Positions 1 through 64,000 of a stretch of DNA of 64,000 nucleotides are shown here, piece by piece. The translations under genes were made by a program, and so were the position numbers. The stretch is taken from the IMG/VR virus record IMGVR_UViG_3300028486_000080, positions 80,199 through 144,198 of that record; one strand, given 5' to 3'. Position 1 is the first letter of the stretch. The number at the start of each line of letters is the position of its first letter. The DNA comes from a virus. Its lineage: Duplodnaviria; Heunggongvirae; Uroviricota; Caudoviricetes. Below the pieces are notes generated by a model. The model did no database searches. It was not told where the DNA came from and saw only the letters and a program-made list of their open reading frames with translations.

Positions 1-232
1 TGTAAGTATCGCCTTGGGGAAACATCCCCAGGATAAGATCACCGTTAGCGAGGCGCAGCCATACCCATTGCGATCTCCCATCGGGACTCGTTGGGTCCGC
101 ATTGACGACATTCCTAACCGACTCGGCTGATGCCGGGTGCACATAGGCGAGAGTCGCGCGGGCGATAGATGCGCTGCCATCCTCCGAGTAAACCTCGTCA
201 ACGATGGCATGCGGCTGAATGAAACTCATGGA

Positions 233-532
233 TCAGTCTCCCTGCTCTTCACGATAGCAGCCGATACCGGCAGTCTTCAATGCACCAACCACTGCCGTGG
301 CACGAGCTAGCGCGTTGCCATCGCAGTTGTCATAGCCGACATACAGAACGTTGGTTGCGCCCTGATGCCCCTTGCGCTGAAAAATCTTGCCCAGAGACTT
401 GGCAGCCTTCTCCACAAGCTTGGCTTGCGCCTTGTCAGTTATCGACACGTAGACACGGCAACATCCGATGCCGCGCTCAGGATACACTGGGGCATTGAAA
501 GCGTCAGCCAGTGTGCGGGTCAGATCAGTCAT
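233..532 (-). CDS. hypothetical early protein (start placed at conserved RBS element)
   Basis: ORF 233..574 trimmed to the ATG 8 nt downstream of the AAGGAG/CAGGAG box in the conserved early element. Confidence 0.5.
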   Translation of the reverse strand: MTDLTRTLADAFNAPVYPERGIGCCRVYVSITDKAQAKLVEKAAKSLGKIFQRKGHQGATNVLYVGYDNCDGNALARATAVVGALKTAGIGCYREEQGD

Positions 533-601
533 TGTTCGACTCCTGTTGTTGATCGACTTCAGGCACCCTAACACAGAGGTATTACCAAACCGTTAAAAGA
601 C
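533..601 (-). promoter_or_regulatory. conserved early promoter/5'UTR/RBS element, copy 1
   Basis: minus-strand reading CTTTTAACGGTTTGGTAATACCTCTGTGTTAGGGTGCCTGAAGTCGATCAACAACAGGAGTCGAACAATG; shared with 5 other copies. Confidence 0.6.
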
Positions 602-889
602 TCCTTCCTCCTGCATTTCTAGCGCTTCCTTTTCCCCGTCTTCATCGTAAGACACGCGCGACTGGTCCAATCCGTGGCGCTCAGCCATTTCATAAGCCTC
701 AGCTTCAGCCCAGGTGCGCAGAGTCTTGACCGGAACAGCCCCCGGCATATCCGGCGCAATGTAAGTCTGCGAGCAAGCGCGTGAATTGCCCGCGCTATAC
801 TCTTCTACCGGCTGACTCTCGGCATCGTATGCCGTCACCGCGTAACCGTATGGCGTCGCCCAATACTGAATGTAATACGCCGCACTCAT
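593..889 (-). CDS. hypothetical acidic protein
   Basis: 98 aa ORF co-oriented within the early minus-strand block; no motif recognised. Confidence 0.35.
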   Translation of the reverse strand: MSAAYYIQYWATPYGYAVTAYDAESQPVEEYSAGNSRACSQTYIAPDMPGAVPVKTLRTWAEAEAYEMAERHGLDQSRVSYDEDGEKEALEMQEEGVF

Positions 890-1533
890 GCGATTTTCCC
901 TTCCTCGCTAAATTCATATTCGTTGCAGCGGATATTATCATCGACGTATTCCGCCGAATATCGGTAAGCACTTTCTTTCTCAAGCTGGCGATAAATCCAG
1001 CGCATGAAATCGCGAAGCGCTTCAGTGATTGCCAAGGCACCGGCAGTAAGGTCACGCGTGCCGTAGTCGTCACCGTCCGTCACCTCGATATCGGTGCAAT
1101 ACTCATGGTAGTAATGCCCGGAGTGCTTTACGCGAGCCTCCAGCTTGTAGAAATAGGGACGCTGCGCAGCCTGCAACGCATCGGCAATGGCGTGCAGCTT
1201 TTCGTCCTGAGGCGCGTAGGCACGGATAGCCTTTGGGGCGCCCTTGACGTAGCGATAGCGTCCCGAAAAGCAAGCGCCGTCACCTTGGCAAGAAAAGCCG
1301 GTGAAGTAGATGGCAGATTTGTAGCGCGTGGCACCGCCCATAGTCTGATAGGAGTCTTGATCAAACTCGATACCGAAAATCTTGGCGATGGACTCGATGT
1401 CATCGCCCATGCAATCAAGTAGGTCATCGTCCTGCGAAGCTTCACGATACCAGTCACGCGCGCGTTCCTTGGCGCGATCCGACAACTCGTCAAACTTGAA
1501 AAGCGTGCGCTCGATCACTTCAGTGCGGGGCAT
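886..1533 (-). CDS. conserved hypothetical phage/plasmid protein
   Basis: 215 aa ORF; start set by conserved RBS element (cat at 1531-1533); Cys/Gly-rich FSCQGDGACFSGRY segment; family not recognised with confidence. Confidence 0.55.
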   Translation of the reverse strand: MPRTEVIERTLFKFDELSDRAKERARDWYREASQDDDLLDCMGDDIESIAKIFGIEFDQDSYQTMGGATRYKSAIYFTGFSCQGDGACFSGRYRYVKGAPKAIRAYAPQDEKLHAIADALQAAQRPYFYKLEARVKHSGHYYHEYCTDIEVTDGDDYGTRDLTAGALAITEALRDFMRWIYRQLEKESAYRYSAEYVDDNIRCNEYEFSEEGKIA

Positions 1534-1598
1534 GTTCGACTCCTTTGTTCTCTCGACTTCAGGCACCCTAGCACAAAGGTACTAACAGACCGTTAAAG
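1534..1598 (-). promoter_or_regulatory. conserved early promoter/5'UTR/RBS element, copy 2
   Basis: CTTTAACGGTCTGTTAGTACCTTTGTGCTAGGGTGCCTGAAGTCGAGAGAACAAAGGAGTCGAACATG on the minus strand. Confidence 0.6.
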
Positions 1599-1901
1599 CC
1601 TCTCCATCAAATCATCATCGCCTTGCACGATCACCACGTCTCCCACGAGCACATCGCTCACCATGTGCCCGCCACCAGTCGCCCATGCGAGCGTTGCGAC
1701 ACGATTGATTGGAAGCCCGTTAAGTTTCCCCTCTTCATTACAAAACGCGACGCATCCCTTGTCACCGAAGTTCTCGAATAGCGGCACCAATTCAATGTAG
1801 CCGCCGACGATCTCTTGCAACTCTTCGAGCGTCGGTGCCTTAGTCAGCAGACGCGTCTCGGCAGAGCCGTCAGCACGAATGACTGTCAATGTTCCGTTCA
1901 T
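1593..1901 (-). CDS. DUF3846-like protein (paralog of 4387..4767)
   Basis: 102 aa; EEGKLNGLPINRVATLAW ... GDVVIVQGDDD pattern resembles DUF3846; shares the GLP.N..AT motif with ORF 4387..4767. Confidence 0.45.
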   Translation of the reverse strand: MNGTLTVIRADGSAETRLLTKAPTLEELQEIVGGYIELVPLFENFGDKGCVAFCNEEGKLNGLPINRVATLAWATGGGHMVSDVLVGDVVIVQGDDDLMERL

Positions 1902-2205
1902 TCGAATACCACCTCCACTTCACCACACCATGCACGCTTAGCCGTGCGCGTATCGAATAGACGCCACGCGTGCTTGCCCGAGTCGTAGACTGACAGCATG
2001 TAGGGCGGAAGCTCATAGTCGCGCGGCGTGTGGATAGCCTCAACCGCCTTAGCCGGGAGTCGCGAGGCTACCGACCAGAGGCGCTTGCCTTTCTTTGTCT
2101 CGTTCTCAAGCCCGACGAATTTGCCGTTAGCCTTTGCCAGCATTTCCTCGATCACCGTCTTGGCTTGCGCACGCGGCAGCTTGACCTTGTTTACCGTGAC
2201 CATGT
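1898..2205 (-). CDS. hypothetical early protein
   Basis: ORF 1898..2239 trimmed to ATG following the conserved RBS element (cat 2203-2205). Confidence 0.5.
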
Positions 2206-2268
2206 TCGACTCCCGTTGTGCTCCTACTTCAGGCACCATAGCATATACTCCTTAACAAGCGATTAACG
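2206..2268 (-). promoter_or_regulatory. conserved early promoter/5'UTR/RBS element, copy 3
   Basis: CGTTAATCGCTTGTTAAGGAGTATATGCTATGGTGCCTGAAGTAGGAGCACAACGGGAGTCGAACATG. Confidence 0.55.
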
Positions 2269-2416
2269 CGCGCGGATATATTTTGGTAAGGTTAAGGAAT
2301 CGTATCGTTTCCATTAAGGTAAACGTATGCCCAAACAAAATCGGGCGACACCCAGAGGATGCCGCCCGACTGTGCTACCGGCGAGGGGAGTCGAAGCCTC
2401 TAGCCAGCGCAACCTT

Positions 2417-2806
2417 TTACGTAGGGATGCCCCAATGATCGTTGGCGAACGAGTTGGTGCGTCCCGACTTGAGCTTGAGTGCCAGTGTGAACCCGCGAGG
2501 GTCACCACCACACCGGACCACTTCGGCGCCGTAGGTCTTGGCGATCTCCGAAGCCTTTGCACGTGCCGACTCAAGTTGCTTGTCGGCATGCGCTTGATCG
2601 TTATCCGTCCACTGCGGAACGCTACGCTTCAACTGATGATCATAGCGCTCGATACCGTTGCACTCGCTTTCCGTAATGCGCTGCACCTTGGAAGCGATGG
2701 AAAGCAGTTTCTTCACATCATTCGCAATCTGGAGCGGAGCGGCGACCTTACCCTCCAGTGCCAAGACTGCGGCAAGCTCCAAGCGACTTTCCATACTGGC
2801 GACCAT
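2417..2806 (-). CDS. hypothetical early protein
   Basis: 129 aa ORF; start codon directly follows a conserved early element copy (gcgactccg...). Confidence 0.5.
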   Translation of the reverse strand: MVASMESRLELAAVLALEGKVAAPLQIANDVKKLLSIASKVQRITESECNGIERYDHQLKRSVPQWTDNDQAHADKQLESARAKASEIAKTYGAEVVRCGGDPRGFTLALKLKSGRTNSFANDHWGIPT

Positions 2807-2870
2807 TTGTGCGACTCCGTTTGTTTCGATTTACAGAGACTAGCACAGAGGTACTAACAAATCGTTAAAG
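2807..2870 (-). promoter_or_regulatory. conserved early promoter/5'UTR/RBS element, copy 4
   Basis: CTTTAACGATTTGTTAGTACCTCTGTGCTAGTCTCTGTAAATCGAAACAAACGGAGTCGCACAAATG. Confidence 0.55.
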
Positions 2871-3092
2871 CTCTGCCAGCTTGCGAGAAATTTCTTGGGC
2901 GCTTAGCTCATTGCTCGCTGCTTTCTTCTGATGCACTTGCACCAGCCGCGCGGCGTGCGGCGCATCCGAGCGCTGCCAGAATTTGCTCATGGCGCGATGG
3001 AAGCGTGCCGTGTAATCGTGCGCTGTGCGGCGAGTCTTGAGCGTCACAGCGTGCGGAATCTTGTCGTGGCGGTCAGCATCTTGTGAAGGCAT
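2865..3092 (-). CDS. hypothetical small protein
   Basis: 75 aa ORF in frame-consistent early block. Confidence 0.3.
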   Translation of the reverse strand: MPSQDADRHDKIPHAVTLKTRRTAHDYTARFHRAMSKFWQRSDAPHAARLVQVHQKKAASNELSAQEISRKLAEL

Positions 3093-3121
3093 TTATCTCT
3101 CTCCTAGGGTTTGAAAAGGTC

Positions 3122-3331
3122 TCACCAGACCAGGGGGCACTTAGGCTCACCCGGAAGCATAAGCGTCACCTCTTTGGGTTTGGGGACGACAGGGCGAGGC
3201 GCCGCGGCGTGCTGCCGGTTGCCAGAATTTGTCTGCCCGTTCGCCCATTTCTTGATCTTGATCGTCTGAGAAGGCGTGCCGATCACCGAAGCTGGTGCCC
3301 AGAGCGGACCTTGTGCCATGCGTGCCATCAT
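3122..3331 (-). CDS. hypothetical small protein
   Basis: 69 aa ORF with GAGG-like RBS upstream. Confidence 0.3.
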   Translation of the reverse strand: MMARMAQGPLWAPASVIGTPSQTIKIKKWANGQTNSGNRQHAAAPRPVVPKPKEVTLMLPGEPKCPLVW

Positions 3332-3424
3332 TTACCTCAATGAAAGGTGAAGAAGTACACATAAAAGCAAACGCCCCGGCGCTATGCAAGCACCGAGGCG
3401 TTAAGTGGTGAACGGCGTATTAGC

Positions 3425-3988
3425 TTAAGCCGTGAAGTAAAGCTGCAACGGGTAGCTCGGCACGTTTTGGAGCGACTTGGTAGGGCGCAGCCCACCCTTG
3501 CGCTCGATTGCTACCAGAGCGGCACCACGTGACGGGGCACCAGTGCCCTCTACCTGCACCTTGCCATTGTGCACACGCGCGGGATACCAGCGGCGCTCCC
3601 CGTCCTTGATTGATCCCTTTCGGGGGTGCACCTTAGTTACGACGAAATACTCCCCGTGAAGGTGCGAGGCGACGCGCGCATCGTCAGTAGCGCAGTAGCG
3701 GATGATTGCCGCTACATCGTCAGGGACATTGGATGGCGCCTTAGGATGTGCGATCACCTCAGCATCCGGCACCTTAGCGATGGCGGCGCTCAGTGTGGGA
3801 TAATCACTCTTGTAGATGCGAACAGCGCCCTTTGCCTTAGGATCGAGTCTTGCCACATAGAACCGGTTAGCCTTACTATAGGCGAATAGCCCCTTGGCAT
3901 TGGGGCGCGTCACCATCGAGTCGGCGTGTCCGTTGTTCACAAACGATGTGAGAACAGCGCTCGGGTCTTTGATTGTGTTACGCGGCAT
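3425..3988 (-). CDS. hypothetical protein
   Basis: 187 aa ORF; no recognisable motif. Confidence 0.45.
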   Translation of the reverse strand: MPRNTIKDPSAVLTSFVNNGHADSMVTRPNAKGLFAYSKANRFYVARLDPKAKGAVRIYKSDYPTLSAAIAKVPDAEVIAHPKAPSNVPDDVAAIIRYCATDDARVASHLHGEYFVVTKVHPRKGSIKDGERRWYPARVHNGKVQVEGTGAPSRGAALVAIERKGGLRPTKSLQNVPSYPLQLYFTA

Positions 3989-4386
3989 TCGTTGAGTCTC
4001 CTGCTATGGTAAGGTTACGTGTCGCTAGTTCCTTTTCAGAAAACGGCGGCGGTAACCTTAGGTTCCTATACGATCAAGAATTTTTTCGTCTTGTTACGAA
4101 CGTGAATATAACACAGAGGTCTTAACAAAGTGTTAACACGATAGCGTGACCTACCATAATTTTTGGTAGGGTTACCTGATAATCAATCATTAGGGTTAAC
4201 AAGAAGACGGCTAACGATAGGTTAACCATATAACCCATCGTTAGAAGGCGCTTTGCCCTACACACACAAATTGCCGCCCATCCCAGGTGTAGACCAGCAC
4301 CCGGTTTAAGCCATATTCCGCGGTCACCGCCGCGATCTCTTGCTCAGGCATACAGGCGAACGCCCGCATGATTGTCAGGAAGGGAC

Positions 4387-4767
4387 TCAGAACCACACCC
4401 GACGCATAAAGAGCACCGCAGTCCCCGCAATGAAGTTGAGCATTTCCGGGTCCGCCACCGGGGGCGCCGAACTTCGCCCGGCAAGGTTAGCCGCGCGATA
4501 GATGGCAGTCGCGGTCTCATTGCGCGGCAGCCCGTCCAGCAGTCCAGTCTCATCCACAAACATATCGAGCGCGCGTCTGTTAAAAAGCACGCTCACATGT
4601 TCCAAACGCTTGCCGTCAAGATGCGGCTCGATAATGGTCCGTAGCAGATCGTAACCCGGCTCTCGTGGTAGCTCTCGCACCTCGACCGCAGACTCTTCAA
4701 ACGTCTGTCCTGGCTTGATGATGTGGTAGGTTGTCAGGATAACCGGCTTTGTCTTTAGCTCTGCCAT
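4387..4767 (-). CDS. DUF3846-like protein
   Basis: 126 aa; VSVLFNRRALDMFVDETGLLDGLPRNETATAIYR pattern typical of DUF3846. Confidence 0.45.
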   Translation of the reverse strand: MAELKTKPVILTTYHIIKPGQTFEESAVEVRELPREPGYDLLRTIIEPHLDGKRLEHVSVLFNRRALDMFVDETGLLDGLPRNETATAIYRAANLAGRSSAPPVADPEMLNFIAGTAVLFMRRVWF

Positions 4768-5012
4768 TAGATCGACACCCTCGCAGGTCGTTGGAACGAT
4801 ACAGATTTGCAGCCAGCCTTTTCGCGTATCTTTTCAGCGACGTGTACCATCGTCGATCCTTGATCGAAGACAAACGCCTCAGCACCACATATCCACATAG
4901 GGCGTCCGTCAAACATCCATATTTCGCCTATGACTAGATAGTCATCCGCTACCACGTGGTATCGCCCTTGTCCAGGCTCGTATCCTCGCAAATCTTTCTT
5001 CAACTCAGCCAT
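4767..5012 (-). CDS. hypothetical protein
   Basis: 81 aa ORF, ATGA overlap with downstream gene. Confidence 0.4.
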   Translation of the reverse strand: MAELKKDLRGYEPGQGRYHVVADDYLVIGEIWMFDGRPMWICGAEAFVFDQGSTMVHVAEKIREKAGCKSVSFQRPARVSI

Positions 5013-5019
5013 CGGCTAC

Positions 5020-6369
5020 TCACTTTGAAAGATAGATGTCTGAAATTTTCAGGGCGATGTCGCGAAACGCTTGACGCAATTGTGCGTCATCCGCGGCGTC
5101 ATACTTCATCGTGGCATCGGTAGCGCATTGAGATAGGGTCTCTTTCGCGGTGTAGTCGTCAAGCTTGAACCCTATCGTAAAAACATCAATGCCGTCTGCT
5201 TTCATCCGCTTGCAAATCTCCCGTGCTTGAGTCGCGGATGAACCGTTAGCCGCCGAGCACTTCCCCTTCAGATCGTCGGTGCGGTTTGATGTCTTATCCG
5301 CCGCACCGCTGGAGCAATGTTGGATATTATACTCTCCGTCTGTCATGAGCACCGCCACTTTGCGCACGCTCTTTTTCGACGGGTCATAAGCTTGAGGGCG
5401 CGCGTTGCTCGGGAAGCGCGCCGCCCAGTTAGGAGACAGCGCATAGTATGCCCATGCCGTGCCTATATGACCAGCCGTAGAGCCCGACGCCTTCAGATTG
5501 TCGATAGCATCCATGATCATTTGCTTGTCAGAAGACAGCGGAATGAAAACCGAAGCAGGTTCACACTTACCATCATAGGTGTATGGGCGCATTGGGTAGC
5601 CGTTCGCAGATGATGGCGGCGCATCGGTGTATGCTTGCGAGCCCGTGCGCTCCACTACGCAATAGCTTGTGCGCCGCCAATCCCGCGTCTTGCCGTTGTT
5701 CTGTTGGATGGACTTGGTAGCCGCCGCAGTCGGAGCACCGCTCATGATAGTAGAGAAGCGAGAACCCAGGTTGACCGACTCCGAGAACGGGATGATAGCG
5801 GCTTTTGAAGTCACATCGGATTGATTTTCATCGACTACGACGTTGATCAAATCCTTGGCGGCATCTTTCATTGCATCAAGCTTCGAGCACGGCGAGCACA
5901 TAGAGCCCGTTACGTCCAGCATGAGCGCCACCTCAAGATTGCCGCCAGTCTTGCCGCCCTTGCGCACTTGCGAGCGAGCGGCAACGTTGATGTCCAACTT
6001 TTCCACATGCACGATAGGTAGGAACATGGTTTTGACGATAGAGTGCTCGACTCCATCTAGCACCTTGGCTCCGTCCTGCTCAACCACTGTGAACTTGGCA
6101 GATGGCTCGCCTTGCACCCAGGGACGATTCTTCACGTTGGCGAGGTAAATCTGGCGTGCAGCTTCCGTAGCCGTCGCGAAGCTATCCGGGTTGACTTGAA
6201 GTGACCGCGCACCAGCGAGCACAGCAGCGTCAATCGCGCTTTGCGTTTGGCTTTTAGCGTGATACCAGCGCCCAACGTCAAGTGCGCCGCCAACGCACGC
6301 CACCATTATAGGCAACGAAAAGGCGAACATGACTGCAACGTTACCCCGGTCATCACGAAAAAAGCGCAT
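5020..6369 (-). CDS. TadE/TadG-like pseudopilin N-terminus fused to von Willebrand factor A domain
   Basis: N-term MRFFRDDRGNVAVMFAFSLPIMVACVGGALDVGRWYHAKSQTQSAIDAAVLAGARSL matches the TadE-like (Flp pilus assembly) domain; vWA signature ALMLDVTGSM plus MIDAS-like residues; embedded in the phage early operon. Confidence 0.65.
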   Translation of the reverse strand: MRFFRDDRGNVAVMFAFSLPIMVACVGGALDVGRWYHAKSQTQSAIDAAVLAGARSLQVNPDSFATATEAARQIYLANVKNRPWVQGEPSAKFTVVEQDGAKVLDGVEHSIVKTMFLPIVHVEKLDINVAARSQVRKGGKTGGNLEVALMLDVTGSMCSPCSKLDAMKDAAKDLINVVVDENQSDVTSKAAIIPFSESVNLGSRFSTIMSGAPTAAATKSIQQNNGKTRDWRRTSYCVVERTGSQAYTDAPPSSANGYPMRPYTYDGKCEPASVFIPLSSDKQMIMDAIDNLKASGSTAGHIGTAWAYYALSPNWAARFPSNARPQAYDPSKKSVRKVAVLMTDGEYNIQHCSSGAADKTSNRTDDLKGKCSAANGSSATQAREICKRMKADGIDVFTIGFKLDDYTAKETLSQCATDATMKYDAADDAQLRQAFRDIALKISDIYLSK

Positions 6370-6379
6370 CGACTCCTCC

Positions 6380-6568
6380 CTAGTTGATCGTAAAAATTAC
6401 CACACCCTTTTCGAGTAACGTTGCGACAGCAGATTCCACCGCCACCACATCACACTCAGGGGCATCCTTGGGCAGGTACACTGTTAGGGTGCGCCGCCCA
6501 ACGGTCCCGCCGACCACCGGTTGCTCACCGATGATTCGACGGGAAACCATGAGGGGATGATCGCTCAC
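6380..6568 (-). CDS. hypothetical small protein
   Basis: 62 aa ORF overlapping the upstream gene by 4 nt. Confidence 0.35.
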   Translation of the reverse strand: MSDHPLMVSRRIIGEQPVVGGTVGRRTLTVYLPKDAPECDVVAVESAVATLLEKGVVIFTIN

Positions 6569-6894
6569 CGCTGATAGTCCTGAATGCGGGTTGTCCGCAT
6601 ACCGGGGCGCCCATGCTTATCGAGAAGTGTAGACCAGTTGCGGAATTCTTCATCGCTGATGGACCAGCGAGTGAGCGCTTCCTGCAACGTGATCAGTCCA
6701 CCACGAACGGCGAGCACCACTTCAGCCTTGCGGCGGGTCACCCAGCGCGTGGTATTGGATGGCGGCAGATCAGCAGCGCTAAGAGGCTCGCCCTCCGGTC
6801 CAACTACATAGCGGGGCGCCGCTTTGCGTCCAGGCACAGCAAGTGCCTTTGCTTTTGGCTTGGTCATATAATCCTTTCCATGCGTTGACTTCAC
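6565..6894 (-). CDS. DUF1153-like helix-turn-helix protein
   Basis: RWVTRRKAEVVLAVRGGLITLQEALTRWSISDEEFRNW...GLR pattern typical of DUF1153 (alphaproteobacterial HTH family). Confidence 0.5.
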   Translation of the reverse strand: MKSTHGKDYMTKPKAKALAVPGRKAAPRYVVGPEGEPLSAADLPPSNTTRWVTRRKAEVVLAVRGGLITLQEALTRWSISDEEFRNWSTLLDKHGRPGMRTTRIQDYQR

Positions 6895-6932
6895 TATGAA
6901 AAGGAGGCTAGCACAAAATAGTTAAAGGAAAG

Positions 6933-7286
6933 TTAACGACGCCCCCCATGAATAAGAAATAGCCCCCCAGACCCTAAAGGCTTGGCACGCACAGGAGGCA
7001 CTAACTTAACCTCTTGCTTGCGCGTGTTCTCGTCCGACTTCAGGCGATTGAATAGCTTGCAATAGGCGCTTGCCTCAGCTTCGAGCCTAGGCAAATCGGC
7101 AGGGGTATCTGCGACCCATATTTCCAACACTTGCGCGGGGCGAAACGGGCGGGGATGGATAAGCTGGTAGCCCCAACATTTTCCCTTAACCAAAAACCGG
7201 CGCACCTCAGCAGGAAACATTGCCACCTCACATATGGAAAAGACCCTAGGCGTATACACGCCTAGGGCTAGTTTGGCACTCCCCAT
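6933..7286 (-). CDS. hypothetical protein
   Basis: 117 aa ORF. Confidence 0.4.
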   Translation of the reverse strand: MGSAKLALGVYTPRVFSICEVAMFPAEVRRFLVKGKCWGYQLIHPRPFRPAQVLEIWVADTPADLPRLEAEASAYCKLFNRLKSDENTRKQEVKLVPPVRAKPLGSGGLFLIHGGRR

Positions 7287-7306
7287 GCTAAAGAGTGCGG
7301 ATTTGC

Positions 7307-7546
7307 TTAAGCTTCTGCGACGCCTTCGCCTCTCCGGTCCACAGTTAGCTCATGATTAGTCGGGAACCCGCAAGCGCAGTTGTCGAAGTAAACAACCGTG
7401 CACTCAGGAGTCTCTTGCACAACTTCTGCCACAGCTTGAAATTCGCACTCGTATTCGATGTGGTCATGGTTAGGGTCCGCATACGGATCACCCTCCAGGT
7501 CCACGGCGTCACCGGGCTTCAAGTCTTTTACTTTGATCTTCATCAC
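7307..7546 (-). CDS. hypothetical small acidic protein
   Basis: 79 aa ORF, overlaps the upstream gene by 4 nt. Confidence 0.4.
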   Translation of the reverse strand: MMKIKVKDLKPGDAVDLEGDPYADPNHDHIEYECEFQAVAEVVQETPECTVVYFDNCACGFPTNHELTVDRRGEGVAEA

Positions 7547-7911
7547 GCCACCTTAGAAGACTGCCAACGCGCACGGCGCATGCGCTCAACTTCAGCCTTA
7601 ATAGTCGCACGATGCTGTGGCGTCTGACGCTTGTAGACTTTGAGATTGTAACCGTAAGGGATGCCCTCAAGCTCCGCCTTCAGGTCCGCATATTCTTCAG
7701 GCGTGGCAGGGCGCGTAATCTTGAGCACCCATCCCATATCGCAGGCGCCGTGCTGCCCCACGTGCTCATAGCACGTCAGTTTGTGCCCATATTCATCCCA
7801 AGGCTCGGCAATGAAAACTGCGGTAACGCCATCGCCATACTTTTTGGGATAGCGTGCGACGCGAAACATAACCGGCGTCACGTGCTCATCTTTCTGGAAA
7901 GCTTCCTGCAT
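7543..7911 (-). CDS. hypothetical early protein
   Basis: 122 aa ORF; start codon directly follows a conserved early element copy (cat 7909-7911). Confidence 0.5.
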   Translation of the reverse strand: MQEAFQKDEHVTPVMFRVARYPKKYGDGVTAVFIAEPWDEYGHKLTCYEHVGQHGACDMGWVLKITRPATPEEYADLKAELEGIPYGYNLKVYKRQTPQHRATIKAEVERMRRARWQSSKVA

Positions 7912-7972
7912 GTTCGACTCCTTTTTGTCTCGACTTCAAGCACCCTAGCACAAAGGTACTAACAAATCGTTA
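7912..7972 (-). promoter_or_regulatory. conserved early promoter/5'UTR/RBS element, copy 5
   Basis: ...GATTTGTTAGTACCTTTGTGCTAGGGTGCTTGAAGTCGAGACAAAAAGGAGTCGAACATG; overlaps the stop of the upstream gene. Confidence 0.55.
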
Positions 7973-8145
7973 CTCAGCTTCGATTGCCTTAATGCGTTCA
8001 CGGAGGCATTTTGCGCCTTCGTGCTTGCCCTCTTTCTCTAGCAGTTGCGCGGCTTGCTCGTATAGCTTGACAGCCTTATGGGGGATGCCCCGACGATAGT
8101 ATTCGTCGGCTTCCATTTGCAGCAGGATAGAAGGGGCGTGCATTG
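7970..8145 (-). CDS. small TPR-like helical protein
   Basis: ORF 7970..8227 trimmed to the ATG after the conserved RBS (cat 8143-8145); helical repeat-like YYRRGIPHKAVKLYEQAAQLLEKEGKHEGA. Confidence 0.4.
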
Positions 8146-8200
8146 TTCGACTCCTTGGTTGATAAAGGGTGTCAGAAGAGTGACACTCAGCCAGGGCACT
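8146..8200 (-). promoter_or_regulatory. partial copy (RBS/5'UTR part) of conserved early element
   Basis: ...CCAAGGAGTCGAACAATG on the minus strand. Confidence 0.4.
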
Positions 8201-8454
8201 TGTTTGCGGCTCGTCATGCTGCACCAACGAGGCTACGGCTACGCTATGAACCTAGCTTTCATCAGTCGTGGCGCCTTACGCATCGAAAGAATTCTCGATC
8301 CCGCTTTCCCGTTCGCTACCCCTAAGGGTCCAAATTAGGCGCTAGCCCTATGGATCAACTCGCTACTAGGTATGTGCCGCCGAGCTTCGCGTCTCGCTTT
8401 TCCCGTGCCTTTCGCCTTGTGGCTTCACTCTTCTGACTACACAAAACTAGCATG

Positions 8455-8600
8455 GGCGGGTTAACAAACTCTTAACGCGCCGGGCGCAGTGTCATTAACC
8501 TTAACGTTTAACCAGTTTACGACCTGTTAACCCTAATGCACGTTAACTGCGCCTGTTAACTTGATGTTAACCTGGGATGTGTTACGTTCAGGGCAATCGC
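8455..8600. repeat. cluster of six GTTAAC/TTAAC(C/G) motifs
   Basis: gttaacaaactcttaacg...cattaaccttaacgtttaacc...ctgttaaccctaatgcacgttaactgcgcctgttaacttgatgttaacc. Confidence 0.5.
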
Positions 8601-8810
8601 GAGAAAACTCGCATTTGAATTAAACCATGCTCGCACGTCCTTAACAGGGCGTGAACGGGCATTTTTGCGTTAATGGTAAACGAAACGTTAATGAACGTTT
8701 CAAAGTGAGACGGCGCGCGCCCGTTAACCAAACGGATTGCGCTCGCGAGTTCGCGCGAGTGCTAGAAAAAGCTCACGAGCCTAAAAATTTCGGATCGGGA
8801 TTTGAAAACC

Positions 8811-9383
8811 TCACGAGCCGAAAACCTCACGAGCCCAAAAAATTGACTGCACCATCGACATGCCGTGTCCCCGTGGGACAAATACTATGTTGGTTTTGTT
8901 GCTTTTTCTGAGGTTGTCTTCAGCGAGCATGGGTTGCAGGTTCCAGGGTACATGCAGTCCAGAGCGATCTTCACCCTTCAACGGTTCGATGTGATCTACG
9001 TGCCATTTCTGCCCGGTCGATAATTCTAGCTTACGTGCTAGCGCGAATACATCCTCGATAGCCCGCAGCATTTCGGGGTTGTCGAGCACCCATTTAGGTG
9101 TTGCATTGAGCAACATTGCTCGCGTTTTTGCTCCTTGAGCCCGCGTCTTGTGGCGATTGTTCTCAGCCCACTGCCGCGCGATCTCCCGCAGGCGATCATA
9201 GTTCTTATCACGGTATTTTGCATCATATGCCGCACGACGGTGGGGATGCTTCTTGCGGAATGCTATCGCATAGGCGGTATGACACACCTTGCACTTGGAC
9301 AGGCGTTTGTCTCGCGTATCGGGGCGATGGTGGAAGTCAGTGAGCGGCTTAATCTCGCCGCATGCTTTGCATTGCTTTGTCAT
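8811..9383 (-). CDS. HNH endonuclease
   Basis: N-terminal Cys4 zinc ribbon (CKACGE...CKVCH) and C-terminal HVDHIEPL...NLQPMLAEDNLRKSNK HNH motif. Confidence 0.75.
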   Translation of the reverse strand: MTKQCKACGEIKPLTDFHHRPDTRDKRLSKCKVCHTAYAIAFRKKHPHRRAAYDAKYRDKNYDRLREIARQWAENNRHKTRAQGAKTRAMLLNATPKWVLDNPEMLRAIEDVFALARKLELSTGQKWHVDHIEPLKGEDRSGLHVPWNLQPMLAEDNLRKSNKTNIVFVPRGHGMSMVQSIFWAREVFGS

Positions 9384-9429
9384 GGCGCAGGAGACTACAG
9401 ATATTAACCTTACTATGTCAAGCGCGTTA

Positions 9430-9600
9430 TCGTTAACTAGGCGTGAGTCGTAAGGCGAAAGGCGCTCGTCATTTTATGGGAGGATGCCCTATTTTCGTCG
9501 GGCGATACCTCCCCCTTCATTTTATTTGATGATGGGTCCACCCATTTTTCTGGGGGAAATGCCTCCCCCCTAGAGTCAATCTTAAGATGGGTCCGTTGCG
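9430..9600. repeat. iteron-like degenerate direct repeats in a 400-bp non-coding region
   Basis: four units of the form (C/T)ATTTT-N5-9-G-rich-CCCC(C) e.g. cattttatgggaggatgccc / tattttcgtcgggcgatacctccccc / cattttatttgatgatgggtccaccc / atttttctgggggaaatgcctcccccc. Confidence 0.4.
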
Positions 9601-9790
9601 TTTATTTCGCACGGTGCACTTATTGCGCTTTAACTCAATGAGGATGTGATGACTATGGGCAACAGTGGAGTGTGACACCTACATATTTATCTATGTGACA
9701 TGCGCGCAACGTCGGACTTAAATATGGTAGTTAAACTATAGGGTTCGCTTAACCTTAATTTATGAGTTCACGTGACACCTACCTAGAGTC

Positions 9791-10300
9791 ATGATTCGGT
9801 GGTTCCATAGATATAAGGAACATACGATGCCCCAGATCATGGCTAGAGTCACCCGGTTCGCCTCTGACTTCGGTAAGGGGCTGTGGAAGTTCACCCTTTC
9901 GCTGCCGCGTCAGGTGCTCGTCTTCATGGTCTACGCGGCTGTCGCCCTCCCGCTCGGCGGCGCCATCATGGATACGGTGCTCGTACCGATGCCCCTCTTG
10001 CATGAGGGTATCATCCCCCTAACGCTAGGCAACTTCTTTGTGTTCGCCTCGGTCGTGGTGCTCTTCATTGAGATCATGAAGTCTACGAACTACACTGATG
10101 CCGTCGTGCGCGACCACAACTATTCGATGTTGCTGCTATTGCTGTGTCTCGTGCTGCTCGCAGCCGTGCCCGCGTTCGGCACCATCACGTTCCTCGACTT
10201 CACCGTGCTTCTGCTCGCAGACGTGCTGCTCGGCTACAACGTCACGCAGGCTGTCGCCGGTCGCTCGCTTCAACTCGGCAACCTAACAGGTGGTAACTAA
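9791..10300 (+). CDS. polytopic membrane protein
   Basis: 169 aa with 4 predicted hydrophobic helices; ATGA overlap with the next membrane-protein gene. Confidence 0.5.
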   Translation: MIRWFHRYKEHTMPQIMARVTRFASDFGKGLWKFTLSLPRQVLVFMVYAAVALPLGGAIMDTVLVPMPLLHEGIIPLTLGNFFVFASVVVLFIEIMKSTNYTDAVVRDHNYSMLLLLLCLVLLAAVPAFGTITFLDFTVLLLADVLLGYNVTQAVAGRSLQLGNLTGGN

Positions 10301-10908
10301 TGGAAGCTATCAGCCCCGGCTTCATCGTCGGCTTCGGTATGGGATTTTGGGCTTGGGTAGTCCTCGCTATTTGGACGGTTTCCATAATCACGCTCGTGGC
10401 GTGGGAGCGCCCCGGTTCCGCTGCGCTGACAGTCGTCATCACCCTCGCTATCTTACAGTTTGTCGGCGGAAAAGACGTGTTGGGCTACATCCTCGACAAC
10501 CCCATGACCATCCTCAAGTGGGGCGCATACTACGTCGCGGTTGGCGTTGCTTACTCGTTTGTACGCTGGGATCAGGTTGGACGCGAGTGGCGTAAAAACT
10601 ACGAGTCAGCCGAGCCAGGAAGCGGCACTCAAAAATACTATTGGGACAACCAACCAGACGCGGCGCAGAGCAAGAGCCGTATTGTTTCGTGGACCATGTT
10701 TTGGCCATGGAGCATGTTCTGGTGGCTGCTCTCGGATGTCATCAAGAATGCTTTCGAATGGCTCTATTCAAAGCTGTCTGGCGTCTACACGGCTATAACT
10801 CGGCGCCACCTTGCGGGCGTGGTACCTCCTCCAACCCCCTTTCAAAAGGGTAATGCTGCGCAGAATTTGAATGCTAGAGAATCCTACTCGTCAAGCGACG
10901 GTGGCTAG
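10300..10908 (+). CDS. polytopic membrane protein (Trp-rich)
   Basis: 202 aa; 3-4 hydrophobic helices, WTMFWPWSMFWW aromatic belt. Confidence 0.5.
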   Translation: MEAISPGFIVGFGMGFWAWVVLAIWTVSIITLVAWERPGSAALTVVITLAILQFVGGKDVLGYILDNPMTILKWGAYYVAVGVAYSFVRWDQVGREWRKNYESAEPGSGTQKYYWDNQPDAAQSKSRIVSWTMFWPWSMFWWLLSDVIKNAFEWLYSKLSGVYTAITRRHLAGVVPPPTPFQKGNAAQNLNARESYSSSDGG

Positions 10909-11000
10909 TGATCAAGACGCGAGGTAGCCCGCGTTAACGGTATGTTAATCTTTTACATGTAGACCAAGGGAGAGTATGTAGCACGAGCCGGGGAGTTTTG

Positions 11001-11969
11001 ATGATTGTAAGCGCTGACACGATCCGTAACTTCCGTATGAAAGTTGATGTCGCCCTTGAGTCTCACCACTCATGGGTGAACATCTTTCTTATGACGTTGG
11101 TTATCGCCAACGTGTCCGCGTTCGCCCTCGCGACCGAGCCTGCTGTCCACGACCGCTACTTCACGGTGATCCTTTGGTTTGAGCTTGTCTCTCTCGCGAT
11201 CTTCTCCGTCGAGTATGTGGCGCGCATCTGGGCGCATCCTCAGCCTCGCTGGCGCTTTGCGCTGGAGCCGATGCAGATCATCGACTTCCTGTCTATCGTC
11301 CCGGCAGCTATCGCCCTCACGGTTGGGCATATCGATCTGGGCATCCTCTTCCTGCTACGCCTGATTCGTTTCATCAAGATCGTGCGCTATTCGCAGGGCG
11401 TCGGCTTGCTTTGGGCAGTGATCAAGCAGGAGCGTTCGGCGCTGTTCTCCTCTACGCTGATCATGTTCGGGCTTGCCGTTGTGACGGCGACGGTGATGTA
11501 TTTTCTTGAGCGCGACGCGCAGCCCGACAAGTTCGGATCGGTAGTGCAGGCGATGTGGTGGAGCTTCACCACGCTTGGTACTATTGGCTACGGCGATGTC
11601 GTGCCAGTGACGGTCGCAGGCAAGATCGCTACATGTGTGATGATGATAATCGGCGTCGGCACTTTTGCCATCCCCTTCGCGCTGATCGCGTCGGGCTTCA
11701 CAGCGCAGTTCTCTTTCACGCCCTCGCCGGTCACGGTACCTATCCCGGTTTCCGTCCCCGCAAACACGCTTGTCAACGTGCGCTATGCTGATCACGTTGC
11801 CGAGTTCGCACGACCAAACGGAGAGTCAGACGGCATCAACCTGATCCACCTCGAAGACCCGGTGATCGCGCGTGTGATCACTGATCTGTTGAACGGATCG
11901 GCAGCCGTGAATTTCAACGAGACCACGAAGACGTGGATCATAACGGAGGAACCGAATGCGATTGTTTAA
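11001..11969 (+). CDS. voltage-gated potassium channel homologue (6TM Kv-type)
   Basis: S4 voltage sensor LLRLIRFIKIVRY (basic residue every third position); pore helix plus selectivity filter WWSFTTLGTIGYGDVVP; S1-S6 hydrophobic segments; GGGAG RBS 5 nt upstream of ATG 11001. Confidence 0.85.
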   Translation: MIVSADTIRNFRMKVDVALESHHSWVNIFLMTLVIANVSAFALATEPAVHDRYFTVILWFELVSLAIFSVEYVARIWAHPQPRWRFALEPMQIIDFLSIVPAAIALTVGHIDLGILFLLRLIRFIKIVRYSQGVGLLWAVIKQERSALFSSTLIMFGLAVVTATVMYFLERDAQPDKFGSVVQAMWWSFTTLGTIGYGDVVPVTVAGKIATCVMMIIGVGTFAIPFALIASGFTAQFSFTPSPVTVPIPVSVPANTLVNVRYADHVAEFARPNGESDGINLIHLEDPVIARVITDLLNGSAAVNFNETTKTWIITEEPNAIV

Positions 11970-12219
11970 TGATGAAGTGCCTGAGGATATCCAGGCGAAG
12001 TATCTCTCGCTCGCAGAGACGGCGCTGGAGCGGATTAAGCACAACTTGCCAATCCCTAGCGACGAGCTTGACGTGTTGCGAGCTATCGTGCGTATATCGG
12101 ATAGTTCTCGTGGGGCTTCCCCCCTCATTGAGAACCTTCCACGGTGCCATACGAGCGGGCAGTTACTCTGTCCGTGTTGCGGTGAGCACCTAGGAACGGA
12201 AGCCCCGCCGCTGCAATAG
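11956..12219 (+). CDS. hypothetical small protein
   Basis: 87 aa ORF overlapping the channel gene end by 14 nt; C-terminal CPCCGEH cysteine cluster. Confidence 0.3.
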   Translation: MRLFNDEVPEDIQAKYLSLAETALERIKHNLPIPSDELDVLRAIVRISDSSRGASPLIENLPRCHTSGQLLCPCCGEHLGTEAPPLQ

Positions 12220-12282
12220 GTTTCAGCGCCCCAATTGCGCGCAGGCTTCCTCAGGCGCCCCTGATGCTTACCCCCCGAGGCA

Positions 12283-12849
12283 TCAGGGGCGCCGCTTCTT
12301 TACAGTGTAGACGGTCGCCACGCGAACCCGGCGATTAGGTGCCTGTTCTATCGGCACCCATTTCTCGATATGAGAACAGCAATAGTAGCCCCCGAGCACG
12401 ACCGCCCAATGTCCATCCGGCTCACGCTTGGTCCCGCATAGCTCAATCACATAGGCGACCCCAGCCTTTCGTTTGTAGGTCTTCAGCCACTTTGCCATTG
12501 TGAGGTGGTCTAGTAGCTCGCCATGGCACATGTAGAACAGGCGCATGGCGTAGCCGAGTTTGTGTAGAGCAAACTCCAGGTCTTCAGCCCGAGTACCGGT
12601 AACCACACTTTTCCGGTTCTTTCTATGGGCACGGATCAACTCACGAATAAGTTCCGTATCGGCACCAGTTATGGCGGACACGACCGCAGGTCCGCACCAT
12701 AGGAGGGTATTAAGGTTATGATTGATGGCGTAGGGCTTAACTGGATGCCCTTTAACCAACTCCGTCATTTCGATCTCAGCAAAGATCAACCCCGCAAGGC
12801 GGACCTTGGACGCAGCGCGATACTCAGCTAGGTATTGTGATCGCGCCAT
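12283..12849 (-). CDS. hypothetical protein
   Basis: 188 aa ORF; no recognised motif. Confidence 0.45.
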   Translation of the reverse strand: MARSQYLAEYRAASKVRLAGLIFAEIEMTELVKGHPVKPYAINHNLNTLLWCGPAVVSAITGADTELIRELIRAHRKNRKSVVTGTRAEDLEFALHKLGYAMRLFYMCHGELLDHLTMAKWLKTYKRKAGVAYVIELCGTKREPDGHWAVVLGGYYCCSHIEKWVPIEQAPNRRVRVATVYTVKKRRP

Positions 12850-12861
12850 TAACGTTAACCG

Positions 12862-12890
12862 TTGACAAGGGTGAAATGGTTTGCTAAGTT
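12862..12890 (+). promoter_or_regulatory. sigma70-type promoter TTGACA-N17-TAAGTT
   Basis: exact TTGACA, 17-bp spacer, TAAGTT; 38 bp upstream of ATG 12928. Confidence 0.5.
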
Positions 12891-12927
12891 AAGGATACAG
12901 CTTAACCTTAACAGAATAGTGACACAT

Positions 12928-13458
12928 ATGCAACCCCTCATCGAACCTACCAAGTTTACGATGGCTGATGGCTCACCAGTCGATCTCCCCGACAACGGTG
13001 CCTTTCACATGCTGGGTATCGACACCCTGACTGGAAAGGTGGACATGGTGCGCGACCTGCGGGAAGGGGCAGCTAATTCTTCGTGGCTGAAGGCTGCCGT
13101 ATCCTTGGTTCTTGAGGATCATGCGTCTCAATATTCTGAGACGCTGTTCGCGATGGCGGCACAAACAGAAGTCAACCGCAAGATCAACAAGCGCCCATTC
13201 ATTCTCAACAATGATCTGGCGATGCAGCTTATCTCTCGCTGCGCCTCACGTCTGGAGCAAGCGTATGTCCGCATGTACGGCTGGGATGGCTGTGGACGCT
13301 TTGAGGTGCTGCTACCCTATACGGTATCTGCTGTCTTCAAGAATGCATCAGGCGAAGAAGAACTCGACCTGTCTAAGTGTCGCCCCTACGTCAACGGAAC
13401 ATTTTACGTAGCACTAGGAGCGATGGGATGGGATGCGGTTGCAATTCCAGGGGCGTAA
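12928..13458 (+). CDS. hypothetical protein (start revised to ATG 12928)
   Basis: ORF track starts at TTG 12862, which is actually the -35 of a TTGACA-N17-TAAGTT promoter; first ATG at 12928 preceded by the gtgacacat motif. Confidence 0.45.
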   Translation: MQPLIEPTKFTMADGSPVDLPDNGAFHMLGIDTLTGKVDMVRDLREGAANSSWLKAAVSLVLEDHASQYSETLFAMAAQTEVNRKINKRPFILNNDLAMQLISRCASRLEQAYVRMYGWDGCGRFEVLLPYTVSAVFKNASGEEELDLSKCRPYVNGTFYVALGAMGWDAVAIPGA

Positions 13459-13476
13459 GGCGAAAGGCGCCCGTCA

Positions 13477-14067
13477 ATGATCGTGCTGGCAATCGACACC
13501 GACTCCAGAGGCGCTATGGCGATGCTCGACACGAGGCGCCTGATGCTCGACGTGTTCGCGACACCGACCGAGAAGATCAAGATGGCGAGCGGGAAGTCGC
13601 AGCTACAGATGAACTTGCCTGTCCTAGCTGCGATTTTGCACGATCTGACCTCGCATGCCGATGTGGCATGGCTGGAAAAGCAATGGGCTCGCCCAAACCA
13701 GGGCGTAACCAGCACCTTCGGATTCGGCAAGACCTACGGGGAATATCGGGGGATAGTGACGTTCGGGTTTCTCGAAAAAGAGTGCAGTCCGCTACCGCAA
13801 CTTCAAGAGCGCGTACACCTAGTTTCGGGCGCTGAGTGGAAGGGCAAGATGCGCCTGACGAAAGATAAGAAAGAAGCACGAGCGCTGGCGACGCAACTGT
13901 TTCCTGAGTGCGCTAGCGCGTGGAAGAGTAAGGATTCCAGCGCCGAAGCAAGCCTTTTGGCATTCTACGGGGCATCTATGCTTGGTGAAAAAATCCCTTT
14001 CGGAGCTAAGATCAAGCCGAGCATTGTTCGTTACACCGCGCACGCAGAAAGTCTTATTAAGCGTTGA
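13477..14067 (+). CDS. possible RuvC-like Holliday junction resolvase
   Basis: N-terminal MIVLAIDTDSRGAMAML resembles the RuvC catalytic-Asp motif; C-terminal AEASLLAFYG resembles the RuvC DAADALA region; weak. Confidence 0.35.
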   Translation: MIVLAIDTDSRGAMAMLDTRRLMLDVFATPTEKIKMASGKSQLQMNLPVLAAILHDLTSHADVAWLEKQWARPNQGVTSTFGFGKTYGEYRGIVTFGFLEKECSPLPQLQERVHLVSGAEWKGKMRLTKDKKEARALATQLFPECASAWKSKDSSAEASLLAFYGASMLGEKIPFGAKIKPSIVRYTAHAESLIKR

Positions 14068-14120
14068 CATCAGTCTACAGTAAGCTTATATATTTACCTT
14101 ACCGGTAAAGGAGAAATGAC

Positions 14121-14240
14121 ATGTCGAAATGGTTCGATGGCATCAAGGCGTGGCTCAAGCCAAAGACTGATGCGATTGGTATCCCCTGGTGGGTACCGTT
14201 GGTGGTTGTGGCAGTTCTTGTCCTAGCCGTCCTCTTCTGA
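14121..14240 (+). CDS. small membrane peptide (39 aa)
   Basis: ATG with AAGGAGA RBS; single hydrophobic helix; followed by GC hairpin 14249..14271. Confidence 0.3.
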   Translation: MSKWFDGIKAWLKPKTDAIGIPWWVPLVVVAVLVLAVLF

Positions 14241-14295
14241 AGTAAGGAGAGCCCCGGACCTTTCGGGGCTCTTCACTCCGCTGGGAGCCGACTAA

Positions 14296-14463
14296 ATGAT
14301 TGCCCTGTATGTATATTTGACAGCCGCCATCTACATATTTCTCGTGGGTCCAACTGTTTTGCCACAGAATAGCGCGCTGGTGCACCTGTTCTGGGCACTC
14401 CTATATCCAGTCCTGGTTCCTACTGCTCTTATTTATGCTCTTTACATCAAGATCACCCAATGA
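14296..14463 (+). CDS. small membrane peptide (55 aa)
   Basis: two hydrophobic segments; not in ORF track (<60 aa). Confidence 0.3.
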   Translation: MIALYVYLTAAIYIFLVGPTVLPQNSALVHLFWALLYPVLVPTALIYALYIKITQ

Positions 14464-14651
14464 AAAACGATTTTCACCTCCTAGTTGAGCGATTGAGAGC
14501 ACACAATCGCCACAAACGCTGGAAGAATTATCTGAAGAATACCAGTGGGTTACTGGGAATTGCCTCCTACAATGTGCGGCAATCTCGCGCCAATTCTGTG
14601 ACCTGGATTCGCTTCTTGACAGTGGTCAATGGTTAACCTATATTAAGGTTA

Positions 14652-16328
14652 ATGACCATGATGTCCTCGGCACGGCGCAACCTTAAGCGCTTCAAACCTC
14701 AATCGGAAGTCCAGTGGCTAGACCACTCTGACCGTGCGCGCCACCGCACGACCATTCGATTGCTCACCGATATGGCGATGGCGCTCGAATCGGGAACGCC
14801 TCTTACGCCTGCGCAAGAGGCGCTGGTCTATTCCGTCACTCAGTCTGATGTCATCGACACGCGCATCAACGCAGCGTGGAACATGCTTGATCAGACCACC
14901 CTCGACTTCACGCGCAAGCTTGCCGAAATGGCACCGTATGACCTGACGGCATTCCATGAAGTCATGAATCCCGACCAAGCTCCCGCCATGCATCAGATCA
15001 TGGTGTGCGAAGAGCTTATGAAGGTCGCGCGCGGCGAGACCAACACGCTGCTGCTTGCCATGCCACGCGGTGCTGCCAAGACAACGCTCGCCTCTAAGTC
15101 GTTCGCTCAGTGGTGGATGGGACTCAACCCTGACAAGCGCGTTCTGGCAGTTGGTCACGGTCAGAAGTGGATCGATAACGAAATCTCCAAGCCCAACCGT
15201 ACCGCCCTAGAGTCAGACAACTATCGTCTCGTCTTCCCCGACGTAGAGTTGAACACAAACGAGCGCGCTGGCGACTTCTGGCGCCTGCAAGACTGGAAAG
15301 GCTCCTACACATCGCGCGGCGCACTCGCAGGTATTCTCGGTGTGCGTTCGAACCTCGTCCTAGCCGACGACTTGTTCAAGTCTCCTGCCGACGCGTTGTC
15401 GGAGATCGTGCGCGAGAACATCTGGAATTGGTTCACCGCCGCCGTCATGCCGACGCGCCTCCCGTATGCTCCTATCGTGATGGTCAACACGCTCTGGCAC
15501 TCAGAAGACGTGATGAGCCGCATGATCAAGATGGCGGAAGAGAACCCTGATTCGATCCCGCAGCCATGCAAGATCATCAATATCCCGTGCCAGTGTCACG
15601 ATGAAGAAACTGATCCGCTCGGACGCAAGCTCGGTGAGTGGATTTGGCCCGAGTTCTACCCGCCATCGCATTGGGAGAACTTGCGCAACACAATGCCACC
15701 GACGTTGTGGTCCTCACAGTTCCAAGGCATCGCTCTCGACAAGCAGGGTGACTTCGTTGCTGAGGAAGACTTCAAGCGCTATGAGACGCTGCCGGTGAAT
15801 CGTGAAGGTCACCCTATCCAGTGGACCAAGACGGTTATGTCGGTCGATACACCGCTCAAGGGTGCCGACCGCTCGGACTACACTGCAATCTTGATCTTCC
15901 GCCGTCACGTTGACGGTACCCACTACCTCGTTGACGCGTGGCGCGGTAAGAAAAAGATGGATGAGATCATACGCGTCATGTCGCGGCTCATGACGACATG
16001 GGAGTGCGGATATGCCCTGGTAGAAGACTCAGCCATGGGCGCCCAAATTCTCCAGAACTACGGCAACAAGATGCCGTGCCCCATGGTGGCAATCCCCAAC
16101 TCACCGATGAGCACCAAAGAGTTCCGCTTCGATGCCGCTTCCACATGGATCACGAGCGGGAAGGTTCTCTTCCCGCAACAGGCACCATGGCTCACTGATC
16201 TGATCAACGAGTTTATCTCGTTCCCGAACGGGTCAAACGACGACCAAGTGGACGCGTTCTCTCAGTATTGTCAGATGGAACTCAAACGTTTCAAGGGCGG
16301 CACGAAAGCCCTCAAGATGCGGATGTGA
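14652..16328 (+). CDS. terL: terminase large subunit
   Basis: Walker A LLLAMPRGAAKTT, ATPase domain followed by nuclease-like C-terminal domain with acidic residues; 558 aa; typical size and order. Confidence 0.85.
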   Translation: MTMMSSARRNLKRFKPQSEVQWLDHSDRARHRTTIRLLTDMAMALESGTPLTPAQEALVYSVTQSDVIDTRINAAWNMLDQTTLDFTRKLAEMAPYDLTAFHEVMNPDQAPAMHQIMVCEELMKVARGETNTLLLAMPRGAAKTTLASKSFAQWWMGLNPDKRVLAVGHGQKWIDNEISKPNRTALESDNYRLVFPDVELNTNERAGDFWRLQDWKGSYTSRGALAGILGVRSNLVLADDLFKSPADALSEIVRENIWNWFTAAVMPTRLPYAPIVMVNTLWHSEDVMSRMIKMAEENPDSIPQPCKIINIPCQCHDEETDPLGRKLGEWIWPEFYPPSHWENLRNTMPPTLWSSQFQGIALDKQGDFVAEEDFKRYETLPVNREGHPIQWTKTVMSVDTPLKGADRSDYTAILIFRRHVDGTHYLVDAWRGKKKMDEIIRVMSRLMTTWECGYALVEDSAMGAQILQNYGNKMPCPMVAIPNSPMSTKEFRFDAASTWITSGKVLFPQQAPWLTDLINEFISFPNGSNDDQVDAFSQYCQMELKRFKGGTKALKMRM

Positions 16329-16668
16329 CCTTGGTCCCGTCCGTGATCAACTGATAGAACGGTATGCCTTCGCAGACGTTGAATACTGACTGGCAGTGCC
16401 CGCACTTTATGTTCACGTTCATGCCACCGCGCGGACCTTCCAGAAGCTCGCCCTTCGTGTCGCAGATAGGGCACGTGTTATTCTGCATGATCATCGACCA
16501 GCACCGCGTCTCTTCATCGACTTGAGCCTGACGCTCTGGTGGATGAGCGATCACTTTCGGCGCACCGTCCACCCACACGCCATCAATATTGATAGCCTCA
16601 GGACCAGGAGCGGCGATCTCATTCGCCATATTTTTGACACGACGGAATAGTTTATCCAACCACTTCAC
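16312..16668 (-). CDS. zinc-ribbon protein
   Basis: CPICD...CGHC Cys4 arrangement; 118 aa. Confidence 0.4.
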   Translation of the reverse strand: MKWLDKLFRRVKNMANEIAAPGPEAINIDGVWVDGAPKVIAHPPERQAQVDEETRCWSMIMQNNTCPICDTKGELLEGPRGGMNVNIKCGHCQSVFNVCEGIPFYQLITDGTKVTSAS

Positions 16669-16745
16669 GGACCTAACCTCTCACAGCTTTTCCTCCGACC
16701 ACCTTAACATGTCGGAAGAAGGTGTCGCTATTTGATACGGAAATT

Positions 16746-16761
16746 AACGCTAATTAGCGTT
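16746..16761. promoter_or_regulatory. perfect 16-bp palindrome AACGCTAATTAGCGTT (operator candidate)
   Basis: in the divergent intergenic region between 16668 and 16859. Confidence 0.45.
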
Positions 16762-16858
16762 TGCCGAGTTACCGGGTTGACTGAAACAACCACAGGTCTA
16801 GGATCAAATCAGAGGAGTGGAGTAACCTTTACGGTTTATTTCAGAAACCGGAGACTGT

Positions 16859-17224
16859 GTGATGGATACGAATGAAGTTGTGAAGATGCACCGTGCCGCG
16901 CTTTGCGCAGCACCCACTGTGAGCGTAAGTGCCAAGGTATGGGCGCGCATCGTTCTCTTGGCATCAGGCATCTTCGCTGTTCTTGTTGCCATGGGTGACT
17001 TGATCGTGAAGCACTACTGGTTCGGCGTTATCACCGCCCATTTGACGGTGATGCTGTCAACCGATGCGCTCGCGCATGTCTACCACTTGCCGCATTTGGC
17101 TACGGCAACCAAGGTCGCGATCTTCTGCGACTTCGGATTGCTCTTCTTCGAGTGCTTCGAGCTTTACAAGCATGAGAAGGCGCTACGTGAGGCTAAGGAG
17201 AGCGGAACAGAGGTTACCCACTAG
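16859..17224 (+). CDS. membrane protein
   Basis: 121 aa with 3 hydrophobic helices. Confidence 0.45.
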   Translation: MMDTNEVVKMHRAALCAAPTVSVSAKVWARIVLLASGIFAVLVAMGDLIVKHYWFGVITAHLTVMLSTDALAHVYHLPHLATATKVAIFCDFGLLFFECFELYKHEKALREAKESGTEVTH

Positions 17225-17233
17225 TCCTTAATA

Positions 17234-17264
17234 CCCAAGCGGCGGCGCTCTTCACGCCGCTTGG
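17234..17264. terminator. hairpin between convergent genes
   Basis: CCAAGCGGCG...CGCCGCTTGG 10-bp stem between 16859..17224 (+) and 17221..17439 (-). Confidence 0.35.
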
Positions 17265-17611
17265 CGCTTTCTCTGCGTTGGAGAAAGAAAACAAGTGCGA
17301 CTGACGCCAGTACTGCGAACGTCAAATACATTTCAGTCATCCTTTCCTCCAAAGGATACGCGCAGTTTTGATGGGATGCGCGAAGGCATATAGGTACCCT
17401 TGCCAGAACGGCTTGCCCTGATTCATGACCGAATAGCACAGCAAGAACAGTGCCGCTCCTAGCAACAGTATTCCGGCGATGTGCAGGGCGATGGTCATAG
17501 GGCGGTTACCACGTTCTGATATTGGTGTTGCAGGGATAGCTAATATCACCATAGAAGTCTTCAAGAAGTCAACGCAAATCGATCTGATTTTAACCTTTAC
17601 GGAAGGGACAC

Positions 17612-18079
17612 ATGGACATCATCTGCGATATCGACGGCACCATCGCTGACAACACGCACCGACTGTTTCTCGTGCTCAACGATCCTAAGGATTGGGAGCA
17701 ATACCATCGCCGCTGTTCCGAAGATGTGCCTATGGTTCCGATGCTCGATCTCGTGCGCTCTCTGCACCACGCCGGGCACCGCATCGTCTTCTCAACGGGG
17801 CGCCCTGAGCTTACGGATGAGGGCGCCGACGTGCGCACACAGACGGAAATCTGGCTCAAGATGAACCTGTATGCTCACCTCGATTACACGGACGTTCTAT
17901 TCATGCGCCCTCAGCATGATCGTCGTCCCGATTTCCAGGTGAAGGTGGATAACCTCGCCAAGATCAAAGGAGCGGGGTACAATCCGACCATGATCCTCGA
18001 TGACCGTGAACGTTGCCTTGATATGTATAAGGATCAGGGCATCTTCTGTCTTCGAGTAGGGGACAAAGGAGCTTACTAA
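17612..18079 (+). CDS. HAD-superfamily phosphatase (Pnk-phosphatase / 5'-nucleotidase-like)
   Basis: N-terminal DxDGT motif ICDIDGTIADNTH; second motif FSTGRPE; terminal D-rich motif ILDDRE. Confidence 0.6.
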   Translation: MDIICDIDGTIADNTHRLFLVLNDPKDWEQYHRRCSEDVPMVPMLDLVRSLHHAGHRIVFSTGRPELTDEGADVRTQTEIWLKMNLYAHLDYTDVLFMRPQHDRRPDFQVKVDNLAKIKGAGYNPTMILDDRERCLDMYKDQGIFCLRVGDKGAY

Positions 18080-18252
18080 TGGCTATCGCTGCAATCTGGT
18101 ATATGTTCATCCTGTCCACCTTCAGCGGACAAGTTTATGGAACAGGCATAACGACGGTTGAGTTCAACGACCAGAATGCTTGTCTAGTGGCGGCGAAGGT
18201 TCTCAAGGAACAGCAGCGACGCGATATCACTGCTTGGTGCGTGCCTCGCTAA
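18079..18252 (+). CDS. small hydrophobic protein (57 aa)
   Basis: TAATG overlap with the HAD gene; N-terminal hydrophobic segment. Confidence 0.3.
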   Translation: MAIAAIWYMFILSTFSGQVYGTGITTVEFNDQNACLVAAKVLKEQQRRDITAWCVPR

Positions 18253-18746
18253 GACCACAGATGTTCAAGGTCGCGCTCGCGTCCCATCGCGCGCGCGACC
18301 GCTACCCATACCGCATACTCTCGATACTGCTTAGCGGCACGCTGACTGAGAAAGCGTAGAGCCTTATACAGTTCTTCATTAGGTTCTTTGACCACGAACA
18401 GCGCATACTTGTAGAGCGCGACGTGATGCTCGTGCACGCTTTCGATCAAACCATCAAGTTTCTGATAGTACCCGCGCGCTTCGTGAGTGTAGGCGTTGAC
18501 TAGCCGTTCCCATGCCAGCGCTTGCCATGCTAGATCGGCTCGCGTTTGCTTATCGTTGCTCAGTGATCGACTACCGATGATCGCCATATCGAACGCCGCT
18601 ACACCGCCATACTTGCTGGCTTCATCCAACACCTCACGAACCTTTTCGGAATGATCCGCGAAGAAGGTGTCGATGTTTTTCTCACAACGTTTGATTTCGA
18701 GTTCAGTTACAGGCTCGCCAAACACTTCAAGCTGCATCTGTGTCAC
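18249..18746 (-). CDS. hypothetical helical protein
   Basis: 165 aa ORF, 4-nt overlap with neighbours. Confidence 0.45.
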   Translation of the reverse strand: MTQMQLEVFGEPVTELEIKRCEKNIDTFFADHSEKVREVLDEASKYGGVAAFDMAIIGSRSLSNDKQTRADLAWQALAWERLVNAYTHEARGYYQKLDGLIESVHEHHVALYKYALFVVKEPNEELYKALRFLSQRAAKQYREYAVWVAVARAMGRERDLEHLWS

Positions 18747-19320
18747 CTACTTTTTCGTGTAGTCCGCGATACCAACTGATAAATTCCTCAGCCGACTCCT
18801 CATGCGACAACGGGGTTAAAACTTTGTCGAGAGGCTGGTAAGGGAACCGTGCGATCCAGTCGGAGTTTTTAACATACTGAGAGGCTTCTGTTACAAGGGC
18901 GATCTTATCCGCCTTCTTGATCAATTCCACCTCCTCACTGGAGGGCATCTTACCGACAAGTCTCATGAAGATGGCTGTATCGTAAGCGCGCTTCGCGGAC
19001 TCGATGATGTCATACCCGGTTCGATCCGCGATGTACTCAGCAAACGGAGTTGGGATGTCGTTGATGTAACCCTCGTGTCCATCATGTAGAAGCCCAAAAA
19101 GCGCTGCTCGATAGGAGCCCTTCAGGACGTATAGGATAATCCATGCAACGAGAACGCTGTGCTGCGCGACGCTCCAGAACTTTCTAGTCGCCCCGGCAAA
19201 GCGTCCGACGTTTGACAAGTGATGCGCCACATCCTCGACACTGATGTCGCTGTCCTCAGGGTTGTCGTAGAAGAACCTTCCGCCGCTAACCGTCGTGATC
19301 CAGTATTCGTGTGACATCAA
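18727..19320 (-). CDS. HD-domain phosphohydrolase (YfbR-like 5'-deoxynucleotidase)
   Basis: VAQHS...LLHDGHEGYINDIPTP matches the H..HD..D metal-binding motif of YfbR-type HD proteins. Confidence 0.6.
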   Translation of the reverse strand: MMSHEYWITTVSGGRFFYDNPEDSDISVEDVAHHLSNVGRFAGATRKFWSVAQHSVLVAWIILYVLKGSYRAALFGLLHDGHEGYINDIPTPFAEYIADRTGYDIIESAKRAYDTAIFMRLVGKMPSSEEVELIKKADKIALVTEASQYVKNSDWIARFPYQPLDKVLTPLSHEESAEEFISWYRGLHEKVGDTDAA

Positions 19321-19371
19321 TCGCCTCCATATTTACGTTAATTCATAACATCAAAATGTGACGCTCACAAG

Positions 19372-22300
19372 TCAGATGTCGTCACGATCATACGGAGGGA
19401 TGTGAGTGTCAACGTTATCCAGCGCCTCAAGATAATCTGCTTCATCGATGATGCGCAGAGAGTGTAGTTTGGTGATGACTTCACGGCGAGTAGGTAATAC
19501 TAAGGCTTTGACTGTCTTGTTCTCGCTACGGATTGTGCGAGACATATCGGAGGGAAGTCTACCGAAGTATTTCTTGAACAGTTCTGTATACTTACTACGC
19601 TCAAACCGCGCTGACCCTCCTGCTATGAACTTGAGGTAAACTTCAAACGCAGCTTTTAAGCTTTCGTTCTTTACTACGAACTCTGCATCAAGTCCCCAAG
19701 ATAACGTTACCGGTAGAGGAACAGAGTCACCGACACTAGTCAAGCGCCCATACTTGATGAACTCAAGGAAGAATTCGGATGCCGGGTCGATTGACTGACC
19801 AATCTGTCCACGCTTAGCCTCAGTGCTCGGTGGATTGAACAGGTCGCTCCGCGTCAGTCCATGATCTTCAGGCTTCCAGTTCTTGATGTGATGCAGCCAG
19901 AAGCGGCAGCCGTTCTTCTCAGTCAGCCATTCACGGAGATTTTCGAAGTAGGCTGTCTTCTGCTTCTGGGCATCTGACGTGCGGATCACGAAGAAGCGAC
20001 GGTCGTCACTGTCCAAGTGAAGCGCATGTTCCGAGTTCGATGTGAAGAAGTAGCGCGTGAAGTGCGGCACCATGTAGGTGTCGATACCCTTGCGCTCGAT
20101 ACGCAGCGTCTCTTGCGCTACCTTACCTTTGAGGTATGCCGCTTGACCCTTGTTGCCAGCAAACAGCGCCTCATCGGCGTAGAACACAAGCTTGTTCTCC
20201 GCCAGCCCGTTGAAGTTGCCGGTGAGATCGTTAGGGCTTGCTGACTGCACATAGTAGGGGCTTAGCATGTGGCGCAACCCGTGCTCGAACACAATAGATT
20301 TGCCGGTACCTTGCCCACCAAGGATCACAACACTGGAGTGTGGCTTAAGCCCTGGGTTGGTGAAGATGTCCCAGATGTATAGCTGAAGCCAGTTGAAGTT
20401 GCGCTCATCACCCTCGCACCAGATGTTCTTCAAATGGTCAAGGATGGGCGACGCGTCACCCTCCAGCGGTTGCATGCGGAAGCCTGACCACATGTTGAAC
20501 ATGCCGTCATCGGTCTCTTCATTCGGCTGACCAGGATCGAACGTAACGCCGCGGTACATTTTGATATCGCGACAACGCGTGTTCCACACGTTGAACATCA
20601 ACTCAGTCTGGAGGCGATCTTTCCCAGTGCGCGGGTCTTTCTTGTAAGCCTCCACTGTCCAGTTGGAATATCGGAGTGCCATAGATTCCTTGCTGAGCAT
20701 CTTGGGGACGCCAGCCTTCCGGCTTTCTTCCAGATCAAGGAACATCGTGGTTGTGCCGTTCTGCACTTTGGCGAACAGAGAGGTGAGGAAGTTCATATGT
20801 TTGACTACAAGCTCAGCATGCGTCGCCGCGGCTAGATAGTCAGACTGCTCTTTGAAAGCACGCTCTGTCTGCACATGGGTGCGCCCGTAGTAGGCGGCGA
20901 TCTTTCGAAGCGCAGCGTCGCGCTCGCGCCCGACGATCTGCTCGGTTAGTAGGTCACCGATAGCGCGCGCAAAATCAAAGTCGCGCAGCTTGGCGACCAT
21001 CTTGCCGAACTCGCCTGCTGATACGAGCACTACTTCAGGCATCTGTCGCGCGAACTCAGCGACCGAACTTATGTCAGCCTTAGAGGCGGCGCACATAGCC
21101 GCCATGTGTTCAGGATCAATTACGATACCGTTAGAGGTTACAGACTTGGTGAAGTCCACTAGATGCTGCGCAAAGCGTGCTTCCAGCAATTGCTCTTCGA
21201 GCTTGGTCAAGGCTTCAGCCTTGTCCTGAATCGAATGAAGCTCCGTGAGCTTCAAGTCAAAGTCAGGAATCGTATCTGGGTCGATACCCATACCCTGTGC
21301 CGCTTCATTGACCGGGATGTCAATGTGCGCAGGCGCGTCCAACTCCTGGGGTTTTGGAAGTCCAAGATCATCAGCGGTGACGTAACCATCGAGAATCAAC
21401 TTCTTAAGGAAGTCCAGGCGTCGATAGTTGGAAAGATTTTGACATGAGTTGTGCTGACAGTAGATAGTCCACGGACGCTCCTCACCATCACCGGTAACAG
21501 CGAAGGTGCCCAACCCCCCCGGCTCTGTATGATCCTCTTCAAAGGGGCACTGAATGTGGATGCCCTCTTTCCCCCCCGAACGGGGACCACGGATGTGATC
21601 CTCAGGGAGGCAATTGTGCAGCATACCTTCTATGTCGAAGGTGTCTTTGTTCTTGCGATCCCATACGGGGATATCGATACGCCGCCCATTCTTGTCGTAT
21701 ACGATGTAGTCGGTCGGAGATTTCTTCGTAACAGTGCCGTCAGCATTGACTTTCTTGTCAGTGCTTGAGCGCTGCGAGCGAGGATAGTTCGTATAGTCAA
21801 GTAGGGGACCATCATAGAAGCGCACGAAATGCGTGTTGGTACCGACAAGGTGCCCCGGCATGTAATGCAAACGGGACGGATCGGAGCAAGCCTCATCGTA
21901 TTTGAGTTCTAGGGACTCACCGACTCCGTGGTAGATCGCCTTGTAGGTTTCAACAGCTACACTTGTGAGCTTGCTCAGCTTGGCGAGAACGATAGGCTTG
22001 TCACCTAGAGGAAACACCACACGTAGTTTATCTTCAGGTGCATGCTCGATTAGGTAGACGATACCGTTACCAGTATGCGCGGTCTCGCCGGTGAATTTTA
22101 CGTCGGTAAGGTGCCCCTTCTTTGTGGCTTTAAGATACTCAAGCATGGACTCCAGGTCAGGAGTCGTCTTGGCGCCAGCGCGCTTTGCCCACTTGTCGTA
22201 GGCGTCGGTCTTCACCGTCGTAGAGGTGCGCCCGTGATTGAATGTGGTGTAGAGGACAGCCTTCAAGCCTGCCTTGGCGAGGATGTCTTCAACTTCCTTC

Positions 22301-22533
22301 ACCGAGTTGGTGCCGTCGATATCGTAGACCAGACAGTTGACTTCAGGGACCGAAGTCGCGGCGCGCTTACCACCGACCAGACGCCCTGGTAGGAAGCACA
22401 TGCCATCTTTGTCTTTGCGGGGATTGTGGATTGAGAGCAACTTAATGAGTTGCTGTTCAGTAAGAGCCTTCTCTTCGTATACTTTCGTTTCTGCGCGTGG
22501 CGCGAACGTAATGCTGTACTTAAGGTCCGTCAT
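19372..22533 (-). CDS. primase-helicase (AEP primase-polymerase domain plus D5-type SF3 helicase)
   Basis: AEP motif CLVYDIDG near N-terminus; Zn-binding C/H cluster (IQCPFEEDHTEPG...CQHNSC); Walker A VILGGQGTGKS and Walker B FYADE in C-terminal half; 1053 aa. Confidence 0.8.
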   Translation of the reverse strand: MTDLKYSITFAPRAETKVYEEKALTEQQLIKLLSIHNPRKDKDGMCFLPGRLVGGKRAATSVPEVNCLVYDIDGTNSVKEVEDILAKAGLKAVLYTTFNHGRTSTTVKTDAYDKWAKRAGAKTTPDLESMLEYLKATKKGHLTDVKFTGETAHTGNGIVYLIEHAPEDKLRVVFPLGDKPIVLAKLSKLTSVAVETYKAIYHGVGESLELKYDEACSDPSRLHYMPGHLVGTNTHFVRFYDGPLLDYTNYPRSQRSSTDKKVNADGTVTKKSPTDYIVYDKNGRRIDIPVWDRKNKDTFDIEGMLHNCLPEDHIRGPRSGGKEGIHIQCPFEEDHTEPGGLGTFAVTGDGEERPWTIYCQHNSCQNLSNYRRLDFLKKLILDGYVTADDLGLPKPQELDAPAHIDIPVNEAAQGMGIDPDTIPDFDLKLTELHSIQDKAEALTKLEEQLLEARFAQHLVDFTKSVTSNGIVIDPEHMAAMCAASKADISSVAEFARQMPEVVLVSAGEFGKMVAKLRDFDFARAIGDLLTEQIVGRERDAALRKIAAYYGRTHVQTERAFKEQSDYLAAATHAELVVKHMNFLTSLFAKVQNGTTTMFLDLEESRKAGVPKMLSKESMALRYSNWTVEAYKKDPRTGKDRLQTELMFNVWNTRCRDIKMYRGVTFDPGQPNEETDDGMFNMWSGFRMQPLEGDASPILDHLKNIWCEGDERNFNWLQLYIWDIFTNPGLKPHSSVVILGGQGTGKSIVFEHGLRHMLSPYYVQSASPNDLTGNFNGLAENKLVFYADEALFAGNKGQAAYLKGKVAQETLRIERKGIDTYMVPHFTRYFFTSNSEHALHLDSDDRRFFVIRTSDAQKQKTAYFENLREWLTEKNGCRFWLHHIKNWKPEDHGLTRSDLFNPPSTEAKRGQIGQSIDPASEFFLEFIKYGRLTSVGDSVPLPVTLSWGLDAEFVVKNESLKAAFEVYLKFIAGGSARFERSKYTELFKKYFGRLPSDMSRTIRSENKTVKALVLPTRREVITKLHSLRIIDEADYLEALDNVDTHIPPYDRDDI

Positions 22534-22579
22534 CTAAGTCTCTCCGCCCTGCCATCACAGGGCAGGGCACGGGGGTTGC

Positions 22580-22900
22580 TTAAAAATCAGCAAGGAGAGG
22601 GTCGTCGTCCTCTAGATACTCAGTGAGTTCCCAATCCGCTTCGGATGGCGTCTCGTCGTACACTTCCTCGTCTGCGAGTTCTTTGCTTGCTAGATTGTCC
22701 GCCAGCGTATTAAGGTTAACGACGACGGAAGTCCAATATATAGGGTCATTTTCGAGTTTGTCAAGGGCAGGAACTAGCCCAAGGACGGACGCTAAGGTAG
22801 TCAGGACAGCCGACGCGTTGCCCTGTTCGATTAAGGTTACCATTGTCGAATGGGCTTCGTCCAGCTTTTTCAGCGCCTCACATGGCGATAGCTCTTGCAT
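22580..22900 (-). CDS. small highly acidic protein
   Basis: 106 aa, C-terminus EEVYDETPSEADWELTEYLEDDDPLLADF; candidate DNA-mimic type protein, no family recognised. Confidence 0.4.
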   Translation of the reverse strand: MQELSPCEALKKLDEAHSTMVTLIEQGNASAVLTTLASVLGLVPALDKLENDPIYWTSVVVNLNTLADNLASKELADEEVYDETPSEADWELTEYLEDDDPLLADF

Positions 22901-22959
22901 AGGTCTTGATCTCCGTTTACCTTAACCATACATAGTAAGGATAATGATCTCGCGCAAGG

Positions 22960-23670
22960 ATGCTCAGGATGAATAATGTGGTTACCTTCTCCCGACGCCC
23001 GGCTCATGCCGACATCGCAGCAGACTACTGGCCCAAGGTGGGGTATGGTATAGTAGTCCAGCGGCTATGGGAGAACATCCCAGAAGAACGTGGCGCCACG
23101 GACTATTCCTACGTGATCAAGCCTACCCTTGAGACATCCACATGCTCGGTAACGGTGCGACGCAAAGGCGAAGACACGGTAGTCCTGTTCAACGCTTGCG
23201 AGGATGTACAAGATAATAACGACCTGAAGGCGTGGTTCGTCCTCAACGACAAGCGACTGAGACGCCTATTGCCTCGCGCTGGTAAGCTTACAATTGTGGG
23301 GAAAATTGGACACCAGGAGGGGGAAAAAATTTTCTTGATCCACTACATTATTGTGGACAACGAGATAGTCATGGATGAAGTTAGCATTCGAAAACTGATG
23401 GAGCCGGGGGACTTCGGAAGTGCGATCTATGCCGTACCGTGCACCAACATAGTTGAGCTTACCATAAACAAGAACACGGGTGGTGTCAGCTTCCCGTTCA
23501 TGAACAACGCGGCGGAAGGCTTGACAATAATCGGTATCCCCGTTAACGTTATCATCCCGCGCGAAAACGGCGGTGCTCCTGTCCTCAAGGCGAGCCTTGT
23601 CCACATGAGATTTATGTCGTTCACGCACGTAACCCCCAAACGCGCATTGACACTGGAGCCTGCCGCATGA
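22960..23670 (+). CDS. hypothetical protein
   Basis: 236 aa ORF. Confidence 0.45.
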   Translation: MLRMNNVVTFSRRPAHADIAADYWPKVGYGIVVQRLWENIPEERGATDYSYVIKPTLETSTCSVTVRRKGEDTVVLFNACEDVQDNNDLKAWFVLNDKRLRRLLPRAGKLTIVGKIGHQEGEKIFLIHYIIVDNEIVMDEVSIRKLMEPGDFGSAIYAVPCTNIVELTINKNTGGVSFPFMNNAAEGLTIIGIPVNVIIPRENGGAPVLKASLVHMRFMSFTHVTPKRALTLEPAA

Positions 23671-24125
23671 TGAAAGTCATCGAAGTTGTAGTCGAGCCTG
23701 AAGCTCTTCCTGTGATGCTTATTCCGGTCGAACCGGAACCGCAGCGAACTAGTTCCTCACCCGACGCTAAGTATCATCTGGGATGTGATGCGGTGCTCCG
23801 GGATGATGTGTATAGCGACGACACGGGGCTATCGAATGTAGAGAAGTGGCATCAGGCGCAGTCTATTTTTGGGGAAGCTGAGAATATTTTCGCTGAGCTA
23901 TCTTACGAGGAAGTATTTGAGGGGGACGATCCTTACCGCGCGCAAGCCGCCGCCTTCGTTGCCGACCTTCGGGCGCAACACTATCTCGCCAAGATCAGAG
24001 AAGATCGCACTAACATGTACCTTCACAGCCTGTTCGTCTGTCAGGCAACATGGCGCACTAGATTCTTCGAGCGCGCAAACCTGGAGAACATTTCTCAGAT
24101 GATGCGCGACGCACGCTTGATTTGA
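23667..24125 (+). CDS. hypothetical acidic protein
   Basis: 152 aa ORF, ATGA overlap with the upstream gene. Confidence 0.45.
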   Translation: MMKVIEVVVEPEALPVMLIPVEPEPQRTSSSPDAKYHLGCDAVLRDDVYSDDTGLSNVEKWHQAQSIFGEAENIFAELSYEEVFEGDDPYRAQAAAFVADLRAQHYLAKIREDRTNMYLHSLFVCQATWRTRFFERANLENISQMMRDARLI

Positions 24126-24128
24126 CCC

Positions 24129-24157
24129 TTGACAAATAAAGCTTAATGCACTATATG
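24129..24157 (+). promoter_or_regulatory. sigma70-type promoter TTGACA-N17-TATATG
   Basis: exact -35 hexamer, 17-bp spacer, TATATG -10-like hexamer. Confidence 0.45.
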
Positions 24158-24341
24158 AGGTGCACACTGCCTGCTATAGGTTTCACCTAGGCTTTCAATC
24201 CGAATGGTGCAGGGTTCAACTCCCTGGGTGGGCGCCACTTTATAATCGGGAGAGCACGATCATGAACGGCTGAATACATTAGAGCGCCCCCGTCACTGAA
24301 TTTCTTGTGGACTTCAACCCTCAGAAATTCAGGAGACGATC

Positions 24342-24683
24342 ATGTCTAAGCACTTTCTCAAGATCAAAGTCACTTCCCTTGCTGCCGAACAGAAGCTCAT
24401 TCGAGCCGAAGAACGGCGCTTCAAGAAGCGTAAACAAGGCGCACACCCCGTGCGTGAAGCGCTTTACTTCCACCGCACGAAGGATATCCGTCCCGAGTTG
24501 CGTTGCGCTAACCTCGCTTACGGTTTCTTGAAGGGTATCCCGTATAAAACGATGGAGACCAAGGCGTACACTCAGCCGGATTGGACTCGCGTGCGCAAGC
24601 TCGCTGAGAAGTTCGGTGAAGACGATAGCCGCGTTATTGCCCAGCGCTACGCGCAATGGCTTAGCGAGGCTGGAGTAACCTGA
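24342..24683 (+). CDS. hypothetical basic protein
   Basis: 113 aa ORF with AGGAG RBS; preceded by a sigma70-like promoter. Confidence 0.45.
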   Translation: MSKHFLKIKVTSLAAEQKLIRAEERRFKKRKQGAHPVREALYFHRTKDIRPELRCANLAYGFLKGIPYKTMETKAYTQPDWTRVRKLAEKFGEDDSRVIAQRYAQWLSEAGVT

Positions 24684-24842
24684 CGACAGCAGGAAGACCG
24701 TGAGTAAACTGCCAAAGCCATCGACGCAGGTAACGCGCCTGCTGGGGTTAGTAACAGTGTTGGTCTTGGTGCGGCATAGTCGAGTCCTCTCAGGCGTGAG
24801 GGGCTGACATAGCCGAGACTGTAGGCTCACCGTCGTCAGTTA

Positions 24843-24884
24843 AAAGCGCGTCAAGCTCACAGACAGCTTGACGCGCTTTTTTTT
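24843..24884. terminator. rho-independent terminator (bidirectional-capable)
   Basis: 14-bp perfect stem AAGCGCGTCAAGCT/AGCTTGACGCGCTT, 7-nt loop, followed by T8. Confidence 0.75.
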
Positions 24885-24924
24885 ATCCGGTAATCTTCCA
24901 TTAAGGTTACTGGAGAATATTAAC

Positions 24925-25500
24925 ATGCCGTCCCCCTGGAAAATATACTCAAGCCTCAAGGTCGATGATGGCTTGAAGAAATTCGTCAAGACTGTGCGCA
25001 ACCACCACAACGGCGCCGAGTTCGTGGACTCGATCTGTATTGAGACACGCAAGGGCTCAGGCATCTACACCGAAGACCCTGTGTACATCTTCCACCAACC
25101 GAATCCTCCGAACGGCTACCACCCATATTTCGCTATGTATTGGCGCCCTGAGTATCCAGGGCAGAAAGAATATCGGCTCTACATCGCGAGCGGCGAGAGC
25201 TTCGATCCAGAGGTGCAAGCGCTTCTGGTGCCGAACAAGAAAGGCACGGGCGGTCAGCTAATCTATAGCCGCTACCGTCATGACTACTTCACCACAAACG
25301 ATGGCAAGAACATGATCGATGGTGGGCGAGACTACGTGCGCCACACGCTGCCAGAGGGTGGTGAGATCGTGACGCTGAACATCCATACCCGCGTCTTTCA
25401 CTACCACGGCGAACTCTATCAGGGGGACTTCACTAAGGAACGTGAAGCCATGCGCTTTTTTGGACCAGCACCGTATGGAGTAGACGTAGATGCAGTATGA
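24925..25500 (+). CDS. hypothetical protein (start revised to ATG 24925)
   Basis: ORF 24868..25500; upstream part overlaps the terminator, so the ATG after ggagaatattaac is preferred. Confidence 0.4.
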   Translation: MPSPWKIYSSLKVDDGLKKFVKTVRNHHNGAEFVDSICIETRKGSGIYTEDPVYIFHQPNPPNGYHPYFAMYWRPEYPGQKEYRLYIASGESFDPEVQALLVPNKKGTGGQLIYSRYRHDYFTTNDGKNMIDGGRDYVRHTLPEGGEIVTLNIHTRVFHYHGELYQGDFTKEREAMRFFGPAPYGVDVDAV

Positions 25501-26077
25501 TCCAATTATCGTGGCTTTCTGCGGACCACGGCGCCACGGCAAAAACACCGCAGCCAATGTGCTGCTATCGATGGGCTTCATTGATGAACCATTCGCTAAG
25601 CCTGTAAAAGAAGTTTGCGCTATAGCTATGGCTGAGGACGTACTTCTGTATATGTCCGATTCCACCAAAGAAGAGCCTTCAGAGACTTATCCTGAAGACA
25701 CACGTCGGACTATCATGCAGCAGGTAGGTACGGAGCTATTCCGCTCGCGTTGGCCAGACATCTGGGTTCGTAACTGGAAGCGGCGCATCAGTCGCACCAA
25801 CAACGGATACTTTACGTGCACCGATCTTCGCTTTCCAAATGAGGCTGAAGCAGTAAAAGCGCAAGCTAATCACCTGATCATCCGCGTAATCAATCCAAAC
25901 AAACCGGAACCAACTGACGCGCATGAGTCTGAAATTCACTATAAGACTCTGCCCGTCGATGTGGACATCCTCAACGACGGCTCAATTGCAGACTTACACG
26001 ACAAAGTAATTAATGCCGTCCGGGAACGTTGGGATTTTCTCCCATACAATTCAACCCAAACACGGAGATTCAAGTGA
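25490..26077 (+). CDS. P-loop kinase, deoxynucleoside monophosphate kinase-like
   Basis: Walker A FCGPRRHGKNTAA; approx. 195 aa; position among dNTP-metabolism genes. Confidence 0.45.
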   Translation: MQYDPIIVAFCGPRRHGKNTAANVLLSMGFIDEPFAKPVKEVCAIAMAEDVLLYMSDSTKEEPSETYPEDTRRTIMQQVGTELFRSRWPDIWVRNWKRRISRTNNGYFTCTDLRFPNEAEAVKAQANHLIIRVINPNKPEPTDAHESEIHYKTLPVDVDILNDGSIADLHDKVINAVRERWDFLPYNSTQTRRFK

Positions 26078-26430
26078 CAGTATTCGACAACCTGCGCGAC
26101 GCAAACCGGGCGCGGCAGAAAGAATGGGACACGGGAGGGAAGATAACTCTTGCCTACCGTGGTAACGAATTAGGGGGAGAGTGTGGAGAGGCACAGAACG
26201 TCATCAAAAAGATTGAGCGCGAGCGGCTTGGTATCAAAGGATCACGCGCCACTAAGGAGCAGCTAGCGGAGGAGTTGGCGGACATCATCATATGCGCCGA
26301 TCTAATCGCGATGGATATGGATATTGATCTTACTGTCGCTACCGCCCGCAAGTTTAACAAGACTTCCGAGGAAGTCGGACTTTCAACACGTATGCTCGTG
26401 GAGCTTCCTGATGGCTGGAACAACCGCTAA
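26029..26430 (+). CDS. MazG-like nucleotide pyrophosphohydrolase
   Basis: ELGGECGEAQNVIKK and EELADIIICADLIA motifs typical of small phage MazG-like all-alpha NTP-PPases. Confidence 0.55.
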   Translation: MGFSPIQFNPNTEIQVTVFDNLRDANRARQKEWDTGGKITLAYRGNELGGECGEAQNVIKKIERERLGIKGSRATKEQLAEELADIIICADLIAMDMDIDLTVATARKFNKTSEEVGLSTRMLVELPDGWNNR

Positions 26431-27304
26431 GATCATAATGGATAGTGTGGGTGTCGCTAAGGCGCGCATTACCACCTTCGAAGTAACGTGTCCGCGTATT
26501 ATTCTGGCGGAAATCGGTACACACCGCATCGTGACAAAGAGCGCCGCATCATCGCGCGCTATCCCCGTATCGAAGCGTATAGAAATGGTGGAAAATGATC
26601 CATGGATTCCTAAATCATTCGGTAAAAACAAACGCGGCATGTCATCCGATGAGGAGCTAGATGATTCCACCGCGGCTGAGGCGCGCGGAGAATGGATGTA
26701 TGCTATTCGCAACGCGCTATGTCACGCCCGAGCTATGGAGAAGTTTGGGCTGCACAAGCAATTTGCTAACCGAATCCTAGAGACATACTCTTATGTCACG
26801 GTAGCCCTGACGGCGACTGATTGGGACAACTACTTCTGGCTCCGTCGCGGACCAGATGCGCAGCCTGAGTTCAAGGAATTGGCTGATGCAATGTGGGAAG
26901 CATATGAGGACAGCATCCCTGTCAAACGTGTCAATCACCTCCCGTACACGGAAGGTGTAGATATGACGTTACCGCTTGACACTCTAGCAATGATTTCGTC
27001 TGCCCGTTGCGCGCGCACGTCTTATAAGACTTTCGACAATAAGGTGTCCACCGTGAAGGACGACCTTGACTTATGTAAAAAGCTCACTGATCAGGCTCAC
27101 TTGTCACCATTTGACCACCCAGCCATCGCGGATTTTGTGTCTTACGACCACACACGGGAAGGTTGGTTTTGGGCTAACCCTGCTGATGCCCGGCAGTATT
27201 GGGGATGGCGCCCGTACCGCGTTTGGGTGGAAAAAAAGTTGGGGCTGAAACTCAAGAAAAATCCGTATGATATGATCGACCCGTCGCTGATTCTCGACGA
27301 GTAG
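26411..27304 (+). CDS. thyX: flavin-dependent thymidylate synthase (ThyX-like)
   Basis: GTHRIVTKSAASSRAIP resembles the ThyX RHR...S..S.R motif; start moved to ATG 26411 (the upstream part of ORF 26324 overlaps the previous gene). Confidence 0.55.
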   Translation: MAGTTAKIIMDSVGVAKARITTFEVTCPRIILAEIGTHRIVTKSAASSRAIPVSKRIEMVENDPWIPKSFGKNKRGMSSDEELDDSTAAEARGEWMYAIRNALCHARAMEKFGLHKQFANRILETYSYVTVALTATDWDNYFWLRRGPDAQPEFKELADAMWEAYEDSIPVKRVNHLPYTEGVDMTLPLDTLAMISSARCARTSYKTFDNKVSTVKDDLDLCKKLTDQAHLSPFDHPAIADFVSYDHTREGWFWANPADARQYWGWRPYRVWVEKKLGLKLKKNPYDMIDPSLILDE

Positions 27305-27422
27305 GGTTGACGTTAACCTTAACGTCACCTATATTGCATCATTCAACCCATGGATGCCCGATGACACGAGGGCGCATTTGCTTGCGCCAGCGGGGGAACC
27401 TTTGCGCTTTGGAGAATAAGAA

Positions 27423-29333
27423 ATGACCCTAAACCTCTATCAACAAGTCATTCACCGTTCACGCTACGCACGTTGGTCAGAGGAGGAAGGGAGACGCGAA
27501 GATTGGGACGGGACGGTTGATCGTTACTTCGGCTTTTTCGAGTCACACCTAGAAAAGCGCCACGACTACAAAATCCCCCCCAAGCTTCTAAAAGCACTCG
27601 ACAAGGCACTCCGCAACATGGAGATCATGCCCTCCATGCGCACCTTCATGACTGCCGGTCCCGCGCTGGAGTCATGTGAAGTCGCCAACTACAACTGCGC
27701 TTACCTACCCGTCGACTCCGTGCGTGCATTCTCTGAGCACATGTACGTGCTTATGAGTGGCAGCGGTTCTGGCTTCTCCATCGAGCGGCGCTTCACTGAT
27801 AAGCTGCCTGAGATTCCACACGAGCTTCATCCAACCGATACCATCGTGAAGGTATCTGACAGCCGCAAGGGGTGGTGCGTTGCCCTCAATCAGTTCCTCC
27901 AACTTCTGTTCGGCGGCAGCATCCCAGGCTATGATACTTCCAAGCTTCGCAAGGAAGGCGAGAGGCTGAAGACGTTCGGCGGATACTCGTCTGGTCCGAA
28001 GGTGCTCGAAGAGCTATTCGAACACATCATCAAGGTCTTCCTCAAGGCTCGCGGACGTAAGCTCCGTCCTGTGGAAGTCTTCTCTATCTTCTGTTTCATT
28101 GCTCAGATCGTTGTCGTCGGAGGCGTGCGTCGCTCGGCAACAATCGCTCTGTTCGATAAGGACGACGTTGAAATGCGTCGTGCGAAGAGCGGCGCTTGGT
28201 GGGTGGAGAACCCGCACTACGCTATGGCTAATGTATCAGCGGTATTCGAGTCCAAGCCAGAAGCCGTAGAGTTCATGGACATCTGGCGCGATCTCACTGC
28301 GTCTGGATCGGGTGAGCCGGGATTCCTCAACCGTGCGGCGTTGTGGGATCAATGTGATGCTATCGGTAGAGCGACGCGTGAAGCCAATGGTGATCGCATC
28401 TACTTTGGCGTCAACCCGTGCTGCGAGATCATCTTGCGCCCGTATGAGTTCTGCAACTTGACTGGCGTGGCTATTCGCCCTGAGGATACGCTGGAGGATT
28501 TGGTCCGAAAGGTACAGCAAGCGACTATTCTCGGAACGTGGCAATCTACGGTCAGCGAGTTCGATTACCTGCGTAAGATATGGAAGGACAACGTTGACGG
28601 AGAGCGGCTGCTTGGTGTCTGTCTCGCTGGGATGATGGACCACCCCGTGTTGTCCAAGAAGACCGAAGAGAGCCAGGAGTGGCTGAATATCCTTCGCAAT
28701 GAGGCGTGGATAACCAATCAGAAGTTTGCGGGCGACATCGGCATTGAGCCCTCGGCTTCTGTCACGGCTGTCAAGCCTGCCGGTAACTCTGGTGAACTCT
28801 ATGATGTGTCCTCGGGCATCCATCCTCGGTTCGCTCCATACTACATCCGCACGATTCGTCAGTCTAACGGCGACCCGATGACAAAGTTCCTCCAGGAGCA
28901 GGGTGTGCCTTGGGAAGTGTCTAAGCAGAATCCGAGAGATATCGTTTTCAGCTTCCCTATTAAGTCTCCAGATGGCGCGATCTGTGCCGACCAGCTACCG
29001 GCATTGGAACAGCTTGAGCATTGGTTGCACGTGAAGACGCACTTCACGACGCACACGGTTAGCTGCACTATATACGTTAACAAAGATGAATGGCTGGATG
29101 TCGGTGCCTGGGTATACAAGCACTTCGATCAGGTGACCGGGCTCAGCTTCCTACCGTACGATGACCACACCTATGAGCAGGCGCCCTATCAAAAGATCAC
29201 GAAGGAGGCTTATGACCTGTTTATGGATCAGATGCCTACAGAGATCGACTGGAGCCAATTCAAGGAAATGGAAGACACAACCACGGTCAGTCAGGAGTAC
29301 GCCTGCACGGGCGGAGCCTGCGCTCTGGTATAA
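27423..29333 (+). CDS. nrdJ: ribonucleotide reductase, class II (B12-dependent, monomeric type)
   Basis: active-site segment GVNPCCEIILRPYEFCNLTGVAI (NPC.E...E.CNL hallmark); C-terminal CTGGAC cysteine pair; no NrdB partner in the window; 636 aa. Confidence 0.65.
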   Translation: MTLNLYQQVIHRSRYARWSEEEGRREDWDGTVDRYFGFFESHLEKRHDYKIPPKLLKALDKALRNMEIMPSMRTFMTAGPALESCEVANYNCAYLPVDSVRAFSEHMYVLMSGSGSGFSIERRFTDKLPEIPHELHPTDTIVKVSDSRKGWCVALNQFLQLLFGGSIPGYDTSKLRKEGERLKTFGGYSSGPKVLEELFEHIIKVFLKARGRKLRPVEVFSIFCFIAQIVVVGGVRRSATIALFDKDDVEMRRAKSGAWWVENPHYAMANVSAVFESKPEAVEFMDIWRDLTASGSGEPGFLNRAALWDQCDAIGRATREANGDRIYFGVNPCCEIILRPYEFCNLTGVAIRPEDTLEDLVRKVQQATILGTWQSTVSEFDYLRKIWKDNVDGERLLGVCLAGMMDHPVLSKKTEESQEWLNILRNEAWITNQKFAGDIGIEPSASVTAVKPAGNSGELYDVSSGIHPRFAPYYIRTIRQSNGDPMTKFLQEQGVPWEVSKQNPRDIVFSFPIKSPDGAICADQLPALEQLEHWLHVKTHFTTHTVSCTIYVNKDEWLDVGAWVYKHFDQVTGLSFLPYDDHTYEQAPYQKITKEAYDLFMDQMPTEIDWSQFKEMEDTTTVSQEYACTGGACALV

Positions 29334-29358
29334 TCGTTAACCTTAACGTTTAAGATTA

Positions 29359-29397
29359 CCTCCAGGGCTTGACTATTGCGCCCTGGAGGGCTATATT
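29359..29397 (+). promoter_or_regulatory. promoter TTGACT-N17-TATATT embedded in a 10-bp inverted repeat (CCTCCAGGGC / GCCCTGGAGG)
   Basis: inverted repeat arms 29359..29368 and 29380..29389 flank/overlap the -35 and spacer; 30 bp upstream of the wHTH regulator gene. Confidence 0.5.
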
Positions 29398-29426
29398 AAC
29401 CACACCAATTAACCTTAAGGTGACAC

Positions 29427-29690
29427 ATGACCCTCCAGCGCAAGACCACCGACGTGTCTACCGTTCAGCGTGACATCCTCAAGCATCTGCGCACGGCAGG
29501 TCAGCGGGGTATGACCGACGATGAAATCGCTGATGCTCTTCATCTTGAAAATCTAACCACTGCCTCCCAGCGCCGCGCCGGGTTGGAGAAGGCTGGTCTC
29601 GTGAAGGAGCTTGGCGTCACGCGCTCGATCAATGGCAAGATGAAGAACGTATATGTCGTGACCAAAGAGGGCAAGGACGCGGCAGACTGA
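29427..29690 (+). CDS. winged-helix transcriptional regulator
   Basis: 87 aa; LKHLRTAGQRGMTDDEIADALHLENLTTASQRRAGLEKAGLV typical wHTH (MarR/PadR-like); promoter and inverted repeat immediately upstream. Confidence 0.55.
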   Translation: MTLQRKTTDVSTVQRDILKHLRTAGQRGMTDDEIADALHLENLTTASQRRAGLEKAGLVKELGVTRSINGKMKNVYVVTKEGKDAAD

Positions 29691-29704
29691 TTTAGGAGAT
29701 TACC

Positions 29705-30682
29705 ATGGCAATTCTGACTGTCGGTGGGGAAGCTGATTGCTTTCTATTGTGGACGGGTGCATTTGTAAACGACAATACCGCAGGACGCTTTGATGCGGAC
29801 GCATCACGCACGTCGCTTGTCATAGAACAGGGGGTAAGCGAGTACCAACTTCCGATTGCTGACGCGCCGACCGAGCTATATGTCCACATGTATCTTTATG
29901 TCGATGGTGTGGCGGCAGACGACTTTATCTTCTTCTATGGCGACTTGGGAGACGCGATCAAGATCACCCTAGAAAGTGATGGGCGGTGGTCCTTCTATAA
30001 GTATATCTCTGACGCTTACACGCTTCTCGCAACTACTACTAATCCTGTTCTTGTCGATGCGGCAGGAGCTATCGACATATATATCAATATCAGCGCAGTT
30101 GGAACAATTCGCTTGTCCTTGGACGGGACGGAGATTCTGTTGTATGAAGGCGATACAACAGGAGATAGCTCATACTTCAGCGATATTGTTTGGCAGGGCG
30201 CTTCTGGCATGACCGCCAACCTATCGCAGGTCATCGTCGCTGACGCGGACACGATTGGTATGAAGCTGGTAACTTTGCCGGTAACTGGTGCAGGCGCCAT
30301 AAGCGATTGGACGGGCAACTATAGCAACATCGATGAGGCAGACTTGAATGAAGCTGACTTCATTAGTGCACTTGAAGTCGATACTGTTAGCGTTTTCCAG
30401 ATGACTGATATCCCCTCCGCTTTTGCCGGGTACGCAGCTTTGGCGTTTGCGGTGGCGATGACGGGCAACAATCCCGCGGACACTTTCATTGGCAACATTC
30501 AAGCGGCAGTGCGCCCCGATAGCACCGTCTTCTACTCGGGAGATTCTACTACACTTGCACAAGATGGTATTACCACGGGCAGCGTGTTCGTGTTCAACCA
30601 AGACCCAAGCACAAGCGCAGCTTGGACTAAAGCCCGTGTCAACGGTACGCAGATTGGCGTCAAGTCCGTGGCAGGCGAATAA
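29705..30682 (+). CDS. hypothetical beta-rich protein (possible virion or surface protein)
   Basis: 325 aa, S/T/G/D rich; ATGG overlap with the next gene. Confidence 0.4.
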   Translation: MAILTVGGEADCFLLWTGAFVNDNTAGRFDADASRTSLVIEQGVSEYQLPIADAPTELYVHMYLYVDGVAADDFIFFYGDLGDAIKITLESDGRWSFYKYISDAYTLLATTTNPVLVDAAGAIDIYINISAVGTIRLSLDGTEILLYEGDTTGDSSYFSDIVWQGASGMTANLSQVIVADADTIGMKLVTLPVTGAGAISDWTGNYSNIDEADLNEADFISALEVDTVSVFQMTDIPSAFAGYAALAFAVAMTGNNPADTFIGNIQAAVRPDSTVFYSGDSTTLAQDGITTGSVFVFNQDPSTSAAWTKARVNGTQIGVKSVAGE

Positions 30683-31473
30683 TGGCTATAGCCTATACGA
30701 CAGCGTGGGAAATTAGCCTCACCAACAATCAGAATTTTTTCTACAATACGACGGCGCGATATTGGATCGATTCTGCGTCTTTTGATCCTATAGTCCCAGT
30801 CCCGGATGGGCAGACACATGTGCGTCTGCGTTTTGTCGCTTCGGGAACGGCAGCGCTTAGCATCAATAGCGCTTATATCGGACATGGGTATGATTACGAT
30901 AGTCCAGGTTTTCCAGACAGCGAATCCTATTGGCAGGCTAAAGACCTAACACCTATTACATTTAGCGGTGAGACCGATGTGGTAATTCCACAGGGGACTA
31001 CCCTATTGTCTGATCCGATTCCGTTCGTGTACGACGGCACAAGTCCAATTATCATCAGCATGGATGGTCCGCTTACAGGACCGAGTGGGTACAAGTATAC
31101 AAATTTCAACATCGCGGGTGGCGATGGCTGGCAGCCTTGGGAGATTTCCGGTGATGGGCAGCTAGCATCAACACTAGTGCTTGAAGGTTACGTAGCTGGA
31201 GAAAACATCGGTTCCCAGACTTCTGGTCCGCGCGGTATTGATCGTTTCGAGTGGGGAGTTGATACGGAAGCACTGGTCCCGCTTAAGGTATCCAAGCTCA
31301 CTGGCTATGCCGTAGTCTTCGAGCTAACCCCCATGGAGGTATCCAAACTCACAGGGTACGCGGTGGTAAAAGAGGCTAGTGCGCTCAACGTTAGTAAGTT
31401 AACAGGATACGTTGTCGTGCGCGAGGGTGGTAATCTGATTTACCAGTATAGCTACATGCCTGTCGTTAACTAA
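30682..31473 (+). CDS. hypothetical protein with three C-terminal VSKLTGY(A/V)VV repeats
   Basis: 263 aa; tandem decapeptide repeat three times near the C-terminus. Confidence 0.45.
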   Translation: MAIAYTTAWEISLTNNQNFFYNTTARYWIDSASFDPIVPVPDGQTHVRLRFVASGTAALSINSAYIGHGYDYDSPGFPDSESYWQAKDLTPITFSGETDVVIPQGTTLLSDPIPFVYDGTSPIIISMDGPLTGPSGYKYTNFNIAGGDGWQPWEISGDGQLASTLVLEGYVAGENIGSQTSGPRGIDRFEWGVDTEALVPLKVSKLTGYAVVFELTPMEVSKLTGYAVVKEASALNVSKLTGYVVVREGGNLIYQYSYMPVVN

Positions 31474-31505
31474 ACTTAAAGACAGACGTGACACACCTCC
31501 AGGTC

Positions 31506-31519
31506 GGTGATATATCACC
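31506..31519. promoter_or_regulatory. perfect 14-bp palindrome GGTGATATATCACC (operator candidate)
   Basis: 30 bp upstream of the SPFH gene start. Confidence 0.4.
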
Positions 31520-31549
31520 CTCAGGTTTAACCTAAACTGGAGAGCCTTA

Positions 31550-32494
31550 ATGGCACGAACGTTCGATGACCGCTACGACTCGTTGGGTCGGGAAACCAAG
31601 GCGCGCGGTCTGGGTTGGAAGATTGGCGTGGGTTTAGCCATCTTCCTGGGACTCCTCACCGCATGGCTCAGCTACTACACGGTGGATCAGGGCGATGTTG
31701 GCATCGTCAAGCGCTGGGGTGAGCGGATCGCCATCAGCGATCCGGGGCTCCACTTCAAGGTTCCGTGGATCGATACGGTCGATGAGATCGAAGTCCGCAA
31801 CCGCAAGATCACTAAGGAAATGGACTCGTCGTCGTCTGACCCGATGTCTCTGCCCATCGTCGTGACGATGAACTGGGAAGTGAACAAGAAAGACATTGGT
31901 GCCCTTTATGACGAGTATGGCGGGCTAACGCAGTTCGAGGAACGCATCCTCATTCCGCGTTTTCTTTCCGGCTCTAAGACGGCGGCATCACGCTTCTCCG
32001 TCAATGATCTGGTGCTCAATCGCGACAAGCTCCAGACCGAGATCGGCAAGGTGCTCGATGAGCGTATGCCAACCAACGTCATGGGCGTAACCGGTGTGTC
32101 GGTGGAAGACGTTCTCTTCCCGCCTGACTACATGAAGCAGATCAAGGACAAGCAGATTGCTCGTGAAGCTGCCTTGACTGAGAAGTTCACCCTGGAGCAG
32201 CAGAAGTACAAGTCGCAGCAGATCACCCAGACTGCCGTATCGCAGGCGAATGCTGATCGCGCCAAGGCGGACGCCGAAGCTTACGGTATTACCAAGAAGG
32301 GTAATGCTGAGATCGCTGTCATCGAAGCCAAGGGTAAGGCTATTGCAGCGAACCCGTTGATCATCCAATATACGAATGCATCCAACTGGAGCGGCAAGCT
32401 GCCCGATACATTCATCGGCGGCGAACAGGCAGGTAACATCCTGTTCAACTTGCCTTCCCAGAATGGTGCCCAGCGCGCGGCAACTACGCCTTAG
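31550..32494 (+). CDS. SPFH/band-7 (prohibitin/HflC-like) membrane protein
   Basis: N-terminal TM helix then YYTVDQGDVGIVKRWGERIAISDPGLHFKVPWIDTV band-7 core followed by a coiled-coil region. Confidence 0.75.
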   Translation: MARTFDDRYDSLGRETKARGLGWKIGVGLAIFLGLLTAWLSYYTVDQGDVGIVKRWGERIAISDPGLHFKVPWIDTVDEIEVRNRKITKEMDSSSSDPMSLPIVVTMNWEVNKKDIGALYDEYGGLTQFEERILIPRFLSGSKTAASRFSVNDLVLNRDKLQTEIGKVLDERMPTNVMGVTGVSVEDVLFPPDYMKQIKDKQIAREAALTEKFTLEQQKYKSQQITQTAVSQANADRAKADAEAYGITKKGNAEIAVIEAKGKAIAANPLIIQYTNASNWSGKLPDTFIGGEQAGNILFNLPSQNGAQRAATTP

Positions 32495-32530
32495 GCAAGC
32501 CGGAAATACCTAAGGGTAGTGTCACAGTGG

Positions 32531-32560
32531 AGCCCGGCGTAGAATCCTACGTCGGGCTCT
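32531..32560. terminator. hairpin terminator between convergent genes
   Basis: GAGCCCGGCGTAG-aatc-CTACGTCGGGCTC 13-bp stem (1 mismatch) followed by TTGTC. Confidence 0.45.
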
Positions 32561-32765
32561 TGTCATCTATTCTGGCAGCAGCGAAAGCTAGCCCTACAGA
32601 AAAGTAACCCAGCCCCGCCGCGGTAACCACGTGAGCCATAATAAGGTCCGATGTCTCTCGGCTGAGACCACCGGCACGGCTCGTGTGTAGAAAGTGCTCC
32701 ATAGCTCGCACCACCACATCATCAGCGCCTAGAATTACGCTGCGAACGGCATTCTCGCTGATCAT
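32547..32765 (-). CDS. hypothetical small protein
   Basis: 72 aa ORF with ATGA overlap to the CAP gene. Confidence 0.3.
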   Translation of the reverse strand: MISENAVRSVILGADDVVVRAMEHFLHTSRAGGLSRETSDLIMAHVVTAAGLGYFSVGLAFAAARIDDKSPT

Positions 32766-33292
32766 TGCTCACTCCCTAGAACCATAGCCCAGAAATGCTT
32801 GTACTTCGTGTTCAGCTTATCGACGCTAGCTATGCCGATTTCTGTCACTTTGGGGTTGAGGAGGTTGGCGTTGTGCCCAGGGCTTGCTTTCCACTCAGCG
32901 AACGCCTGTTCCCAAGAGTCCTGTCCACCAGCCACGTTCTCAGCGACGACGGTCCACTTGTAGTCGTAGGCTTCGACGCGCTCCTTTACCGAAGCATACT
33001 TGCCGTCAAATGGGTTTAGGAAATACCCCTGGTCATGCCCGACGTAATCATTATCAGCCATATACGTGGCTTGGAACCGCGCCGCCGCGGTGAGGCGCTT
33101 GCTCCACTCCAGTGGCTTCAGCCCCTTCGAAACGCGATAGTCGTTCACGTCCTTAAGACGAAGCTCCGATTCCGTCAGTGTCTTCTCCACCGTTGGGCTG
33201 GAGTCGCTAGGCGAAAGACCCACGACGTTCTTCACGCTGTCACACGATGCGAGGCTCAGCGTCATCACTAGGGGGAAGATGATCTCTTTCAT
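32762..33292 (-). CDS. CAP/SCP/PR1-domain lipoprotein
   Basis: lipobox LSLASC after the signal peptide; CAP motifs GHDQGY..NPFDGKY and GHNANLLNPKVTEIGIA. Confidence 0.6.
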   Translation of the reverse strand: MKEIIFPLVMTLSLASCDSVKNVVGLSPSDSSPTVEKTLTESELRLKDVNDYRVSKGLKPLEWSKRLTAAARFQATYMADNDYVGHDQGYFLNPFDGKYASVKERVEAYDYKWTVVAENVAGGQDSWEQAFAEWKASPGHNANLLNPKVTEIGIASVDKLNTKYKHFWAMVLGSEQ

Positions 33293-33308
33293 CAGTATTT
33301 GTCTCCTG

Positions 33309-33524
33309 TTAGATTCCCAACTCAGGGATATTTGACCATCCCCACTGGTTAGCTATTTCAGCACCAATCTGCACAATATGATTTCGGGCTTCCATGTGAT
33401 AGAACCGTTGGTATCCATCAGCAGCATTGTTGGCTAGCTCTTCTTGATCCTTTGCGGCTGCGACGATGGCATCCAGCACAGCTTGCTCAGCATCCTCGCG
33501 ATCCATGTCAGTACTTTGCTCCAT
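33309..33524 (-). CDS. hypothetical small acidic protein
   Basis: internal ATG chosen to limit overlap with the upstream gene. Confidence 0.3.
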   Translation of the reverse strand: MEQSTDMDREDAEQAVLDAIVAAAKDQEELANNAADGYQRFYHMEARNHIVQIGAEIANQWGWSNIPELGI

Positions 33525-34173
33525 GCTTGACGGGACGAGTCTTGTTGAAGGCGAACTTGGCATCCATGATCGGCATGTAGTCGATACCCAGCAGACGGCA
33601 CACCTCAATGGTCGCGGTCAATGCCGCAGCTAGGTCAAGATGGTACTGTGGGCACTGAATAATATATGAGCTTCCCAAGTCATCCCAGACTTCGAACTCC
33701 GTCTGCACACTTTTGCGGTGAGCGTCGAGCGCCTTTGAGATAAGGTGGTGCAGGACCATCAGCTTATCGTTGAGGCTGCCGTATTCCACTCCGTCGAGGA
33801 AGCCATGCACTGTCATTCCATAGACGTGGTTCATGATCTCATCGAAGTCAGCCGTGACGTAGGCGCCGCAGGCGTCGTAGAGCCGGATGATGGTATCGAC
33901 GATCTCGACATCGACTGCCTTATATTGTGGCAGCTTGTCGTCCTGCCCATTGGTCCAGGAAGCCTCATAGGCTTCATCCACCTCGCCATGGATCAGAGCA
34001 ATCACCTGACCGAAATCCCGCTCTGGCTCCCCGTCGAGCGGCCAGAAACCCTTAGCCTTGTTCGCCGCATGAACGGTCCAGGCTATATCTGCATGACACA
34101 TATGTGTCAGGAATCCCTCATTGGTCGCGATAGCTTCCTCAAGCTCAGCACGTTGCTCACGGATATCGGTCAT
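33508..34173 (-). CDS. MazG-like / all-alpha NTP pyrophosphohydrolase domain protein
   Basis: VIALIHGEVDEAYEA segment resembles the MazG-type EExxE metal-binding helix; weak. Confidence 0.35.
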   Translation of the reverse strand: MTDIREQRAELEEAIATNEGFLTHMCHADIAWTVHAANKAKGFWPLDGEPERDFGQVIALIHGEVDEAYEASWTNGQDDKLPQYKAVDVEIVDTIIRLYDACGAYVTADFDEIMNHVYGMTVHGFLDGVEYGSLNDKLMVLHHLISKALDAHRKSVQTEFEVWDDLGSSYIIQCPQYHLDLAAALTATIEVCRLLGIDYMPIMDAKFAFNKTRPVKHGAKY

Positions 34174-34270
34174 CTAGGTAATCTTTCCTGTTAACGTTAA
34201 CTTGTATCCTAGACCTAGCAACCCCACATATGTTCTGTCAACCTTAATTTTCATATACGGGGACAAATAA

Positions 34271-34945
34271 ATGGCGCGACCTGCGGGACTTCAAGTCAAG
34301 CTCCACCCTAACCTAACTCCCACTCAGAAGGAAGTTCTCCGCTACCCAGACTATCACTTGATCTTGGAGGGTCCGGCTGGTACCTCTAAGACCTACTTAG
34401 CCCTCGCTAGGGGACTTTCACTCTTAAAGAACGATGACGTAGAGAAGATCATCATCATACGCTCAGCCGTAGAGACTCGATCCATCGGCTTTCTACCGGG
34501 CGGCAGAGACGAAAAAATGGAAGCTTATGCAGCGCCATATATCCACCTGATCAGTGAGTTATCCCCCCAACGTAATTACGCCGCATTGATGAACACCAAA
34601 CTCTTGGAGTTCCATTCAACATCATTCTTGCGTGGCTGTACGTTCGATGATGCCTTCATCATCTGTGATGAGTATCAGAACATGAACGCGCACGAATTGG
34701 AGACCATAGTCACTCGTGTAGGTGAGCGCTCGCACTTGTGCTTATGCGGCGACGGTGATCAATCAGACTTACGCGGCGACGAAGCCCGAGAGCACAAGCT
34801 GGTTCTAGAAATCCTCACGCAGATGGAGGAATTCTACTATGTCAAGTTTGGTGTTGAGGATATCGTGCGCTCTGACTTCGTGCGCCGGTACTACGAGGTA
34901 AAAGAGCAGGTATACAAGGGTGGCGTCAAGAGAACTCTGGCTTGA
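34271..34945 (+). CDS. phoH: PhoH-like ATPase
   Basis: Walker A ILEGPAGTSKTYLA, Walker B FIICDEYQN; size and motif spacing typical of phage PhoH. Confidence 0.85.
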   Translation: MARPAGLQVKLHPNLTPTQKEVLRYPDYHLILEGPAGTSKTYLALARGLSLLKNDDVEKIIIIRSAVETRSIGFLPGGRDEKMEAYAAPYIHLISELSPQRNYAALMNTKLLEFHSTSFLRGCTFDDAFIICDEYQNMNAHELETIVTRVGERSHLCLCGDGDQSDLRGDEAREHKLVLEILTQMEEFYYVKFGVEDIVRSDFVRRYYEVKEQVYKGGVKRTLA

Positions 34946-35001
34946 CCATCTTGTATCCGACGTAGATTTGAGCCACGGCGATTGAGGCACCTAACGCCAC
35001 C

Positions 35002-35451
35002 TCAGTCCCGTGGCTCGAAAAGAAAGATATCGCAGTCAACATCAATAAGCTCCTGTATGATAAGAGGCTTGACGGTATCCCAAGAGAGACCGCCTAGCCC
35101 GCATCCTAGGGCAGGGATCGCAATGGAAGTGATCTTTTCTCCTTCTATGGCGCGACGCAACGCGGGCAACGCGGAAATAACATACTCCAGCTTCGAAGGC
35201 AGCCGGGGGGTGCTCTTCGTAGGGAAGCTGATGATGAATTGCGGAATAGTCAAGCCTGTGGCATGCACGGCGACTGTGCCTGTCTTTATGTCCCCGCCGC
35301 GACAAAGCTCGCGGTATTCGTGGAAGTATTCAGGAAAGCGCTCCTTGAAAGCGAGAGCGATGCCGCCGCCCATCACGCCTTCACAGTTGACTGCGTTAAC
35401 GAGGCACTGACACCCAGAGGCAAATAAGTCACCGTTAGTTGCGATTAACAT
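35002..35451 (-). CDS. macro domain (ADP-ribose binding/processing) protein
   Basis: LVNAVNCEGVMGGGIALAFKERFPE (macro N-x6-GGG-V motif) and IAIPALGCGLGG distal motif; start at ATG 35451. Confidence 0.7.
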   Translation of the reverse strand: MLIATNGDLFASGCQCLVNAVNCEGVMGGGIALAFKERFPEYFHEYRELCRGGDIKTGTVAVHATGLTIPQFIISFPTKSTPRLPSKLEYVISALPALRRAIEGEKITSIAIPALGCGLGGLSWDTVKPLIIQELIDVDCDIFLFEPRD

Positions 35452-35680
35452 GGGCGTCCTCTGCTTTATCACACCACTCAGCGAAAGCGCGCCCGAGCGC
35501 GGCATCATCCATCACTTCCAGCACTGTCTTAGCCATCGGTGCTGATAGCGGGTAGCTTTCACCGATACGTTCGGCGGCGAACGCTTGAATGAGAGGATTG
35601 TTATAGTCCCGACACGTCTTGCCTAGATCGATAGCCTCAGCGTCAGTTAGATTTCCCGCCCGTTGCTGTGTCGTCTGCAT
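35435..35680 (-). CDS. hypothetical small protein
   Basis: 81 aa from internal ATG of ORF 35435..35788. Confidence 0.3.
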   Translation of the reverse strand: MQTTQQRAGNLTDAEAIDLGKTCRDYNNPLIQAFAAERIGESYPLSAPMAKTVLEVMDDAALGRAFAEWCDKAEDAHVNRN

Positions 35681-35873
35681 TATCTTTAGCCCATCCCATG
35701 ATTTTGTACTTGAGGAAATCCCCAATGCGAGCGGCGATGCCGCAATGGATTTTATTGCGCCCGTAGGTGGTGACGTGCTCGCCCTCACCTACCTTGCGCG
35801 CGACGATGACGACTTGATCGTAGTCGTAGAGCTTCGCGATCTCACGCGCCGCCTTGATTGGAATCCGCTTCAT
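35643..35873 (-). CDS. hypothetical small basic protein
   Basis: 76 aa ORF. Confidence 0.3.
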   Translation of the reverse strand: MKRIPIKAAREIAKLYDYDQVVIVARKVGEGEHVTTYGRNKIHCGIAARIGDFLKYKIMGWAKDNADDTATGGKSN

Positions 35874-36246
35874 AATCGTTCTCTTCGAATACCCACTTCT
35901 CCGAGCATAGATCGCAGAGGCTATGCCAACCCTCCCAGGTGTGGATCACCGGAGCATCGGGAGCAGCCTCCCACAGCTTTTGCAGCCACTCAACCGCAGT
36001 CATCCATGTATCGCCACGTTGCGCTGCGCACTGTTCGAGAATCTGAGCGATGGTGGGGATGTGATAGATGCCGAAGGTCTCGACCTGTGGCTCATTGATG
36101 TTGACGCCCACCTTCTCGAAGATCGCTTCGATATGGACAAGCTCATCGGTGAAGATGTTCCACCATTGCTCAGGGGTTTGGATTGACACAGACTGGTTCA
36201 CCCTTCTCATTGACGGTCTGAACGGAGCCAATCGGGCAGTGGACAT
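35842..36246 (-). CDS. hypothetical protein
   Basis: 134 aa ORF. Confidence 0.4.
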   Translation of the reverse strand: MSTARLAPFRPSMRRVNQSVSIQTPEQWWNIFTDELVHIEAIFEKVGVNINEPQVETFGIYHIPTIAQILEQCAAQRGDTWMTAVEWLQKLWEAAPDAPVIHTWEGWHSLCDLCSEKWVFEENDYEADSNQGGA

Positions 36247-36323
36247 TACCCGGCTCTAGCAGACCCAAGATACCGATAGTGAGCGTGACGGCAAGCGCGA
36301 TCAGCGCTAGCGTTAAAATCAAT

Positions 36324-36896
36324 CTAGGAAGAGGCATTCATCCTCGCTACGAGTTCATCCATATGAAAGGGGTAGTAATCGTTCTTTTCGACTGAGACGT
36401 TGAGGTAGCGGGGGTCGGGCGCTCCGTTGAGCATCACATCCTTCTCATGGATGTGTCCGTGGATGCACCACTTGTGTCCGTACCCCAGGCTCATCGGGTG
36501 CCAGGGGAAGTGGCACATCACGAAGGGCATCTTCCAAGGCTCAAGATCATGCCCCACGCGGCACGGCACGACCTTATAAAAGTGGCGTCGATATGCCAAT
36601 ACATCTAAGCCGTCATGGTTACCAGGGATGAGCACCTTCCGACCATTAAGGCGGGGCATGGTCTCATCCATAGCCTCTTCACCTTTCGAGCCGTAACCGA
36701 AGCCGAGATCACCTAGCATGTAAACTTTATCGTTAGGCTTAACACGGGCGTTCCAGCGCTCGATCATCACCTCATCCATTTCCTCTACACAGGAGAAGCC
36801 GGGGCGGATAAGGTTACCGTCATTGCCCTTAAAGGTTAATATCTTGGCGTGGCGGTAGTGTTGATCGGAGGTTACCCAGGTATCGTGCATCACCAA
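36324..36896 (-). CDS. calcineurin-like metallophosphoesterase
   Basis: motif I DTWVTSDQHYRH, motif II GDLGF, motif III GNHD and histidine-rich HGHIH block. Confidence 0.7.
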   Translation of the reverse strand: MVMHDTWVTSDQHYRHAKILTFKGNDGNLIRPGFSCVEEMDEVMIERWNARVKPNDKVYMLGDLGFGYGSKGEEAMDETMPRLNGRKVLIPGNHDGLDVLAYRRHFYKVVPCRVGHDLEPWKMPFVMCHFPWHPMSLGYGHKWCIHGHIHEKDVMLNGAPDPRYLNVSVEKNDYYPFHMDELVARMNASS

Positions 36897-37114
36897 ATCT
36901 CATATGGGGTGGCGTCAAACTTCTCTCCACTACAGCCGCACGTGACCACGAGGATCAAGCCGAGCGATGTAGGTGAAAAGCTCCAGGTGAACTGCCCGCC
37001 GATGGCGCCTGTATAGGACAGACGCTTGCCCTCTAAGAACGCGGCAAGCTCTTTGGCAAGAGCGTCCGTCGTGAAGTAATCGCACACAGGTGTCTTGACG
37101 GTCACGGGCTTCAA
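36890..37114 (-). CDS. hypothetical small protein
   Basis: 74 aa ORF. Confidence 0.3.
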   Translation of the reverse strand: MKPVTVKTPVCDYFTTDALAKELAAFLEGKRLSYTGAIGGQFTWSFSPTSLGLILVVTCGCSGEKFDATPYEIW

Positions 37115-37147
37115 GGAACCACCTCCAACTCAAGCTGATAGTATAGT

Positions 37148-37345
37148 TTAGCCGCCGCCATAGTTCACCCCCGCGCACCTGGGACATACATCGCCCGCTT
37201 GAGATAGCATCACCCACCCATGAAGGTAGGCGTAACGCCTAACGTCACGGATACCCTCGGGGACGAACAGGATCGCCGGGCAGTAGGTGCACTTAATCTT
37301 TTCACACATACCGGCACCCATAAAGGTTACTCGGGAGCTTGTCAA
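37148..37345 (-). CDS. small zinc-ribbon protein
   Basis: CTYC...CPRC Cys4. Confidence 0.3.
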   Translation of the reverse strand: MTSSRVTFMGAGMCEKIKCTYCPAILFVPEGIRDVRRYAYLHGWVMLSQAGDVCPRCAGVNYGGG

Positions 37346-37446
37346 GCGGAACCGGCTGACAACCGGCGCCGGTTAGCACGGATAAATCCGCTACTGAGCC
37401 AGCCGGTTCCTAGCCCGTGTGGGAGTTCCACCCACACGGGAGTCTC

Positions 37447-37854
37447 TTAGAGATCGTCCGCGTTGAGGATGCGATTGATCTCGGTATCGGCGGCGAGTTT
37501 CGCCTTCATGACGTTGTGGGCACCGACGATGGCAGCCTTCGCAGCGTCAGGATGGAGAACCGTGCTCTTGTTGCCCTGGGTCACTACCATAGGGGCTTCG
37601 ATATTGAAATTGCGGAGGAAGTCGTTGTAGTCGAGCGTGCCGCCGCTGATCGACTTCTTGGCACCCCAGGTACCCTTGACGCGGGACTTGAGGCTCTTGG
37701 GCTTCGCCTGCTTGGGGACGAAATCTTTGCCCGTGACGGACTTGATCGCGGCAAGCTCCTCTGCGGACTTACGTCCGCGCTTGGAGATAGCGCGCTTAAA
37801 GACCTTGCGCGTGCGCGCGTCAGCTTTCTTCAGGTTTTCTGCGAGGACATTCAT
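37447..37854 (-). CDS. lysine-rich hypothetical protein
   Basis: ORF 37447..38043 trimmed to ATG 37854 because the upstream part overlaps a tRNA gene. Confidence 0.45.
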   Translation of the reverse strand: MNVLAENLKKADARTRKVFKRAISKRGRKSAEELAAIKSVTGKDFVPKQAKPKSLKSRVKGTWGAKKSISGGTLDYNDFLRNFNIEAPMVVTQGNKSTVLHPDAAKAAIVGAHNVMKAKLAADTEINRILNADDL

Positions 37855-37922
37855 TAAGCTACTCCTACTGGTTAACAAATGCAGATGCCATATGATATGC
37901 AATTGCCTTGCCAATTTCAAAT

Positions 37923-37999
37923 TGGCACTAGCGAGTGGGTTCGAACCACTGTATCCCGATCCACAATCGAGCGCTCTCACCCATTGAGCTACGCTAGCA
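37923..37999 (-). tRNA. tRNA-His(GTG)
   Basis: minus-strand cloverleaf: acceptor gctagcg/cgctagt, anticodon arm ctcga-ttGTGga-tcggg, T-arm agtgg-gttcgaa-ccact, encoded CCA. Confidence 0.6.
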
Positions 38000-38001
38000 T
38001 T

Positions 38002-38085
38002 ATTGGTGCTCCAGGAGGGACTCGAACCCCCACGCCTAGGCACGTGGTCCTAAGCCACGCGTGTCTACCGTTTCACCACTGGAGC
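38002..38085 (-). tRNA. tRNA-Leu(TAG)
   Basis: acceptor gctccag pairs with ctggagc; anticodon loop cttagga; long variable arm; T-loop ttcgagt. Confidence 0.55.
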
Positions 38086-38087
38086 GG

Positions 38088-38161
38088 TGCCCTACCCCGG
38101 GCTCGAACCGGGAAAACTCGAATTTTAAGTCCGATACGTATACCAATTCCGTCAGTAGGGC
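38088..38161 (-). tRNA. tRNA, anticodon loop cttaaaa (TAA) in a short-variable-arm body
   Basis: acceptor gccctac/gtagggc, T-arm cccgg-ttcgagc-ccggg; class I length but a Leu-type anticodon, so identity is uncertain. Confidence 0.4.
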
Positions 38162-38185
38162 TGTTAGATTGTTACACTTTCTTAA

Positions 38186-38270
38186 TGGTGCGCCCGGTAG
38201 GACTTGAACCTACACGCCTTGCGACATTCCCTTTTGAGGAGAACGCGTCTACCAATTTCGCCACGAACGC
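38186..38270 (-). tRNA. tRNA-Leu(CAA)
   Basis: acceptor gcgttcg/cgggcgc (two G-U), D-loop aattggtaga, anticodon arm ttctc-ctCAAaa-gggaa, long variable arm, T-arm gtagg-ttcaagt-cctac, CCA encoded. Confidence 0.55.
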
Positions 38271-38271
38271 A

Positions 38272-38349
38272 TGGTGCCGATAGGAGGACTCGAACCTCCA
38301 TTTGCCCAGACTCTCGATCTGGTGCGTCTACCAATTTCGCCATATCGGC
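38272..38349 (-). tRNA. tRNA, anticodon unassigned (GAG-like loop with C33)
   Basis: acceptor gccgata/tatcggc, T-arm ggagg-ttcgagt-cctcc; anticodon stem-loop ambiguous. Confidence 0.4.
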
Positions 38350-38361
38350 TTTTGTAAGTTT

Positions 38362-38448
38362 TGGAGGACCGAGTGAGATTCGAACTCACGTTGGGCTTTC
38401 GCCTTCCGATTAAAAGTCGGGTGCCATCGTCCGCTCGGCCACCGGTCC
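38362..38448 (-). tRNA. tRNA, class II (Ser-like D-arm), anticodon unclear
   Basis: D-arm tggccgagcgg resembles tRNA-Ser; T-arm gtgag-ttcgaat-ctcac; anticodon loop reads cttttaa. Confidence 0.45.
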
Positions 38449-38633
38449 TGAAGACCTAGCCGTCGAGCGGTTAGGTCAGTCGATGGACGAGCTTTTTAAG
38501 TCGTAAGGCATGCAACGACAATCGCGCGGCGTGTGCGCCAGCGATTAAATGTCGGAAGATGTTCGTTGCGTTTGTCATGACGGGATATATAAGGTATCTA
38601 TATGCGTATGTCAACAGGTAAAGGTAAATAAAA

Positions 38634-38918
38634 ATGTCTGCGAATATTGCTCTGCTACCGCTCTCCACTGATGAGATTTTCAAACTTGTCAGGCGGCAGA
38701 TCAAAGCCAAAAAGCTGAAAACCGCAACGCTATCCACGAGAGCCGGATGCTTCTATTTCTACCTGCGCCTCGACAAAGACACGACCATCACTGTTGCTAT
38801 GTATCTAGATGGGCGGATGTCGATGTCGTACACCTCCCGCCTCGCTGGCAAGGAGCATGTCATCTGGTTCAGCAAACAGGAGCGTCAGGCATTGGCGCCA
38901 TCGTTGGTGCAACTGTGA
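38634..38918 (+). CDS. hypothetical small protein between tRNA clusters
   Basis: 94 aa ORF; weak. Confidence 0.25.
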   Translation: MSANIALLPLSTDEIFKLVRRQIKAKKLKTATLSTRAGCFYFYLRLDKDTTITVAMYLDGRMSMSYTSRLAGKEHVIWFSKQERQALAPSLVQL

Positions 38919-39056
38919 AGAAGCTGTGGCGGTGGATCACGTCTTGGTGGCGACCGAAGCCGCAGTACACTCAGATTGAATGGCAGGTTGATCTCGTAGT
39001 CATATGCGGCAAAGGCGCGGCGCGCATCTGGGGCATCGAAACCTCCGAAGAGGAAG

Positions 39057-39130
39057 TGGAGCGAATGAAGGGAATCGAACCCTTGTAACCTGATTGGAAG
39101 TCAGGGACTCTACCATTGAGCTACATCCGC
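39057..39130 (-). tRNA. tRNA-Gly(TCC)
   Basis: anticodon arm cctga-ctTCCaa-tcagg; T-arm aaggg-ttcgatt-ccctt; acceptor gcggatg/cattcgc. Confidence 0.6.
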
Positions 39131-39499
39131 ATTGTCTCGTTACGCTCTAGTATCTCCATAAACTCTACCGCCTTGTCCCGCTTGATCCGTAGATAAGGGA
39201 TCAGTTGGGGCAGCAGCGCCAGCAAGTCCAACTGCTTCGTGACATGCCACGTCAGCATCGGCTTTCTGTTATCCGGCACCTTCTTGTTACGGACGCGACC
39301 GCAGCCCGTAATCTCTTGGCACCACTCTATACTCCCGAAGTGCGTGTTGTGCACTTGAAGGCACAGGGCTCGATATCTTTTTCCACCGCGACCAGTGACC
39401 GTGTGGATTGAGAAGTTTCCCTCACCGTCAATGTAACCGGCGATCCAAGCCGCGTCGGTCTTTCGGAGGCGCTTTACAGTGCAAGCTCTAAGTACACGA
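39121..39499 (-). CDS. LAGLIDADG homing endonuclease (single-motif type), start uncertain
   Basis: AWIAGYIDGEGNFSI LAGLIDADG motif; the 195-aa ORF in the track runs through two tRNA genes, and no in-frame ATG lies between the motif and the tRNA at 39507. Confidence 0.5.
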
Positions 39500-39506
39500 G
39501 CGATGG

Positions 39507-39580
39507 TGGTTCTCCTGCGAGGATTCGAACCTCGATCTTCAGCTTCAAAGACTGCTATCCTACCGTTAGACGAAAGGAGA
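39507..39580 (-). tRNA. tRNA, anticodon unassigned
   Basis: T-arm cgagg-attcgaa-cctcg on the minus strand with complementary acceptor ends. Confidence 0.4.
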
Positions 39581-39581
39581 G

Positions 39582-39655
39582 TGGTTCTCGAAGCCTGACT
39601 CGAACAAGCATTCACCGCTCCAGAGGCGGGTGTCCTACCATTAGACGATTCGAGA
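39582..39655 (-). tRNA. tRNA, possibly Gln(CTG)
   Basis: acceptor tctcgaa/ttcgaga; anticodon loop ctctgga with a 4-bp stem. Confidence 0.4.
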
Positions 39656-39663
39656 ATGGACGC

Positions 39664-39739
39664 TGGAGCATAAGGTGGGACTCGAACCCACAGCCTCTTC
39701 GTTGGCAACGAAGCGCTCTAACCCTTGAGCTACAAATGC
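39664..39739 (-). tRNA. tRNA-Gly(GCC) with U5-U68 and U6-U67 acceptor mismatches
   Basis: D-arm gctc-aagggtta-gagc, anticodon arm cttcg-ttGCCaa-cgaag, T-arm gtggg-ttcgagt-cccac, CCA encoded; acceptor gcatttg vs cttatgc. Confidence 0.5.
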
Positions 39740-39740
39740 G

Positions 39741-40067
39741 TTAGCGTTGTCGTCCAGTCCAGTAAGCGTCCATGTTCTCTAGTGCCATCCGCAGATGGCG
39801 CTCTCCTTCAGGGTTTGCCGAGTGGATATTCCACCGGTAGTGTTTGCCAAATCCGTTACGCGCCCAAAGTTCAAGCGTATCGGCTACGATCTGAGAAGTG
39901 TTGTCTCCTCCGAGATCGTGATCGAAGGAGATACGATAGATGTCATAGTCAGGGTTCAACAGCGCTTGTAGTGCTTCCTCCGCCGTGCGCGCGATGATCC
40001 AACGCACGTAGTTGCCGGTTGGCGGCATACGCTCATCATCGATCCACAAGGCGCAGTAGTAACCCAT
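39741..40067 (-). CDS. hypothetical protein
   Basis: 108 aa ORF between tRNA genes; family not identified. Confidence 0.4.
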   Translation of the reverse strand: MGYYCALWIDDERMPPTGNYVRWIIARTAEEALQALLNPDYDIYRISFDHDLGGDNTSQIVADTLELWARNGFGKHYRWNIHSANPEGERHLRMALENMDAYWTGRQR

Positions 40068-40080
40068 CGTCTAAATTCCC

Positions 40081-40160
40081 TGGCGAGCATACCGGGACTC
40101 GAACCCGGTTTTCAAGGTGGACAGCCAAGCGTAATAACCCATATACGATACGCCCCAAGC
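40081..40160 (-). tRNA. tRNA-like element (atypical, possibly pseudo-tRNA)
   Basis: T-arm ccggg-actcgaa-cccgg and CCA present but no consistent anticodon arm found. Confidence 0.25.
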
Positions 40161-40163
40161 CAA

Positions 40164-40238
40164 TGGAGCCGGATACAGGACTCGAACCCGTGCAGCCGCC
40201 TTACAAGAGCGGTGCTCTACCTGTTGAGCTAATCCGGC
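40164..40238 (-). tRNA. tRNA-Thr(TGT)
   Basis: acceptor gccggat/atccggc; anticodon arm ccgct-ctTGTaa-ggcgg; D-arm tagctcaacaggtagagc. Confidence 0.6.
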
Positions 40239-40415
40239 GATGTGTTTGGGAGGGGGCGCGCGAAACGCGACTTGTATGATTACAGGCTTGCGCCCTGCGC
40301 AACCATACGCGCGCCCCCGGTGGTATCGAGACCACCGAGAGTGTTTGTGCCTTGAAGGCGCGTATGTTGCAGCATTTTGATCATGAGGGCTATATAAACC
40401 CTAATGATCCCGATG

Positions 40416-41786
40416 TCAAGAGCTAAGTGCTGCATTTTTTCTAATAGTCGAAAAGCTCTCGGGGTAGCGCACATAAGGGGCTTCCCATAACACTTCGAAC
40501 TGATGATGCTGCTGGACTCCGCGCTTGGACTTCTTACCTTTGTCAGTCACCGGCTCTTTGAAAACATCGACAAGCTCGCCGTTGATATGCGCCGCTGACG
40601 CCTTCATCGCATACTTGAACGTATCGCGGTTGACCTTCTGAAGAAGCCCACCACCCATACCAAACGCGATGTTGTCGATGGACCATCCATTGTTCATGAG
40701 CACATCCATCATATCGACAATCGTATCCGGCTCCATGCCGTCGCCTTGAATGATACGCAGATAGGGTGGCAGAACTTTGTAGCCTTTGCCGTTGGTCGTG
40801 AAACCGAACCGCTGCGCGAGGCTTTCGAGCACAGCGAGCACCACTTCATTCGGACGCCCACTGTCGGGACGAATGACAAGCGTACCCCCGCGCGACATGA
40901 CCTCATGACGTAGGCGGTCGCCCCAAATGTTTGAGACGGCATTGTAGATATCGTAAGAGTCCGACACGACTGAGAACAACGCCCCAGGCTTGGAGAATTG
41001 CTCAATCATATTCCGGTAGGCATCAACTTCGCGGTTGCGTCCCCACGAGGTGATGGTGCTGTGTTCCGCGGCGGGTATGGAGAACCCAGGCATGTCGATA
41101 TCGGAGTATGCTGCATAGTACTTGTCGAAGGCTTCCAGCGCCTCCATTGTGTCGGTGCCTTGGAAGTTGATCAGATGTGCGAGCCCACCCAGACCAGCGC
41201 TTTCGCTAGAGGATGCCCCACGTGCTCCGAAGTCGTGGAGCTTGTAGTCCAGACCATGAAGCGTATCGCATGTTAGCGCCATGTAGCGCTGGATGCGTTT
41301 TTTGATCTCGCGTGAGACAGTTGCGACAGTGGATGGATACCAAATTGCGCGCAACAGCGCGGTCTCCACGAAGCTCGTCAGCCAAGGCAGGCGATCATCA
41401 GTGTTCACGACCTGAATTTGTGGCGTGCCGATAGGTACAGGCAAGCCGCTGGGGAGAGATTGAATACGCAGCGGCAAGAATCCGCCGTGTTTGGTGACGA
41501 TGTAAATCCAGTCTTCGAGGTTGAAAGGAACCCCATGACGACGACATATGTCGCTGGCACGCGCAACATCGTCAGCGGTGATGGGATTACGCAGATAGTC
41601 CAGCGCAAACTGCACCGCACCGAAATGAACGATTTCGACGGGTCCATATTTGTCTTGATCGAACCAGCGCTTGGCTTCATTGCTCAAGCCGCGCGCTTCG
41701 ATGTAGGACCACACCTTCGTAGTCCCTGGAGGGTATTGAAGGTAGTGGCTCATCTTGTAGCTGTCGGTATGAAGAATCGGGTTCAT
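40416..41786 (-). CDS. nadV: nicotinamide phosphoribosyltransferase (NadV/NAMPT)
   Basis: N-terminus MNPILHTDSYKMSHYLQYPPGTT is the NAMPT signature; 456 aa; adjacent NMNAT gene. Confidence 0.85.
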   Translation of the reverse strand: MNPILHTDSYKMSHYLQYPPGTTKVWSYIEARGLSNEAKRWFDQDKYGPVEIVHFGAVQFALDYLRNPITADDVARASDICRRHGVPFNLEDWIYIVTKHGGFLPLRIQSLPSGLPVPIGTPQIQVVNTDDRLPWLTSFVETALLRAIWYPSTVATVSREIKKRIQRYMALTCDTLHGLDYKLHDFGARGASSSESAGLGGLAHLINFQGTDTMEALEAFDKYYAAYSDIDMPGFSIPAAEHSTITSWGRNREVDAYRNMIEQFSKPGALFSVVSDSYDIYNAVSNIWGDRLRHEVMSRGGTLVIRPDSGRPNEVVLAVLESLAQRFGFTTNGKGYKVLPPYLRIIQGDGMEPDTIVDMMDVLMNNGWSIDNIAFGMGGGLLQKVNRDTFKYAMKASAAHINGELVDVFKEPVTDKGKKSKRGVQQHHQFEVLWEAPYVRYPESFSTIRKNAALSS

Positions 41787-42109
41787 TTTATAGCTCCTAA
41801 GAAGCTCTCAATGAATGGGATGATGTCCGCATCATGATCGACGTGCGGGCGAACTACTCTGATGAGCAGCGCAGCCTTTTTGAGGTAATCTTGCTGCGAA
41901 TGCTCTTGCCACGTAGGGACACCATTTTTGATGAAGTAGAACCAACCACATCCGTCCGTATGGTTCCACCGACACAAACGGTCGTGCAGCACGATAGCTA
42001 CTTGCTGATCTAGCGTCAGCGCTGTTAGATGCTTCTGTTCCTCGATGAGTTTCGCCTTCTCGGCTTCAAGCTCAGCGATCTTCTTATCGATGCTGGATAC
42101 ACTGTTCAT
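41783..42109 (-). CDS. hypothetical protein between nadV and nadM
   Basis: 108 aa, N-terminal coiled coil; ATGA overlaps on both sides. Confidence 0.45.
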   Translation of the reverse strand: MNSVSSIDKKIAELEAEKAKLIEEQKHLTALTLDQQVAIVLHDRLCRWNHTDGCGWFYFIKNGVPTWQEHSQQDYLKKAALLIRVVRPHVDHDADIIPFIESFLGAIK

Positions 42110-43125
42110 ATCCCCACCATCACTTCCAGGATTGCGTAATGATCTTCGAAGAGCATGTCACGGTTGCGGCGTATCTCATCGAATGGCTTCCAGAAAGCTC
42201 GCTTGGCGTCGTCTCCACCTTTGACCTTTGGTAGAGACTCGCGCTCTTCGAGCTTGAACAGATACGCCTCGGTAATCGTGCGCCCACGTTCTGAGCGCAT
42301 CGGATCATCGAACGTCAACTGCTTGGTGATTGACCCTTCTAGAACCCGATCAGGGACTTTGATCTTAGTCTCTTCCTTGAGTTCTCGGAGCACTGCCTGC
42401 TTCAGAGTCTCAGTCTGATTGACGAAACCTCCAGGCAATGCCCACAAACCCCGCCCTGGAGAGGATCGGCGCTGCACCAGGAGGATGTGACCTGACTGGA
42501 CCACTACGGCATCTACCGTCTGGAATGTGGGCTTGTACGGGGCGACCGACCACTCTTCCTTATAGTCCTTGATAACGCGGAATTCTTCACGTAGCCAGCC
42601 GACGACAGGTTCAGCCGCCTTTCGGAAGGCTATGAAGTGTGCGTCGTTTATGAAGTCCTCGCGATAGACGCCCACCTCAAGCCAACGCCCACGGAACATG
42701 GTGCCGCTGAAGTCAGCAACCTCCTGCACCTCGACGTAATCCCATTGCGGGAACTTATGGAGGTAGTAGGTGGTGTGATCCTTATCGAGTCCGACGATAC
42801 CGATCTTGATTGGATCGGCGCTGAACTTTTTGTGCGTGATCGAATGGACGACATCCTGAAGTGATGCCACCCAACGATCATCGTTGTAGGTGTGGTCGTG
42901 CTGTACACCGAAGTGGATGCGCGGATCATTCTCCGGGAAGCACGCCTTGATCATGGCGATTCGCTCCGCGCTGGAGAACGGATTTCGGGTAGATCGGGAT
43001 TTCTGATGGGAGCCCAGAACGAAGATCAGGTTCTTCGATTTCTTCAGGGCTTCGAGGGCAACGTGATGGTGCCCTTTATGGTAGGGCTGGAATCGCCCCA
43101 CGAAAACGAGGTAGTCGTATTCCAT
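42106..43125 (-). CDS. natV: bifunctional NMN adenylyltransferase / Nudix ADP-ribose pyrophosphatase (NadM-Nudix, NatV-like)
   Basis: (H/T)xGH nucleotidyltransferase motif FVGRFQPYHKGH; Nudix box GGFVNQTETLKQAVLRELKEETKI in C-terminal half. Confidence 0.85.
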   Translation of the reverse strand: MEYDYLVFVGRFQPYHKGHHHVALEALKKSKNLIFVLGSHQKSRSTRNPFSSAERIAMIKACFPENDPRIHFGVQHDHTYNDDRWVASLQDVVHSITHKKFSADPIKIGIVGLDKDHTTYYLHKFPQWDYVEVQEVADFSGTMFRGRWLEVGVYREDFINDAHFIAFRKAAEPVVGWLREEFRVIKDYKEEWSVAPYKPTFQTVDAVVVQSGHILLVQRRSSPGRGLWALPGGFVNQTETLKQAVLRELKEETKIKVPDRVLEGSITKQLTFDDPMRSERGRTITEAYLFKLEERESLPKVKGGDDAKRAFWKPFDEIRRNRDMLFEDHYAILEVMVGI

Positions 43126-43207
43126 AGATAGCTCCTATCTATGAGGGTGGAACCCTCCCGTCTATCGGGTGGGCATGTAGTCTAATGTAGTATATCTTCA
43201 GCGGATG

Positions 43208-43807
43208 TCAAGCCTTATCGCGTATTTCAGCGTAAGAATGATCTAGGCGCGCGGGGAACGCCTTATCGATCTCCTGTGTCGAGAGGTACACGTCGTAATA
43301 CACCGCCTCATAGCCAAAGGGGCGATACTGATTGACGCCTCGTGGTGCGATAATGCGTGAGTAGGCTTTCTCGCCTGAGCGCTTTACCTCACTTTCATAG
43401 CTGCCATAGTAGTCGCCTGCGAAGATGAATTCGTAGACATGATCCTGCCAGACGCAAGCCGGAACTTTCACAAGGTATTGAGGACCGAGCTTCATCGGGC
43501 GAGCCCATGCCGTGATCTCGCCAGCCTTTAGCGCATCCAATACATGCCGCACAGAGGCGAGAGGCGCGCGGCGCTCGATGAGATTCAGTGCGTCGAGCAG
43601 CTTAGTGTCTGGCAATGCGCCATCAACACCGTTGTCGTTCTTGCCGACATGAGCGAGCGGAGGAGGACTCTGGTAGGCGTCGAGCGGCGGGTTGACTAGC
43701 GGCTCTTGCCGCACAACACGTGAGACTTCAGCCAAGCGCTCCGGGTTGCGGAATACCTGCACTTCGGGTTCAGCCTTGAACAGTTTCCATAGAGCTTTGA
43801 ACATCAC
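43208..43807 (-). CDS. hypothetical protein
   Basis: 199 aa ORF. Confidence 0.45.
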   Translation of the reverse strand: MMFKALWKLFKAEPEVQVFRNPERLAEVSRVVRQEPLVNPPLDAYQSPPPLAHVGKNDNGVDGALPDTKLLDALNLIERRAPLASVRHVLDALKAGEITAWARPMKLGPQYLVKVPACVWQDHVYEFIFAGDYYGSYESEVKRSGEKAYSRIIAPRGVNQYRPFGYEAVYYDVYLSTQEIDKAFPARLDHSYAEIRDKA

Positions 43808-43880
43808 TCCACCTCATCAAATGGCGCCAGCACGCAGAACACGAGCACAGCGAGACACAGGACAATAATGATCTGATAGA

Positions 43881-44078
43881 TCATGAACGGCTGCGCTTTT
43901 TCTCGCGTTCCTCATCCGCTTCTAGCTTCCATTTAGGACAAGCGGCGCCCGTCTTGGGATTGATTTGCGAAGGCGTACCGAAACGTGTCCAGTGCGCGAT
44001 CTTGCGGGCGATGTAGTCGAGTTTAGGTTTGTCAGCCACGGTAGCGATCTCCACGAGAATGACCGATATATCGTCCAC
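43881..44078 (-). CDS. hypothetical small protein
   Basis: 65 aa ORF. Confidence 0.3.
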   Translation of the reverse strand: MDDISVILVEIATVADKPKLDYIARKIAHWTRFGTPSQINPKTGAACPKWKLEADEEREKKRSRS

Positions 44079-44253
44079 GAAGGGCTGAAATGACCGCCAG
44101 AACAGCCAAAATGACCGCGACGAGGGTATACAGCGGCGCTGAAGAGAGGGTGCTGAATGTCACCACTGAACCGATAGCGTTGCCGATGAGTAGCCAGCGC
44201 ATAGTTATCTCCTGTTGAGCCCTAGCATTAACGTAAATGATTAGGGTTGTCAA
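44032..44253 (-). CDS. small membrane protein
   Basis: 73 aa with two hydrophobic helices. Confidence 0.3.
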   Translation of the reverse strand: MTTLIIYVNARAQQEITMRWLLIGNAIGSVVTFSTLSSAPLYTLVAVILAVLAVISALRGRYIGHSRGDRYRG

Positions 44254-44298
44254 GCGCCAATATCACTACCATATTAGTGTTAACCATTGGAGGGTCAT

Positions 44299-44505
44299 AT
44301 GAAACTATTCATCGCTCTAGCAGTCACATTCTTACTAGCGTTCAGTGCTCAGGCGGCGCCTAAGCACCATTCGGGCGCATATAACCATCACGCGCATAAA
44401 CATCACGACGCTCGGCGCTGGCATCAGAACCGTTGGCGCCATCGGCATCATGGTCCGCGTCGCCCGCGTCCCTACTTCGTGTTCCCGTTCTACTTTGGCT
44501 GGTGA
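44299..44505 (+). CDS. secreted histidine-rich small protein
   Basis: GGAGGG RBS then ATG 44299; signal peptide MKLFIALAVTFLLAFSAQA; mature part HH..HKHHD..RRWH..RHRHHG. Confidence 0.45.
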   Translation: MKLFIALAVTFLLAFSAQAAPKHHSGAYNHHAHKHHDARRWHQNRWRHRHHGPRRPRPYFVFPFYFGW

Positions 44506-44528
44506 TACCTTGACACCCTTATCCTGAC

Positions 44529-44804
44529 TTGTTAAGGTTAAGGATGATCAAGATTAAAGCACAGCTATACGTGCAAGGTCGTGGCGTCGCGCGCGACCTT
44601 GCCGACATCACCATCTGGACAGAGATCGACAACGCCCATCACGGGTATCGGATCAGCTTGCCTGATGTCGAAATCAATGGACAGGTTAAGAAGCGGCGTA
44701 GCGCGCACCAGAATATTTTGCACGTCCTGCAAGAGGTGCTGGATAACGCGGACCTGAAAAAGCTTGGGGAGGACTACATCCCCAGAGGCGGCGTAATCAG
44801 GTAA
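44529..44804 (+). CDS. hypothetical small protein
   Basis: 91 aa ORF. Confidence 0.35.
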   Translation: MLRLRMIKIKAQLYVQGRGVARDLADITIWTEIDNAHHGYRISLPDVEINGQVKKRRSAHQNILHVLQEVLDNADLKKLGEDYIPRGGVIR

Positions 44805-44805
44805 T

Positions 44806-44879
44806 TGGAGACGCGAGCCGGAATCGAACCGACATCCGATGAGTTGCAGTCAACTGCATAGCCATTCTGCCATCGCGTC
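44806..44879 (-). tRNA. tRNA, anticodon unassigned
   Basis: acceptor gacgcga/tcgcgtc, T-arm gccgg-aatcgaa-ccgac, CCA encoded. Confidence 0.4.
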
Positions 44880-44885
44880 ATGTAG

Positions 44886-44973
44886 TGGAAGACCAGAAGG
44901 GATTCGAACCCTTGTAGGGCTCGCGCCCGGCTGATTAAGAGTCAGCTACCATTAGCCACTCGGTCACTGGTCT
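44886..44973 (-). tRNA. tRNA, class II, anticodon unassigned
   Basis: acceptor agaccag/ctggtct, T-arm aaggg-attcgaa-ccctt, long variable arm; anticodon loop reads ctcttaa. Confidence 0.45.
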
Positions 44974-45031
44974 ATATTTCAGTCCTAAGGGCATTTTCAC
45001 TGCGCAGTGAAAATGCCCATTCTAGTGAAAG

Positions 45032-45107
45032 TGGTACCCCGTCTAGGAATCAAACCTAGTCAATGACCGGGTGTAAACCGGATGCCGTCCCATCTGGCTC
45101 ACGGGGC
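45032..45107 (-). tRNA. tRNA, possibly Val(TAC)
   Basis: acceptor accccgt/acggggc (G-U), T-arm ctagg-aatcaaa-cctag; anticodon loop tttacac. Confidence 0.45.
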
Positions 45108-45120
45108 ATAATTCATAGTA

Positions 45121-45211
45121 TGGTGCTCGTGCTTGGATTCGAACCAAGTCGAGAACGCTGATCTGGCGCTGAAAGGTTTATAAGACCTCCCTGTGTCCAA
45201 CACCCACGAGC
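45121..45211 (-). tRNA. tRNA, class II, anticodon unassigned
   Basis: acceptor gctcgtg/cacgagc, T-arm cttgg-attcgaa-ccaag, 91 nt with long variable arm; anticodon loop reads cttataa. Confidence 0.45.
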
Positions 45212-45264
45212 GTATTTGCAAGTGGGCTACATATTCGTCCTTCCATAACCTTCTTCCTTCAAAT

Positions 45265-45339
45265 GGTAGACCCGGCTGGCTCTGCCCCAGCGACCTTTCG
45301 ATTATCGGTCGAACGCTCTCCTCACTGAGCTACGAGTCT
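45265..45339 (-). tRNA. tRNA, possibly Ile(GAT), noncanonical T-loop
   Basis: D-arm tagctcagtgagg; anticodon arm ttcga-ccGATaa-tcgaa; T-arm gctgg-ggcagag-ccagc. Confidence 0.4.
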
Positions 45340-45345
45340 ATGTAT

Positions 45346-45421
45346 TGGTGGACAAGGCGAGGATCGAACTCGCTGCCTCCTGATTGCAAGTCAGGCGCTC
45401 TCCCAGATGAGCTACATGCCC
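45346..45421 (-). tRNA. tRNA-Ala(TGC)
   Basis: anticodon arm cctga-ctTGCaa-tcagg; G3-U70 Ala identity pair; D-arm tagctcatctgggagagc; T-arm gcgag-ttcgatc-ctcgc; U6-U67 mismatch. Confidence 0.6.
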
Positions 45422-45504
45422 GTAACTAAATTCAACATGGCGAGGGCTGATTAACGACCTACCCTTCTTACCTCCCGGAACGGTCATGCGGGCGGCCATT
45501 TATT

Positions 45505-45602
45505 TGGCGGATGCGGGATGGATTCGAACCTCCACGACTGTTACGTCCAAACGGTTTTCAAGACCGGTGCCGTTACCCAGCAATCTTTCGGCTTACGCAT
45601 CC
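45505..45602 (-). tRNA. tRNA-Ser(TGA)-like, imperfect T/acceptor arms
   Basis: anticodon region ggcaccggtcttgaaaaccg nearly identical to bacterial tRNA-Ser(UGA); long variable arm; T-stem has a mismatch. Confidence 0.45.
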
Positions 45603-45606
45603 AAAG

Positions 45607-45700
45607 TGGCGGAAGGTCTGGGATTCGAACCCAGGTGACACGGGAACGCCGGTCAAACGCGCTAGCAACGCGCCGGTTTCAGCCTCTCACCCAACCTTCC
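45607..45700 (-). tRNA. tRNA-Ser(GCT)
   Basis: acceptor ggaaggt/accttcc, anticodon arm gcgcg-ttGCTag-cgcgt, long variable arm, T-arm ctggg-ttcgaat-cccag. Confidence 0.55.
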
Positions 45701-45705
45701 AATTC

Positions 45706-46215
45706 TCACGCGATCAACACTAGCCGTAAGTGAAGCTCAGTGACGATTGCTTCCAAAGTCGATAGCTGGATTTCTCCGTTGCCGTTTTCGACCTTCGATA
45801 TCGTCGCCTGCCTAACTCGTGCCAGATTAGCCAACTGCTGTTGAGTCATCCCCTTTTGGCGCCGCAGTGTTCTTATCTGCTCGCCAAGCGGGAGATCATC
45901 AAATTGGTTGAACCAAATCCAGGCTGTTTCGATGTCCTCAGGTGTGGTCATGAACCATTCGGTTCTACCGCGCCTGTGTTCCTTGAGCTTGTTGTGTATT
46001 GCTCGCTCAAGGGTCGTGGCATCGTCGCACCAGATGATTAGATCAACCACCGGCTCCTCTTGCATCGCGGACTTGAGTGATAGAATCCGTTTTACCGGAT
46101 CGCCTCTCGACATGCCGATCTTCAACAAGTAGGGACCGAAGCGCTTTGTCTGGCTCGGATAGTGAAACGCGTAAACTGCCTCCTGACCTTTACCTATCTG
46201 TTTCTCTACGTGCAT
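45706..46215 (-). CDS. T5orf172 (GIY-YIG-like) domain protein fused to XRE-family HTH
   Basis: N-terminus PYLLKIGMSRGDPVKRILSL...TEWF matches the T5orf172 domain; C-terminal LRRQKGMTQQQLANLARVRQATISKVENG is a classic XRE HTH; sits inside a tRNA array. Confidence 0.6.
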   Translation of the reverse strand: MHVEKQIGKGQEAVYAFHYPSQTKRFGPYLLKIGMSRGDPVKRILSLKSAMQEEPVVDLIIWCDDATTLERAIHNKLKEHRRGRTEWFMTTPEDIETAWIWFNQFDDLPLGEQIRTLRRQKGMTQQQLANLARVRQATISKVENGNGEIQLSTLEAIVTELHLRLVLIA

Positions 46216-46279
46216 CGTCCTTAACCTTCATTCGTTACCGCGTATGTTAACCATACCACGATTAACTAAGAAGGTCAAT

Positions 46280-46370
46280 TGGTGGGTGACGGACGGAATC
46301 GAACCTCTTGCCATTAAGGATCGGGGTTACAACCCGACGACAGCCCAGCCATCCTTACTTGCGTCACCCA
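46280..46370 (-). tRNA. tRNA-like element, weak T-stem (possible pseudo-tRNA)
   Basis: acceptor gggtgac/gtcaccc and CCA present, T-loop aatcgaa, but T-stem pairs poorly. Confidence 0.25.
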
Positions 46371-46519
46371 AATTTCTCCTACCGCGGCGCCATGAAAGGC
46401 GAAGGTGTACGCCAATCATAGCGCCGCTCGAATTGGTGAGGAGCCACCGGGTGGACCCGCGCCCTCTGTACCGCTAGCCTCACGGCACCCTATCTTCCCC
46501 TCCTCAGGGAAGTCTTGAT

Positions 46520-46597
46520 TTGGCTGGTCCGGTAGGAATCGAACCTACCTCTATGCTGGTTAACAGCCAGCCGCTTTCACCTTGATTGCTACGGACC
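46520..46597 (-). tRNA. tRNA-Asn(GTT)
   Basis: acceptor tggtccg/cggacca; anticodon arm gctgg-ctGTTaa-ccagc; T-arm gtagg-ttcgatt-cctac. Confidence 0.6.
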
Positions 46598-46598
46598 A

Positions 46599-46675
46599 AT
46601 GGTGCTTGTGGATGGTGCTGCCCCACCGACGCGCGCCTTTTCAAGACGCCGCTCTACTACCTGAGCTACACAAGC
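46599..46675 (-). tRNA. tRNA, anticodon unassigned, noncanonical T-loop
   Basis: acceptor gcttgtg/cacaagc with CCA; T-loop lacks TTC. Confidence 0.35.
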
Positions 46676-47153
46676 AAAGTCTATGTCTTACCTTTCTCCG
46701 AACACGAAAAAGCCGCCTAGATTTCTCTGGCGGCTTGGACCCGATAAACTGTGGAAGCTTCGCTTACGCACACCCATCCGTTCCCAGCCGCATCCCTGCG
46801 ACGGACTTATTAAACGAATAAATGCTGGCGCATATTACGAGCATTACACAGTCATCCTACAGCGCCGCGTGGGGCGCGATTACGTTGATGTGGGAGATAT
46901 AAACCCAATCCACCCTATTGTCAAGGGGTTATTTTAACTTTTTTCTTATCCACCTTCGGGATGCGCGCCCAAGCGACAACTGTCTTGTCAGCTATCGCGT
47001 CTGATCCTAGGGATGTGCGCCAACAAAACGGACCACGGGGTCCAACATGCTTTGTAGCCCGATAGGAGCCGACAATGGGCACCAATCCCTCTACCAGATC
47101 ACACAGTAGGAGTAACCGCCCGCGACGCGGCGGGCGGCTATAATTCCACTCCA

Positions 47154-47459
47154 TCAGCGCCCCCGCTTACCAAATTCCTTCGTGCGCGCCGGGGCATCAT
47201 TCTGCGGACCACCAGGACCAACAAGCGCCGGTTGCTGCGTCGAGAATGACTGTACGACGCTCTTCTTCAGCACTTCGATACGTGCCACATCAAACCACGC
47301 CTCATCGGGCAAGGTCTGTGCCTTACCTACAACCTCGGGAGTGATCAGGAAGCGTACGCATCCATTGAGAAATTCTGACTTTGCAGTCGCGATACCCTTG
47401 AAGCCGGTGACAGTATCTTTAACCTTATCACCAAGCTCTGGCGTCTTGTCGGTTGACAT
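47154..47459 (-). CDS. hypothetical protein
   Basis: 101 aa ORF. Confidence 0.4.
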   Translation of the reverse strand: MSTDKTPELGDKVKDTVTGFKGIATAKSEFLNGCVRFLITPEVVGKAQTLPDEAWFDVARIEVLKKSVVQSFSTQQPALVGPGGPQNDAPARTKEFGKRGR

Positions 47460-47488
47460 TACAAGTCTCCTATGTTAACCTATTTCCC

Positions 47489-47764
47489 ATGAAACAGGTA
47501 AATGACATTCAAAAGCTGCTGCTAGCTGAGGGCTGGATTCGCATCACCTCAAAGCAATGGGTTAAGGGTGACACTATCCTATCCCTTTCTGAGGAAGTCG
47601 TTGAACTCCTCGATACTTTGTATAACCGGGGGTTCATCGGAGGGCTACACCGCGGTCTCTACGAGCAAGAGACCATGGAGGACGTTGAAGCGGGCGATCA
47701 GCAAGCTTTGGCTGAAGCCCGCGCCAACTACTTAGCCCTTGCAAGCCGTCAGATCGATCTTTGA
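47489..47764 (+). CDS. hypothetical protein (start at ATG 47489)
   Basis: internal ATG of ORF 47453..47764 preceded by gttaacc motif. Confidence 0.4.
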   Translation: MKQVNDIQKLLLAEGWIRITSKQWVKGDTILSLSEEVVELLDTLYNRGFIGGLHRGLYEQETMEDVEAGDQQALAEARANYLALASRQIDL

Positions 47765-48106
47765 TCGAATGAAGCGTGCAACGTCGTCAGCGTTGAGCAC
47801 ACCAGAGTGCTCACGGTGAAAGCGATTGCGCTCCCAATCACACTCGGTGATGCCTTTCACTTCCCAGCCTGGACCCTCGCACATGTACTTGCCGTTGGTG
47901 TCCTGCACCACGACATCGGCGTGCCCTCGCCACATGAAAGTGTGACCGTCAACGTCGATCTTATTCCAGTCCCCCTTCTCTGTCGTGATGCGCTTGCCGT
48001 GGAAGTCTTTGTCGCGTTTCCGAAAGCCGCCGCTCATATGGGTAACCTTTCCCTGATACAACAACACCAGCCTACCCAGAGGTAAGCTGGCGTCAAGGTG
48101 CCCCAT
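47732..48106 (-). CDS. hypothetical protein
   Basis: 124 aa ORF, start preceded by the aaccttaat motif. Confidence 0.4.
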   Translation of the reverse strand: MGHLDASLPLGRLVLLYQGKVTHMSGGFRKRDKDFHGKRITTEKGDWNKIDVDGHTFMWRGHADVVVQDTNGKYMCEGPGWEVKGITECDWERNRFHREHSGVLNADDVARFIRSKIDLTACKG

Positions 48107-48174
48107 ATATTAAGGTTAAGTGGCTTCCCAGATAGCTTGCCACAAGTGAGGTTATTTAGGTTAATTTACAAGTG

Positions 48175-48477
48175 TCAAAAAAGGATCGACCGGACAAGCT
48201 CAGCCCGTGGATCGCCGTCAGCCTCTAACTTCTCAACCCACTCTTCTAGGAGCAACCCGCCCTTGTCGTTATTGCACTGATGACATACGAACATACATAG
48301 AACGTGTGATCCACCCTTACACTTGGGGATGATGTGATCACGAGTGATGTTCCGAGGATTGCACTCAGGCTCTTCGCGGCGCTTGTTCATTGGCTGCCCA
48401 CAGTAGGGGCACGGTGTGCCTCCGTAGTCCTGGTACTTTCTCTTGGCGCGCTTTCCACCGCCAGCGTTCGGAATCAT
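48175..48477 (-). CDS. HNH endonuclease (small)
   Basis: CPYCGQ...RDHIIPKCKGGSHVLCMFVCHQCNNDKG: HNH with paired Cys zinc site. Confidence 0.65.
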   Translation of the reverse strand: MIPNAGGGKRAKRKYQDYGGTPCPYCGQPMNKRREEPECNPRNITRDHIIPKCKGGSHVLCMFVCHQCNNDKGGLLLEEWVEKLEADGDPRAELVRSILF

Positions 48478-48492
48478 GACACGTCCGTGTGT

Positions 48493-48567
48493 TGGTGCCG
48501 AAGGGGTGAATTGAACACCCTACCCTTCCCTTACGAGGGGATTGCTCTACCGATGAGCTACAACGGC
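48493..48567 (-). tRNA. tRNA, possibly Thr(CGT), with U5-U68/U6-U67 acceptor mismatches
   Basis: D-arm tagctcatcggtagagc; anticodon loop ctcgtaa; T-arm gggtg-ttcaatt-caccc; acceptor gccgttg vs cttcggc. Confidence 0.45.
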
Positions 48568-48613
48568 GTCAATGATCGAGTGATCATAGAGTGAACTTAT
48601 GATCGCTCGGTTA

Positions 48614-48690
48614 TGGTGCCCCAAAGAGGATTCGAACCTCTGACCTTCACCATACCAAGGTGCTGCTCTGCCGGGCTGAGCTACCGGGGC
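48614..48690 (-). tRNA. tRNA, possibly Thr(GGT)
   Basis: T-arm agagg-ttcgaat-cctct; anticodon loop ttggtat with a 4-bp stem. Confidence 0.45.
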
Positions 48691-48696
48691 GTATTT

Positions 48697-48770
48697 TGGC
48701 AGGTGCCGTAGGAATCGAACCCACGTAAACCGGGTTGGAGCCGGTTGCTCTACCATTGAGCTAGACACCT
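48697..48770 (-). tRNA. tRNA-Trp(CCA)
   Basis: anticodon arm accgg-ctCCAac-ccggt; D-arm tagctcaatggtagagc; acceptor aggtgtc/ggcacct. Confidence 0.6.
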
Positions 48771-48776
48771 ATAACT

Positions 48777-48851
48777 TGGTCGCCCTGGTGGGAATTGAAC
48801 CCAACGCAGCCCGCTTGAGAGGCGAGTGGTCTACCACTAACCTACAGGGCG
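48777..48851 (-). tRNA. tRNA, possibly Glu(CTC)
   Basis: acceptor cgccctg/cagggcg; anticodon arm ctcgc-ctCTCaa-gcggg. Confidence 0.45.
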
Positions 48852-48855
48852 AAAT

Positions 48856-48932
48856 TGGTCCCGCATGTCGGACTTGAACCGACGACCTTCCGCTTGAAGG
48901 GCGGCTGCTCTTCTCTTCTAAGCTAATGCGGG
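48856..48932 (-). tRNA. tRNA, possibly Glu(TTC)
   Basis: acceptor cccgcat/atgcggg; T-arm gtcgg-ttcaagt-ccgac; anticodon loop ccttcaa. Confidence 0.45.
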
Positions 48933-49037
48933 TTATTCGCGAGATTGGTTCGTACCTACTTTTGGCCCCGCAGGCACCAATTTCACTTACGAACCAATCT
49001 CTCGGAAAAGGTAGGATGCTCCTACCCTTTCGGTATT

Positions 49038-49115
49038 TGGTAGCGGTAGTCGGATTCGAACCGACGATTTCCGAGCTTATGAGGCTGGTGAGGACGACCG
49101 CTCCTCCATACCGCA
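49038..49115 (-). tRNA. tRNA, anticodon unassigned
   Basis: T-arm gtcgg-attcgaa-ccgac on the minus strand with CCA; D/anticodon arms irregular. Confidence 0.35.
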
Positions 49116-49118
49116 AAA

Positions 49119-49195
49119 TGGTCTACCGTGTAGGATTCGAACCCACGTGACCGTGTACCCAAAACACGTGCCTGACCAGACTAGGCTAACGGTAG
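49119..49195 (-). tRNA. tRNA-Pro(TGG)
   Basis: acceptor ctaccgt/acggtag; anticodon arm cgtgt-ttTGGgt-acacg; T-arm gtggg-ttcgaat-cctac. Confidence 0.55.
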
Positions 49196-49455
49196 TAACG
49201 AAACGCAAAACGCACCGACTCCTGAACCCCATGCTCACGCATGTTGATCTGGAACCAGTGCGAATTTGTAGAGATTTTGGAAGTGTTTAGTGCTTACAGT
49301 TCGCCGGTTCCGGTCAACGCGTAGTTGGCCAGGGCATCGGTTCGAACATGGTAACAAAAGAAAGCACGGAACACATTCCTCAAGTTTGAATTTGCGAGAC
49401 AAGCCCTGTATAGCCGGTTTATCTCAATCACGCTGCGGGATATATAACCCCTAAT

Positions 49456-49920
49456 TCATCGCTTGTCAAGCCCCCTAAGACGAAATTCTCCATTTATTGC
49501 GTCGAGGACTTCTTTATCGTGAAGCGCATCAATGACGAACCCCAATTGCGCATCCGAGAAAGTCGATACCATTGTGCTCGGTTTCCCATCCCATTTGACG
49601 TACTTGTTGTTGAATACCTCAGGCTTCACCGGATAGAACTCACCGATAGTGCCCTTGACGATGAAGTCACCGACTGACACATGGAGCGGACCTTCAAGGG
49701 TATTCGTGATCAGTTCTAAGGATATGCCCCCATCACGGTCGATGTGGGTATTACAAGTGATATTGCTTCCCGCCCATGCAGCGATGCCGTCGAAGCATTC
49801 CATGCTGCCGGTCCACTCGATGGCTTCAACCGATACGGAACGCCCTACGAAGATTGCGGGTAACGGACTATTCTCAAAACGCATATGTCTATCGCCCTGT
49901 AGACTGCATCGGATCGGCAT
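49456..49920 (-). CDS. hypothetical protein
   Basis: 154 aa ORF. Confidence 0.4.
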   Translation of the reverse strand: MPIRCSLQGDRHMRFENSPLPAIFVGRSVSVEAIEWTGSMECFDGIAAWAGSNITCNTHIDRDGGISLELITNTLEGPLHVSVGDFIVKGTIGEFYPVKPEVFNNKYVKWDGKPSTMVSTFSDAQLGFVIDALHDKEVLDAINGEFRLRGLDKR

Positions 49921-50153
49921 CGCGCTCCTAGCAGGGTTTGCGTTCTGATCTCGTGATCGATGTCTTCCCGCTGCAACCCGCGGCAGGTTTCGATGAACAC
50001 GTTGATCAGTCTTTCCTCATCAAGTTCCGATAGCGCGGCATCATACTTCTCAGCAGCTAGCCGCATTGCCTTGAATAACTCGGCACTGCGAAGCTTGTTG
50101 ATCTCGGAGTCTATATTTACCGGTGCCATCTTAGCCATAGTTAAGCCTAACAC
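49845..50153 (-). CDS. hypothetical helical protein
   Basis: 102 aa ORF overlapping the downstream gene. Confidence 0.35.
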   Translation of the reverse strand: MLGLTMAKMAPVNIDSEINKLRSAELFKAMRLAAEKYDAALSELDEERLINVFIETCRGLQREDIDHEIRTQTLLGARCRSDAVYRAIDICVLRIVRYPQSS

Positions 50154-50822
50154 ATGCTCTCAGGCAAAGCAATAGCCCCCGGATTGCTCCGAGGGCTAAG
50201 GGAAGGCTTTCTGTTGCTAAGCGCCTTCAGAACTCCAGTAGAGGGTGTCCACTAGCTACCGTTAGGCAGCGATGCGGAAGTCCTCAACCATAGGCGAATT
50301 GTCGTTCGCATCTATGTGGTTCTTGCGTTAACGGAGCTTGCGCCCGACTGTCTCTTTTCCGCCTACAACGCCAGTCGATCCTAGTTCCGCCCCATCAACA
50401 GCACACTCGGGACTTGTCTTCCGCCCGTGCCTCTTTAACAGTGTGCTGGTGGTGGAGCGGCGGGGTACTGCCCCCCGGTCCTGTCCGTCTTCAGTTGAAC
50501 GTCATCAACAGTGATGGGTATATGGCATGTGTGAGGTTATTTGTCAAGAGCCTTTGAAAGATGCAGAGCGCGCTCGGGATCGAACCGGGACACCCTTGCT
50601 GTTGCCAAACTTAGACCTACCCGCCCTTGCCGGATCATCAGTCGCGTGGTTCAACGATACCCACGCCAAGCTAGTGGCTCTACACCTTTCAAAAAATCTT
50701 GCTACCGGGTACGAAGTCGCTCTGGGCTCCGTTCTCACCTGTGCTTAGGCTGCGCTTTTGTTACCCAAGGAAGCACCCTTCAGGCGTTTGTGGCGCGTAC
50801 TAGACCCAGCAGCCTGATAACC

Positions 50823-51371
50823 CTACTCATTAGGATTACTTTTGTCAACCCTAAAATCCCAAAAGACGCGAAAAATTAGCCACGCAACCCCTAGAACCGA
50901 AAACGCAACCAACAGCCACCACGTCAGCGACTTGCCCTCAGGCTTCTCAGCCACGGACAACGACGGGGCGTCCTGTGTCCCAGGACGAGGGACAGGGTAG
51001 CCGGGCGGCAGAGCCTCGGGACGTGTCGGAGCGATGACCACCGCAGGGGGGCGCACGACGATTACCGGAGGATTGGGCGGACCCATCTTCGGCTTCACGC
51101 TTTGTTTCTTAACCTTACTAGACTTGCGTGCCGCCTTTACCGAGGACTTTCGCTGAGGTGCCTTTTCGGCTCCAGGCTTGGGATACTTGGTACCAAACTC
51201 CAGAGGCTCACTCAGATCGCGGCGCATAGGCTTTTCACGGGAGGGATACTCCGCGTTGGGCCACGGGTAAGGTTCATGAATAACCTTATCATCTGCCCAC
51301 ACAGTCACCGATATGACTATAAGTGCAGCAAGTAAGAGACCAAAAAAACCTAGACTGCGACCGGATGACAT
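50823..51371 (-). CDS. proline-rich single-pass membrane protein
   Basis: N-terminal TM helix, Pro/Lys-rich low-complexity centre, second TM near the C-terminus. Confidence 0.45.
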   Translation of the reverse strand: MSSGRSLGFFGLLLAALIVISVTVWADDKVIHEPYPWPNAEYPSREKPMRRDLSEPLEFGTKYPKPGAEKAPQRKSSVKAARKSSKVKKQSVKPKMGPPNPPVIVVRPPAVVIAPTRPEALPPGYPVPRPGTQDAPSLSVAEKPEGKSLTWWLLVAFSVLGVAWLIFRVFWDFRVDKSNPNE

Positions 51372-51471
51372 TATAACACCTCTTGCTTAATGCTCGCGTT
51401 AACCTTACTTTTATTATTGACAGTTGTCAACCTCTGTGCTCTGATGTTAACGTTAATGAATAGTTAGCTTT

Positions 51472-51777
51472 GTGAGGTTTGTAATGTGGTATGCAGGTAT
51501 TGTGATTTGCAATCTGATCATTGGAAAGTGTTCAGTTATGGGGCTGGCGCCTGAAGGTAAGACAGCCTTTGAAGCAAAGGAGCAGTGCCAGCGAACGATA
51601 GAATCGGGCATGAGTAAACTCGCAAAGCTCGACATCGACCGCGTTAGAGGAGCGCTTAAGGAAAATACCATCACGATTAGTGGTGGGTGCCTTAACCGTC
51701 CAGCCGACTGGGAGCGTGCCCCATACGAATTCCAGTATTGGTTCGGACCAACCCCGCGGAAAAAGGAAGTCCTCTGA
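51472..51777 (+). CDS. small secreted/membrane-anchored protein
   Basis: N-terminal hydrophobic signal-like segment; 101 aa. Confidence 0.4.
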   Translation: MRFVMWYAGIVICNLIIGKCSVMGLAPEGKTAFEAKEQCQRTIESGMSKLAKLDIDRVRGALKENTITISGGCLNRPADWERAPYEFQYWFGPTPRKKEVL

Positions 51778-51780
51778 TGT

Positions 51781-52049
51781 TCGGGTTAATTTTAACGGTT
51801 TGCCTAGCTTCAAGTCCCGCCTGTGAGTCAATCGACCACCGCACGTGTGTGCGCACGAAGCTATGCTCGGTCCAGTTCGAGCCGGTAGCTGTTGATGTTA
51901 AGCCTAATGAAAAGCAATGCTTTATGCAGGGATCGATGTACCTAGCAAAACCGGGAGGCTGGCAAGACAAGCATCCAGAGCTTCGCATCAAAGCCATTGC
52001 TTGCGGCGAAGCGGTGGACTTCAACAAACATGCTGAGCAGGAGATTTAA
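51781..52049 (+). CDS. small lipoprotein
   Basis: MFGLILTVCLASSPAC lipobox-type signal; internal start of ORF 51738. Confidence 0.4.
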
Positions 52050-52051
52050 TT

Positions 52052-52246
52052 ATGTGGATGCTCGTGGCTGTAGCGTGCCAGCTTTCTGCGATCAATGAGT
52101 GCAAAGGTGTACGTTTCTCAATGCTTGGGGCTGCTACCAAGCGTGAGTGTCGCTTTCAGGGTATCGAAGCGACGAACGAGTGGGGCAAGAAGAACCCCGG
52201 CTGGTTCATCCGTCGCTGGGATTGCGACAACACTGACTTCAAATAA
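52052..52246 (+). CDS. small secreted cysteine-containing protein
   Basis: 64 aa, N-terminal signal-like MWMLVAVACQLSA. Confidence 0.35.
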   Translation: MWMLVAVACQLSAINECKGVRFSMLGAATKRECRFQGIEATNEWGKKNPGWFIRRWDCDNTDFK

Positions 52247-52247
52247 T

Positions 52248-52324
52248 TGGCGAGCACGGCAGGACTCGAACCTGCAACCCCAGGGATAGAAGCCCCGTGC
52301 TCTGTCCAATTGAGCTACGTGCCC
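52248..52324 (-). tRNA. tRNA-Arg(TCT)
   Basis: acceptor gggcacg/cgtgctc; anticodon arm cgggg-ctTCTat-ccctg; T-arm gcagg-ttcgagt-cctgc; CCA encoded. Confidence 0.6.
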
Positions 52325-52329
52325 TCACC

Positions 52330-53142
52330 TTAGCGACAAGTCACGACGCGTCTAAGTAGTGCGTTCAACGGAGCTTCCGGGAACTCACGATCAGGCGCGT
52401 CGTTCTCCAGGCTCTTCAACCCGGCGAGCATGTGCGTAACCCATTCTTCGATGAGTGGGTAAGGCGCAACCTGTGCACCTTCGAATGCTTGATGCTTGCG
52501 GTTCTTCCAGTCTTCAATCTCAGCAAGCACCGGAGCACCAATGCCTTCCACCTCGCGCAGCAATTGATTGAAACCTACAGGTGGAATTTTCCACTCGTGT
52601 TGTACCATCCACAGGGCAGCGAGGATCGGACGAAGAACGTAGACGTACTTCTTCACCGAAATGTTCTTGCCGAAATTACCTTCACCGAACTCGCGATTGG
52701 TCAGCGCGACGTAGTGCTTCATCAGACGAAAGGCTGAGTAGTGCTTCTCTATAGCCTCACGTAGTCCGATGATGAAAATGTTGCTGCCATCCACATAGCG
52801 AGTGTCGCAGAACAACCACTCGATCAGCGATGGGTTGGAAGCTTTTGCCAGCGTCATCGTCTTGAAAATGTCCCACCCAGAGAGATCGTATGGAAAGTCC
52901 ATCTTCTCCAACGTAGGAGGCGGAGCCGACATCTGGAGGTAACGCTGCGCAGGAGCCGTGAAGATGAAGCGCACATCATAGTCGCTGTCAGGCGAAGCTA
53001 AGCCCCACGCCCGACTGCCGCTTTCAACAGCATAGAGCACGCTCACACCGTTCTCGGTCTCTATATCAGTCAGCATCAACTTGATGCGGGCTTCTGGCGT
53101 CAACATAGTTTGGTCTCCCGACCAGTTTGATTTGGAGAGCAC
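52330..53142 (-). CDS. Pol-beta superfamily nucleotidyltransferase (COG3541-like)
   Basis: LYAVESGSRAWGLASPDSDYDVRFIF = GS-x9-13-[DE]h[DE]h nucleotidyltransferase motif; 270 aa; flanked on both sides by tRNA genes. Confidence 0.55.
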   Translation of the reverse strand: MLSKSNWSGDQTMLTPEARIKLMLTDIETENGVSVLYAVESGSRAWGLASPDSDYDVRFIFTAPAQRYLQMSAPPPTLEKMDFPYDLSGWDIFKTMTLAKASNPSLIEWLFCDTRYVDGSNIFIIGLREAIEKHYSAFRLMKHYVALTNREFGEGNFGKNISVKKYVYVLRPILAALWMVQHEWKIPPVGFNQLLREVEGIGAPVLAEIEDWKNRKHQAFEGAQVAPYPLIEEWVTHMLAGLKSLENDAPDREFPEAPLNALLRRVVTCR

Positions 53143-53209
53143 GGTTGGATTCGAACCAACGGCATCCAGCTTCGGAAGCTGGCACTCTAGTCCGCTGAGC
53201 TACGTGCCC
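53133..53209 (-). tRNA. tRNA-Arg(CCG)
   Basis: acceptor gggcacg/cgtgctc; anticodon arm ccagc-ttCCGaa-gctgg; T-arm gttgg-ttcgaat-ccaac. Confidence 0.6.
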
Positions 53210-53365
53210 ATAAAGAAACCCTCGACAGATCGATCCCTTGGGGGCTGTCGAGGGTTCCAACGACTAACCAGGGGTTGACCTATCGCATTTGATCGCTCCC
53301 TATACTGTTACAGATACAGGGAGGCTAGTCCAGCTATAGGCTGGAGGCAAGCTTAATTCGGATTT

Positions 53366-53442
53366 TGGAGGACACGGCAGGATTCGAACCTGCAACCTCA
53401 TGCTTCGTAGGCAAGCGCTCTGTCCAATTGAGCTACGTGTCC
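53366..53442 (-). tRNA. tRNA-Arg(ACG)
   Basis: acceptor ggacacg/cgtgtcc; anticodon loop ctACGaa; T-arm gcagg-ttcgaat-cctgc. Confidence 0.55.
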
Positions 53443-53510
53443 GCTGGTCGCGTCCACGTCTCAGGTGGACACGTTAAATTCGCTGTGCTCTACGTCGCCG
53501 GGTCATAAGT

Positions 53511-53861
53511 TCATTCCTTAGGCAGGGCAGTGAAGCCTATTGTGAAGTCAGGGCTAGCCATGTACGCCTCAGCCACCTCTCGAAAGAAGGCGGCAGCAGC
53601 CGTGTTGATGGCAGCAATCTGATGACAGTATATATCAAGCTTAATTGTGGCTTTGTCAAGGGGGAAAGTGCCACCAATCTGATGAATCTTCTTATAATCC
53701 TTCGTGACCTTGCAGAATAAGGTCCACTGCCCTTCTACGATCCCCTCGTTGACTACCCAGAATTTGGGCCAGAGTTCGTATTCTGGTCCTCTCGCGTCGG
53801 CTCCAGTGGCAACTCCATCTGATCGTCTACGTCCGCCCCCGTTGTTCCCAGCGCTTCCCAT
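53511..53861 (-). CDS. hypothetical protein
   Basis: 116 aa ORF. Confidence 0.35.
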   Translation of the reverse strand: MGSAGNNGGGRRRSDGVATGADARGPEYELWPKFWVVNEGIVEGQWTLFCKVTKDYKKIHQIGGTFPLDKATIKLDIYCHQIAAINTAAAAFFREVAEAYMASPDFTIGFTALPKE

Positions 53862-54123
53862 CCGAATACCTCACTTCTGGGAACCCACACACGGTGATGT
53901 CCCATATCTGTTTCTCGCCCCAGATCAACTAGCACCTCATCATCGCGATACCCAACCGGGTACCCTATGTCGATGCACCCCTCCTTGATCGAACGACGAT
54001 CCACGACCACACTTTCGAACGCAGGACCGAACTCATCGTCCGCCAGTTTGATATCGACATGAACTTCGGCGATGGGATGCGCGAATGGACTACGCCGTTC
54101 GTTGTGCACTCTTAGCCACATGG

Positions 54124-54762
54124 TCAGACTCGCTTCTTCGCCATGTTCTCAGCGATGTTTTCAGGATGCCACTGACAGGTGTAGGACGGGTAGTAGTCGT
54201 CCGCATGATCAGTTCCCACACGCAGGATCAGTAGATCATTACGGCGGTCACGAAACTCCAGACCATCAGCCTGTTCATTACGTCCCAGATACTCACTCAC
54301 CGTCCAGCGAGTGATACGCACCGGGACGTTGATGTAATCGATGCGATCCGCGAACTGGTATAAGGAGCCTGGGATGACCATCGGTTGGTTACACGATGAG
54401 CGGTATCCATCGCTTGGGTCTTCGAAGATGAAGACCGACACGTCATCAAGATCGAGCGCTACACCATGAGCGTGCGGATCAAACGGATGGTGCACATCGG
54501 TACGGATCGCCCGCAGCGTGCGATCACCAACAAGAGCATCCCAAGTGGACATCACAGCCATAGCTTTGCCCCGATCATTCCAATGGCTAAGCCATACAGT
54601 ATGATGAGCAGGTAGCGCATGGTCGTGCACTTCCAACACGGAGGGCAAGATACCTCTTGCCCGGTTACTAGTTCCCACAGGCATACGTGCGCCCACAGGA
54701 AGATAGAGAACCAATGTGCGATGAAGTTCCAGATGGCTCCGAGACCGAACATGGTCAGCCAA
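54124..54762 (-). CDS. hypothetical protein (N-terminus uncertain)
   Basis: 212 aa ORF; N-terminal part overlaps a membrane-protein ORF, so the true start may be internal. Confidence 0.4.
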   Translation of the reverse strand: MADHVRSRSHLELHRTLVLYLPVGARMPVGTSNRARGILPSVLEVHDHALPAHHTVWLSHWNDRGKAMAVMSTWDALVGDRTLRAIRTDVHHPFDPHAHGVALDLDDVSVFIFEDPSDGYRSSCNQPMVIPGSLYQFADRIDYINVPVRITRWTVSEYLGRNEQADGLEFRDRRNDLLILRVGTDHADDYYPSYTCQWHPENIAENMAKKRV

Positions 54763-54809
54763 CGCAACGACTCAGATGTCTTTTTCCAATCCATCAGAAC
54801 CAATTCCAA
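54552..54809 (-). CDS. small two-helix membrane protein (holin/spanin candidate)
   Basis: 85 aa with two hydrophobic helices; directly downstream of the spanin-like and endolysin genes. Confidence 0.35.
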   Translation of the reverse strand: MELVLMDWKKTSESLRWLTMFGLGAIWNFIAHWFSIFLWAHVCLWELVTGQEVSCPPCWKCTTMRYLLIILYGLAIGMIGAKLWL

Positions 54810-55198
54810 GGTAGAGCTTTGCTGAAGTCGGGATACTCAAACGGGGGCACCGGATCGGTGTCTGTGCGGTTGGGCTGCCCTTGCGGATTAGGCGGAGCGA
54901 GCGGGGAGTTGTTGAATGGATCGAACTTCTGCGGCACCTCATCAGGATTGCTGACCCAGCGCTTAATCTGCGCCTTACAGGTTGAGGCATCGATAGCTGC
55001 GTCTCGCCGCTCAATCATTCGCTTGTAGGAAGCTAGGCGACCGTCGTATTTTTTAAGCTCAGCTTTGAGTTCCGCGATCTCGGTAGCCATCTTCGAGTAG
55101 TTGTTCACAAATGCCCAACCGAAAGTCGCAACAAAGATCACCAGCAGGGCAATGCCGCCGTACTTGATCGTCTGCCACCAGTTAAGCACACCAAACAT
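54794..55198 (-). CDS. i-spanin-like protein (N-terminal TM plus coiled coil)
   Basis: TM helix GGIALLVIFVATFGWAFV, coiled coil MATEIAELKAELKKYDGRLASYKRMIERRDAAI, Pro-rich tail; adjacent to the endolysin. Confidence 0.45.
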   Translation of the reverse strand: MFGVLNWWQTIKYGGIALLVIFVATFGWAFVNNYSKMATEIAELKAELKKYDGRLASYKRMIERRDAAIDASTCKAQIKRWVSNPDEVPQKFDPFNNSPLAPPNPQGQPNRTDTDPVPPFEYPDFSKALPWNWF

Positions 55199-55244
55199 GA
55201 TTAATCTCCTATGGTATTAAGGTTACCCTATTAGGTAAAAAATG

Positions 55245-55964
55245 TCAAACCCGTTTTATGAAGGTGTCGTGCACCCATCCCATCGCATAGTCTTGACTCT
55301 CTTTCTGGTAGCTGATTAGCCGCCAGTCCCCGTCCTCCCGGAGAACTGTTACACCGTCTCCTTTGTCGAGCGTGTCTATGTAATCAAACTCAGCCGATGG
55401 ACCCGCATACGTTCTGATATGCCCTGTAACGACATAGCGCCCCAGAGAGTTAGCATTTCCTAGCTGAACGAACTGACGATATCGGTGGATAGGGAACTCA
55501 ATCGTAGGGTCGTAGTAGTGGCGCTCTACAGGTGTTGCATCGTACGCCGTAATTATATCTCGGATGCGGTAGGTTTCAACGATGAGGGGAGTTATAGCGT
55601 CCAGAACTTCTAGCTGGGAATCGGTAAATCCGTTATCCTCAGTGCTCTCTAATTGAATACCGATGGACACACTGTTGAGTCCCGAGTAACCCTGCCAATA
55701 GGACGCCCCACAGTGCCACGCTCTTTCATTCAATAGACAGCGTTGATATATTTCTCCCGTGCGCGCAATCTGGATATGCGGACAGGACTTTGTAGCGTCC
55801 TCCATATAATCCCACGCATACTGTAGTGTGTGTTGGATCGCATGGAATACGAGAAACTTCGGGTTGATGATAGAATCGTGCGTGTAGTTTTTGGTCGGGA
55901 AGTAACCCGCACCGATGAGTCTATCATCCTTGATTGTAAAATTTGTTTTCATGTGCAGAACCAT
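55245..55964 (-). CDS. N-acetylmuramoyl-L-alanine amidase endolysin (Amidase_2/PGRP fold)
   Basis: AWHCGASYWQGYSGLNSVSIGIQLE matches the Amidase_2 zinc-site region; C-terminal beta-rich binding-like domain. Confidence 0.7.
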   Translation of the reverse strand: MVLHMKTNFTIKDDRLIGAGYFPTKNYTHDSIINPKFLVFHAIQHTLQYAWDYMEDATKSCPHIQIARTGEIYQRCLLNERAWHCGASYWQGYSGLNSVSIGIQLESTEDNGFTDSQLEVLDAITPLIVETYRIRDIITAYDATPVERHYYDPTIEFPIHRYRQFVQLGNANSLGRYVVTGHIRTYAGPSAEFDYIDTLDKGDGVTVLREDGDWRLISYQKESQDYAMGWVHDTFIKRV

Positions 55965-56713
55965 GGCGTCTCCACGGGGACATCATCGTCCACCGTGATC
56001 GTGTAGCACGGTGCCTTGGCTTCCTTGCCTGCCAGCGGAAACAACTTGAGATCATTGTACAGCGAACTACCCTCGAACACCGTATCGTATGCCTTACACT
56101 TTTCAACGAAAGCCGTATTGAAAGGACCATGCGGTTGGATGATGGCTGTAGAAGCAAGACCACTTAGCGCCTCCTCAAGATCAGTCGAGAAGTTGCCGTT
56201 AATAAGCTTCGCGGCGAAGCATGATGGACGATGGCGCTCGATAATGATCTTGAGCACTGTTTTTTCCCGCTGAGACAACAACCCAGCGGTGGCTGAGGCT
56301 TCTAACAGAGGGAGAATTTGCGCAGGGTTTTTGGGTGCCAGAAAGATACCGGTGTTGTCCCCGTCAAGAGCCTCTGCTACAGCGTCATCGATTGATAGCT
56401 TACGCTGCGGCATCCGTACGTAGAAGTCCTCGTTAATGTCTGCAACAAAGCGGCGCTTCCAACGCGCATCGCCTTTCGCTCGACAGTATACAGTATGGTC
56501 CTCTCCAAACGCTAACGCCTCACCGTTGATCGTGCGGAAGATTCGACGGGGCTTATCCTCAGGCGTCGATACTGTTGCCTCGTGCTCTTGCCCATACCAA
56601 TCCACGACTTTGAATTTTGGTGGCAACTCTTCCACAGGCACGAGCTTAGATAGTGTGCTGCCTTCGGTTAGAGCACGCACCTTTGTAAGACGTGTAAGCG
56701 ATAGCTCTGCCAT
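55949..56713 (-). CDS. hypothetical virion-associated protein
   Basis: 254 aa in the tail-gene operon. Confidence 0.4.
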   Translation of the reverse strand: MAELSLTRLTKVRALTEGSTLSKLVPVEELPPKFKVVDWYGQEHEATVSTPEDKPRRIFRTINGEALAFGEDHTVYCRAKGDARWKRRFVADINEDFYVRMPQRKLSIDDAVAEALDGDNTGIFLAPKNPAQILPLLEASATAGLLSQREKTVLKIIIERHRPSCFAAKLINGNFSTDLEEALSGLASTAIIQPHGPFNTAFVEKCKAYDTVFEGSSLYNDLKLFPLAGKEAKAPCYTITVDDDVPVETPWFCT

Positions 56714-57453
56714 TAGAGTCTCTTACCCAGAAGTGTGAACGAAATACCAGCAGCCGTAGCGTCAGGTGTGGCGGGGGCTTCGAGTGTCAACACATCACCA
56801 TACTCAAAGAGAACTTCATCTGCGGTAGTTACGAACGTGAACGTTCCATCTGTAGCAATAGTGATAGTACCGACGGGTGTTCCATTCTTGTTGACAATGA
56901 TTTCGAACGATGCCGTAGGATCGGTCCCTACGCTTCCAACAGAGCCGAGGAAGTCATTCTGGTATTCCACCGACTCAACAAAATTGTATCGGAGCATAAT
57001 ATCGGATGCTCCAGGTGTGCCAAATGAATAGGCTCCTACCGTGTGAGGAGGGTTTGCTGCCAGAGCGATGACATCCTCGAAATCGATAAGAACCAGCTTA
57101 GAAGAGAATGGAGGGATGACCGAAACCGCCTGAGTACCTGAGGTCTGAAGGGTAACAGAGAAAGCCTCTTCATTCGTTACCGCGATTATGCGCTTCGTTT
57201 GAAGCGGTGTGGTATCCTCAATCTCGGAAGGAAACGTCAGAGTTACATCGCCGCTATGCCCGGATACACGCAGTGCGCCATAGCGCAGCATATCTAGCAA
57301 ATTGACCGCGATAGTGCCTCCTGCGGACGCATCAAATTCTAGAGGCTCATTAAAGGCAGACTCTAGGGCAGCCACACCGTCGTTGACCGTCTGGAACGCG
57401 TTTGTCTGGTTGGGTGCCAACTCATTAATGAGTAGGATTATGCTCTGTCCCAT
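56713..57453 (-). CDS. tail-associated protein (beta-rich)
   Basis: 246 aa, T/S/G-rich; ATGA overlap with both neighbours. Confidence 0.4.
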   Translation of the reverse strand: MGQSIILLINELAPNQTNAFQTVNDGVAALESAFNEPLEFDASAGGTIAVNLLDMLRYGALRVSGHSGDVTLTFPSEIEDTTPLQTKRIIAVTNEEAFSVTLQTSGTQAVSVIPPFSSKLVLIDFEDVIALAANPPHTVGAYSFGTPGASDIMLRYNFVESVEYQNDFLGSVGSVGTDPTASFEIIVNKNGTPVGTITIATDGTFTFVTTADEVLFEYGDVLTLEAPATPDATAAGISFTLLGKRL

Positions 57454-57454
57454 A

Positions 57455-59611
57455 TTAGTTTCCTCTCAAGAATTCGATGACACGCTGCTGCCCTGGAAGA
57501 TAAGGCTCGGCACGCATGTTGTGGGTATTACCGAAGAAGTCAGCGCAGCGCGGTAATGTCTTGTCACATCCAGGAGCGTAGACAAATTTGTCTCCTACTT
57601 GGATGTCATATGGTAGCTTCTCGTAAAGCTTTGCTACCTTTGATGTGTTGTCCCATACGCGAATAAAGCTGGTGCGCCCAGCGTTGTTACCAGACAGCCA
57701 AACAATCTTACCGCTATAGAAGAGTGTGGATGTGATGCTTAGTCCAACAATTTCGAACGTCTTCTTGTCAGTAACATCACTTACCTCATCGAAGCCAAAG
57801 TGCGGCTGTCTACACTGTACAACCGCAGCGCCGTCTACCGTATAGTCGTTCAGGTCAAAATCATACGTCGGCTCTTCATCCGCAAGTAGACCATAATCAG
57901 GGTCGTTTACATGCTCATATGCCGTCACAATAAAATGCATCTTGGCATCATCAAACACGACGTTCGCGGCTGAGTCTCCGCGTGCATAAAGCGTGATGCG
58001 CATCTTTGCCGAGCCAGCGGGTGCACGTCCGCCAGCACGCAACGTATACCACTCGCCTGTTGGACTAGTCGTATCGTATCCAGAGTCGTAGGTTGCCAAG
58101 ATACTGTTCGAAGAGTTCAAGAACTCCAATGTAATGCGTGGATCACTATCAGTGTCAATGCGTGCAACTTTAACGGACGCCTCACCATAGTACCAACCAG
58201 CCGTTAGATTGTCAGATGTGGGTGATCCTGGGATGTTCTTAGTCTGTGATAGCTGATAGACTTGGTTTGGGTTGCCGCTGCCGTTATTACCTCCTCCGAG
58301 AATATACGAACCAGCCTGAGGAGTGAGCCCACCAAATGTCGTTCCAACTTTCCAATACGAGCCTCCGCCAAAAGTCCACCCCGAGATACCGCTAGTACCG
58401 TTGCTAACAGCCCCGTTGGACTCAAAGCTAGGGTTATCCATGTTGATGGCTTCGTTTGCTCCCCGCGCTGGTAGACGCATAGTTCTGAAGACTCGATTGC
58501 TGAATGATGCAACATCATTCTCCCAATAGCGTAGAACTATCTGATCGAAGGCAACTGTGGCAGCAGAGCCTTCGATACGCCGCGCGCGGATGCCGATACG
58601 CACGTGACGCGTGCCGGGAAGCATGAAGGCAGCTACACCTATACCCTCCCATACTTGATATTCCGGTTGGATGTAGTCTGATGTCTGAACCTGAAGCGTG
58701 TTACCACTGTCATCGAACTGTTCCAGGTACACCGCACCGGTATTAGCGAGCGAGGCGTTGGTGCTAGCGATAAGCCCTGACAGGTCAAGCGTATATAGCC
58801 CAGCATCCACATCAGTATCGGTGACGCCTAGGTCGGATAGATCGAAATCCTGGTACAGAACAAATTCTTCTGCGTCTCCAGTGCCGCCTTCTAGGTAGTA
58901 AGTTCCGGCTCCCGGCGTGAAATTGTCTTCCACCTTCCAGAAGGATGTGGCTCCATAAAACCACCCGGTTATCCCGGAGTTACCGTTGGCTACAGTTGAT
59001 CCGTTAGCTTCGAACCCTGGGTTGGTCACTGTTACCGGGGTGAAGTCAGTTGGAACTAGAAACCAATCAAATGTCTTCACACGCTGCCGATTGCGCCGTA
59101 TGCGCGTCGGTACATTGACAATACCACACTTCTTCCCTCCCAGGTTGACGCGACATGTCGGTGAATATTTTTCAACGATAGTCTTTTGTAGCGCTTGGGT
59201 GAGACCGCGTAGCTGAACAGTGACATTAGTCTCACTGTTGAAAGTTATGTCGCCCAGGGTTCCCTTCTTAAGCGCGATAACACCATCACTTGGGTCTTCC
59301 CAATTCACTATGACCATTTCAAATGGTGCCTGATCATACAGTCCGTTCTCGAAGTCTTCCTTTTTGAGGTAGACGCCATCGAGTACGAAATATAACTCAG
59401 CGTTATCCACGCTAAGTGTGTCAGTGCTTTGCAGGGCAGAACGGCTGTAGGACGCCTCAGCACGGTAGATATCTCCGTCTATTGTAATAGAGGAGTCGTG
59501 CGTCGTGAGGCGCACCACGCTACCATCGGTGCGGGTGATCTTCAGGCACTCGGCAAGTGACGTAACTTGCTGTGCAATATGTGTCTGAAGGGCTGAGGGT
59601 ATCGTGCGCAT
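57455..59611 (-). CDS. distal tail protein, BR0599/DUF2163 family (GTA gp13-like) with two inserted carbohydrate-binding-like modules
   Basis: N-terminus LKITRTDGSVVRLTTHDSSITIDGDIYRAEASYSRSALQSTDTLSVDNAEL and C-terminus CDKTLPRCADFFGNTHNMRAEPYLPG match DUF2163/Phage_BR0599; internal duplicated approx. 60-aa module NP(S/G)FE(S/A)NG...G(I/T)(S/T)GW..G...WKV. Confidence 0.6.
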   Translation of the reverse strand: MRTIPSALQTHIAQQVTSLAECLKITRTDGSVVRLTTHDSSITIDGDIYRAEASYSRSALQSTDTLSVDNAELYFVLDGVYLKKEDFENGLYDQAPFEMVIVNWEDPSDGVIALKKGTLGDITFNSETNVTVQLRGLTQALQKTIVEKYSPTCRVNLGGKKCGIVNVPTRIRRNRQRVKTFDWFLVPTDFTPVTVTNPGFEANGSTVANGNSGITGWFYGATSFWKVEDNFTPGAGTYYLEGGTGDAEEFVLYQDFDLSDLGVTDTDVDAGLYTLDLSGLIASTNASLANTGAVYLEQFDDSGNTLQVQTSDYIQPEYQVWEGIGVAAFMLPGTRHVRIGIRARRIEGSAATVAFDQIVLRYWENDVASFSNRVFRTMRLPARGANEAINMDNPSFESNGAVSNGTSGISGWTFGGGSYWKVGTTFGGLTPQAGSYILGGGNNGSGNPNQVYQLSQTKNIPGSPTSDNLTAGWYYGEASVKVARIDTDSDPRITLEFLNSSNSILATYDSGYDTTSPTGEWYTLRAGGRAPAGSAKMRITLYARGDSAANVVFDDAKMHFIVTAYEHVNDPDYGLLADEEPTYDFDLNDYTVDGAAVVQCRQPHFGFDEVSDVTDKKTFEIVGLSITSTLFYSGKIVWLSGNNAGRTSFIRVWDNTSKVAKLYEKLPYDIQVGDKFVYAPGCDKTLPRCADFFGNTHNMRAEPYLPGQQRVIEFLRGN

Positions 59612-60228
59612 TACGATGGGTCTTTGAGTTCTACGACATTGATGCCGTCAGATGAATTGATGCGGTGTGCTTCCCAAGATATTTCTAGTTGGTCGATATC
59701 GAAGCGGACAGGAACATCGAACTCACACGTCACCTTGATTGTGTGAGTATCGGGCGGGGGCGACACGAAAGTGATGATCCCTGTCGTATGATCAACTGTG
59801 TAGTCTGTGGTTAGCGTCTTAACGACATCGTTGACTTTGACTACGACTGTGCCGTTTACTGGCTTTTTGATGTCACGCACATAGCTGTAAATACCTACGG
59901 CATATGTCTTAGTGATCTGGAACTCGTTTTCGACACCATTGCCGGTACCGATGAGGGAATCGGTTAGCCGCCAGTCACCCCAATCGCGCATGCGAAAACC
60001 GGTGGCACGCCCACGACACACGTAGAACATGGCTAGGACGGTCTGGAAGTCGTCCTCATGACGGATTCCGTAGGACAGGTCATACTTGGCGCGAGATTTG
60101 GACCAACTAGAATTGCGCTGCTCGTATCCAGCCTCCGACTCGAAGATAGTCGTTCGAAAGCCAGGACCACCTTGTGATCCTTCCGATACTTCAATATCAA
60201 GTCGTTCCTCGATGAACGGGGTGGGCAT
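59611..60228 (-). CDS. tail protein, DUF2460 family (GTA gp12-like)
   Basis: N-terminus MPTPFIEERLDIEVSEGSQGGPGFRTTIFESEAGYEQRNSSW matches the DUF2460/TIGR02217 signature. Confidence 0.6.
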   Translation of the reverse strand: MPTPFIEERLDIEVSEGSQGGPGFRTTIFESEAGYEQRNSSWSKSRAKYDLSYGIRHEDDFQTVLAMFYVCRGRATGFRMRDWGDWRLTDSLIGTGNGVENEFQITKTYAVGIYSYVRDIKKPVNGTVVVKVNDVVKTLTTDYTVDHTTGIITFVSPPPDTHTIKVTCEFDVPVRFDIDQLEISWEAHRINSSDGINVVELKDPS

Positions 60229-60290
60229 GGCGGTCCTAGGGTGTTAAGGTTAATTTGGTAACGTTAATATATAGCCGGAAAGGCTACATG

Positions 60291-63200
60291 TCAAGAGGGC
60301 AACTCGGGATATTTCCCTGGCGGGAAGGTGACGAATGTAGGGCGTCCTACTATAGTATCATCATCCGCTATCGCGACTATTGCGAGGTGAACAGGATCGA
60401 CTAGAGGGTCAGATGCCAGGAAAAATGTCGCGTTATGAGGCTCTAGCTCCCCTAGCGGAATCACTTCTATGACGTAAGCCCCATTTTCATCCGCGTCCCA
60501 ATTTTTTTCCTTGACGACGCGCTGCTCAAACGTAGTTAGATCACCAGGGACAGCGAGCAAGAATACGAGGAACGCATTACCCGACCCTGGGATGAAGTCG
60601 TTGACTAGCTCACCACAGTTGTCGATATTATTAACTTCATATGCACGGCGATATTTCCAATCGATGTAGCACGCAAGATCGTCTCCACCCACGATAAATC
60701 TACGCACGTCCCCCGGTCCTGGCGGGCGAACAGAGCCGCCATCCACACTGACATTGAACGACAGGTTGGGGACGCCCGCAGGGAGTGGACGACGATAAAT
60801 GATCTTACCCGGCTCTAGACCAACCGTATAAGTCGGATCGACGGTCATTATCTTAAAGCTCTCAGGCGTGTAGAGATATGCGTGCTCCCCTACCACATGC
60901 TCACGCATGTAGCTCTCAGTCCCATACTGCCCACGGCTAAGAGCGGTGAACTCGACTATTCCTCCGCCCAAGTCATTGAATTGCCCAAATCGGATGTACT
61001 CACGACCGACGATAAGCAACGTATTAGTGGTGAGAAAATCCACCGTCTCTTCGTGGTTGAACGCAATGGTCAGAACGCTGTCGCTATCCGTCAAGAACTG
61101 TTGTGGATAGATGTCTAATGGGGCGACTGTGACCAATCCCGAGTGCAGTGCCTCTGTATGAGCCGCGGAATTATAAAGGGGACTACCAGTCAAGCGGATG
61201 CTGAATGTTGTAGACTCGATCTCACGCTCGGGAGCATCGATGCCGGTGTAAACAACTTGGCTGCCACCCAATGAGCGGGTGACATCCTCGTTGGTAACGT
61301 TGGGAAGGAATAGCGCAACAGGTCGGTATACTGGGTGTTTTGTAGGTCGCACCAACTCGCTGCCGGTAGAAAGCTGCGCGGCATCAAGCGTTACTGAGAT
61401 ATCCATGTTGCTCTTGTCGTACACGGCTCCTTGCACTTGCATAGCGAAGTCTGGTGAAAGAATCGTGGAGCCAACGCGATATGTCTGCCCATTTATGGTC
61501 AAACGATCTTGAGGAACTATCCCAAGCATTTTTGACAATACAGACACACTCACAGTGGAGGCTGACGATATACGGTTAGTCAGCACCTTCTCCAACTTCT
61601 CACGAACGGATACTGGGTTATCTAAAAGCTTGAGAGTGAATAGAAGTTCTCGCACATCGTCTTGGTCAAGGTCGGGATTGAGAGTAGCTGATTGTGTGTC
61701 TTCTATAAGCCCGGTATCGTCGATAGCCACAAATGTAGCAGTCACCGTGTTGACCACAGAAGTTGATGCCTCTCGGCTAGTTTTGAGAGAGTCAGCAATG
61801 ACATCAGTTGACTGATCGGCACTAACTTGGTCAGTGAACGCACTTAGCGATACAACAGTCAAGCGCTGTCCATCATCCACGACAGCGACCTGATATAGCT
61901 CCATCATTTGCGTCATGATACCGGCTAGGTTCGTCTTATAGTCGATCATGAACCCATCAAGATACTGGTCATCGAGAGCGTCGGTATTGAAGATACCGCT
62001 CACACCTGTCTGTGCCGCTAGCGTATCCAGTATTGCTGAAAACGCGAGTCGATTAGGAACCATGCGGTCAAGGAATACTCGTGATAGCCCCTCTGCCGTA
62101 ATATAAAGCAGTGAGCGTGTTCGGCTATCATAATACTGTGCTCCGGTGATGGATGTAACTAGTGAGCCGTAAGTGGTTACCTCACCGGTAGAAAGGGTCA
62201 GCGCGTAAATAGTATCGTCACCATCAGCGAAGTAATGGATGGTGTCCGCAATAACTGTGGCGCTTTCTGCTGGTAGTGACAGCGTTGGAATGGTTCCTCG
62301 CCACACGATTGCAAAGTCGGTGCTGACCTTGGCGGATACTCCATTCGAGAACATGAGCACGAAACTATTGTCTGCGATGTCTCGCACCAGGGAAACAATA
62401 GATGCTCCGGTAAGATCACCAAATACCACGGTATGTGATGTGAACACGTGTGGATCGAGAAGCATATTATCCGCACTTAGGACATCGTAGCGCAGCACTT
62501 TCAGATCAGCGCCATCGATAGCAAACTGCACGTATGATATGAAGTCACCTAGAGCCAGCACTAGTGCTTTCTCTACGGCGTAAGGTGCCGAGGTGGTGTA
62601 AGCTGTTAGAAGCTCAGCCGTCTCGGCGCTGTAGTCAAAGCTCACAACAGCAATGTTGTTTGTTGCGGAATCTGCGATCAATGCTAGCTCGTAGGCTGCG
62701 ACATTGGCATCGTAGTATACCATACTGTCGCTGTAGCTAGCCGGGGCTATGCTCCCAAGAGAAGCCACAACACGATTGCGATATGGATCAACTATATCCC
62801 CATCAGACCAGACATATCCACTCTTTAAGGTGACGAATGGCGCAGCTACATCGGCGCTGTATTTGTGCTCCAGAGTATCGAAATCGTATAGAAAACTTTC
62901 GTCTTCAGAGGCATTTGCTACGTAGGCAATACGCGTTCTCTGATCAACCGTGATGTAAGAGTTGTCAACGGACTCAACGATTGTATCCAACACTGGATCA
63001 GCCGTGTCAGGTGTCGTTGAGAACACCTCGAACCGAAACGAAGGAAAGCTATTTGAGTTGAACAACTGTACATCCACGTCTCGGAAAAGGACGCCAGTGA
63101 TGCCGCGATTAGCGGGCACACGCCCGAAGCCTTCCTCTGTGGCGATATTAGCCTGAACATGCTGAGCCTCGCTGCCACTTATAAATTCCAGTGTGGGGCG

Positions 63201-63992
63201 ATACACAGCTAGACGTTCAAGATTATACTCAGAATCGACGAATGATGCCGCATTTAGATCGATTGATCCATTATTACTTGTTAGAACGGGTGCACCATTC
63301 TCATCTAGTTCTATTGCATTATTGAGGATCAGGATATCATTCATCCACACACGCAAGATTCCCGTCATTGGACCGACGCAAAGTCCAACCAGGAAGTCAA
63401 TCTTAGTGACGATATCAGTGTATTCAGTGACCTTGTTGTCGTTGGTCTGACTGTATGTCACCTCCTCTTCAGTTTCATTACCGATCCAAATGACATTACC
63501 TGCCACAACATAACGCCCAAACACACGCGGAATAACTACGTAGGCGGAGTTTGATGTGAGCTTTGCTATCGTCGGCTCATCAGCATCTTCAACAACTGGA
63601 GCCTCTGGATCAGGGTCAGTTGGCTGGCTGCCAGGATCATCATCATTACCACCACTATGGTGTGTCCCCTTAACACAGCTACGGCACTCACATTCATTGG
63701 CTATACTCGATATACAGTCCCTATAATCACTCTCAGCCGCGTCATCGCACCCATCCGGTATGTACCATCCATGGGCAAGCCCACAATTACCTTCATACAC
63801 CCAGCACTCAAACACCTGCTGATAAAACTGAACGCCACAGTCTTGTGTCTTCTCAAAATAGCATTGAAATAGCTGACGCTTACCCTGCTCCTCTTCACGC
63901 GAGCACTTAGGACCAATGCCTTGTATCGTCCCGTCGTTGTCTTGACACTTTTTTGCATAGTCCCCGCCGCTGGCGTCTATGCCCTCGTACAT
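60291..63992 (-). CDS. giant virion structural protein (tail fibre/host-specificity candidate), N-terminus may extend beyond window
   Basis: 1233+ aa, beta-rich, S/T/V/D/N-rich; Cys-rich N-terminal approx. 110 aa; immediately upstream of the GTA-like tail genes. Confidence 0.55.
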   Translation of the reverse strand: MYEGIDASGGDYAKKCQDNDGTIQGIGPKCSREEEQGKRQLFQCYFEKTQDCGVQFYQQVFECWVYEGNCGLAHGWYIPDGCDDAAESDYRDCISSIANECECRSCVKGTHHSGGNDDDPGSQPTDPDPEAPVVEDADEPTIAKLTSNSAYVVIPRVFGRYVVAGNVIWIGNETEEEVTYSQTNDNKVTEYTDIVTKIDFLVGLCVGPMTGILRVWMNDILILNNAIELDENGAPVLTSNNGSIDLNAASFVDSEYNLERLAVYRPTLEFISGSEAQHVQANIATEEGFGRVPANRGITGVLFRDVDVQLFNSNSFPSFRFEVFSTTPDTADPVLDTIVESVDNSYITVDQRTRIAYVANASEDESFLYDFDTLEHKYSADVAAPFVTLKSGYVWSDGDIVDPYRNRVVASLGSIAPASYSDSMVYYDANVAAYELALIADSATNNIAVVSFDYSAETAELLTAYTTSAPYAVEKALVLALGDFISYVQFAIDGADLKVLRYDVLSADNMLLDPHVFTSHTVVFGDLTGASIVSLVRDIADNSFVLMFSNGVSAKVSTDFAIVWRGTIPTLSLPAESATVIADTIHYFADGDDTIYALTLSTGEVTTYGSLVTSITGAQYYDSRTRSLLYITAEGLSRVFLDRMVPNRLAFSAILDTLAAQTGVSGIFNTDALDDQYLDGFMIDYKTNLAGIMTQMMELYQVAVVDDGQRLTVVSLSAFTDQVSADQSTDVIADSLKTSREASTSVVNTVTATFVAIDDTGLIEDTQSATLNPDLDQDDVRELLFTLKLLDNPVSVREKLEKVLTNRISSASTVSVSVLSKMLGIVPQDRLTINGQTYRVGSTILSPDFAMQVQGAVYDKSNMDISVTLDAAQLSTGSELVRPTKHPVYRPVALFLPNVTNEDVTRSLGGSQVVYTGIDAPEREIESTTFSIRLTGSPLYNSAAHTEALHSGLVTVAPLDIYPQQFLTDSDSVLTIAFNHEETVDFLTTNTLLIVGREYIRFGQFNDLGGGIVEFTALSRGQYGTESYMREHVVGEHAYLYTPESFKIMTVDPTYTVGLEPGKIIYRRPLPAGVPNLSFNVSVDGGSVRPPGPGDVRRFIVGGDDLACYIDWKYRRAYEVNNIDNCGELVNDFIPGSGNAFLVFLLAVPGDLTTFEQRVVKEKNWDADENGAYVIEVIPLGELEPHNATFFLASDPLVDPVHLAIVAIADDDTIVGRPTFVTFPPGKYPELPS

Positions 63993-64000
63993 GTCTTCAA

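What the first reader, a model, noticed from the sequence alone, without database searches (positions are those of the whole stretch)
33508..37345. Candidate anti-defence / auxiliary island: MazG-like, PhoH, macro domain, small unknown ORFs, metallophosphoesterase
Within 4 kb there is a MazG-like pyrophosphohydrolase, a PhoH ATPase and a macro domain protein. There are also four small ORFs of unknown function (35435..36246, 36890..37345) and a calcineurin-like phosphoesterase. Macro domains remove ADP-ribose marks or hydrolyse ADP-ribose derivatives. MazG-like enzymes in phages degrade alarmone or modified nucleotides. Together with the adjacent NAD+ salvage genes, this suggests a locus that counters nucleotide-signal-based or NAD+-based host immunity. 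Possible signals include cyclic oligonucleotide or ADPR-derived messengers; a metallophosphoesterase could cleave cyclic nucleotide signals, though this is speculative. The unknown small ORFs are the most likely place for undescribed inhibitors.
Basis: inference. Interest (0 to 1): 0.6.

Follow-up and report, generated by a model that had tools for sequence, protein, structure and literature searches.

The report
Phage accessory block with orphan DarG macrodomain
This stretch of a large uncultured phage carries a stand-alone copy of the bacterial DarG antitoxin domain, which probably strips ADP-ribose off phage DNA, next to a known NAD+-rebuilding gene pair; both are known kinds of counter-defence and the other genes are common phage accessory genes.

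Summary
The window is part of a ~165-kb uncultured phage, probably of an alphaproteobacterium. A sister phage at 40-73% protein identity keeps the same gene order.

The informative gene is the macro gene (35002-35451, minus strand). It is an orphan DarG-type macrodomain:
- Its best matches are Mtb and Thermus DarG structures and the NCBIfam and PADLOC DarG models, over the macro half only.
- The Asn and Lys residues at the active-site positions of DarG and AdfM are kept.
- There is no DarT-binding half and no DarT gene.

This matches AdfM of PhiKZ (2026), which removes DarT2 ADP-ribose from DNA. Nampt plus Nmnat-Nudix, 5 kb away, match NARP2, a known countermeasure to NAD+ depletion.

The MazG-like, PhoH and metallophosphoesterase genes have intact motifs. 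They are common phage genes that are not linked to each other outside this lineage. Nothing supports cleavage of cyclic-nucleotide or ADPR-derived signals.

Of the small ORFs, one 76-aa protein belongs to an unusually conserved unnamed family and is an insertion here. One 115-aa protein belongs to a family found fused to DnaA-C domains or near SSB.

Verdict: a new member of known kinds, of moderate to low interest.

The parts
33309..33506 (-). 65-aa ORF of unknown function, directly downstream of the MazG-like gene
   Evidence: Gene called in the identical Logan contig. No family hit. The sister phage L002 has an unrelated 144-aa ORF at this position.
33508..34173 (-). Divergent MazG-like all-alpha NTP pyrophosphohydrolase (221 aa) with a ~70-aa insertion between the two halves of the fold
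   Evidence: PHROG pyrophosphatase families at 3.5e-17, 1.9e-16 and 2e-11, matching residues 29-104 and 176-221 separately. E64/E67/E90/D93 are invariant. Remote phage NTP-PPase relatives at 25-31% identity. No Pfam or PDB sequence hit. Only 4 homologues in 5.8 G proteins.
34271..34945 (+). PhoH-like P-loop ATPase (224 aa), transcribed against its neighbours
   Evidence: Pfam PF02562 8.7e-45; phrog_170 4.8e-65; 71% identical in L002, with the same inverted orientation.
35002..35451 (-). Orphan DarG-type macrodomain (149 aa), the AdfM-like candidate anti-DarT DNA ADP-ribosylglycohydrolase
   Evidence: PDB 5m3i (annotated 'RNase III inhibitor'; from memory the Mtb DarG macrodomain) 1.5e-32; 5m31 (annotated 'Appr-1-p processing domain protein'; from memory Thermus aquaticus DarG) 9e-28; next is O-acetyl-ADP-ribose deacetylase 1 / C6orf130 (TARG1) at 6.5e-8. 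NCBIfam antitoxin_DarG 1.7e-54 on profile positions 3-149 of 338. PADLOC DarG 1.4e-56 on 1-146 of 329. PhiKZ AdfM 31% identity, E 3e-19. N22, GVMGxG, FPTK(K79) and GxGxGGL conserved. 44% and 40% identity to Mtb and Taq DarG, against 35% and 31% for AdfM.
35435..35680 (-). 81-aa orphan ORF (w81); coding status unverified
   Evidence: Called in the Logan contig. No Pfam, PHROG, NCBIfam or PADLOC hit. No tblastn hit in INPHARED. Absent from L002. Overlaps w76 by 38 nt and the macro gene by 17 nt.
35643..35873 (-). 76-aa member of a very conserved, unnamed small phage protein family (w76); an insertion relative to the sister phage
   Evidence: phrog_38816 1.4e-29. 327 homologue clusters with E <= 0.001; the 120 listed are 61-80% identical to w76 and none has Pfam. 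AF2 pLDDT 85.5, alpha-beta-beta-alpha fold. No significant structural match. Absent from L002. Present in 10 INPHARED records of unrelated phages.
35842..36189 (-). 115-aa helical protein (w115) with the conserved C-terminal motif W.AAPD.P.IH.WPGW..LCDLCSE.WVF
36170..36337 (-). 55-aa peptide with an N-terminal hydrophobic segment and two C-terminal Cys
   Evidence: The sequence and its positional counterpart l50 in L002 share the pattern TM...C-x5-V-x-V-x-E-x-G-x3-C.
36324..36890 (-). Calcineurin-like metallophosphoesterase (188 aa) of the aq_1665 / phrog_547 subfamily
   Evidence: Pfam PF00149 5.1e-6, above cut-off. phrog_547 4.2e-48. All five MPE motifs are invariant: D9xH11, G60D61, G90NHD93, H127, G145HxH148. 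Profile against PDB: 1xm7 2.1e-23, GpdQ 6e-4. 1433 INPHARED records carry relatives.
36890..37114 (-). 74-aa ORF (w74) whose stop overlaps the MPE start
   Evidence: phrog_26220 2.4e-7. 51% identical to l86 in L002. The only INPHARED relatives are in Sinorhizobium phiM12/phiN3-type phages, ~90-100 kb from their MPE gene.
37148..37345 (-). Zn-ribbon mini-protein (CxxC...CxxC); 57 aa from the ATG at 37321, 65 aa from the TTG at 37345
   Evidence: Sequence. 52% identical to an uncalled ORF in L002 with both CxxC pairs kept.
37447..37854 (-). 135-aa Lys-rich ORF, probable first gene of the co-directional run
   Evidence: Called in the Logan contig. 34% identical to l130 in L002. No Pfam hit.
37892..37920 (-). 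Sigma-70-like promoter match (TTGAAA-17-TATCAT) just downstream of tRNA-His and upstream of the 135-aa ORF
   Evidence: Consensus scan, 10 of 12 matches. The number of such sites in the region is not above the shuffles, so this is weak.
39741..40067 (-). cREC (cyclic-phosphate-processing receiver-like) domain protein inside the tRNA array
   Evidence: Pfam PF20274 2.7e-16. 76% identical in L002.
40416..41786 (-). Nicotinamide phosphoribosyltransferase (Nampt/NadV), first enzyme of NARP2
   Evidence: PF18127 NAMPT_N + PF04095 NAPRTase. 67% identical in L002.
42106..43125 (-). Nmnat-Nudix (NadM-type) bifunctional enzyme, second enzyme of NARP2
   Evidence: PF01467 CTP_transf_like + PF00293 NUDIX. 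73% identical in L002.

Best explanation
The region is a conserved accessory block of a large (~165 kb) uncultured phage, probably infecting an alphaproteobacterium. It contains two counter-defence functions of known kinds, mixed with ordinary auxiliary genes.

(1) The 149-aa macro protein is a stand-alone copy of the catalytic half of the bacterial antitoxin DarG. Inferred mechanism: when a host DarT2-type toxin ADP-ribosylates thymidines in single-stranded phage DNA and blocks replication or packaging, this enzyme hydrolyses the ADP-ribose-DNA bond and restores the DNA. It would use the conserved Asn22 and Lys79 pocket. It does not need to bind DarT, because the DarT-binding half is missing.

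(2) Nampt and Nmnat-Nudix, 5-8 kb away, rebuild NAD+ from nicotinamide and PRPP (NARP2). That offsets NAD+-depleting defences.

The MazG-like pyrophosphohydrolase, PhoH ATPase and aq_1665-type metallophosphoesterase are probably active enzymes of nucleotide or nucleic-acid metabolism. Their presence here reflects lineage history rather than a shared pathway.

Shown: gene content, family assignments, conserved catalytic residues, absence of DarT, synteny in one sister phage, lack of linkage elsewhere. Inferred: substrate (ADPr-DNA), timing, and any phenotype.
For: - Specific to the DarG subfamily. Best PDB matches are 5m3i and 5m31 (from memory the Mtb and Thermus aquaticus DarG macrodomains; the tool labels them 'RNase III inhibitor' and 'Appr-1-p processing domain protein') at 115.7 and 100.1 bits, against 35.7 bits for OARD1/C6orf130 (TARG1). 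NCBIfam antitoxin_DarG gives 185 bits against 41 bits for the next family. PADLOC DarG 1.4e-56.
- Only the macro half of both DarG models is matched.
- N22, K79 and both Gly-rich loops are conserved with Mtb and Taq DarG and with PhiKZ AdfM. The protein is closer to bona fide DarG (44% and 40%) than the experimentally validated AdfM is (35% and 31%).
- AdfM removes DarT2 ADP-ribose from DNA and rescues DarT2 toxicity (PMC13309987).
- No DarT: tblastn with a DarT2 gives a best E of 0.23, and there is no DarT Pfam in the 20-kb gene table.
- Nampt + Nmnat-Nudix domain composition equals KVP40 NARP2.
- The block is conserved in sister phage L002.
- Orphan DarG-like macro genes are common in phages: 775 INPHARED records.
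Against: - No biochemical or genetic data exist for this protein.
- The host and its defence repertoire are unknown, so exposure to DarT is assumed.
- Macrodomains are versatile. Activity on protein-linked ADPr, O-acetyl-ADPr or ADPR-1''-phosphate cannot be excluded from sequence.
- One Gly-rich loop reads GCGLGGL where DarG and AdfM have G-x-G-N-GGL.
- The window also carries RNA-repair-type genes (cREC, RlaP, a PNKP-type phosphatase), which offers a different context for a macro, MPE and MazG trio.
- Synteny with a single sister phage cannot separate function from descent.
Confidence: 0.6

Rival explanations
1. RNA (tRNA) repair and ADPr by-product clean-up network. The phage repairs tRNAs cut by host anticodon nucleases. 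cREC, the metallophosphoesterase and a PNKP-type phosphatase heal 2',3'-cyclic or 2'-phosphate ends. The macro domain and Nudix dispose of ADPr>p / ADPR-1''-P made by a KptA- or sirtuin-type step. MazG is an associated pyrophosphatase. This follows the model Iyer et al. proposed for V5- and Mydo-type phages.
For: - cREC_REC 2.7e-16 inside the tRNA array.
- RlaP 'RNA repair pathway' nucleotidyltransferase 5.6e-55 between tRNA-Arg genes.
- A HAD_PNKP hit at 3.9e-24.
- 30 tRNAs and a tmRNA.
- Iyer et al. 2022 describe neighbourhoods of sirtuin + tRNA ligase + cREC + kinase + MazG +/- calcineurin-like phosphoesterase.
- In phage Moby an MPE homologue lies ~0.9 kb from a T4-like polynucleotide kinase and near a tRNA. 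In phiN3 it lies next to a 'polyA polymerase'.
Against: - No sirtuin, KptA/Tpt1, ART or RNA ligase appeared among the window ORFs of 100 aa or more that were scanned, within the reported lists.
- The macro domain is DarG-type. Matches to chains named 'ADP-ribose 1''-phosphate phosphatase' are weak and partial (E 3e-4, residues 13-55).
- The MazG relatives sit in replication modules of small siphophages, not V5-type loci.
- Other MPE homologues sit next to helicase and exonuclease genes or RNR.
Confidence: 0.15
2. This is a signal-degrading island in which the metallophosphoesterase and/or the MazG-like enzyme destroy cyclic-oligonucleotide, cADPR-type or alarmone messengers, the macro domain hydrolyses ADPR-derived signals, and the small ORFs are sponges or inhibitors.
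For: - A phage MazG-like enzyme (Atd1) depletes (p)ppGpp and protects against TIR-STING and retron-TIR (bioRxiv 10.1101/2022.06.09.495361).
- Iyer et al. argue that phage Macro, Nudix and NADAR domains mainly target soluble ADPr derivatives.
- The MPE's weak second-best solved relative is the phosphodiesterase GpdQ.
- All catalytic motifs are intact.
Against: - No ORF hits any family that I know as an anti-signal family (2H/Acb1, MBL/Apyc1, Tad2-type DUF) in Pfam or PHROGs. PADLOC returns only the DarG match for the macro gene, plus weak helicase-type hits to PhoH and one weak hit to the MPE.
- The macro domain is of the DNA-acting DarG type.
- MPE, MazG and macro relatives are not co-located in other phages.
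- The w115 family associates with DnaA-C, DNA polymerase and SSB rather than defence contexts.
Confidence: 0.1
3. Adpp-like role. The macro protein is an ADPR-1''-phosphate phosphatase that supports NAD+ reconstitution against RES-type (aRES) NAD+ phosphorolysis, as in NARP1-AP operons.
For: - Macro genes accompany 15% of NARP1 operons, and one (Adpp of Vibrio phage Gary) converts ADPR-1P to ADPR (bioRxiv 10.64898/2026.01.28.702374).
- Here a macro gene lies 5 kb from NAD+ salvage genes.
Against: - Adpp's closest characterised homologue is yeast Poa1p. This protein's closest are the DarG macrodomains, with only weak partial matches to ADPR-1''-P phosphatases.
- The salvage genes here are NARP2, which does not use ADPR and, according to the same authors, already bypasses aRES.
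- No Adps-type (PRPS-like) family appears in the gene table or the reported family lists.
- The macro gene is 9 genes and a tRNA array away from the salvage genes, not within 2 genes.
Confidence: 0.07

Closest known systems
AdfM (PhiKZ gp104), the chimallivirus orphan DarG2-like macrodomain (Morgan et al., Cell Rep 2026, PMC13309987)
   Same: It is a stand-alone macro protein of ~150-160 aa encoded by a large phage. It is homologous (31% identity, E 3e-19). It shares the catalytic Asn (N23 in AdfM, N22 here), the FPTK lysine and the Gly-rich loops. It has no DarT partner and no DarT-binding domain.
   Different: Sequence identity is only ~30%, and this protein is nearer to bacterial DarG than AdfM is. 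No phage-nucleus genes were looked for, so nuclear import cannot be claimed. Activity is untested.
Bacterial DarG antitoxin of DarTG2 (Thermus aquaticus and M. tuberculosis; PDB 5m31, 5m3e, 5m3i)
   Same: The macro half is 40-44% identical, with active-site residues kept. It scores highest against the DarG models.
   Different: It lacks the C-terminal ~190 residues (matches cover profile positions 3-149 of 338 and 1-146 of 329) and falls below the full-length NCBIfam cut-off (185 against 250 bits). There is no adjacent DarT. It is therefore not a toxin-antitoxin module.
NARP2 (Vibrio phage KVP40 Nampt + Nmnat; Osterman et al., bioRxiv 10.1101/2024.02.11.579819)
   Same: The same two enzymes with the same domain composition, separated by one small gene, in a large phage.
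   Different: Not assayed. Sequence relationship to the KVP40 proteins was not measured here.
Phage NAD+/ADPr-network and RNA-repair neighbourhoods described by Iyer, Burroughs, Anantharaman and Aravind 2022 (PMC9503650)
   Same: Macro, Nudix, NadV/NadM, cREC, MazG and a calcineurin-like phosphoesterase co-occur in a large phage near tRNA genes.
   Different: The sirtuin and tRNA ligase that anchor their RNA-repair neighbourhoods were not found in the window.
Atd1 (phage MazG-like (p)ppGpp pyrophosphatase) and A10ZJ24 gp48 / Bxb1 gp47 (mycobacteriophage MPE)
   Same: Same enzyme superfamilies as the MazG-like and MPE genes here.
   Different: The MPE has no detectable pairwise similarity to Bxb1 gp47. 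The MazG-like protein is a divergent member with a ~70-aa insertion, and its relation to Atd1 was not tested.

Membership tests
DarG-type macrodomain / AdfM-like orphan anti-DarT factor | Macro fold that scores best against DarG-specific models and structures | tested here: met
   NCBIfam NF048014 1.7e-54; PADLOC DarG 1.4e-56; PDB 5m3i 1.5e-32 and 5m31 9e-28, against 6.5e-8 for OARD1/C6orf130 (TARG1).
DarG-type macrodomain / AdfM-like orphan anti-DarT factor | Catalytic residues: the Asn mutated in AdfM (N23A), and the Lys of the FPTK motif (the DarG K80 position, numbering recalled from memory) | tested here: met
   N22 and K79 are invariant across window, L002, Mtb DarG, Taq DarG and PhiKZ gp104.
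DarG-type macrodomain / AdfM-like orphan anti-DarT factor | Hydrolysis of ADP-ribose from DarT2-modified ssDNA and rescue of DarT2 toxicity | not testable with these tools
   Needs an in vitro assay and co-expression, as in PMC13309987.
Complete DarTG toxin-antitoxin system | Full-length DarG with the C-terminal DarT-binding domain | tested here: not met
   The protein is 149 aa. Only profile positions 3-149 of 338 and 1-146 of 329 are matched, and the score of 185 bits is below the 250-bit full-length cut-off.
Complete DarTG toxin-antitoxin system | Adjacent darT gene | tested here: not met
   The neighbours are an 81-aa ORF and PhoH. tblastn with P. aeruginosa DarT2 against the whole window gives a best E of 0.23. 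There is no DarT Pfam in the 20-kb gene table.
NARP2 NAD+ reconstitution pathway | Nampt (NAMPT_N + NAPRTase) together with Nmnat in the same phage | tested here: met
   PF18127 + PF04095 at 40416-41786 and PF01467 + PF00293 at 42106-43125; definition.
NARP2 NAD+ reconstitution pathway | NAD+ synthesis during infection and rescue from NAD+-depleting systems | not testable with these tools
   Experimental.
Adpp / NARP1-AP | Poa1p-like macro domain within two genes of an Adps-Namat operon | tested here: not met
   The closest relatives are DarG. ADPR-1''-P phosphatases match only at 3e-4 over residues 13-55. The salvage genes are NARP2-type and 9 genes away, and no Adps-like (PRPS) family was reported.
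MazG / all-alpha NTP pyrophosphohydrolase | E-x2-E ... E-x2-D metal-binding motif on a helical core | tested here: met
   E64, E67, E90 and D93 are invariant. PHROG pyrophosphatase families hit at down to 3.5e-17.
MazG / all-alpha NTP pyrophosphohydrolase | Match to the curated Pfam MazG models or to solved MazG structures by sequence | tested here: not met
   No Pfam family even at E <= 10. No PDB hit with the sequence or the profile. It is therefore filed as a divergent relative only.
Calcineurin-like metallophosphoesterase | Five motifs DxH, GD, GNH(D/E), H, GHxH, and a Pfam PF00149 score above cut-off | tested here: met
   Invariant D9/H11, G60/D61, G90-D93, H127 and G145/H146/H148. PF00149 27.5 bits against 21.5.
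Mycobacteriophage gp48 / Bxb1 gp47 MPE (anti-defence nuclease / RDF) | Sequence membership of that subfamily | tested here: not met
   BLASTP against Bxb1 gp47 gives a best E of 3.2.
Known anti-signalling enzymes and sponges (Acb1 2H, Apyc1 MBL, Tad1/Tad2, Acb2) | Domain-level match of any ORF in 33.3-37.9 kb | tested here: not met
   No such family appears in the Pfam or PHROG output, and the NCBIfam and PADLOC scans added none. No dedicated anti-defence library was available, so the test is limited to these libraries.
Sirtuin/KptA-centred phage RNA-repair neighbourhood (Iyer et al. 2022) | A sirtuin or KptA plus an RNA ligase next to cREC, MazG and a phosphoesterase | tested here: inconclusive
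   cREC, MazG-like, MPE, RlaP and HAD_PNKP are present. No sirtuin, KptA or ligase family is in the window lists. About 100 kb of the genome lies outside the window.

The most novel reading that the evidence does not exclude
The 76-aa protein w76 (35643-35873) may be an undescribed broad-spectrum inhibitor of a conserved host or defence component. Its ~62-residue alpha-beta-beta-alpha core stays 60-80% identical across hundreds of metagenomic clusters and 47-65% identical across the few unrelated cultured proteobacterial phages that carry it. It has no Pfam family and no structural neighbour. In this phage it is a lineage-specific insertion, together with the orphan w81, directly upstream of the anti-DarT macro gene.
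Probability: 0.12. Interest if true: 0.6.

Novelty: new member of a known kind. Interest (0 to 1): 0.3.

Why it matters
The finding extends the recently defined AdfM class (orphan DarG macrodomains as anti-DarT factors) from chimalliviruses to an unrelated large phage, probably of an alphaproteobacterium. The new protein is closer to bacterial DarG than the validated AdfM is. Homologous macro genes occur in 775 INPHARED records (not checked individually for a DarT partner or a C-terminal domain), which suggests that reversal of DNA ADP-ribosylation is a widespread phage strategy.

The pairing with NARP2 in one conserved block illustrates stacking of NAD+-related countermeasures. In practical terms the gene is a ready candidate for a DarT2 rescue assay.

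The rest of the block warns against reading co-location of common auxiliary genes (MazG, PhoH, MPE) as a functional island.

Tried and rejected
- Nucleotide searches against INPHARED. Megablast found nothing. blastn found only two ~110-150-nt patches. No cultured close relative exists.
- The search for related loci with the macro protein in viral contigs found no relative.
- Exact-sequence look-ups of two other window ORFs failed, probably because of start-codon differences. The rest of the window was therefore annotated only through batch Pfam scans that do not say which ORF hit.
- The MazG-like sequence and a 4-sequence profile against PDB gave nothing.
- w115 in the word-indexed protein search found only itself. 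The exhaustive phmmer search was needed.
- Idea that PhoH is a mobile cassette. The 9-mer CTTGTATCC occurs only twice in the window, flanking PhoH. It is absent from the sister phage, which has the same inverted PhoH, and 3 of 100 shuffles reach two copies. Rejected as chance.
- Direct and inverted repeat scan of 33.2-37.95 kb found only short two-copy matches.
- The promoter and terminator scan was not above shuffles.
- Rfam found no RNA family inside the finding; it found only tRNAs and a tmRNA elsewhere.
- Idea that the MPE is like the anti-defence MPE gp48. Rejected, because there is no similarity to Bxb1 gp47.
- Idea that w74 is a conserved MPE partner. Rejected, because in phiM12 and phiN3 the two genes are ~90-100 kb apart.

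Full report
**What the window is.** The 64-kb window has about 53% G+C. It carries 30 tRNA genes and a two-piece alphaproteobacterial-type tmRNA. It has no nucleotide-level relative among 50,697 phage records. A 1053-aa primase-like protein is about 30% identical to proteins of Sphingobium phage Lacusarx and of Erythrobacter phages. The same sequence occurs on Logan and JGI contigs of up to 165,361 bp. So this is a large uncultured phage, probably of an alphaproteobacterium.

**Checking the observation.** The ORF list and the gene calls on the identical Logan contig agree on the following layout.

| Coordinates | Strand | Product |
|---|---|---|
| 37447-37854 | - | 135-aa Lys-rich ORF |
| 37148-37321/37345 | - | Zn-ribbon mini-protein |
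| 36890-37114 | - | 74 aa (w74) |
| 36324-36890 | - | metallophosphoesterase (MPE) |
| 36170-36337 | - | 55-aa TM peptide |
| 35842-36189 | - | 115 aa (w115) |
| 35643-35873 | - | 76 aa (w76) |
| 35435-35680 | - | 81 aa (w81) |
| 35002-35451 | - | macro |
| 34271-34945 | + | PhoH |
| 33508-34173 | - | MazG-like |
| 33309-33506 | - | 65 aa |

Next come a CAP-domain lipoprotein-like gene and a Band_7 gene. From w74 to the macro gene every junction overlaps by 1-38 nt.

- Pfam confirms PhoH (8.7e-45), Macro (2.7e-20) and Metallophos (above its cut-off).
- The MazG-like gene has no Pfam hit, but it matches three PHROG pyrophosphatase families and keeps an invariant E-x2-E...E-x2-D motif.
- Nampt and Nmnat-Nudix lie at 40.4-43.1 kb, beyond a 12-tRNA array.

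There are six small ORFs rather than four, and PhoH is transcribed against its neighbours.

**The macro gene is the informative part.** It is not a generic macro domain.
- Against solved structures, its best matches are PDB chains 5m3i (E 1.5e-32) and 5m31 (9e-28). From memory these are the DarG macrodomains of M. tuberculosis and Thermus aquaticus; the tool labels them 'RNase III inhibitor' and 'Appr-1-p processing domain protein'. OARD1/C6orf130 (TARG1) follows far behind at 6.5e-8, and chains named 'ADP-ribose 1''-phosphate phosphatase' match only partially at 3e-4.
- The NCBIfam equivalog model for antitoxin DarG scores 185 bits, against 41 bits for the next family. Only profile positions 3-149 of 338 are matched.
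- The PADLOC DarG model gives 1.4e-56 on positions 1-146 of 329.
- The protein is therefore the catalytic half of DarG without the half that binds the toxin.
- No DarT is present. The flanking genes are too small or are PhoH. tblastn of a P. aeruginosa DarT2 against the whole window gives nothing (best E 0.23). The precomputed Pfam table for 20 kb shows no DarT.
- In an alignment with both bacterial DarG macrodomains, the sister-phage protein and PhiKZ gp104, the following are invariant: the Asn mutated in gp104 (N23A; N22 here), the Lys of the FPTK motif (K79 here) and both glycine-rich loops.

**Comparison with what is known about such proteins.** DarT ADP-ribosylates thymidine in ssDNA, and DarTG defends against phage. 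The published phage countermeasures read here are:
- AdfB of ICP1. The same paper also mentions AdfA of RB69, T4 and T6.
- Orphan antitoxin-like enzymes against DarTG1 (PMC11825919; only the abstract was read).
- AdfM, most recently. This is PhiKZ gp104, an orphan DarG2-like macrodomain. It removes DarT2-installed ADP-ribose from DNA in vitro, rescues DarT2 toxicity, and is needed for chimallivirus growth on DarTG2 hosts (PMC13309987).

The window protein is homologous to AdfM (31% identity, E 3e-19). It is closer to the characterised bacterial DarG domains (44% and 40%) than AdfM itself is (35% and 31%). Relatives occur in 775 INPHARED records. In E. coli phage PJ16 the orphan copy sits beside a Dam methylase and the DNA polymerase. 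Thermus phage phiMa carries what looks like a complete DarT-DarG pair. I therefore file the gene as a new member of the AdfM / orphan-DarG kind. Its substrate is inferred, not shown.

**NAD+ salvage genes.** Nampt (NAMPT_N + NAPRTase) and the Nmnat-Nudix fusion have the composition of the KVP40 pathway that Osterman et al. named NARP2. That pathway overcomes NAD+-depleting systems. Iyer et al. had already catalogued NadV/NadM with Macro, Nudix and cREC domains in large phages. The idea of an NAD+/ADPr-centred counter-defence region is therefore established, and this locus is an instance of it.

**Is the block a functional island?** A sister phage (L002, a JGI contig of 167.7 kb) keeps the same order. 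Protein identities are:

| Gene | Identity in L002 |
|---|---|
| Nmnat-Nudix | 73% |
| Nampt | 67% |
| cREC | 76% |
| MPE | 66% |
| w74 | 51% |
| Zn-ribbon | 52% |
| w115 | 40% |
| macro | 51% |
| PhoH | 71% |
| MazG-like | 50% |
| CAP | 67% |
| Band_7 | 69% |

At this distance whole-genome synteny is expected, so this does not prove a shared pathway. Outside the lineage the linkage dissolves.
- The best macro relatives and the best MPE relatives are in different phages.
- MPE homologues sit next to varied genes: a poly(A)-polymerase-like gene and near a Band_7 gene in phiN3, RNR and an endonuclease in S-CBS4, a tRNA and T4-like polynucleotide kinase in Moby, and helicase and exonuclease genes in Bacillus phage Riley.
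- MazG relatives sit in small siphophages.
- w74 relatives in phiM12 and phiN3 are about 90-100 kb from their MPE.

**The enzymes other than macro.**
- MPE. It has all five metallophosphoesterase motifs. Its profile matches the uncharacterised Aquifex aq_1665 structure (2.1e-23) and, weakly, the phosphodiesterase GpdQ (6e-4). It shows no similarity to Bxb1 gp47, a member of the family of mycobacteriophage A10ZJ24 gp48, the one phage MPE with a reported anti-defence phenotype. Diesterase chemistry is plausible. A signalling-nucleotide substrate is pure speculation.
- MazG-like. It is a divergent member with an insertion of about 70 residues. Only four homologues exist in 5.8 billion proteins. 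A phage MazG-like enzyme (Atd1) has been reported to deplete (p)ppGpp and blunt TIR effectors. Whether that applies here was not testable.
- PhoH. It is a standard phage PhoH.

**The small ORFs.**
- w76 is the most striking. 327 clusters match it with E <= 0.001. The 120 listed are 61-80% identical over a core of about 62 residues, and none has a Pfam family.
  - The model is confident, with an alpha-beta-beta-alpha fold (pLDDT 85.5), and has no significant structural neighbour.
  - Among cultured phages it is scattered: Roseobacter RDJL, Pseudomonas Jeremy and Touem01, Sinorhizobium phiN3, Xanthomonas jumbo phages and Erythrobacter XM05. It always lies among runs of small hypothetical genes.
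  - It and the orphan w81 are absent from the sister phage, so they form an insertion between w115 and the macro gene.
- w55 and the Zn-ribbon are conserved with the sister phage.
- w81 has no relative anywhere I could search.
- None of these ORFs hit Pfam, PHROG or PADLOC families that I recognise as known inhibitors.

**Rival reading.** The window also carries cREC, an RlaP 'RNA repair pathway' nucleotidyltransferase between tRNA-Arg genes and a PNKP-type phosphatase hit. Iyer et al. describe phage RNA-repair neighbourhoods that combine cREC, MazG and a calcineurin-like phosphoesterase with a sirtuin and a tRNA ligase. So the MPE and MazG pair, and less likely the macro gene, could belong to tRNA repair or ADPr by-product clean-up. 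Two points count against this. No sirtuin, KptA or ligase family appeared in the window, and the macro domain is DarG-type rather than Poa1p-type. The same argument disfavours an Adpp-like role in NAD+ reconstitution.

**Verdict.** The locus contains counter-defence genes, but of already known kinds: an AdfM-like orphan DarG macrodomain and NARP2. The target of the macro gene is most likely ADP-ribosylated DNA rather than nucleotide messengers. The remaining enzymes are common auxiliary genes without demonstrated linkage. The most interesting loose end is the ultra-conserved small protein w76.

Noticed in passing
window 37923-53442 (tRNAs); tmRNA at 50199-50551 (-): There are 30 tRNA genes by Rfam (29 by ARAGORN) in arrays on the minus strand. 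There is also a permuted, two-piece alphaproteobacterial-type tmRNA with tag peptide ANDNSPMVEDFRIAA. This points to an alphaproteobacterial host.
   Followed up: partly
window 39121-39708 (-): A LAGLIDADG homing-endonuclease-like ORF (Pfam 2.4e-4, just below the cut-off) is inserted between tRNA-Gly(tcc) and the tRNA-Gln pair. The 5' part of the mechanical ORF overlaps the tRNA-Gln genes, so the true start must be internal.
   Followed up: partly
window 52330-53142 (-); 39741-40067 (-); one ORF within 886-24125: RNA-repair-type genes are scattered among the tRNAs: RlaP nucleotidyltransferase (5.6e-55), a cREC domain protein (2.7e-16), and a HAD_PNKP phosphatase-domain hit (3.9e-24) whose ORF was not pinned down.
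   Followed up: partly
window 32762-33292 (-) and 31550-32494 (+): A CAP/SCP-domain protein has a lipoprotein-like N-terminus (…LSLASC…) and lies next to a Band_7 (stomatin/prohibitin) protein. Both are conserved in the sister phage. Sinorhizobium phage phiN3 also has its MPE about 1.5 kb from a Band_7 gene.
   Followed up: no
window 886-24125 (ORFs not individually assigned): The batch Pfam scan shows an Ion_trans/Ion_trans_2 ion-channel protein (1.6e-30). It also shows TadE/Tad/VWA hits (Flp-pilus-assembly-like), DUF1153, DUF3846 and a terminase RNaseH-like domain. These are unusual cargo for a phage.
   Followed up: no
window 34201-34209 and 34950-34958 (+): The 9-mer CTTGTATCC occurs only twice in the window, flanking the inverted PhoH gene. 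It is not found at the same place in the sister phage, so it is probably chance.
   Followed up: yes
L016 (Thermus phage phiMa MH673674) 3318-5074: A 205-aa ORF is directly followed by a 357-aa protein whose N-terminus is 42% identical to the window macro protein. This looks like a complete DarT-DarG pair carried by a phage.
   Followed up: no
INPHARED hits H29-H38 (Streptomyces phages Quantum, Kradal, Satis and others): In these ~185-kb Streptomyces phages the DarG-like macro match lies under, or next to, a gene annotated as ADP-ribosyltransferase. This may be a phage-borne ART-macro pair.
   Followed up: no
window 45706-46215 (-): A T5orf172/MUG113 (GIY-YIG-like) domain is fused to an HTH_3 domain, within the second tRNA cluster.
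   Followed up: no

Follow-up and report, generated by a model that had tools for sequence, protein, structure and literature searches.

What is the role of a phage island that packs dozens of tRNA genes together with RNA-repair and NAD genes, and what should be made of those of its tRNAs that depart from standard designs? We addressed these questions in a window of 64,000 nucleotides (the whole stretch of phage DNA analysed), in which 15.5 kb of a single strand hold 33 tRNAs, a two-piece tmRNA, the RNA-repair proteins RlaP and cRec, and the NAMPT and NMNAT-Nudix proteins. Sequence comparison identifies the source of this translation-support island as a novel siphovirus that infects an alphaproteobacterium and has a genome of at least 165 kb. 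A terminase match (PHROG, 1.8e-87) together with tail, primase, ribonucleotide reductase and lysis genes established the phage identity, TerL shared ~31-33% identity with the TerL of Erythrobacter, Sphingobium, Citromicrobium and DSS3P8-like phages, and a protein identical to one of the window's was found on a 165,361-bp contig. No close relatives were found in any searched collection.

ARAGORN called 29 tRNA genes and a permuted tmRNA between 37,923 and 53,442, all on the minus strand, and a whole-window scan with Rfam RF00005 likewise found 29 loci above the gathering score, to which a region scan added a thirtieth above threshold (45035-45107). Two RF00005 loci had no ARAGORN call (45267-45339 and 46603-46675), one locus was called by ARAGORN alone (45121-45211, a member of a family of 71 unique sequences), and two more with conserved phage homologues were seen as sub-threshold matches to the tRNA-Sec model (45509-45602, 34 bits; 46284-46369, 22.8 bits). 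Four non-canonical tRNAs read by hand raise ARAGORN's 29 to a total of 33, in seven groups of 6, 6, 8, 3, 7, 1 and 2. No tRNA was called in 30 dinucleotide-preserving shuffles of the region nor in the remaining 48.5 kb of the window. The initial annotation had proposed about 33 tRNA genes in seven minus-strand arrays, and both number and placement held, with most loci recognised by a dedicated tRNA caller. The set covers 20 of 20 amino acids and each codon box; a U34 tRNA is the sole cover of the Ala, Pro and Val boxes and of the Ser UCN box, and only one tRNA in the entire set has a CAU anticodon, so that it falls short of full self-sufficiency.

Many members are tRNAs called by ARAGORN (bits are Rfam scores; all features lie on the minus strand unless stated). 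The first group opens with tRNA-His(GUG) (37923..37998, 64.8 bits), which has G1.U72, G73 and an encoded CCA, with G-1 not encoded. The second holds tRNA-Gly(UCC) (39057..39130, 71.2 bits), tRNA-Gln(UUG) (39507..39580, 51.6 bits), tRNA-Gln(CUG) (39582..39655, 53.1 bits), tRNA-Gly(GCC) with two U.U in its acceptor stem (39664..39739, 64.8 bits), tRNA-Asp(GUC) (40081..40155, 39.4 bits), whose anticodon stem has two U.U and whose D-stem is weak, and tRNA-Thr(UGU) (40164..40238, 66.2 bits). In the third and fourth are tRNA-Cys(GCA) (44806..44879, 54.9 bits), tRNA-Val(UAC) (45032..45107, 38.6 bits in the region scan), tRNA-Ala(UGC) (45346..45421, 63.4 bits), the class II tRNA-Ser(GCU) with G73 (45607..45700, 48.3 bits) and tRNA-Asn(GUU) (46521..46598, 47.3 bits). 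The fifth comprises tRNA-Thr(CGU), again with two U.U in the acceptor stem (48493..48567, 54.4 bits), tRNA-Thr(GGU) (48614..48690, 58.1 bits), tRNA-Trp(CCA) (48697..48770, 63.8 bits), tRNA-Glu(CUC) (48777..48851, 58.1 bits), tRNA-Glu(UUC) (48856..48932, 56.8 bits), tRNA-Met(CAU) (49038..49115, 46 bits) and tRNA-Pro(UGG) (49119..49195, 50.8 bits). The three Arg isoacceptors noticed earlier proved to be UCU (52248..52324, 65.8 bits), CCG (53133..53209, 64.3 bits) and ACG (53366..53442, 69.2 bits), the latter two with U73. The tRNA-Met(CAU) is initiator-like in its U1xU72 mismatch and A11:U24, and its anticodon stem is without the three-G:C run. Four loci singled out at the start as atypical or tRNA-like (40081, 46280, 46599 and 49038) are all real, namely Asp(GUC), which has homologues in other phage loci, an 8/4 Tyr(GUA), Phe(GAA) and this Met(CAU).

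Other members depart from the standard, and their designs are by sequence comparison conserved and turn up in many phages. The variable regions of the four tRNA-Leu genes measure 10 nt in UAG (38004..38085, 55.9 bits), 5 nt in UAA (38086..38161, 54.3 bits), which is of class I length and ends in CC with the final A absent, 12 nt in CAA (38186..38270, 51.6 bits) and 6 nt in GAG (38272..38349, 55.6 bits). The earlier assignment of several Leu and Ser species to class II thus stood for Ser(GCU) and for a Ser(UGA)-like gene but failed for two of the four Leu tRNAs. Three class II members were absent from that account, tRNA-Ile(UAU) and the two tRNA-Lys genes, UUU (38362..38448, 51.7 bits) and CUU (44886..44973, 53.4 bits), both with a long variable arm and U73. 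This tRNA-Lys(UUU) and the tRNA-Ser(GCU) of Erythrobacter phage XM05 have identical anticodon stems, and the slot upstream of tRNA-Cys holds tRNA-Lys(CUU) here whereas it holds tRNA-Ser(GCU) in XM05. Phage contigs yielded 55 unique long-arm tRNA-Lys sequences with variable arms of 11-21 nt, a called variable-arm stem of 2-5 bp in 48 of them, and A or U, hardly ever G, as the discriminator. The same pattern had 24 matches in a bacterial genome collection, all but one of them (23/24) having 3-17 tRNA genes within 8 kb. Since G2 and A3 of a Ser-like body are retained in the long-arm Lys tRNAs, these could possibly be charged by SerRS.

The tRNA-Tyr(GUA)-like gene (46280..46369; Rfam Sec model, 22.8 bits; A73 and CCA) has a fold of the Sec/allo-tRNA type, with an acceptor of 8 bp, a D-stem of 6 bp with a 3-nt loop and a T-stem of effectively 4 bp, and compensatory changes were seen among four homologues of this 8/4 family. 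The class II tRNA-Ser(UGA)-like gene (45505..45602; Sec model, 34.4 bits, sub-threshold; G73 and CCA) has a D-loop of 16 nt, a T-stem with an A.A mismatch and one additional nucleotide preceding the 3' acceptor strand; it has homologues, among them an unannotated element of the T5-like Vibrio phage Wyman at ~80% identity. Non-canonical T-loops, as first noted, were found in tRNA-Phe(GAA) (GGCAGCA; 46600..46675, 41.3 bits) and tRNA-Ile(GAU) (GGCAGAG, of the alpha-tmRNA type, with C33; 45264..45339, 49.4 bits), both with an encoded CCA and no ARAGORN call. The Rfam consensus for the alphaproteobacterial tmRNA T-loop is GGCRGUA, and the island's own two-piece, alphaproteobacterial-type tmRNA (50171..50551; ARAGORN; RF04321, 108.5 bits; RF01849, 104.5 bits) has GGCAGUA, encodes the tag ANDNSPMVEDFRIAA and contains a terminator-like hairpin at 50198-50173.

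The class II tRNA-Ile(UAU) (45121..45211), identified by ARAGORN and by family statistics, has a compact D-arm (GUGU-UGG-ACAC), A73, C4-G69 and a variable arm forming a 5-bp helix with the loop CAGAUCA, which resembles the anticodon arm of tRNA-Ile(GAU). Across the 71 unique sequences of the long-arm tRNA(UAU) family, 66 have a variable-arm helix of 3 bp or more that closes a heptaloop NN-GAU-NN, C-G is the third pair from that loop in 63 of these 66, and 57 of the 71 carry A as discriminator; C29-G41 occurs in the true anticodon stem of only 18 of the 71. The mimicking arm has A at the U33 equivalent and usually U at the A37 equivalent, and armless short tRNA(UAU) amounted to 7 unique sequences in phages. 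The bacterial Ile identity set comprises A73, C4-G69, C29-G41, G/k2C34, A35, U36, A37 and A38 (PMC9976931). The variable arm would probably supply IleRS with the G34-A35-U36 and C29-G41 determinants missing from the UAU anticodon, provided that the enzyme's anticodon-binding domain can extend to it.

Among the protein genes, the nucleotidyltransferase mentioned initially turned out to be the RNA-repair enzyme RlaP, of the Pol-beta family (52330..53142; PF10127, 187 bits), for which a public gene call begins at 53106 (258 aa). RlaP extends damaged RNA 3' ends by 1-2 nucleotides, and repaired tRNA requires it to regain aminoacylation (PMC12776372). A cRec (cyclic-phosphate-processing receiver) domain protein (39741..40067; PF20274, 60.4 bits) and the tmRNA had both been overlooked between 37,923 and 53,442. 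The nicotinamide phosphoribosyltransferase (NAMPT/NadV-like; 40416..41786; NAPRTase, 198 bits, and NAMPT_N) and the NMNAT-type cytidylyltransferase-Nudix fusion (42106..43125; Pfam) form an NAD+ salvage pair. Just beyond the island lie a calcineurin-like metallophosphoesterase (36324..36896; 27.5 bits; phrog_547, 4e-48) and a Macro-domain protein for ADP-ribose or phosphate processing (35002..35508; 72.9 bits), and elsewhere in the window, on the plus strand, a HAD_PNKP phosphatase-domain protein for RNA/DNA 3'-end healing (17612..18079; PF25109, 85.8 bits). Neither an RNA ligase nor RtcB was found within the 64-kb window, so RlaP is here without its usual partner, which may sit elsewhere in the genome.

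Three nuclease domain families were matched between the tRNA groups, as had been reported, but calling all three homing endonucleases exceeds the evidence. The single-motif LAGLIDADG ORF of I-CreI/I-MsoI type (39121..39504; PF00961 (LAGLIDADG_1), 24.1 bits; phrog_5046, 1e-17) occupies the whole tRNA-Gln/tRNA-Gly spacer, its end and stop codon being provided by the first 10 nt of tRNA-Gly(UCC); the 39121..39499 given earlier is not a whole number of codons. Related structures are I-MsoI (5.9e-6 to 8e-14), I-CvuI and I-CreI in the PDB. It has no ATG, GTG or TTG start outside the tRNA genes, its sole candidate being an ATC at 39504, 6 nt 3' of AGGAGA, and its alignment to the 170-residue I-MsoI covers only residues 3-115, the ORF lacking the C-terminal ~50 residues (a third); on these grounds it is probably a decayed copy. 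The T5orf172/MUG113 (GIY-YIG-superfamily) and HTH_3 protein (45706..46215; Pfam) and the small HNH nuclease-family protein (48175..48477; 100 aa; HNH_5, 32.8 bits; HNH, 25.2 bits; PHROG HNH families) are domain matches only. The former offers one clue to mobility, as its single homologue (46% identity) lies next to a terminase gene and away from any tRNA, and the latter has weak homologues in cyanophage and vibriophage.

As for what the island does, codon-usage compensation and tRNA replacement against anticodon nucleases had both been offered. AGA and AGG make up 5% of the phage's Arg codons and UUA 4% of its Leu codons, and tRNAs are present for these rare codons too, which speaks for completeness rather than matching. 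We favour tRNA replacement and repair, because the set is complete, because it serves codons rare in the phage, and because tmRNA, RlaP and cRec share the island. The infecting phage would bring its own tRNA pool and so free late protein synthesis from host tRNAs, which may be cut by tRNA-cleaving defence nucleases and mismatched to phage codon use. Published accounts describe tRNA-Lys(UUU) as a recurrent target of PrrC, PARIS AriB and a bacterial Schlafen, and phage tRNAs as evading such nucleases (PMC13056530; PMC10264068, PMC11555353). The phage tRNA bodies differ from host isoacceptors (long-arm Lys and Ile(UAU), short-arm Leu, 8/4 Tyr, tmRNA-type T-loops) and would likely still be charged by host synthetases, with the GAU-like arm serving IleRS recognition, yet be unlike the substrates that host nucleases see. 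Decay as the source of the odd designs was rejected, the Lys, Ile(UAU) and Tyr families being conserved across phages. When messages are cleaved or starved, the tmRNA would free the ribosomes stalled on them; damaged tRNA ends would be cut back and restored by RlaP and cRec, and the nuclease ORFs would be selfish or decayed spacer passengers outside the mechanism. Taken as a whole, from the supplied pool and nuclease-evading bodies to tmRNA rescue, end repair and passenger ORFs, we consider this explanation moderately likely.

Parts of this arrangement have precedents. In jumbo phages, cRec and RlaP have been described as counter-defence RNA-repair and NAD-conflict genes (PMC7824862). The distant relative roseophage DSS3_MAL1 likewise has tRNA arrays, ssrA and a nucleotidyltransferase, and because it is arranged alike the island is of an already known kind; tRNA islands as such are known in phages, and the unusual tRNA shapes are the more interesting part.

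ARAGORN, run on the window, called 29 tRNA genes and one permuted tmRNA, all on the minus strand between 37,923 and 53,442. The Rfam tRNA model placed 29 loci above its gathering score across the whole window and, in a region scan, a 30th (Val, 45035-45107). Two Rfam matches without an ARAGORN call, at 45267-45339 (49.4 bits) and 46603-46675 (41.3 bits), were read by hand as Ile(GAU) with the T-loop GGCAGAG and Phe(GAA) with the T-loop GGCAGCA, neither of which fits UUCRANN. Two further loci reached the tRNA-Sec model alone and below threshold (45509-45602, 34.4 bits; 46284-46369, 22.8 bits), with homologues conserved in other phages, and the 'Ile(tat)' gene at 45121-45211 was called by ARAGORN alone and is a member of a large family. 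The total came to 33 tRNA genes in seven groups of 6, 6, 8, 3, 7, 1 and 2, so that the initial annotation, which had claimed about 33 tRNA genes in seven arrays, is confirmed by ARAGORN, Rfam and the hand-read loci; no tRNA was called in 30 dinucleotide-preserving shuffles of the region or in the other 48.5 kb of the window. Its inventory of the island was sound for the tRNA genes but missed the tmRNA, which both Rfam and ARAGORN report. A complete CCA end is encoded in 32 of the 33 tRNA genes and the anticodon loop is intact in every one of them. Four intron-mode ARAGORN calls made at a lowered threshold were rejected as spurious, their introns (81-2360 nt) overlapping genes.

Evaluating this set for its decoding capacity revealed that all 20 amino acids and every codon box are served, with the anticodons Ala UGC; Arg ACG, CCG and UCU; Asn GUU; Asp GUC; Cys GCA; Gln UUG and CUG; Glu UUC and CUC; Gly UCC and GCC; His GUG; Ile GAU and UAU; Leu UAG, UAA, CAA and GAG; Lys UUU and CUU; Met CAU; Phe GAA; Pro UGG; Ser UGA and GCU; Thr UGU, CGU and GGU; Trp CCA; Tyr GUA; and Val UAC. 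A U34 tRNA alone serves each of four boxes, namely Ala, Pro, Val and Ser UCN. Met(CAU) is the single CAU tRNA and is initiator-like in its 1:72 mismatch and A11:U24, with an anticodon stem that lacks the three G:C pairs. The tRNA-His (37923-37998, minus strand) has no encoded G-1, a G1.U72 pair and G73, and is close to, though not the same as, the G-1-less A73 type of some alphaproteobacteria. Codon counts over 22 ORFs of the window (8,943 codons; GC3 0.60, phage G+C 53%) gave 24 AGA and AGG among 454 Arg codons (5%), 29 UUA among 724 Leu codons (4%), ATA at 14% of Ile codons (73 ATA), CTA at 16% of Leu codons and a total of 427 Lys codons. Because tRNAs are present even for the seldom-used AGA/AGG and UUA, the set looks complete and not tuned to the phage's own codon preferences.

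The tmRNA (50,171-50,551) is a two-piece form that scored 108.5 bits with the Rfam model tmRNA_permuted (RF04321; threshold 47) and 104.5 bits with alpha_tmRNA (RF01849; threshold 50; model positions 1-355), and ARAGORN reported it as permuted, placing the 3' tRNA domain at positions 55-97 of the gene and the 5' domain at positions 154-180. Its acceptor piece lies upstream of the coding piece, and the tag frame starts at Ala and ends in AA and a stop, the tag being ANDNSPMVEDFRIAA*. No SmpB domain was found among the ORFs scanned, and the host protein is presumably used as partner in trans-translation. A promoter and terminator scan returned sites no commoner than in shuffles, the one exception used being a hairpin at the tmRNA end. 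The T-loop of the tmRNA fits GGCRGUA, the Rfam consensus for alphaproteobacterial tmRNA, and loops of the form GGCRGNN instead of UUCRANN are found in the tRNAs at 45264-45339 and 46600-46675 and in about 10 tRNAs of other phage contigs among the loci that we fetched for comparison (numbered with an L; here L060, L061, L018, L038, L120, L234, L007 and L243), none of them called by ARAGORN. Since GGCRGUA is used by alphaproteobacterial tmRNA, this phage's included, the loop type in Ile(GAU) and Phe(GAA) is a known working alternative.

Several protein-coding genes of the island and its surroundings concern RNA repair and NAD+. The nucleotidyltransferase noted initially is present and is RlaP (52330-53142; PF10127, 187.2 bits, profile positions 4-248 of 249 in Pfam), for which the public gene call begins at an internal Met as against the GTG start. 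RlaP adds 1-2 nucleotides to damaged RNA 3' ends and is required to restore aminoacylation of repaired tRNA (PMC12776372). A cRec gene (39741-40067; PF20274, 60.4 bits) lies amid the tRNA genes and 350 nt from the NAMPT gene, and RlaP and cRec have both been described as jumbo-phage RNA-repair and NAD-conflict genes (PMC7824862). NAMPT (40416-41786, minus strand) and an NMNAT-type/Nudix fusion (42106-43125, minus strand) stand between the second and third tRNA groups, and genes for a metallophosphoesterase, a Macro-domain protein and PhoH are found just outside the island. cRec, NAMPT, a 108-residue ORF and the NMNAT-type/Nudix gene are grouped at 39741-43125 (minus strand) with the Macro gene near them (35002-35508, minus strand), and this group resembles the NAD+ salvage and ADP-ribose processing sets that have been proposed to act against NAD+-depleting defences. 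A stand-alone PNKP-type HAD phosphatase domain (17612-18079, plus strand; 85.8 bits) has no kinase or ligase domain attached or adjacent, and neither an RNA ligase nor an RtcB domain turned up among the window ORFs of at least 150 residues or the island ORFs scanned, the genome being at least 165 kb. Odd phage cargo is encoded elsewhere in the window, at 5020-6369 (minus strand), 10998-11969 (plus strand), 32762-33292 (minus strand) and 31550-32494 (plus strand), and comprises TadE/Tad with von Willebrand A, a voltage-gated-type ion channel (Ion_trans, 106 bits), a CAP/SCP-domain protein and a Band_7-family protein.

The three nuclease families assigned initially, LAGLIDADG, T5orf172 and HNH, all hold in Pfam, and the initial interpretation as a whole is partly supported, its count and domain families standing while the LAGLIDADG core proved incomplete. 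For that ORF the endonuclease assignment is borne out by the motif WIAGYIDGEGNF, by a Pfam score of 24.1 bits (cut-off 23.1) and by a resemblance to the homodimeric I-MsoI, I-CvuI and I-CreI, whose structures are solved, but not by a complete core of about 150-170 residues with a start codon. The ORF fills exactly the 376-nt spacer from tRNA-Gln(UUG) to tRNA-Gly(UCC), its stop codon lies within the tRNA-Gly, and no ATG, GTG or TTG occurs from the upstream tRNA to the catalytic motif, the single candidate start being ATC at 39504, six nt past AGGAGA. The alignment covers residues 3-115 of 170 in I-MsoI and positions 5-115 of 161 in the PHROG profile. Given the stop in tRNA-Gly, the lack of a canonical start and the partial I-MsoI alignment, we read it as a probable decayed or truncated copy; tblastn against phages returned weak matches alone, in Gordonia phage capsid-gene regions. 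The HNH ORF is intact (HNH_5 32.8 bits, HNH 25.2 bits; CPYCGQ...DHIIPK...CHQCNNDKG), with weak homologues of 30-38% identity in cyanophages and vibriophages by tblastn against phages. Also intact is the T5orf172-HTH ORF, of the GIY-YIG superfamily (MUG113 46.6, T5orf172 40.4 and C-terminal HTH_3 43.5 bits), which had no match in tblastn against phages and a single non-identical relative, at 46% identity, among 5.8 billion non-redundant proteins. That relative lies just downstream of a TerL 32% identical to the window's in a 5.9-kb locus without tRNA, whereas the window copy stands between tRNAs, and its setting may be taken as one weak hint of mobility.

The unusual tRNA bodies of the island fall into families that recur in other phages. 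Lys(UUU) (38362-38448) and Lys(CUU) (44886-44973) both have a long base-paired variable arm, with 3- and 4-bp stems and tetraloops, and a Ser/Tyr-type D-arm, together with the exact tRNA-Lys anticodon-loop context GACUYUUAAUC (loops CUUUUAA and CUCUUAA). The anticodon stem of Lys(UUU) is common to tRNA-Ser(GCU) of Erythrobacter phage XM05, and Lys(CUU) sits upstream of Cys, the position of Ser(GCU) in XM05. A pattern scan revealed long-arm tRNA-Lys in 49 viral contigs, some of them 300-600 kb, and these, with 24 bacterial-collection hits and the window, make up 55 unique sequences whose variable arm is 11-21 nt (called stem of 2-5 bp in 48, none in 7) and whose discriminator is A or U, with G in one of the 55. 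The 24 hits were all that the pattern gave in 185,579 bacterial and archaeal genomes; they are mostly on MAG contigs, and 23 fall within 8 kb holding 3-17 tRNA genes. Long-arm Lys genes, of which the loci L003-L051 and L057-L080 are the examples, are nearly absent from bacterial genomes except in dense tRNA arrays. The sole cultured-isolate genome with the type is that of Thalassospira xianhensis MCCC 1A02616 (contig1, L069), whose 12-tRNA array with UUU and CUU long-arm Lys is presumably a prophage. Leu(UAA) (38086-38161, minus strand) and Leu(GAG) (38272-38349, minus strand) are of class I length with a variable loop of 5-6 nt, and such short-arm forms account for 61 of the 162 unique Leu tRNAs in the fetched phage loci. 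They often share arrays with long-arm Lys and Ile(UAU), and occur also in Sinorhizobium phage Phosso (L082:1594-1672 and 3761-3838).

The third family is that of the long-arm tRNA-Ile(UAU), represented in the window at 45121-45211 (minus strand) by a gene with A73, C4-G69 and the variable arm agcgc-CAGAUCA-gcguu, in which the third pair is C-G. A scan in which the variable arm was left unspecified returned 66 unique long tRNA(UAU) genes. Across the 71 unique members of the family (loci L151-L270, L010, L043, L070, L071 and L076 besides the window), the arm contains GAU in 67 and AGAU in 65, as against AGAU in the variable arm of about 13 of 290 other class II tRNAs by the same test. A heptaloop NN-GAU-NN, of the form (C/U)A-GAU-NN in the phage family, is closed directly by at least 3 bp in 66 of the 71; 63 of these 66 have C-G as the third pair counted from the loop, next to variable second and fourth pairs. 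Of the 71, 57 have A as the discriminator, and only 18 have C29-G41 in the real anticodon stem. Bacterial Ile identity rests on A73, C4-G69, C29-G41, G or k2C34, A35, U36, A37 and A38 (PMC9976931). With its GAU heptaloop and C-G third pair set against those elements, the arm appears to be a copy of the tRNA-Ile(GAU) anticodon arm that reproduces the anticodon-branch part of the identity set. Such an arm would supply IleRS determinants to a UAU tRNA; IleRS could then charge a tRNA whose true UAU anticodon it cannot recognise, and the phage would gain an AUA decoder without need of lysidine synthase.

Two more members depart from the standard fold. The Tyr(GUA)-like gene (46280-46369) and its four homologues have an 8-bp acceptor, a 6-bp D-stem with a 3-4-nt loop and a 4-bp T-stem; in all five the anticodon is GUA and the discriminator A73, A49xC65 is never paired, CCA is encoded, and compensatory changes occur in the acceptor and D stems. 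Because two sequences of the MAFFT alignment stood one column out of register in their 5' acceptor strand, pairs were counted per sequence by script. The combination of A73 and GUA may point to Tyr rather than Ser identity; G73 in E. coli tRNA-Ser is listed as an antideterminant against LeuRS and TyrRS. One homologue lies in an unannotated stretch of Phosso (PV764938; L082:3183-3266). RNAfold paired the post-acceptor linker with the variable region, which was rejected because the four homologues show no covariation for it. At about 80% identity, the Ser(UGA)-like gene (45505-45602) matches an element of the T5-like Vibrio phage Wyman (OQ095915; L001:1527-1636) that carries no annotation, as well as elements of two MAG contigs, all sharing a 15-16-nt D-loop, and the window's own copy may be impaired because of an extra nucleotide and a T-stem mismatch. 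An 8-bp acceptor was rejected for this gene, the eighth pair being U x C. In Wyman, a long variable arm is also found in an 87-nt gene annotated as 'tRNA-Gly(UCC)', and related arrays include suppressor-type tRNAs, a 'tRNA-Pyl' with CUA (L150:13412-13485, in roseophage DSS3_MAL1) and an 85-nt UUA tRNA (L076, a Bdellovibrio MAG contig), of which the window has none. The unusual designs are conserved and not debris. As some of the non-canonical genes are skipped by the standard finder and stand unannotated in GenBank (Wyman, Phosso), phage tRNA counts are underestimates.

From this window we were thus led to three recurrent families in public phage contigs, comprising 55 Lys, 71 Ile(UAU) and 61 of 162 Leu sequences. 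We tentatively propose, while allowing that the idea may well be wrong, that many large phages carry a class-switched tRNA toolkit, undescribed in the literature that we found, of which the window would hold the full set: the Ile(UAU) arm would be a grafted Ile(GAU) anticodon arm that enables charging by IleRS, and the arm gained by Lys and lost by Leu would preserve charging while resisting host nucleases. Adding a variable arm to Lys or removing it from Leu should keep recognition, since LysRS reads the anticodon and LeuRS needs no arm, and the bodies could at the same time take on shapes unlike those that host nucleases recognise. tRNA-Lys(UUU) is a repeated target of PrrC, PARIS AriB and bacterial Schlafen (PMC13056530). 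The island as a whole probably provides the phage with a tRNA pool of its own, a means of rescuing ribosomes and repair of RNA ends, so that late translation could continue when host tRNAs are cleaved or scarce. Our literature search found no description of long-arm phage tRNA-Lys or tRNA-Ile(UAU), though its coverage was incomplete and this is not proof of novelty.

The other explanations of the island that place it in translation or transcript processing (codon compensation alone, missense recoding and punctuation) are less well supported. Pure codon-usage compensation, in which the host has a higher G+C, the tRNAs raise the supply for host-rare codons and defence evasion plays no part, is the classical explanation of phage tRNAs as set out in PMC10264068, and it agrees with the appreciable use of ATA and CTA alongside Ile(UAU) and Leu(UAG) and with the many U34 anticodons, which read A-ending codons. 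We nevertheless think it unlikely, as it leaves the class-switched bodies, the tmRNA and the RNA-repair genes without explanation, and the phage also carries tRNAs for codons that it rarely uses (AGA and AGG, 24 of 454 Arg; UUA, 29 of 724 Leu) and for single-codon or unbiased families such as Trp, Met and Asp. Missense recoding would have SerRS or LeuRS charge the long-arm Lys and Ile(UAU) through their class II body, placing Ser or Leu at AAA, AAG and AUA in order to harm host proteins or recode phage genes. The window, however, has no other Lys tRNA or AUA decoder for its 427 Lys and 73 ATA codons in 22 ORFs, its Lys tRNAs keep the exact loop context GACUYUUAAUC, G73, the listed antideterminant against LeuRS and TyrRS in E. 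coli tRNA-Ser, occurs in one of 55 long-arm Lys, and the tRNA(UAU) arm copies determinants of Ile and not of Ser or Leu. We therefore consider recoding improbable, even with the anticodon stem and D-arm type that Lys(UUU) shares with a phage tRNA-Ser(GCU), its retained G2 and A3, the Ser inserted in E. coli by allo-tRNAs with non-Ser anticodons in the data described in PMC5389517, and the nematode class II tRNA-Ile(UAU) charged with Leu in vitro according to PMC4300185.

It is also conceivable that the tRNA genes act mainly as RNA-processing punctuation, with RNase P and RNase Z freeing the small interleaved ORFs from long transcripts of the minus strand and some odd members being signals only. 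None of the complete CCA ends (32 of 33), the uniformly intact anticodon loops or the non-redundant and complete decoding set of anticodons would be required for that role, which makes it a very remote prospect despite several features that it would account for, namely island genes on one strand with spacers of few nt, a LAGLIDADG ORF bordered directly by a tRNA on either side, the upstream one containing a Shine-Dalgarno-like AGGAGA, and promoter-like sites no commoner than chance. Least probable of all, to the point of being almost negligible, is that the region represents a tRNA array from a bacterial chromosome, or a chimera produced by mis-assembly, rather than a phage feature. Dense arrays with similar odd tRNAs do occur on contigs binned as bacterial; against this, the window has phage genes on both sides of the island, among them those for terminase, primase, ribonucleotide reductase, tail and lysis (a thymidylate synthase gene is present in the window too), and two independent Logan assemblies reproduce parts of it, one identical base for base to window 30416-45495 and the other with an identical protein in the same gene order. 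Together these support a phage feature over an array or a chimera.

The window's TerL shares 31-33% identity with its counterparts in large siphoviruses that infect Erythrobacter, Sphingobium, Citromicrobium and Ruegeria, and a public contig with an identical protein measures 165,361 bp, so that the genome is at least 165 kb. A near-identity DNA search with the region in 50,697 phage records gave a single match, a 56-nt tRNA-Gln; RlaP had no match in viral contigs, and the NAMPT matches were at most 56% identical in viral contigs and 60% in metagenome contigs. The island's lineage has no close sequenced relative in the phage, viral-contig and metagenome collections searched. Given the similar layout in DSS3_MAL1 and the XM05 array with RtcB nearby, the island is nonetheless of an already known type; it is ordinary for a large phage, and what it contributes in this lineage is a decoding set that is nearly complete, together with a two-piece tmRNA and genes for RNA repair. 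Most deserving of further attention are the non-canonical tRNA families, and first among them the pseudo-anticodon arm of tRNA-Ile(UAU). Should the pseudo-anticodon idea prove correct, identity determinants would here have been shifted naturally to another arm of the tRNA, with a bearing on lysidine-free AUA decoding and on the design of orthogonal tRNAs.

Among known systems, coliphages T4 and T5 also combine clustered tRNA genes with small endonuclease genes that stand free in the spacers, SegB in T4 and HNH nicking endonucleases in T5. Such an arrangement is the model behind the initial annotation, but T4 and T5 belong to other phage lineages with other endonuclease families, and the window's LAGLIDADG ORF looks decayed. 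DSS3_MAL1 (MN602268), a DSS3P8-like roseophage, is a large alphaproteobacterial siphovirus, with a TerL about 31% identical to the window's, many same-strand tRNA genes interleaved with small ORFs, and a permuted ssrA with the T-loop GGCGGUA followed by a nucleotidyltransferase. The latter was rejected as an RlaP orthologue, BLASTP giving no similarity. The fetched stretch of DSS3_MAL1 has one tRNA-Lys, of normal length, as against the two class II ones of the window, and its ORF annotations name no nuclease-family product. XM05, also a large alphaproteobacterial siphovirus with about 31% TerL identity, has the run Ser(GCU)-Cys-Trp and a tRNA array near primase and RtcB ligase. In contrast to both phages, the window adds NAMPT/NMNAT and cRec inside its island, and similarity to them at the DNA level does not go beyond single tRNAs. 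With the jumbo-phage RNA-repair and NAD+-conflict sets (Iyer et al. 2021, PMC7824862) it shares RlaP, cRec, Macro, Nudix, NAMPT and a PNKP-type phosphatase in one phage, as well as cRec adjoining NAD+ salvage genes, but its genes are embedded among tRNAs and not in a ligase operon, and no RNA ligase was detected in the window.

Described tRNAs of comparable shape are the allo-tRNAs, or (8/4) tRNAs, of Mukai et al. (2017, PMC5389517), which in the passages that deal with them have an 8-bp acceptor, a 4-bp T-stem, a long variable arm and a long D-stem ending in a small loop, and are reported in alphaproteobacterial phages too. The window's counterpart of this fold is the Tyr(GUA)-like gene, which differs in its Tyr anticodon, A73 and 7-8-nt post-acceptor linker, and the window's tRNA(UAU) and Lys have a normal 7/5 branch. 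Allo-tRNA(UAU) is given there as the most abundant group, with six variants inactive as Ser-inserting suppressors, and those passages make no mention of a GAU copy in the variable loop. The nematode nev-tRNAs (PMC3333845, PMC4300185) similarly join a class II body to a UAU anticodon, but these papers describe them as eukaryotic, with a Gly or an Ile(UAU) anticodon, and as receiving Leu by way of the class II body. Defence-neutralising phage tRNAs, such as those of T5 against the retron effector PtuAB and further defences (PMC11555353, PMC10264068, PMC13056530), resemble the present set in that the phage supplies its own copy of the targeted isoacceptor. The evading tRNAs described in those sources carry a few anticodon-loop or stem substitutions, whereas in the window the whole class is switched by gain or loss of an arm, for which evasion would be the presumed effect; if class switching does protect against anticodon nucleases, the evasion principle would extend from point mutations to whole-body redesign.
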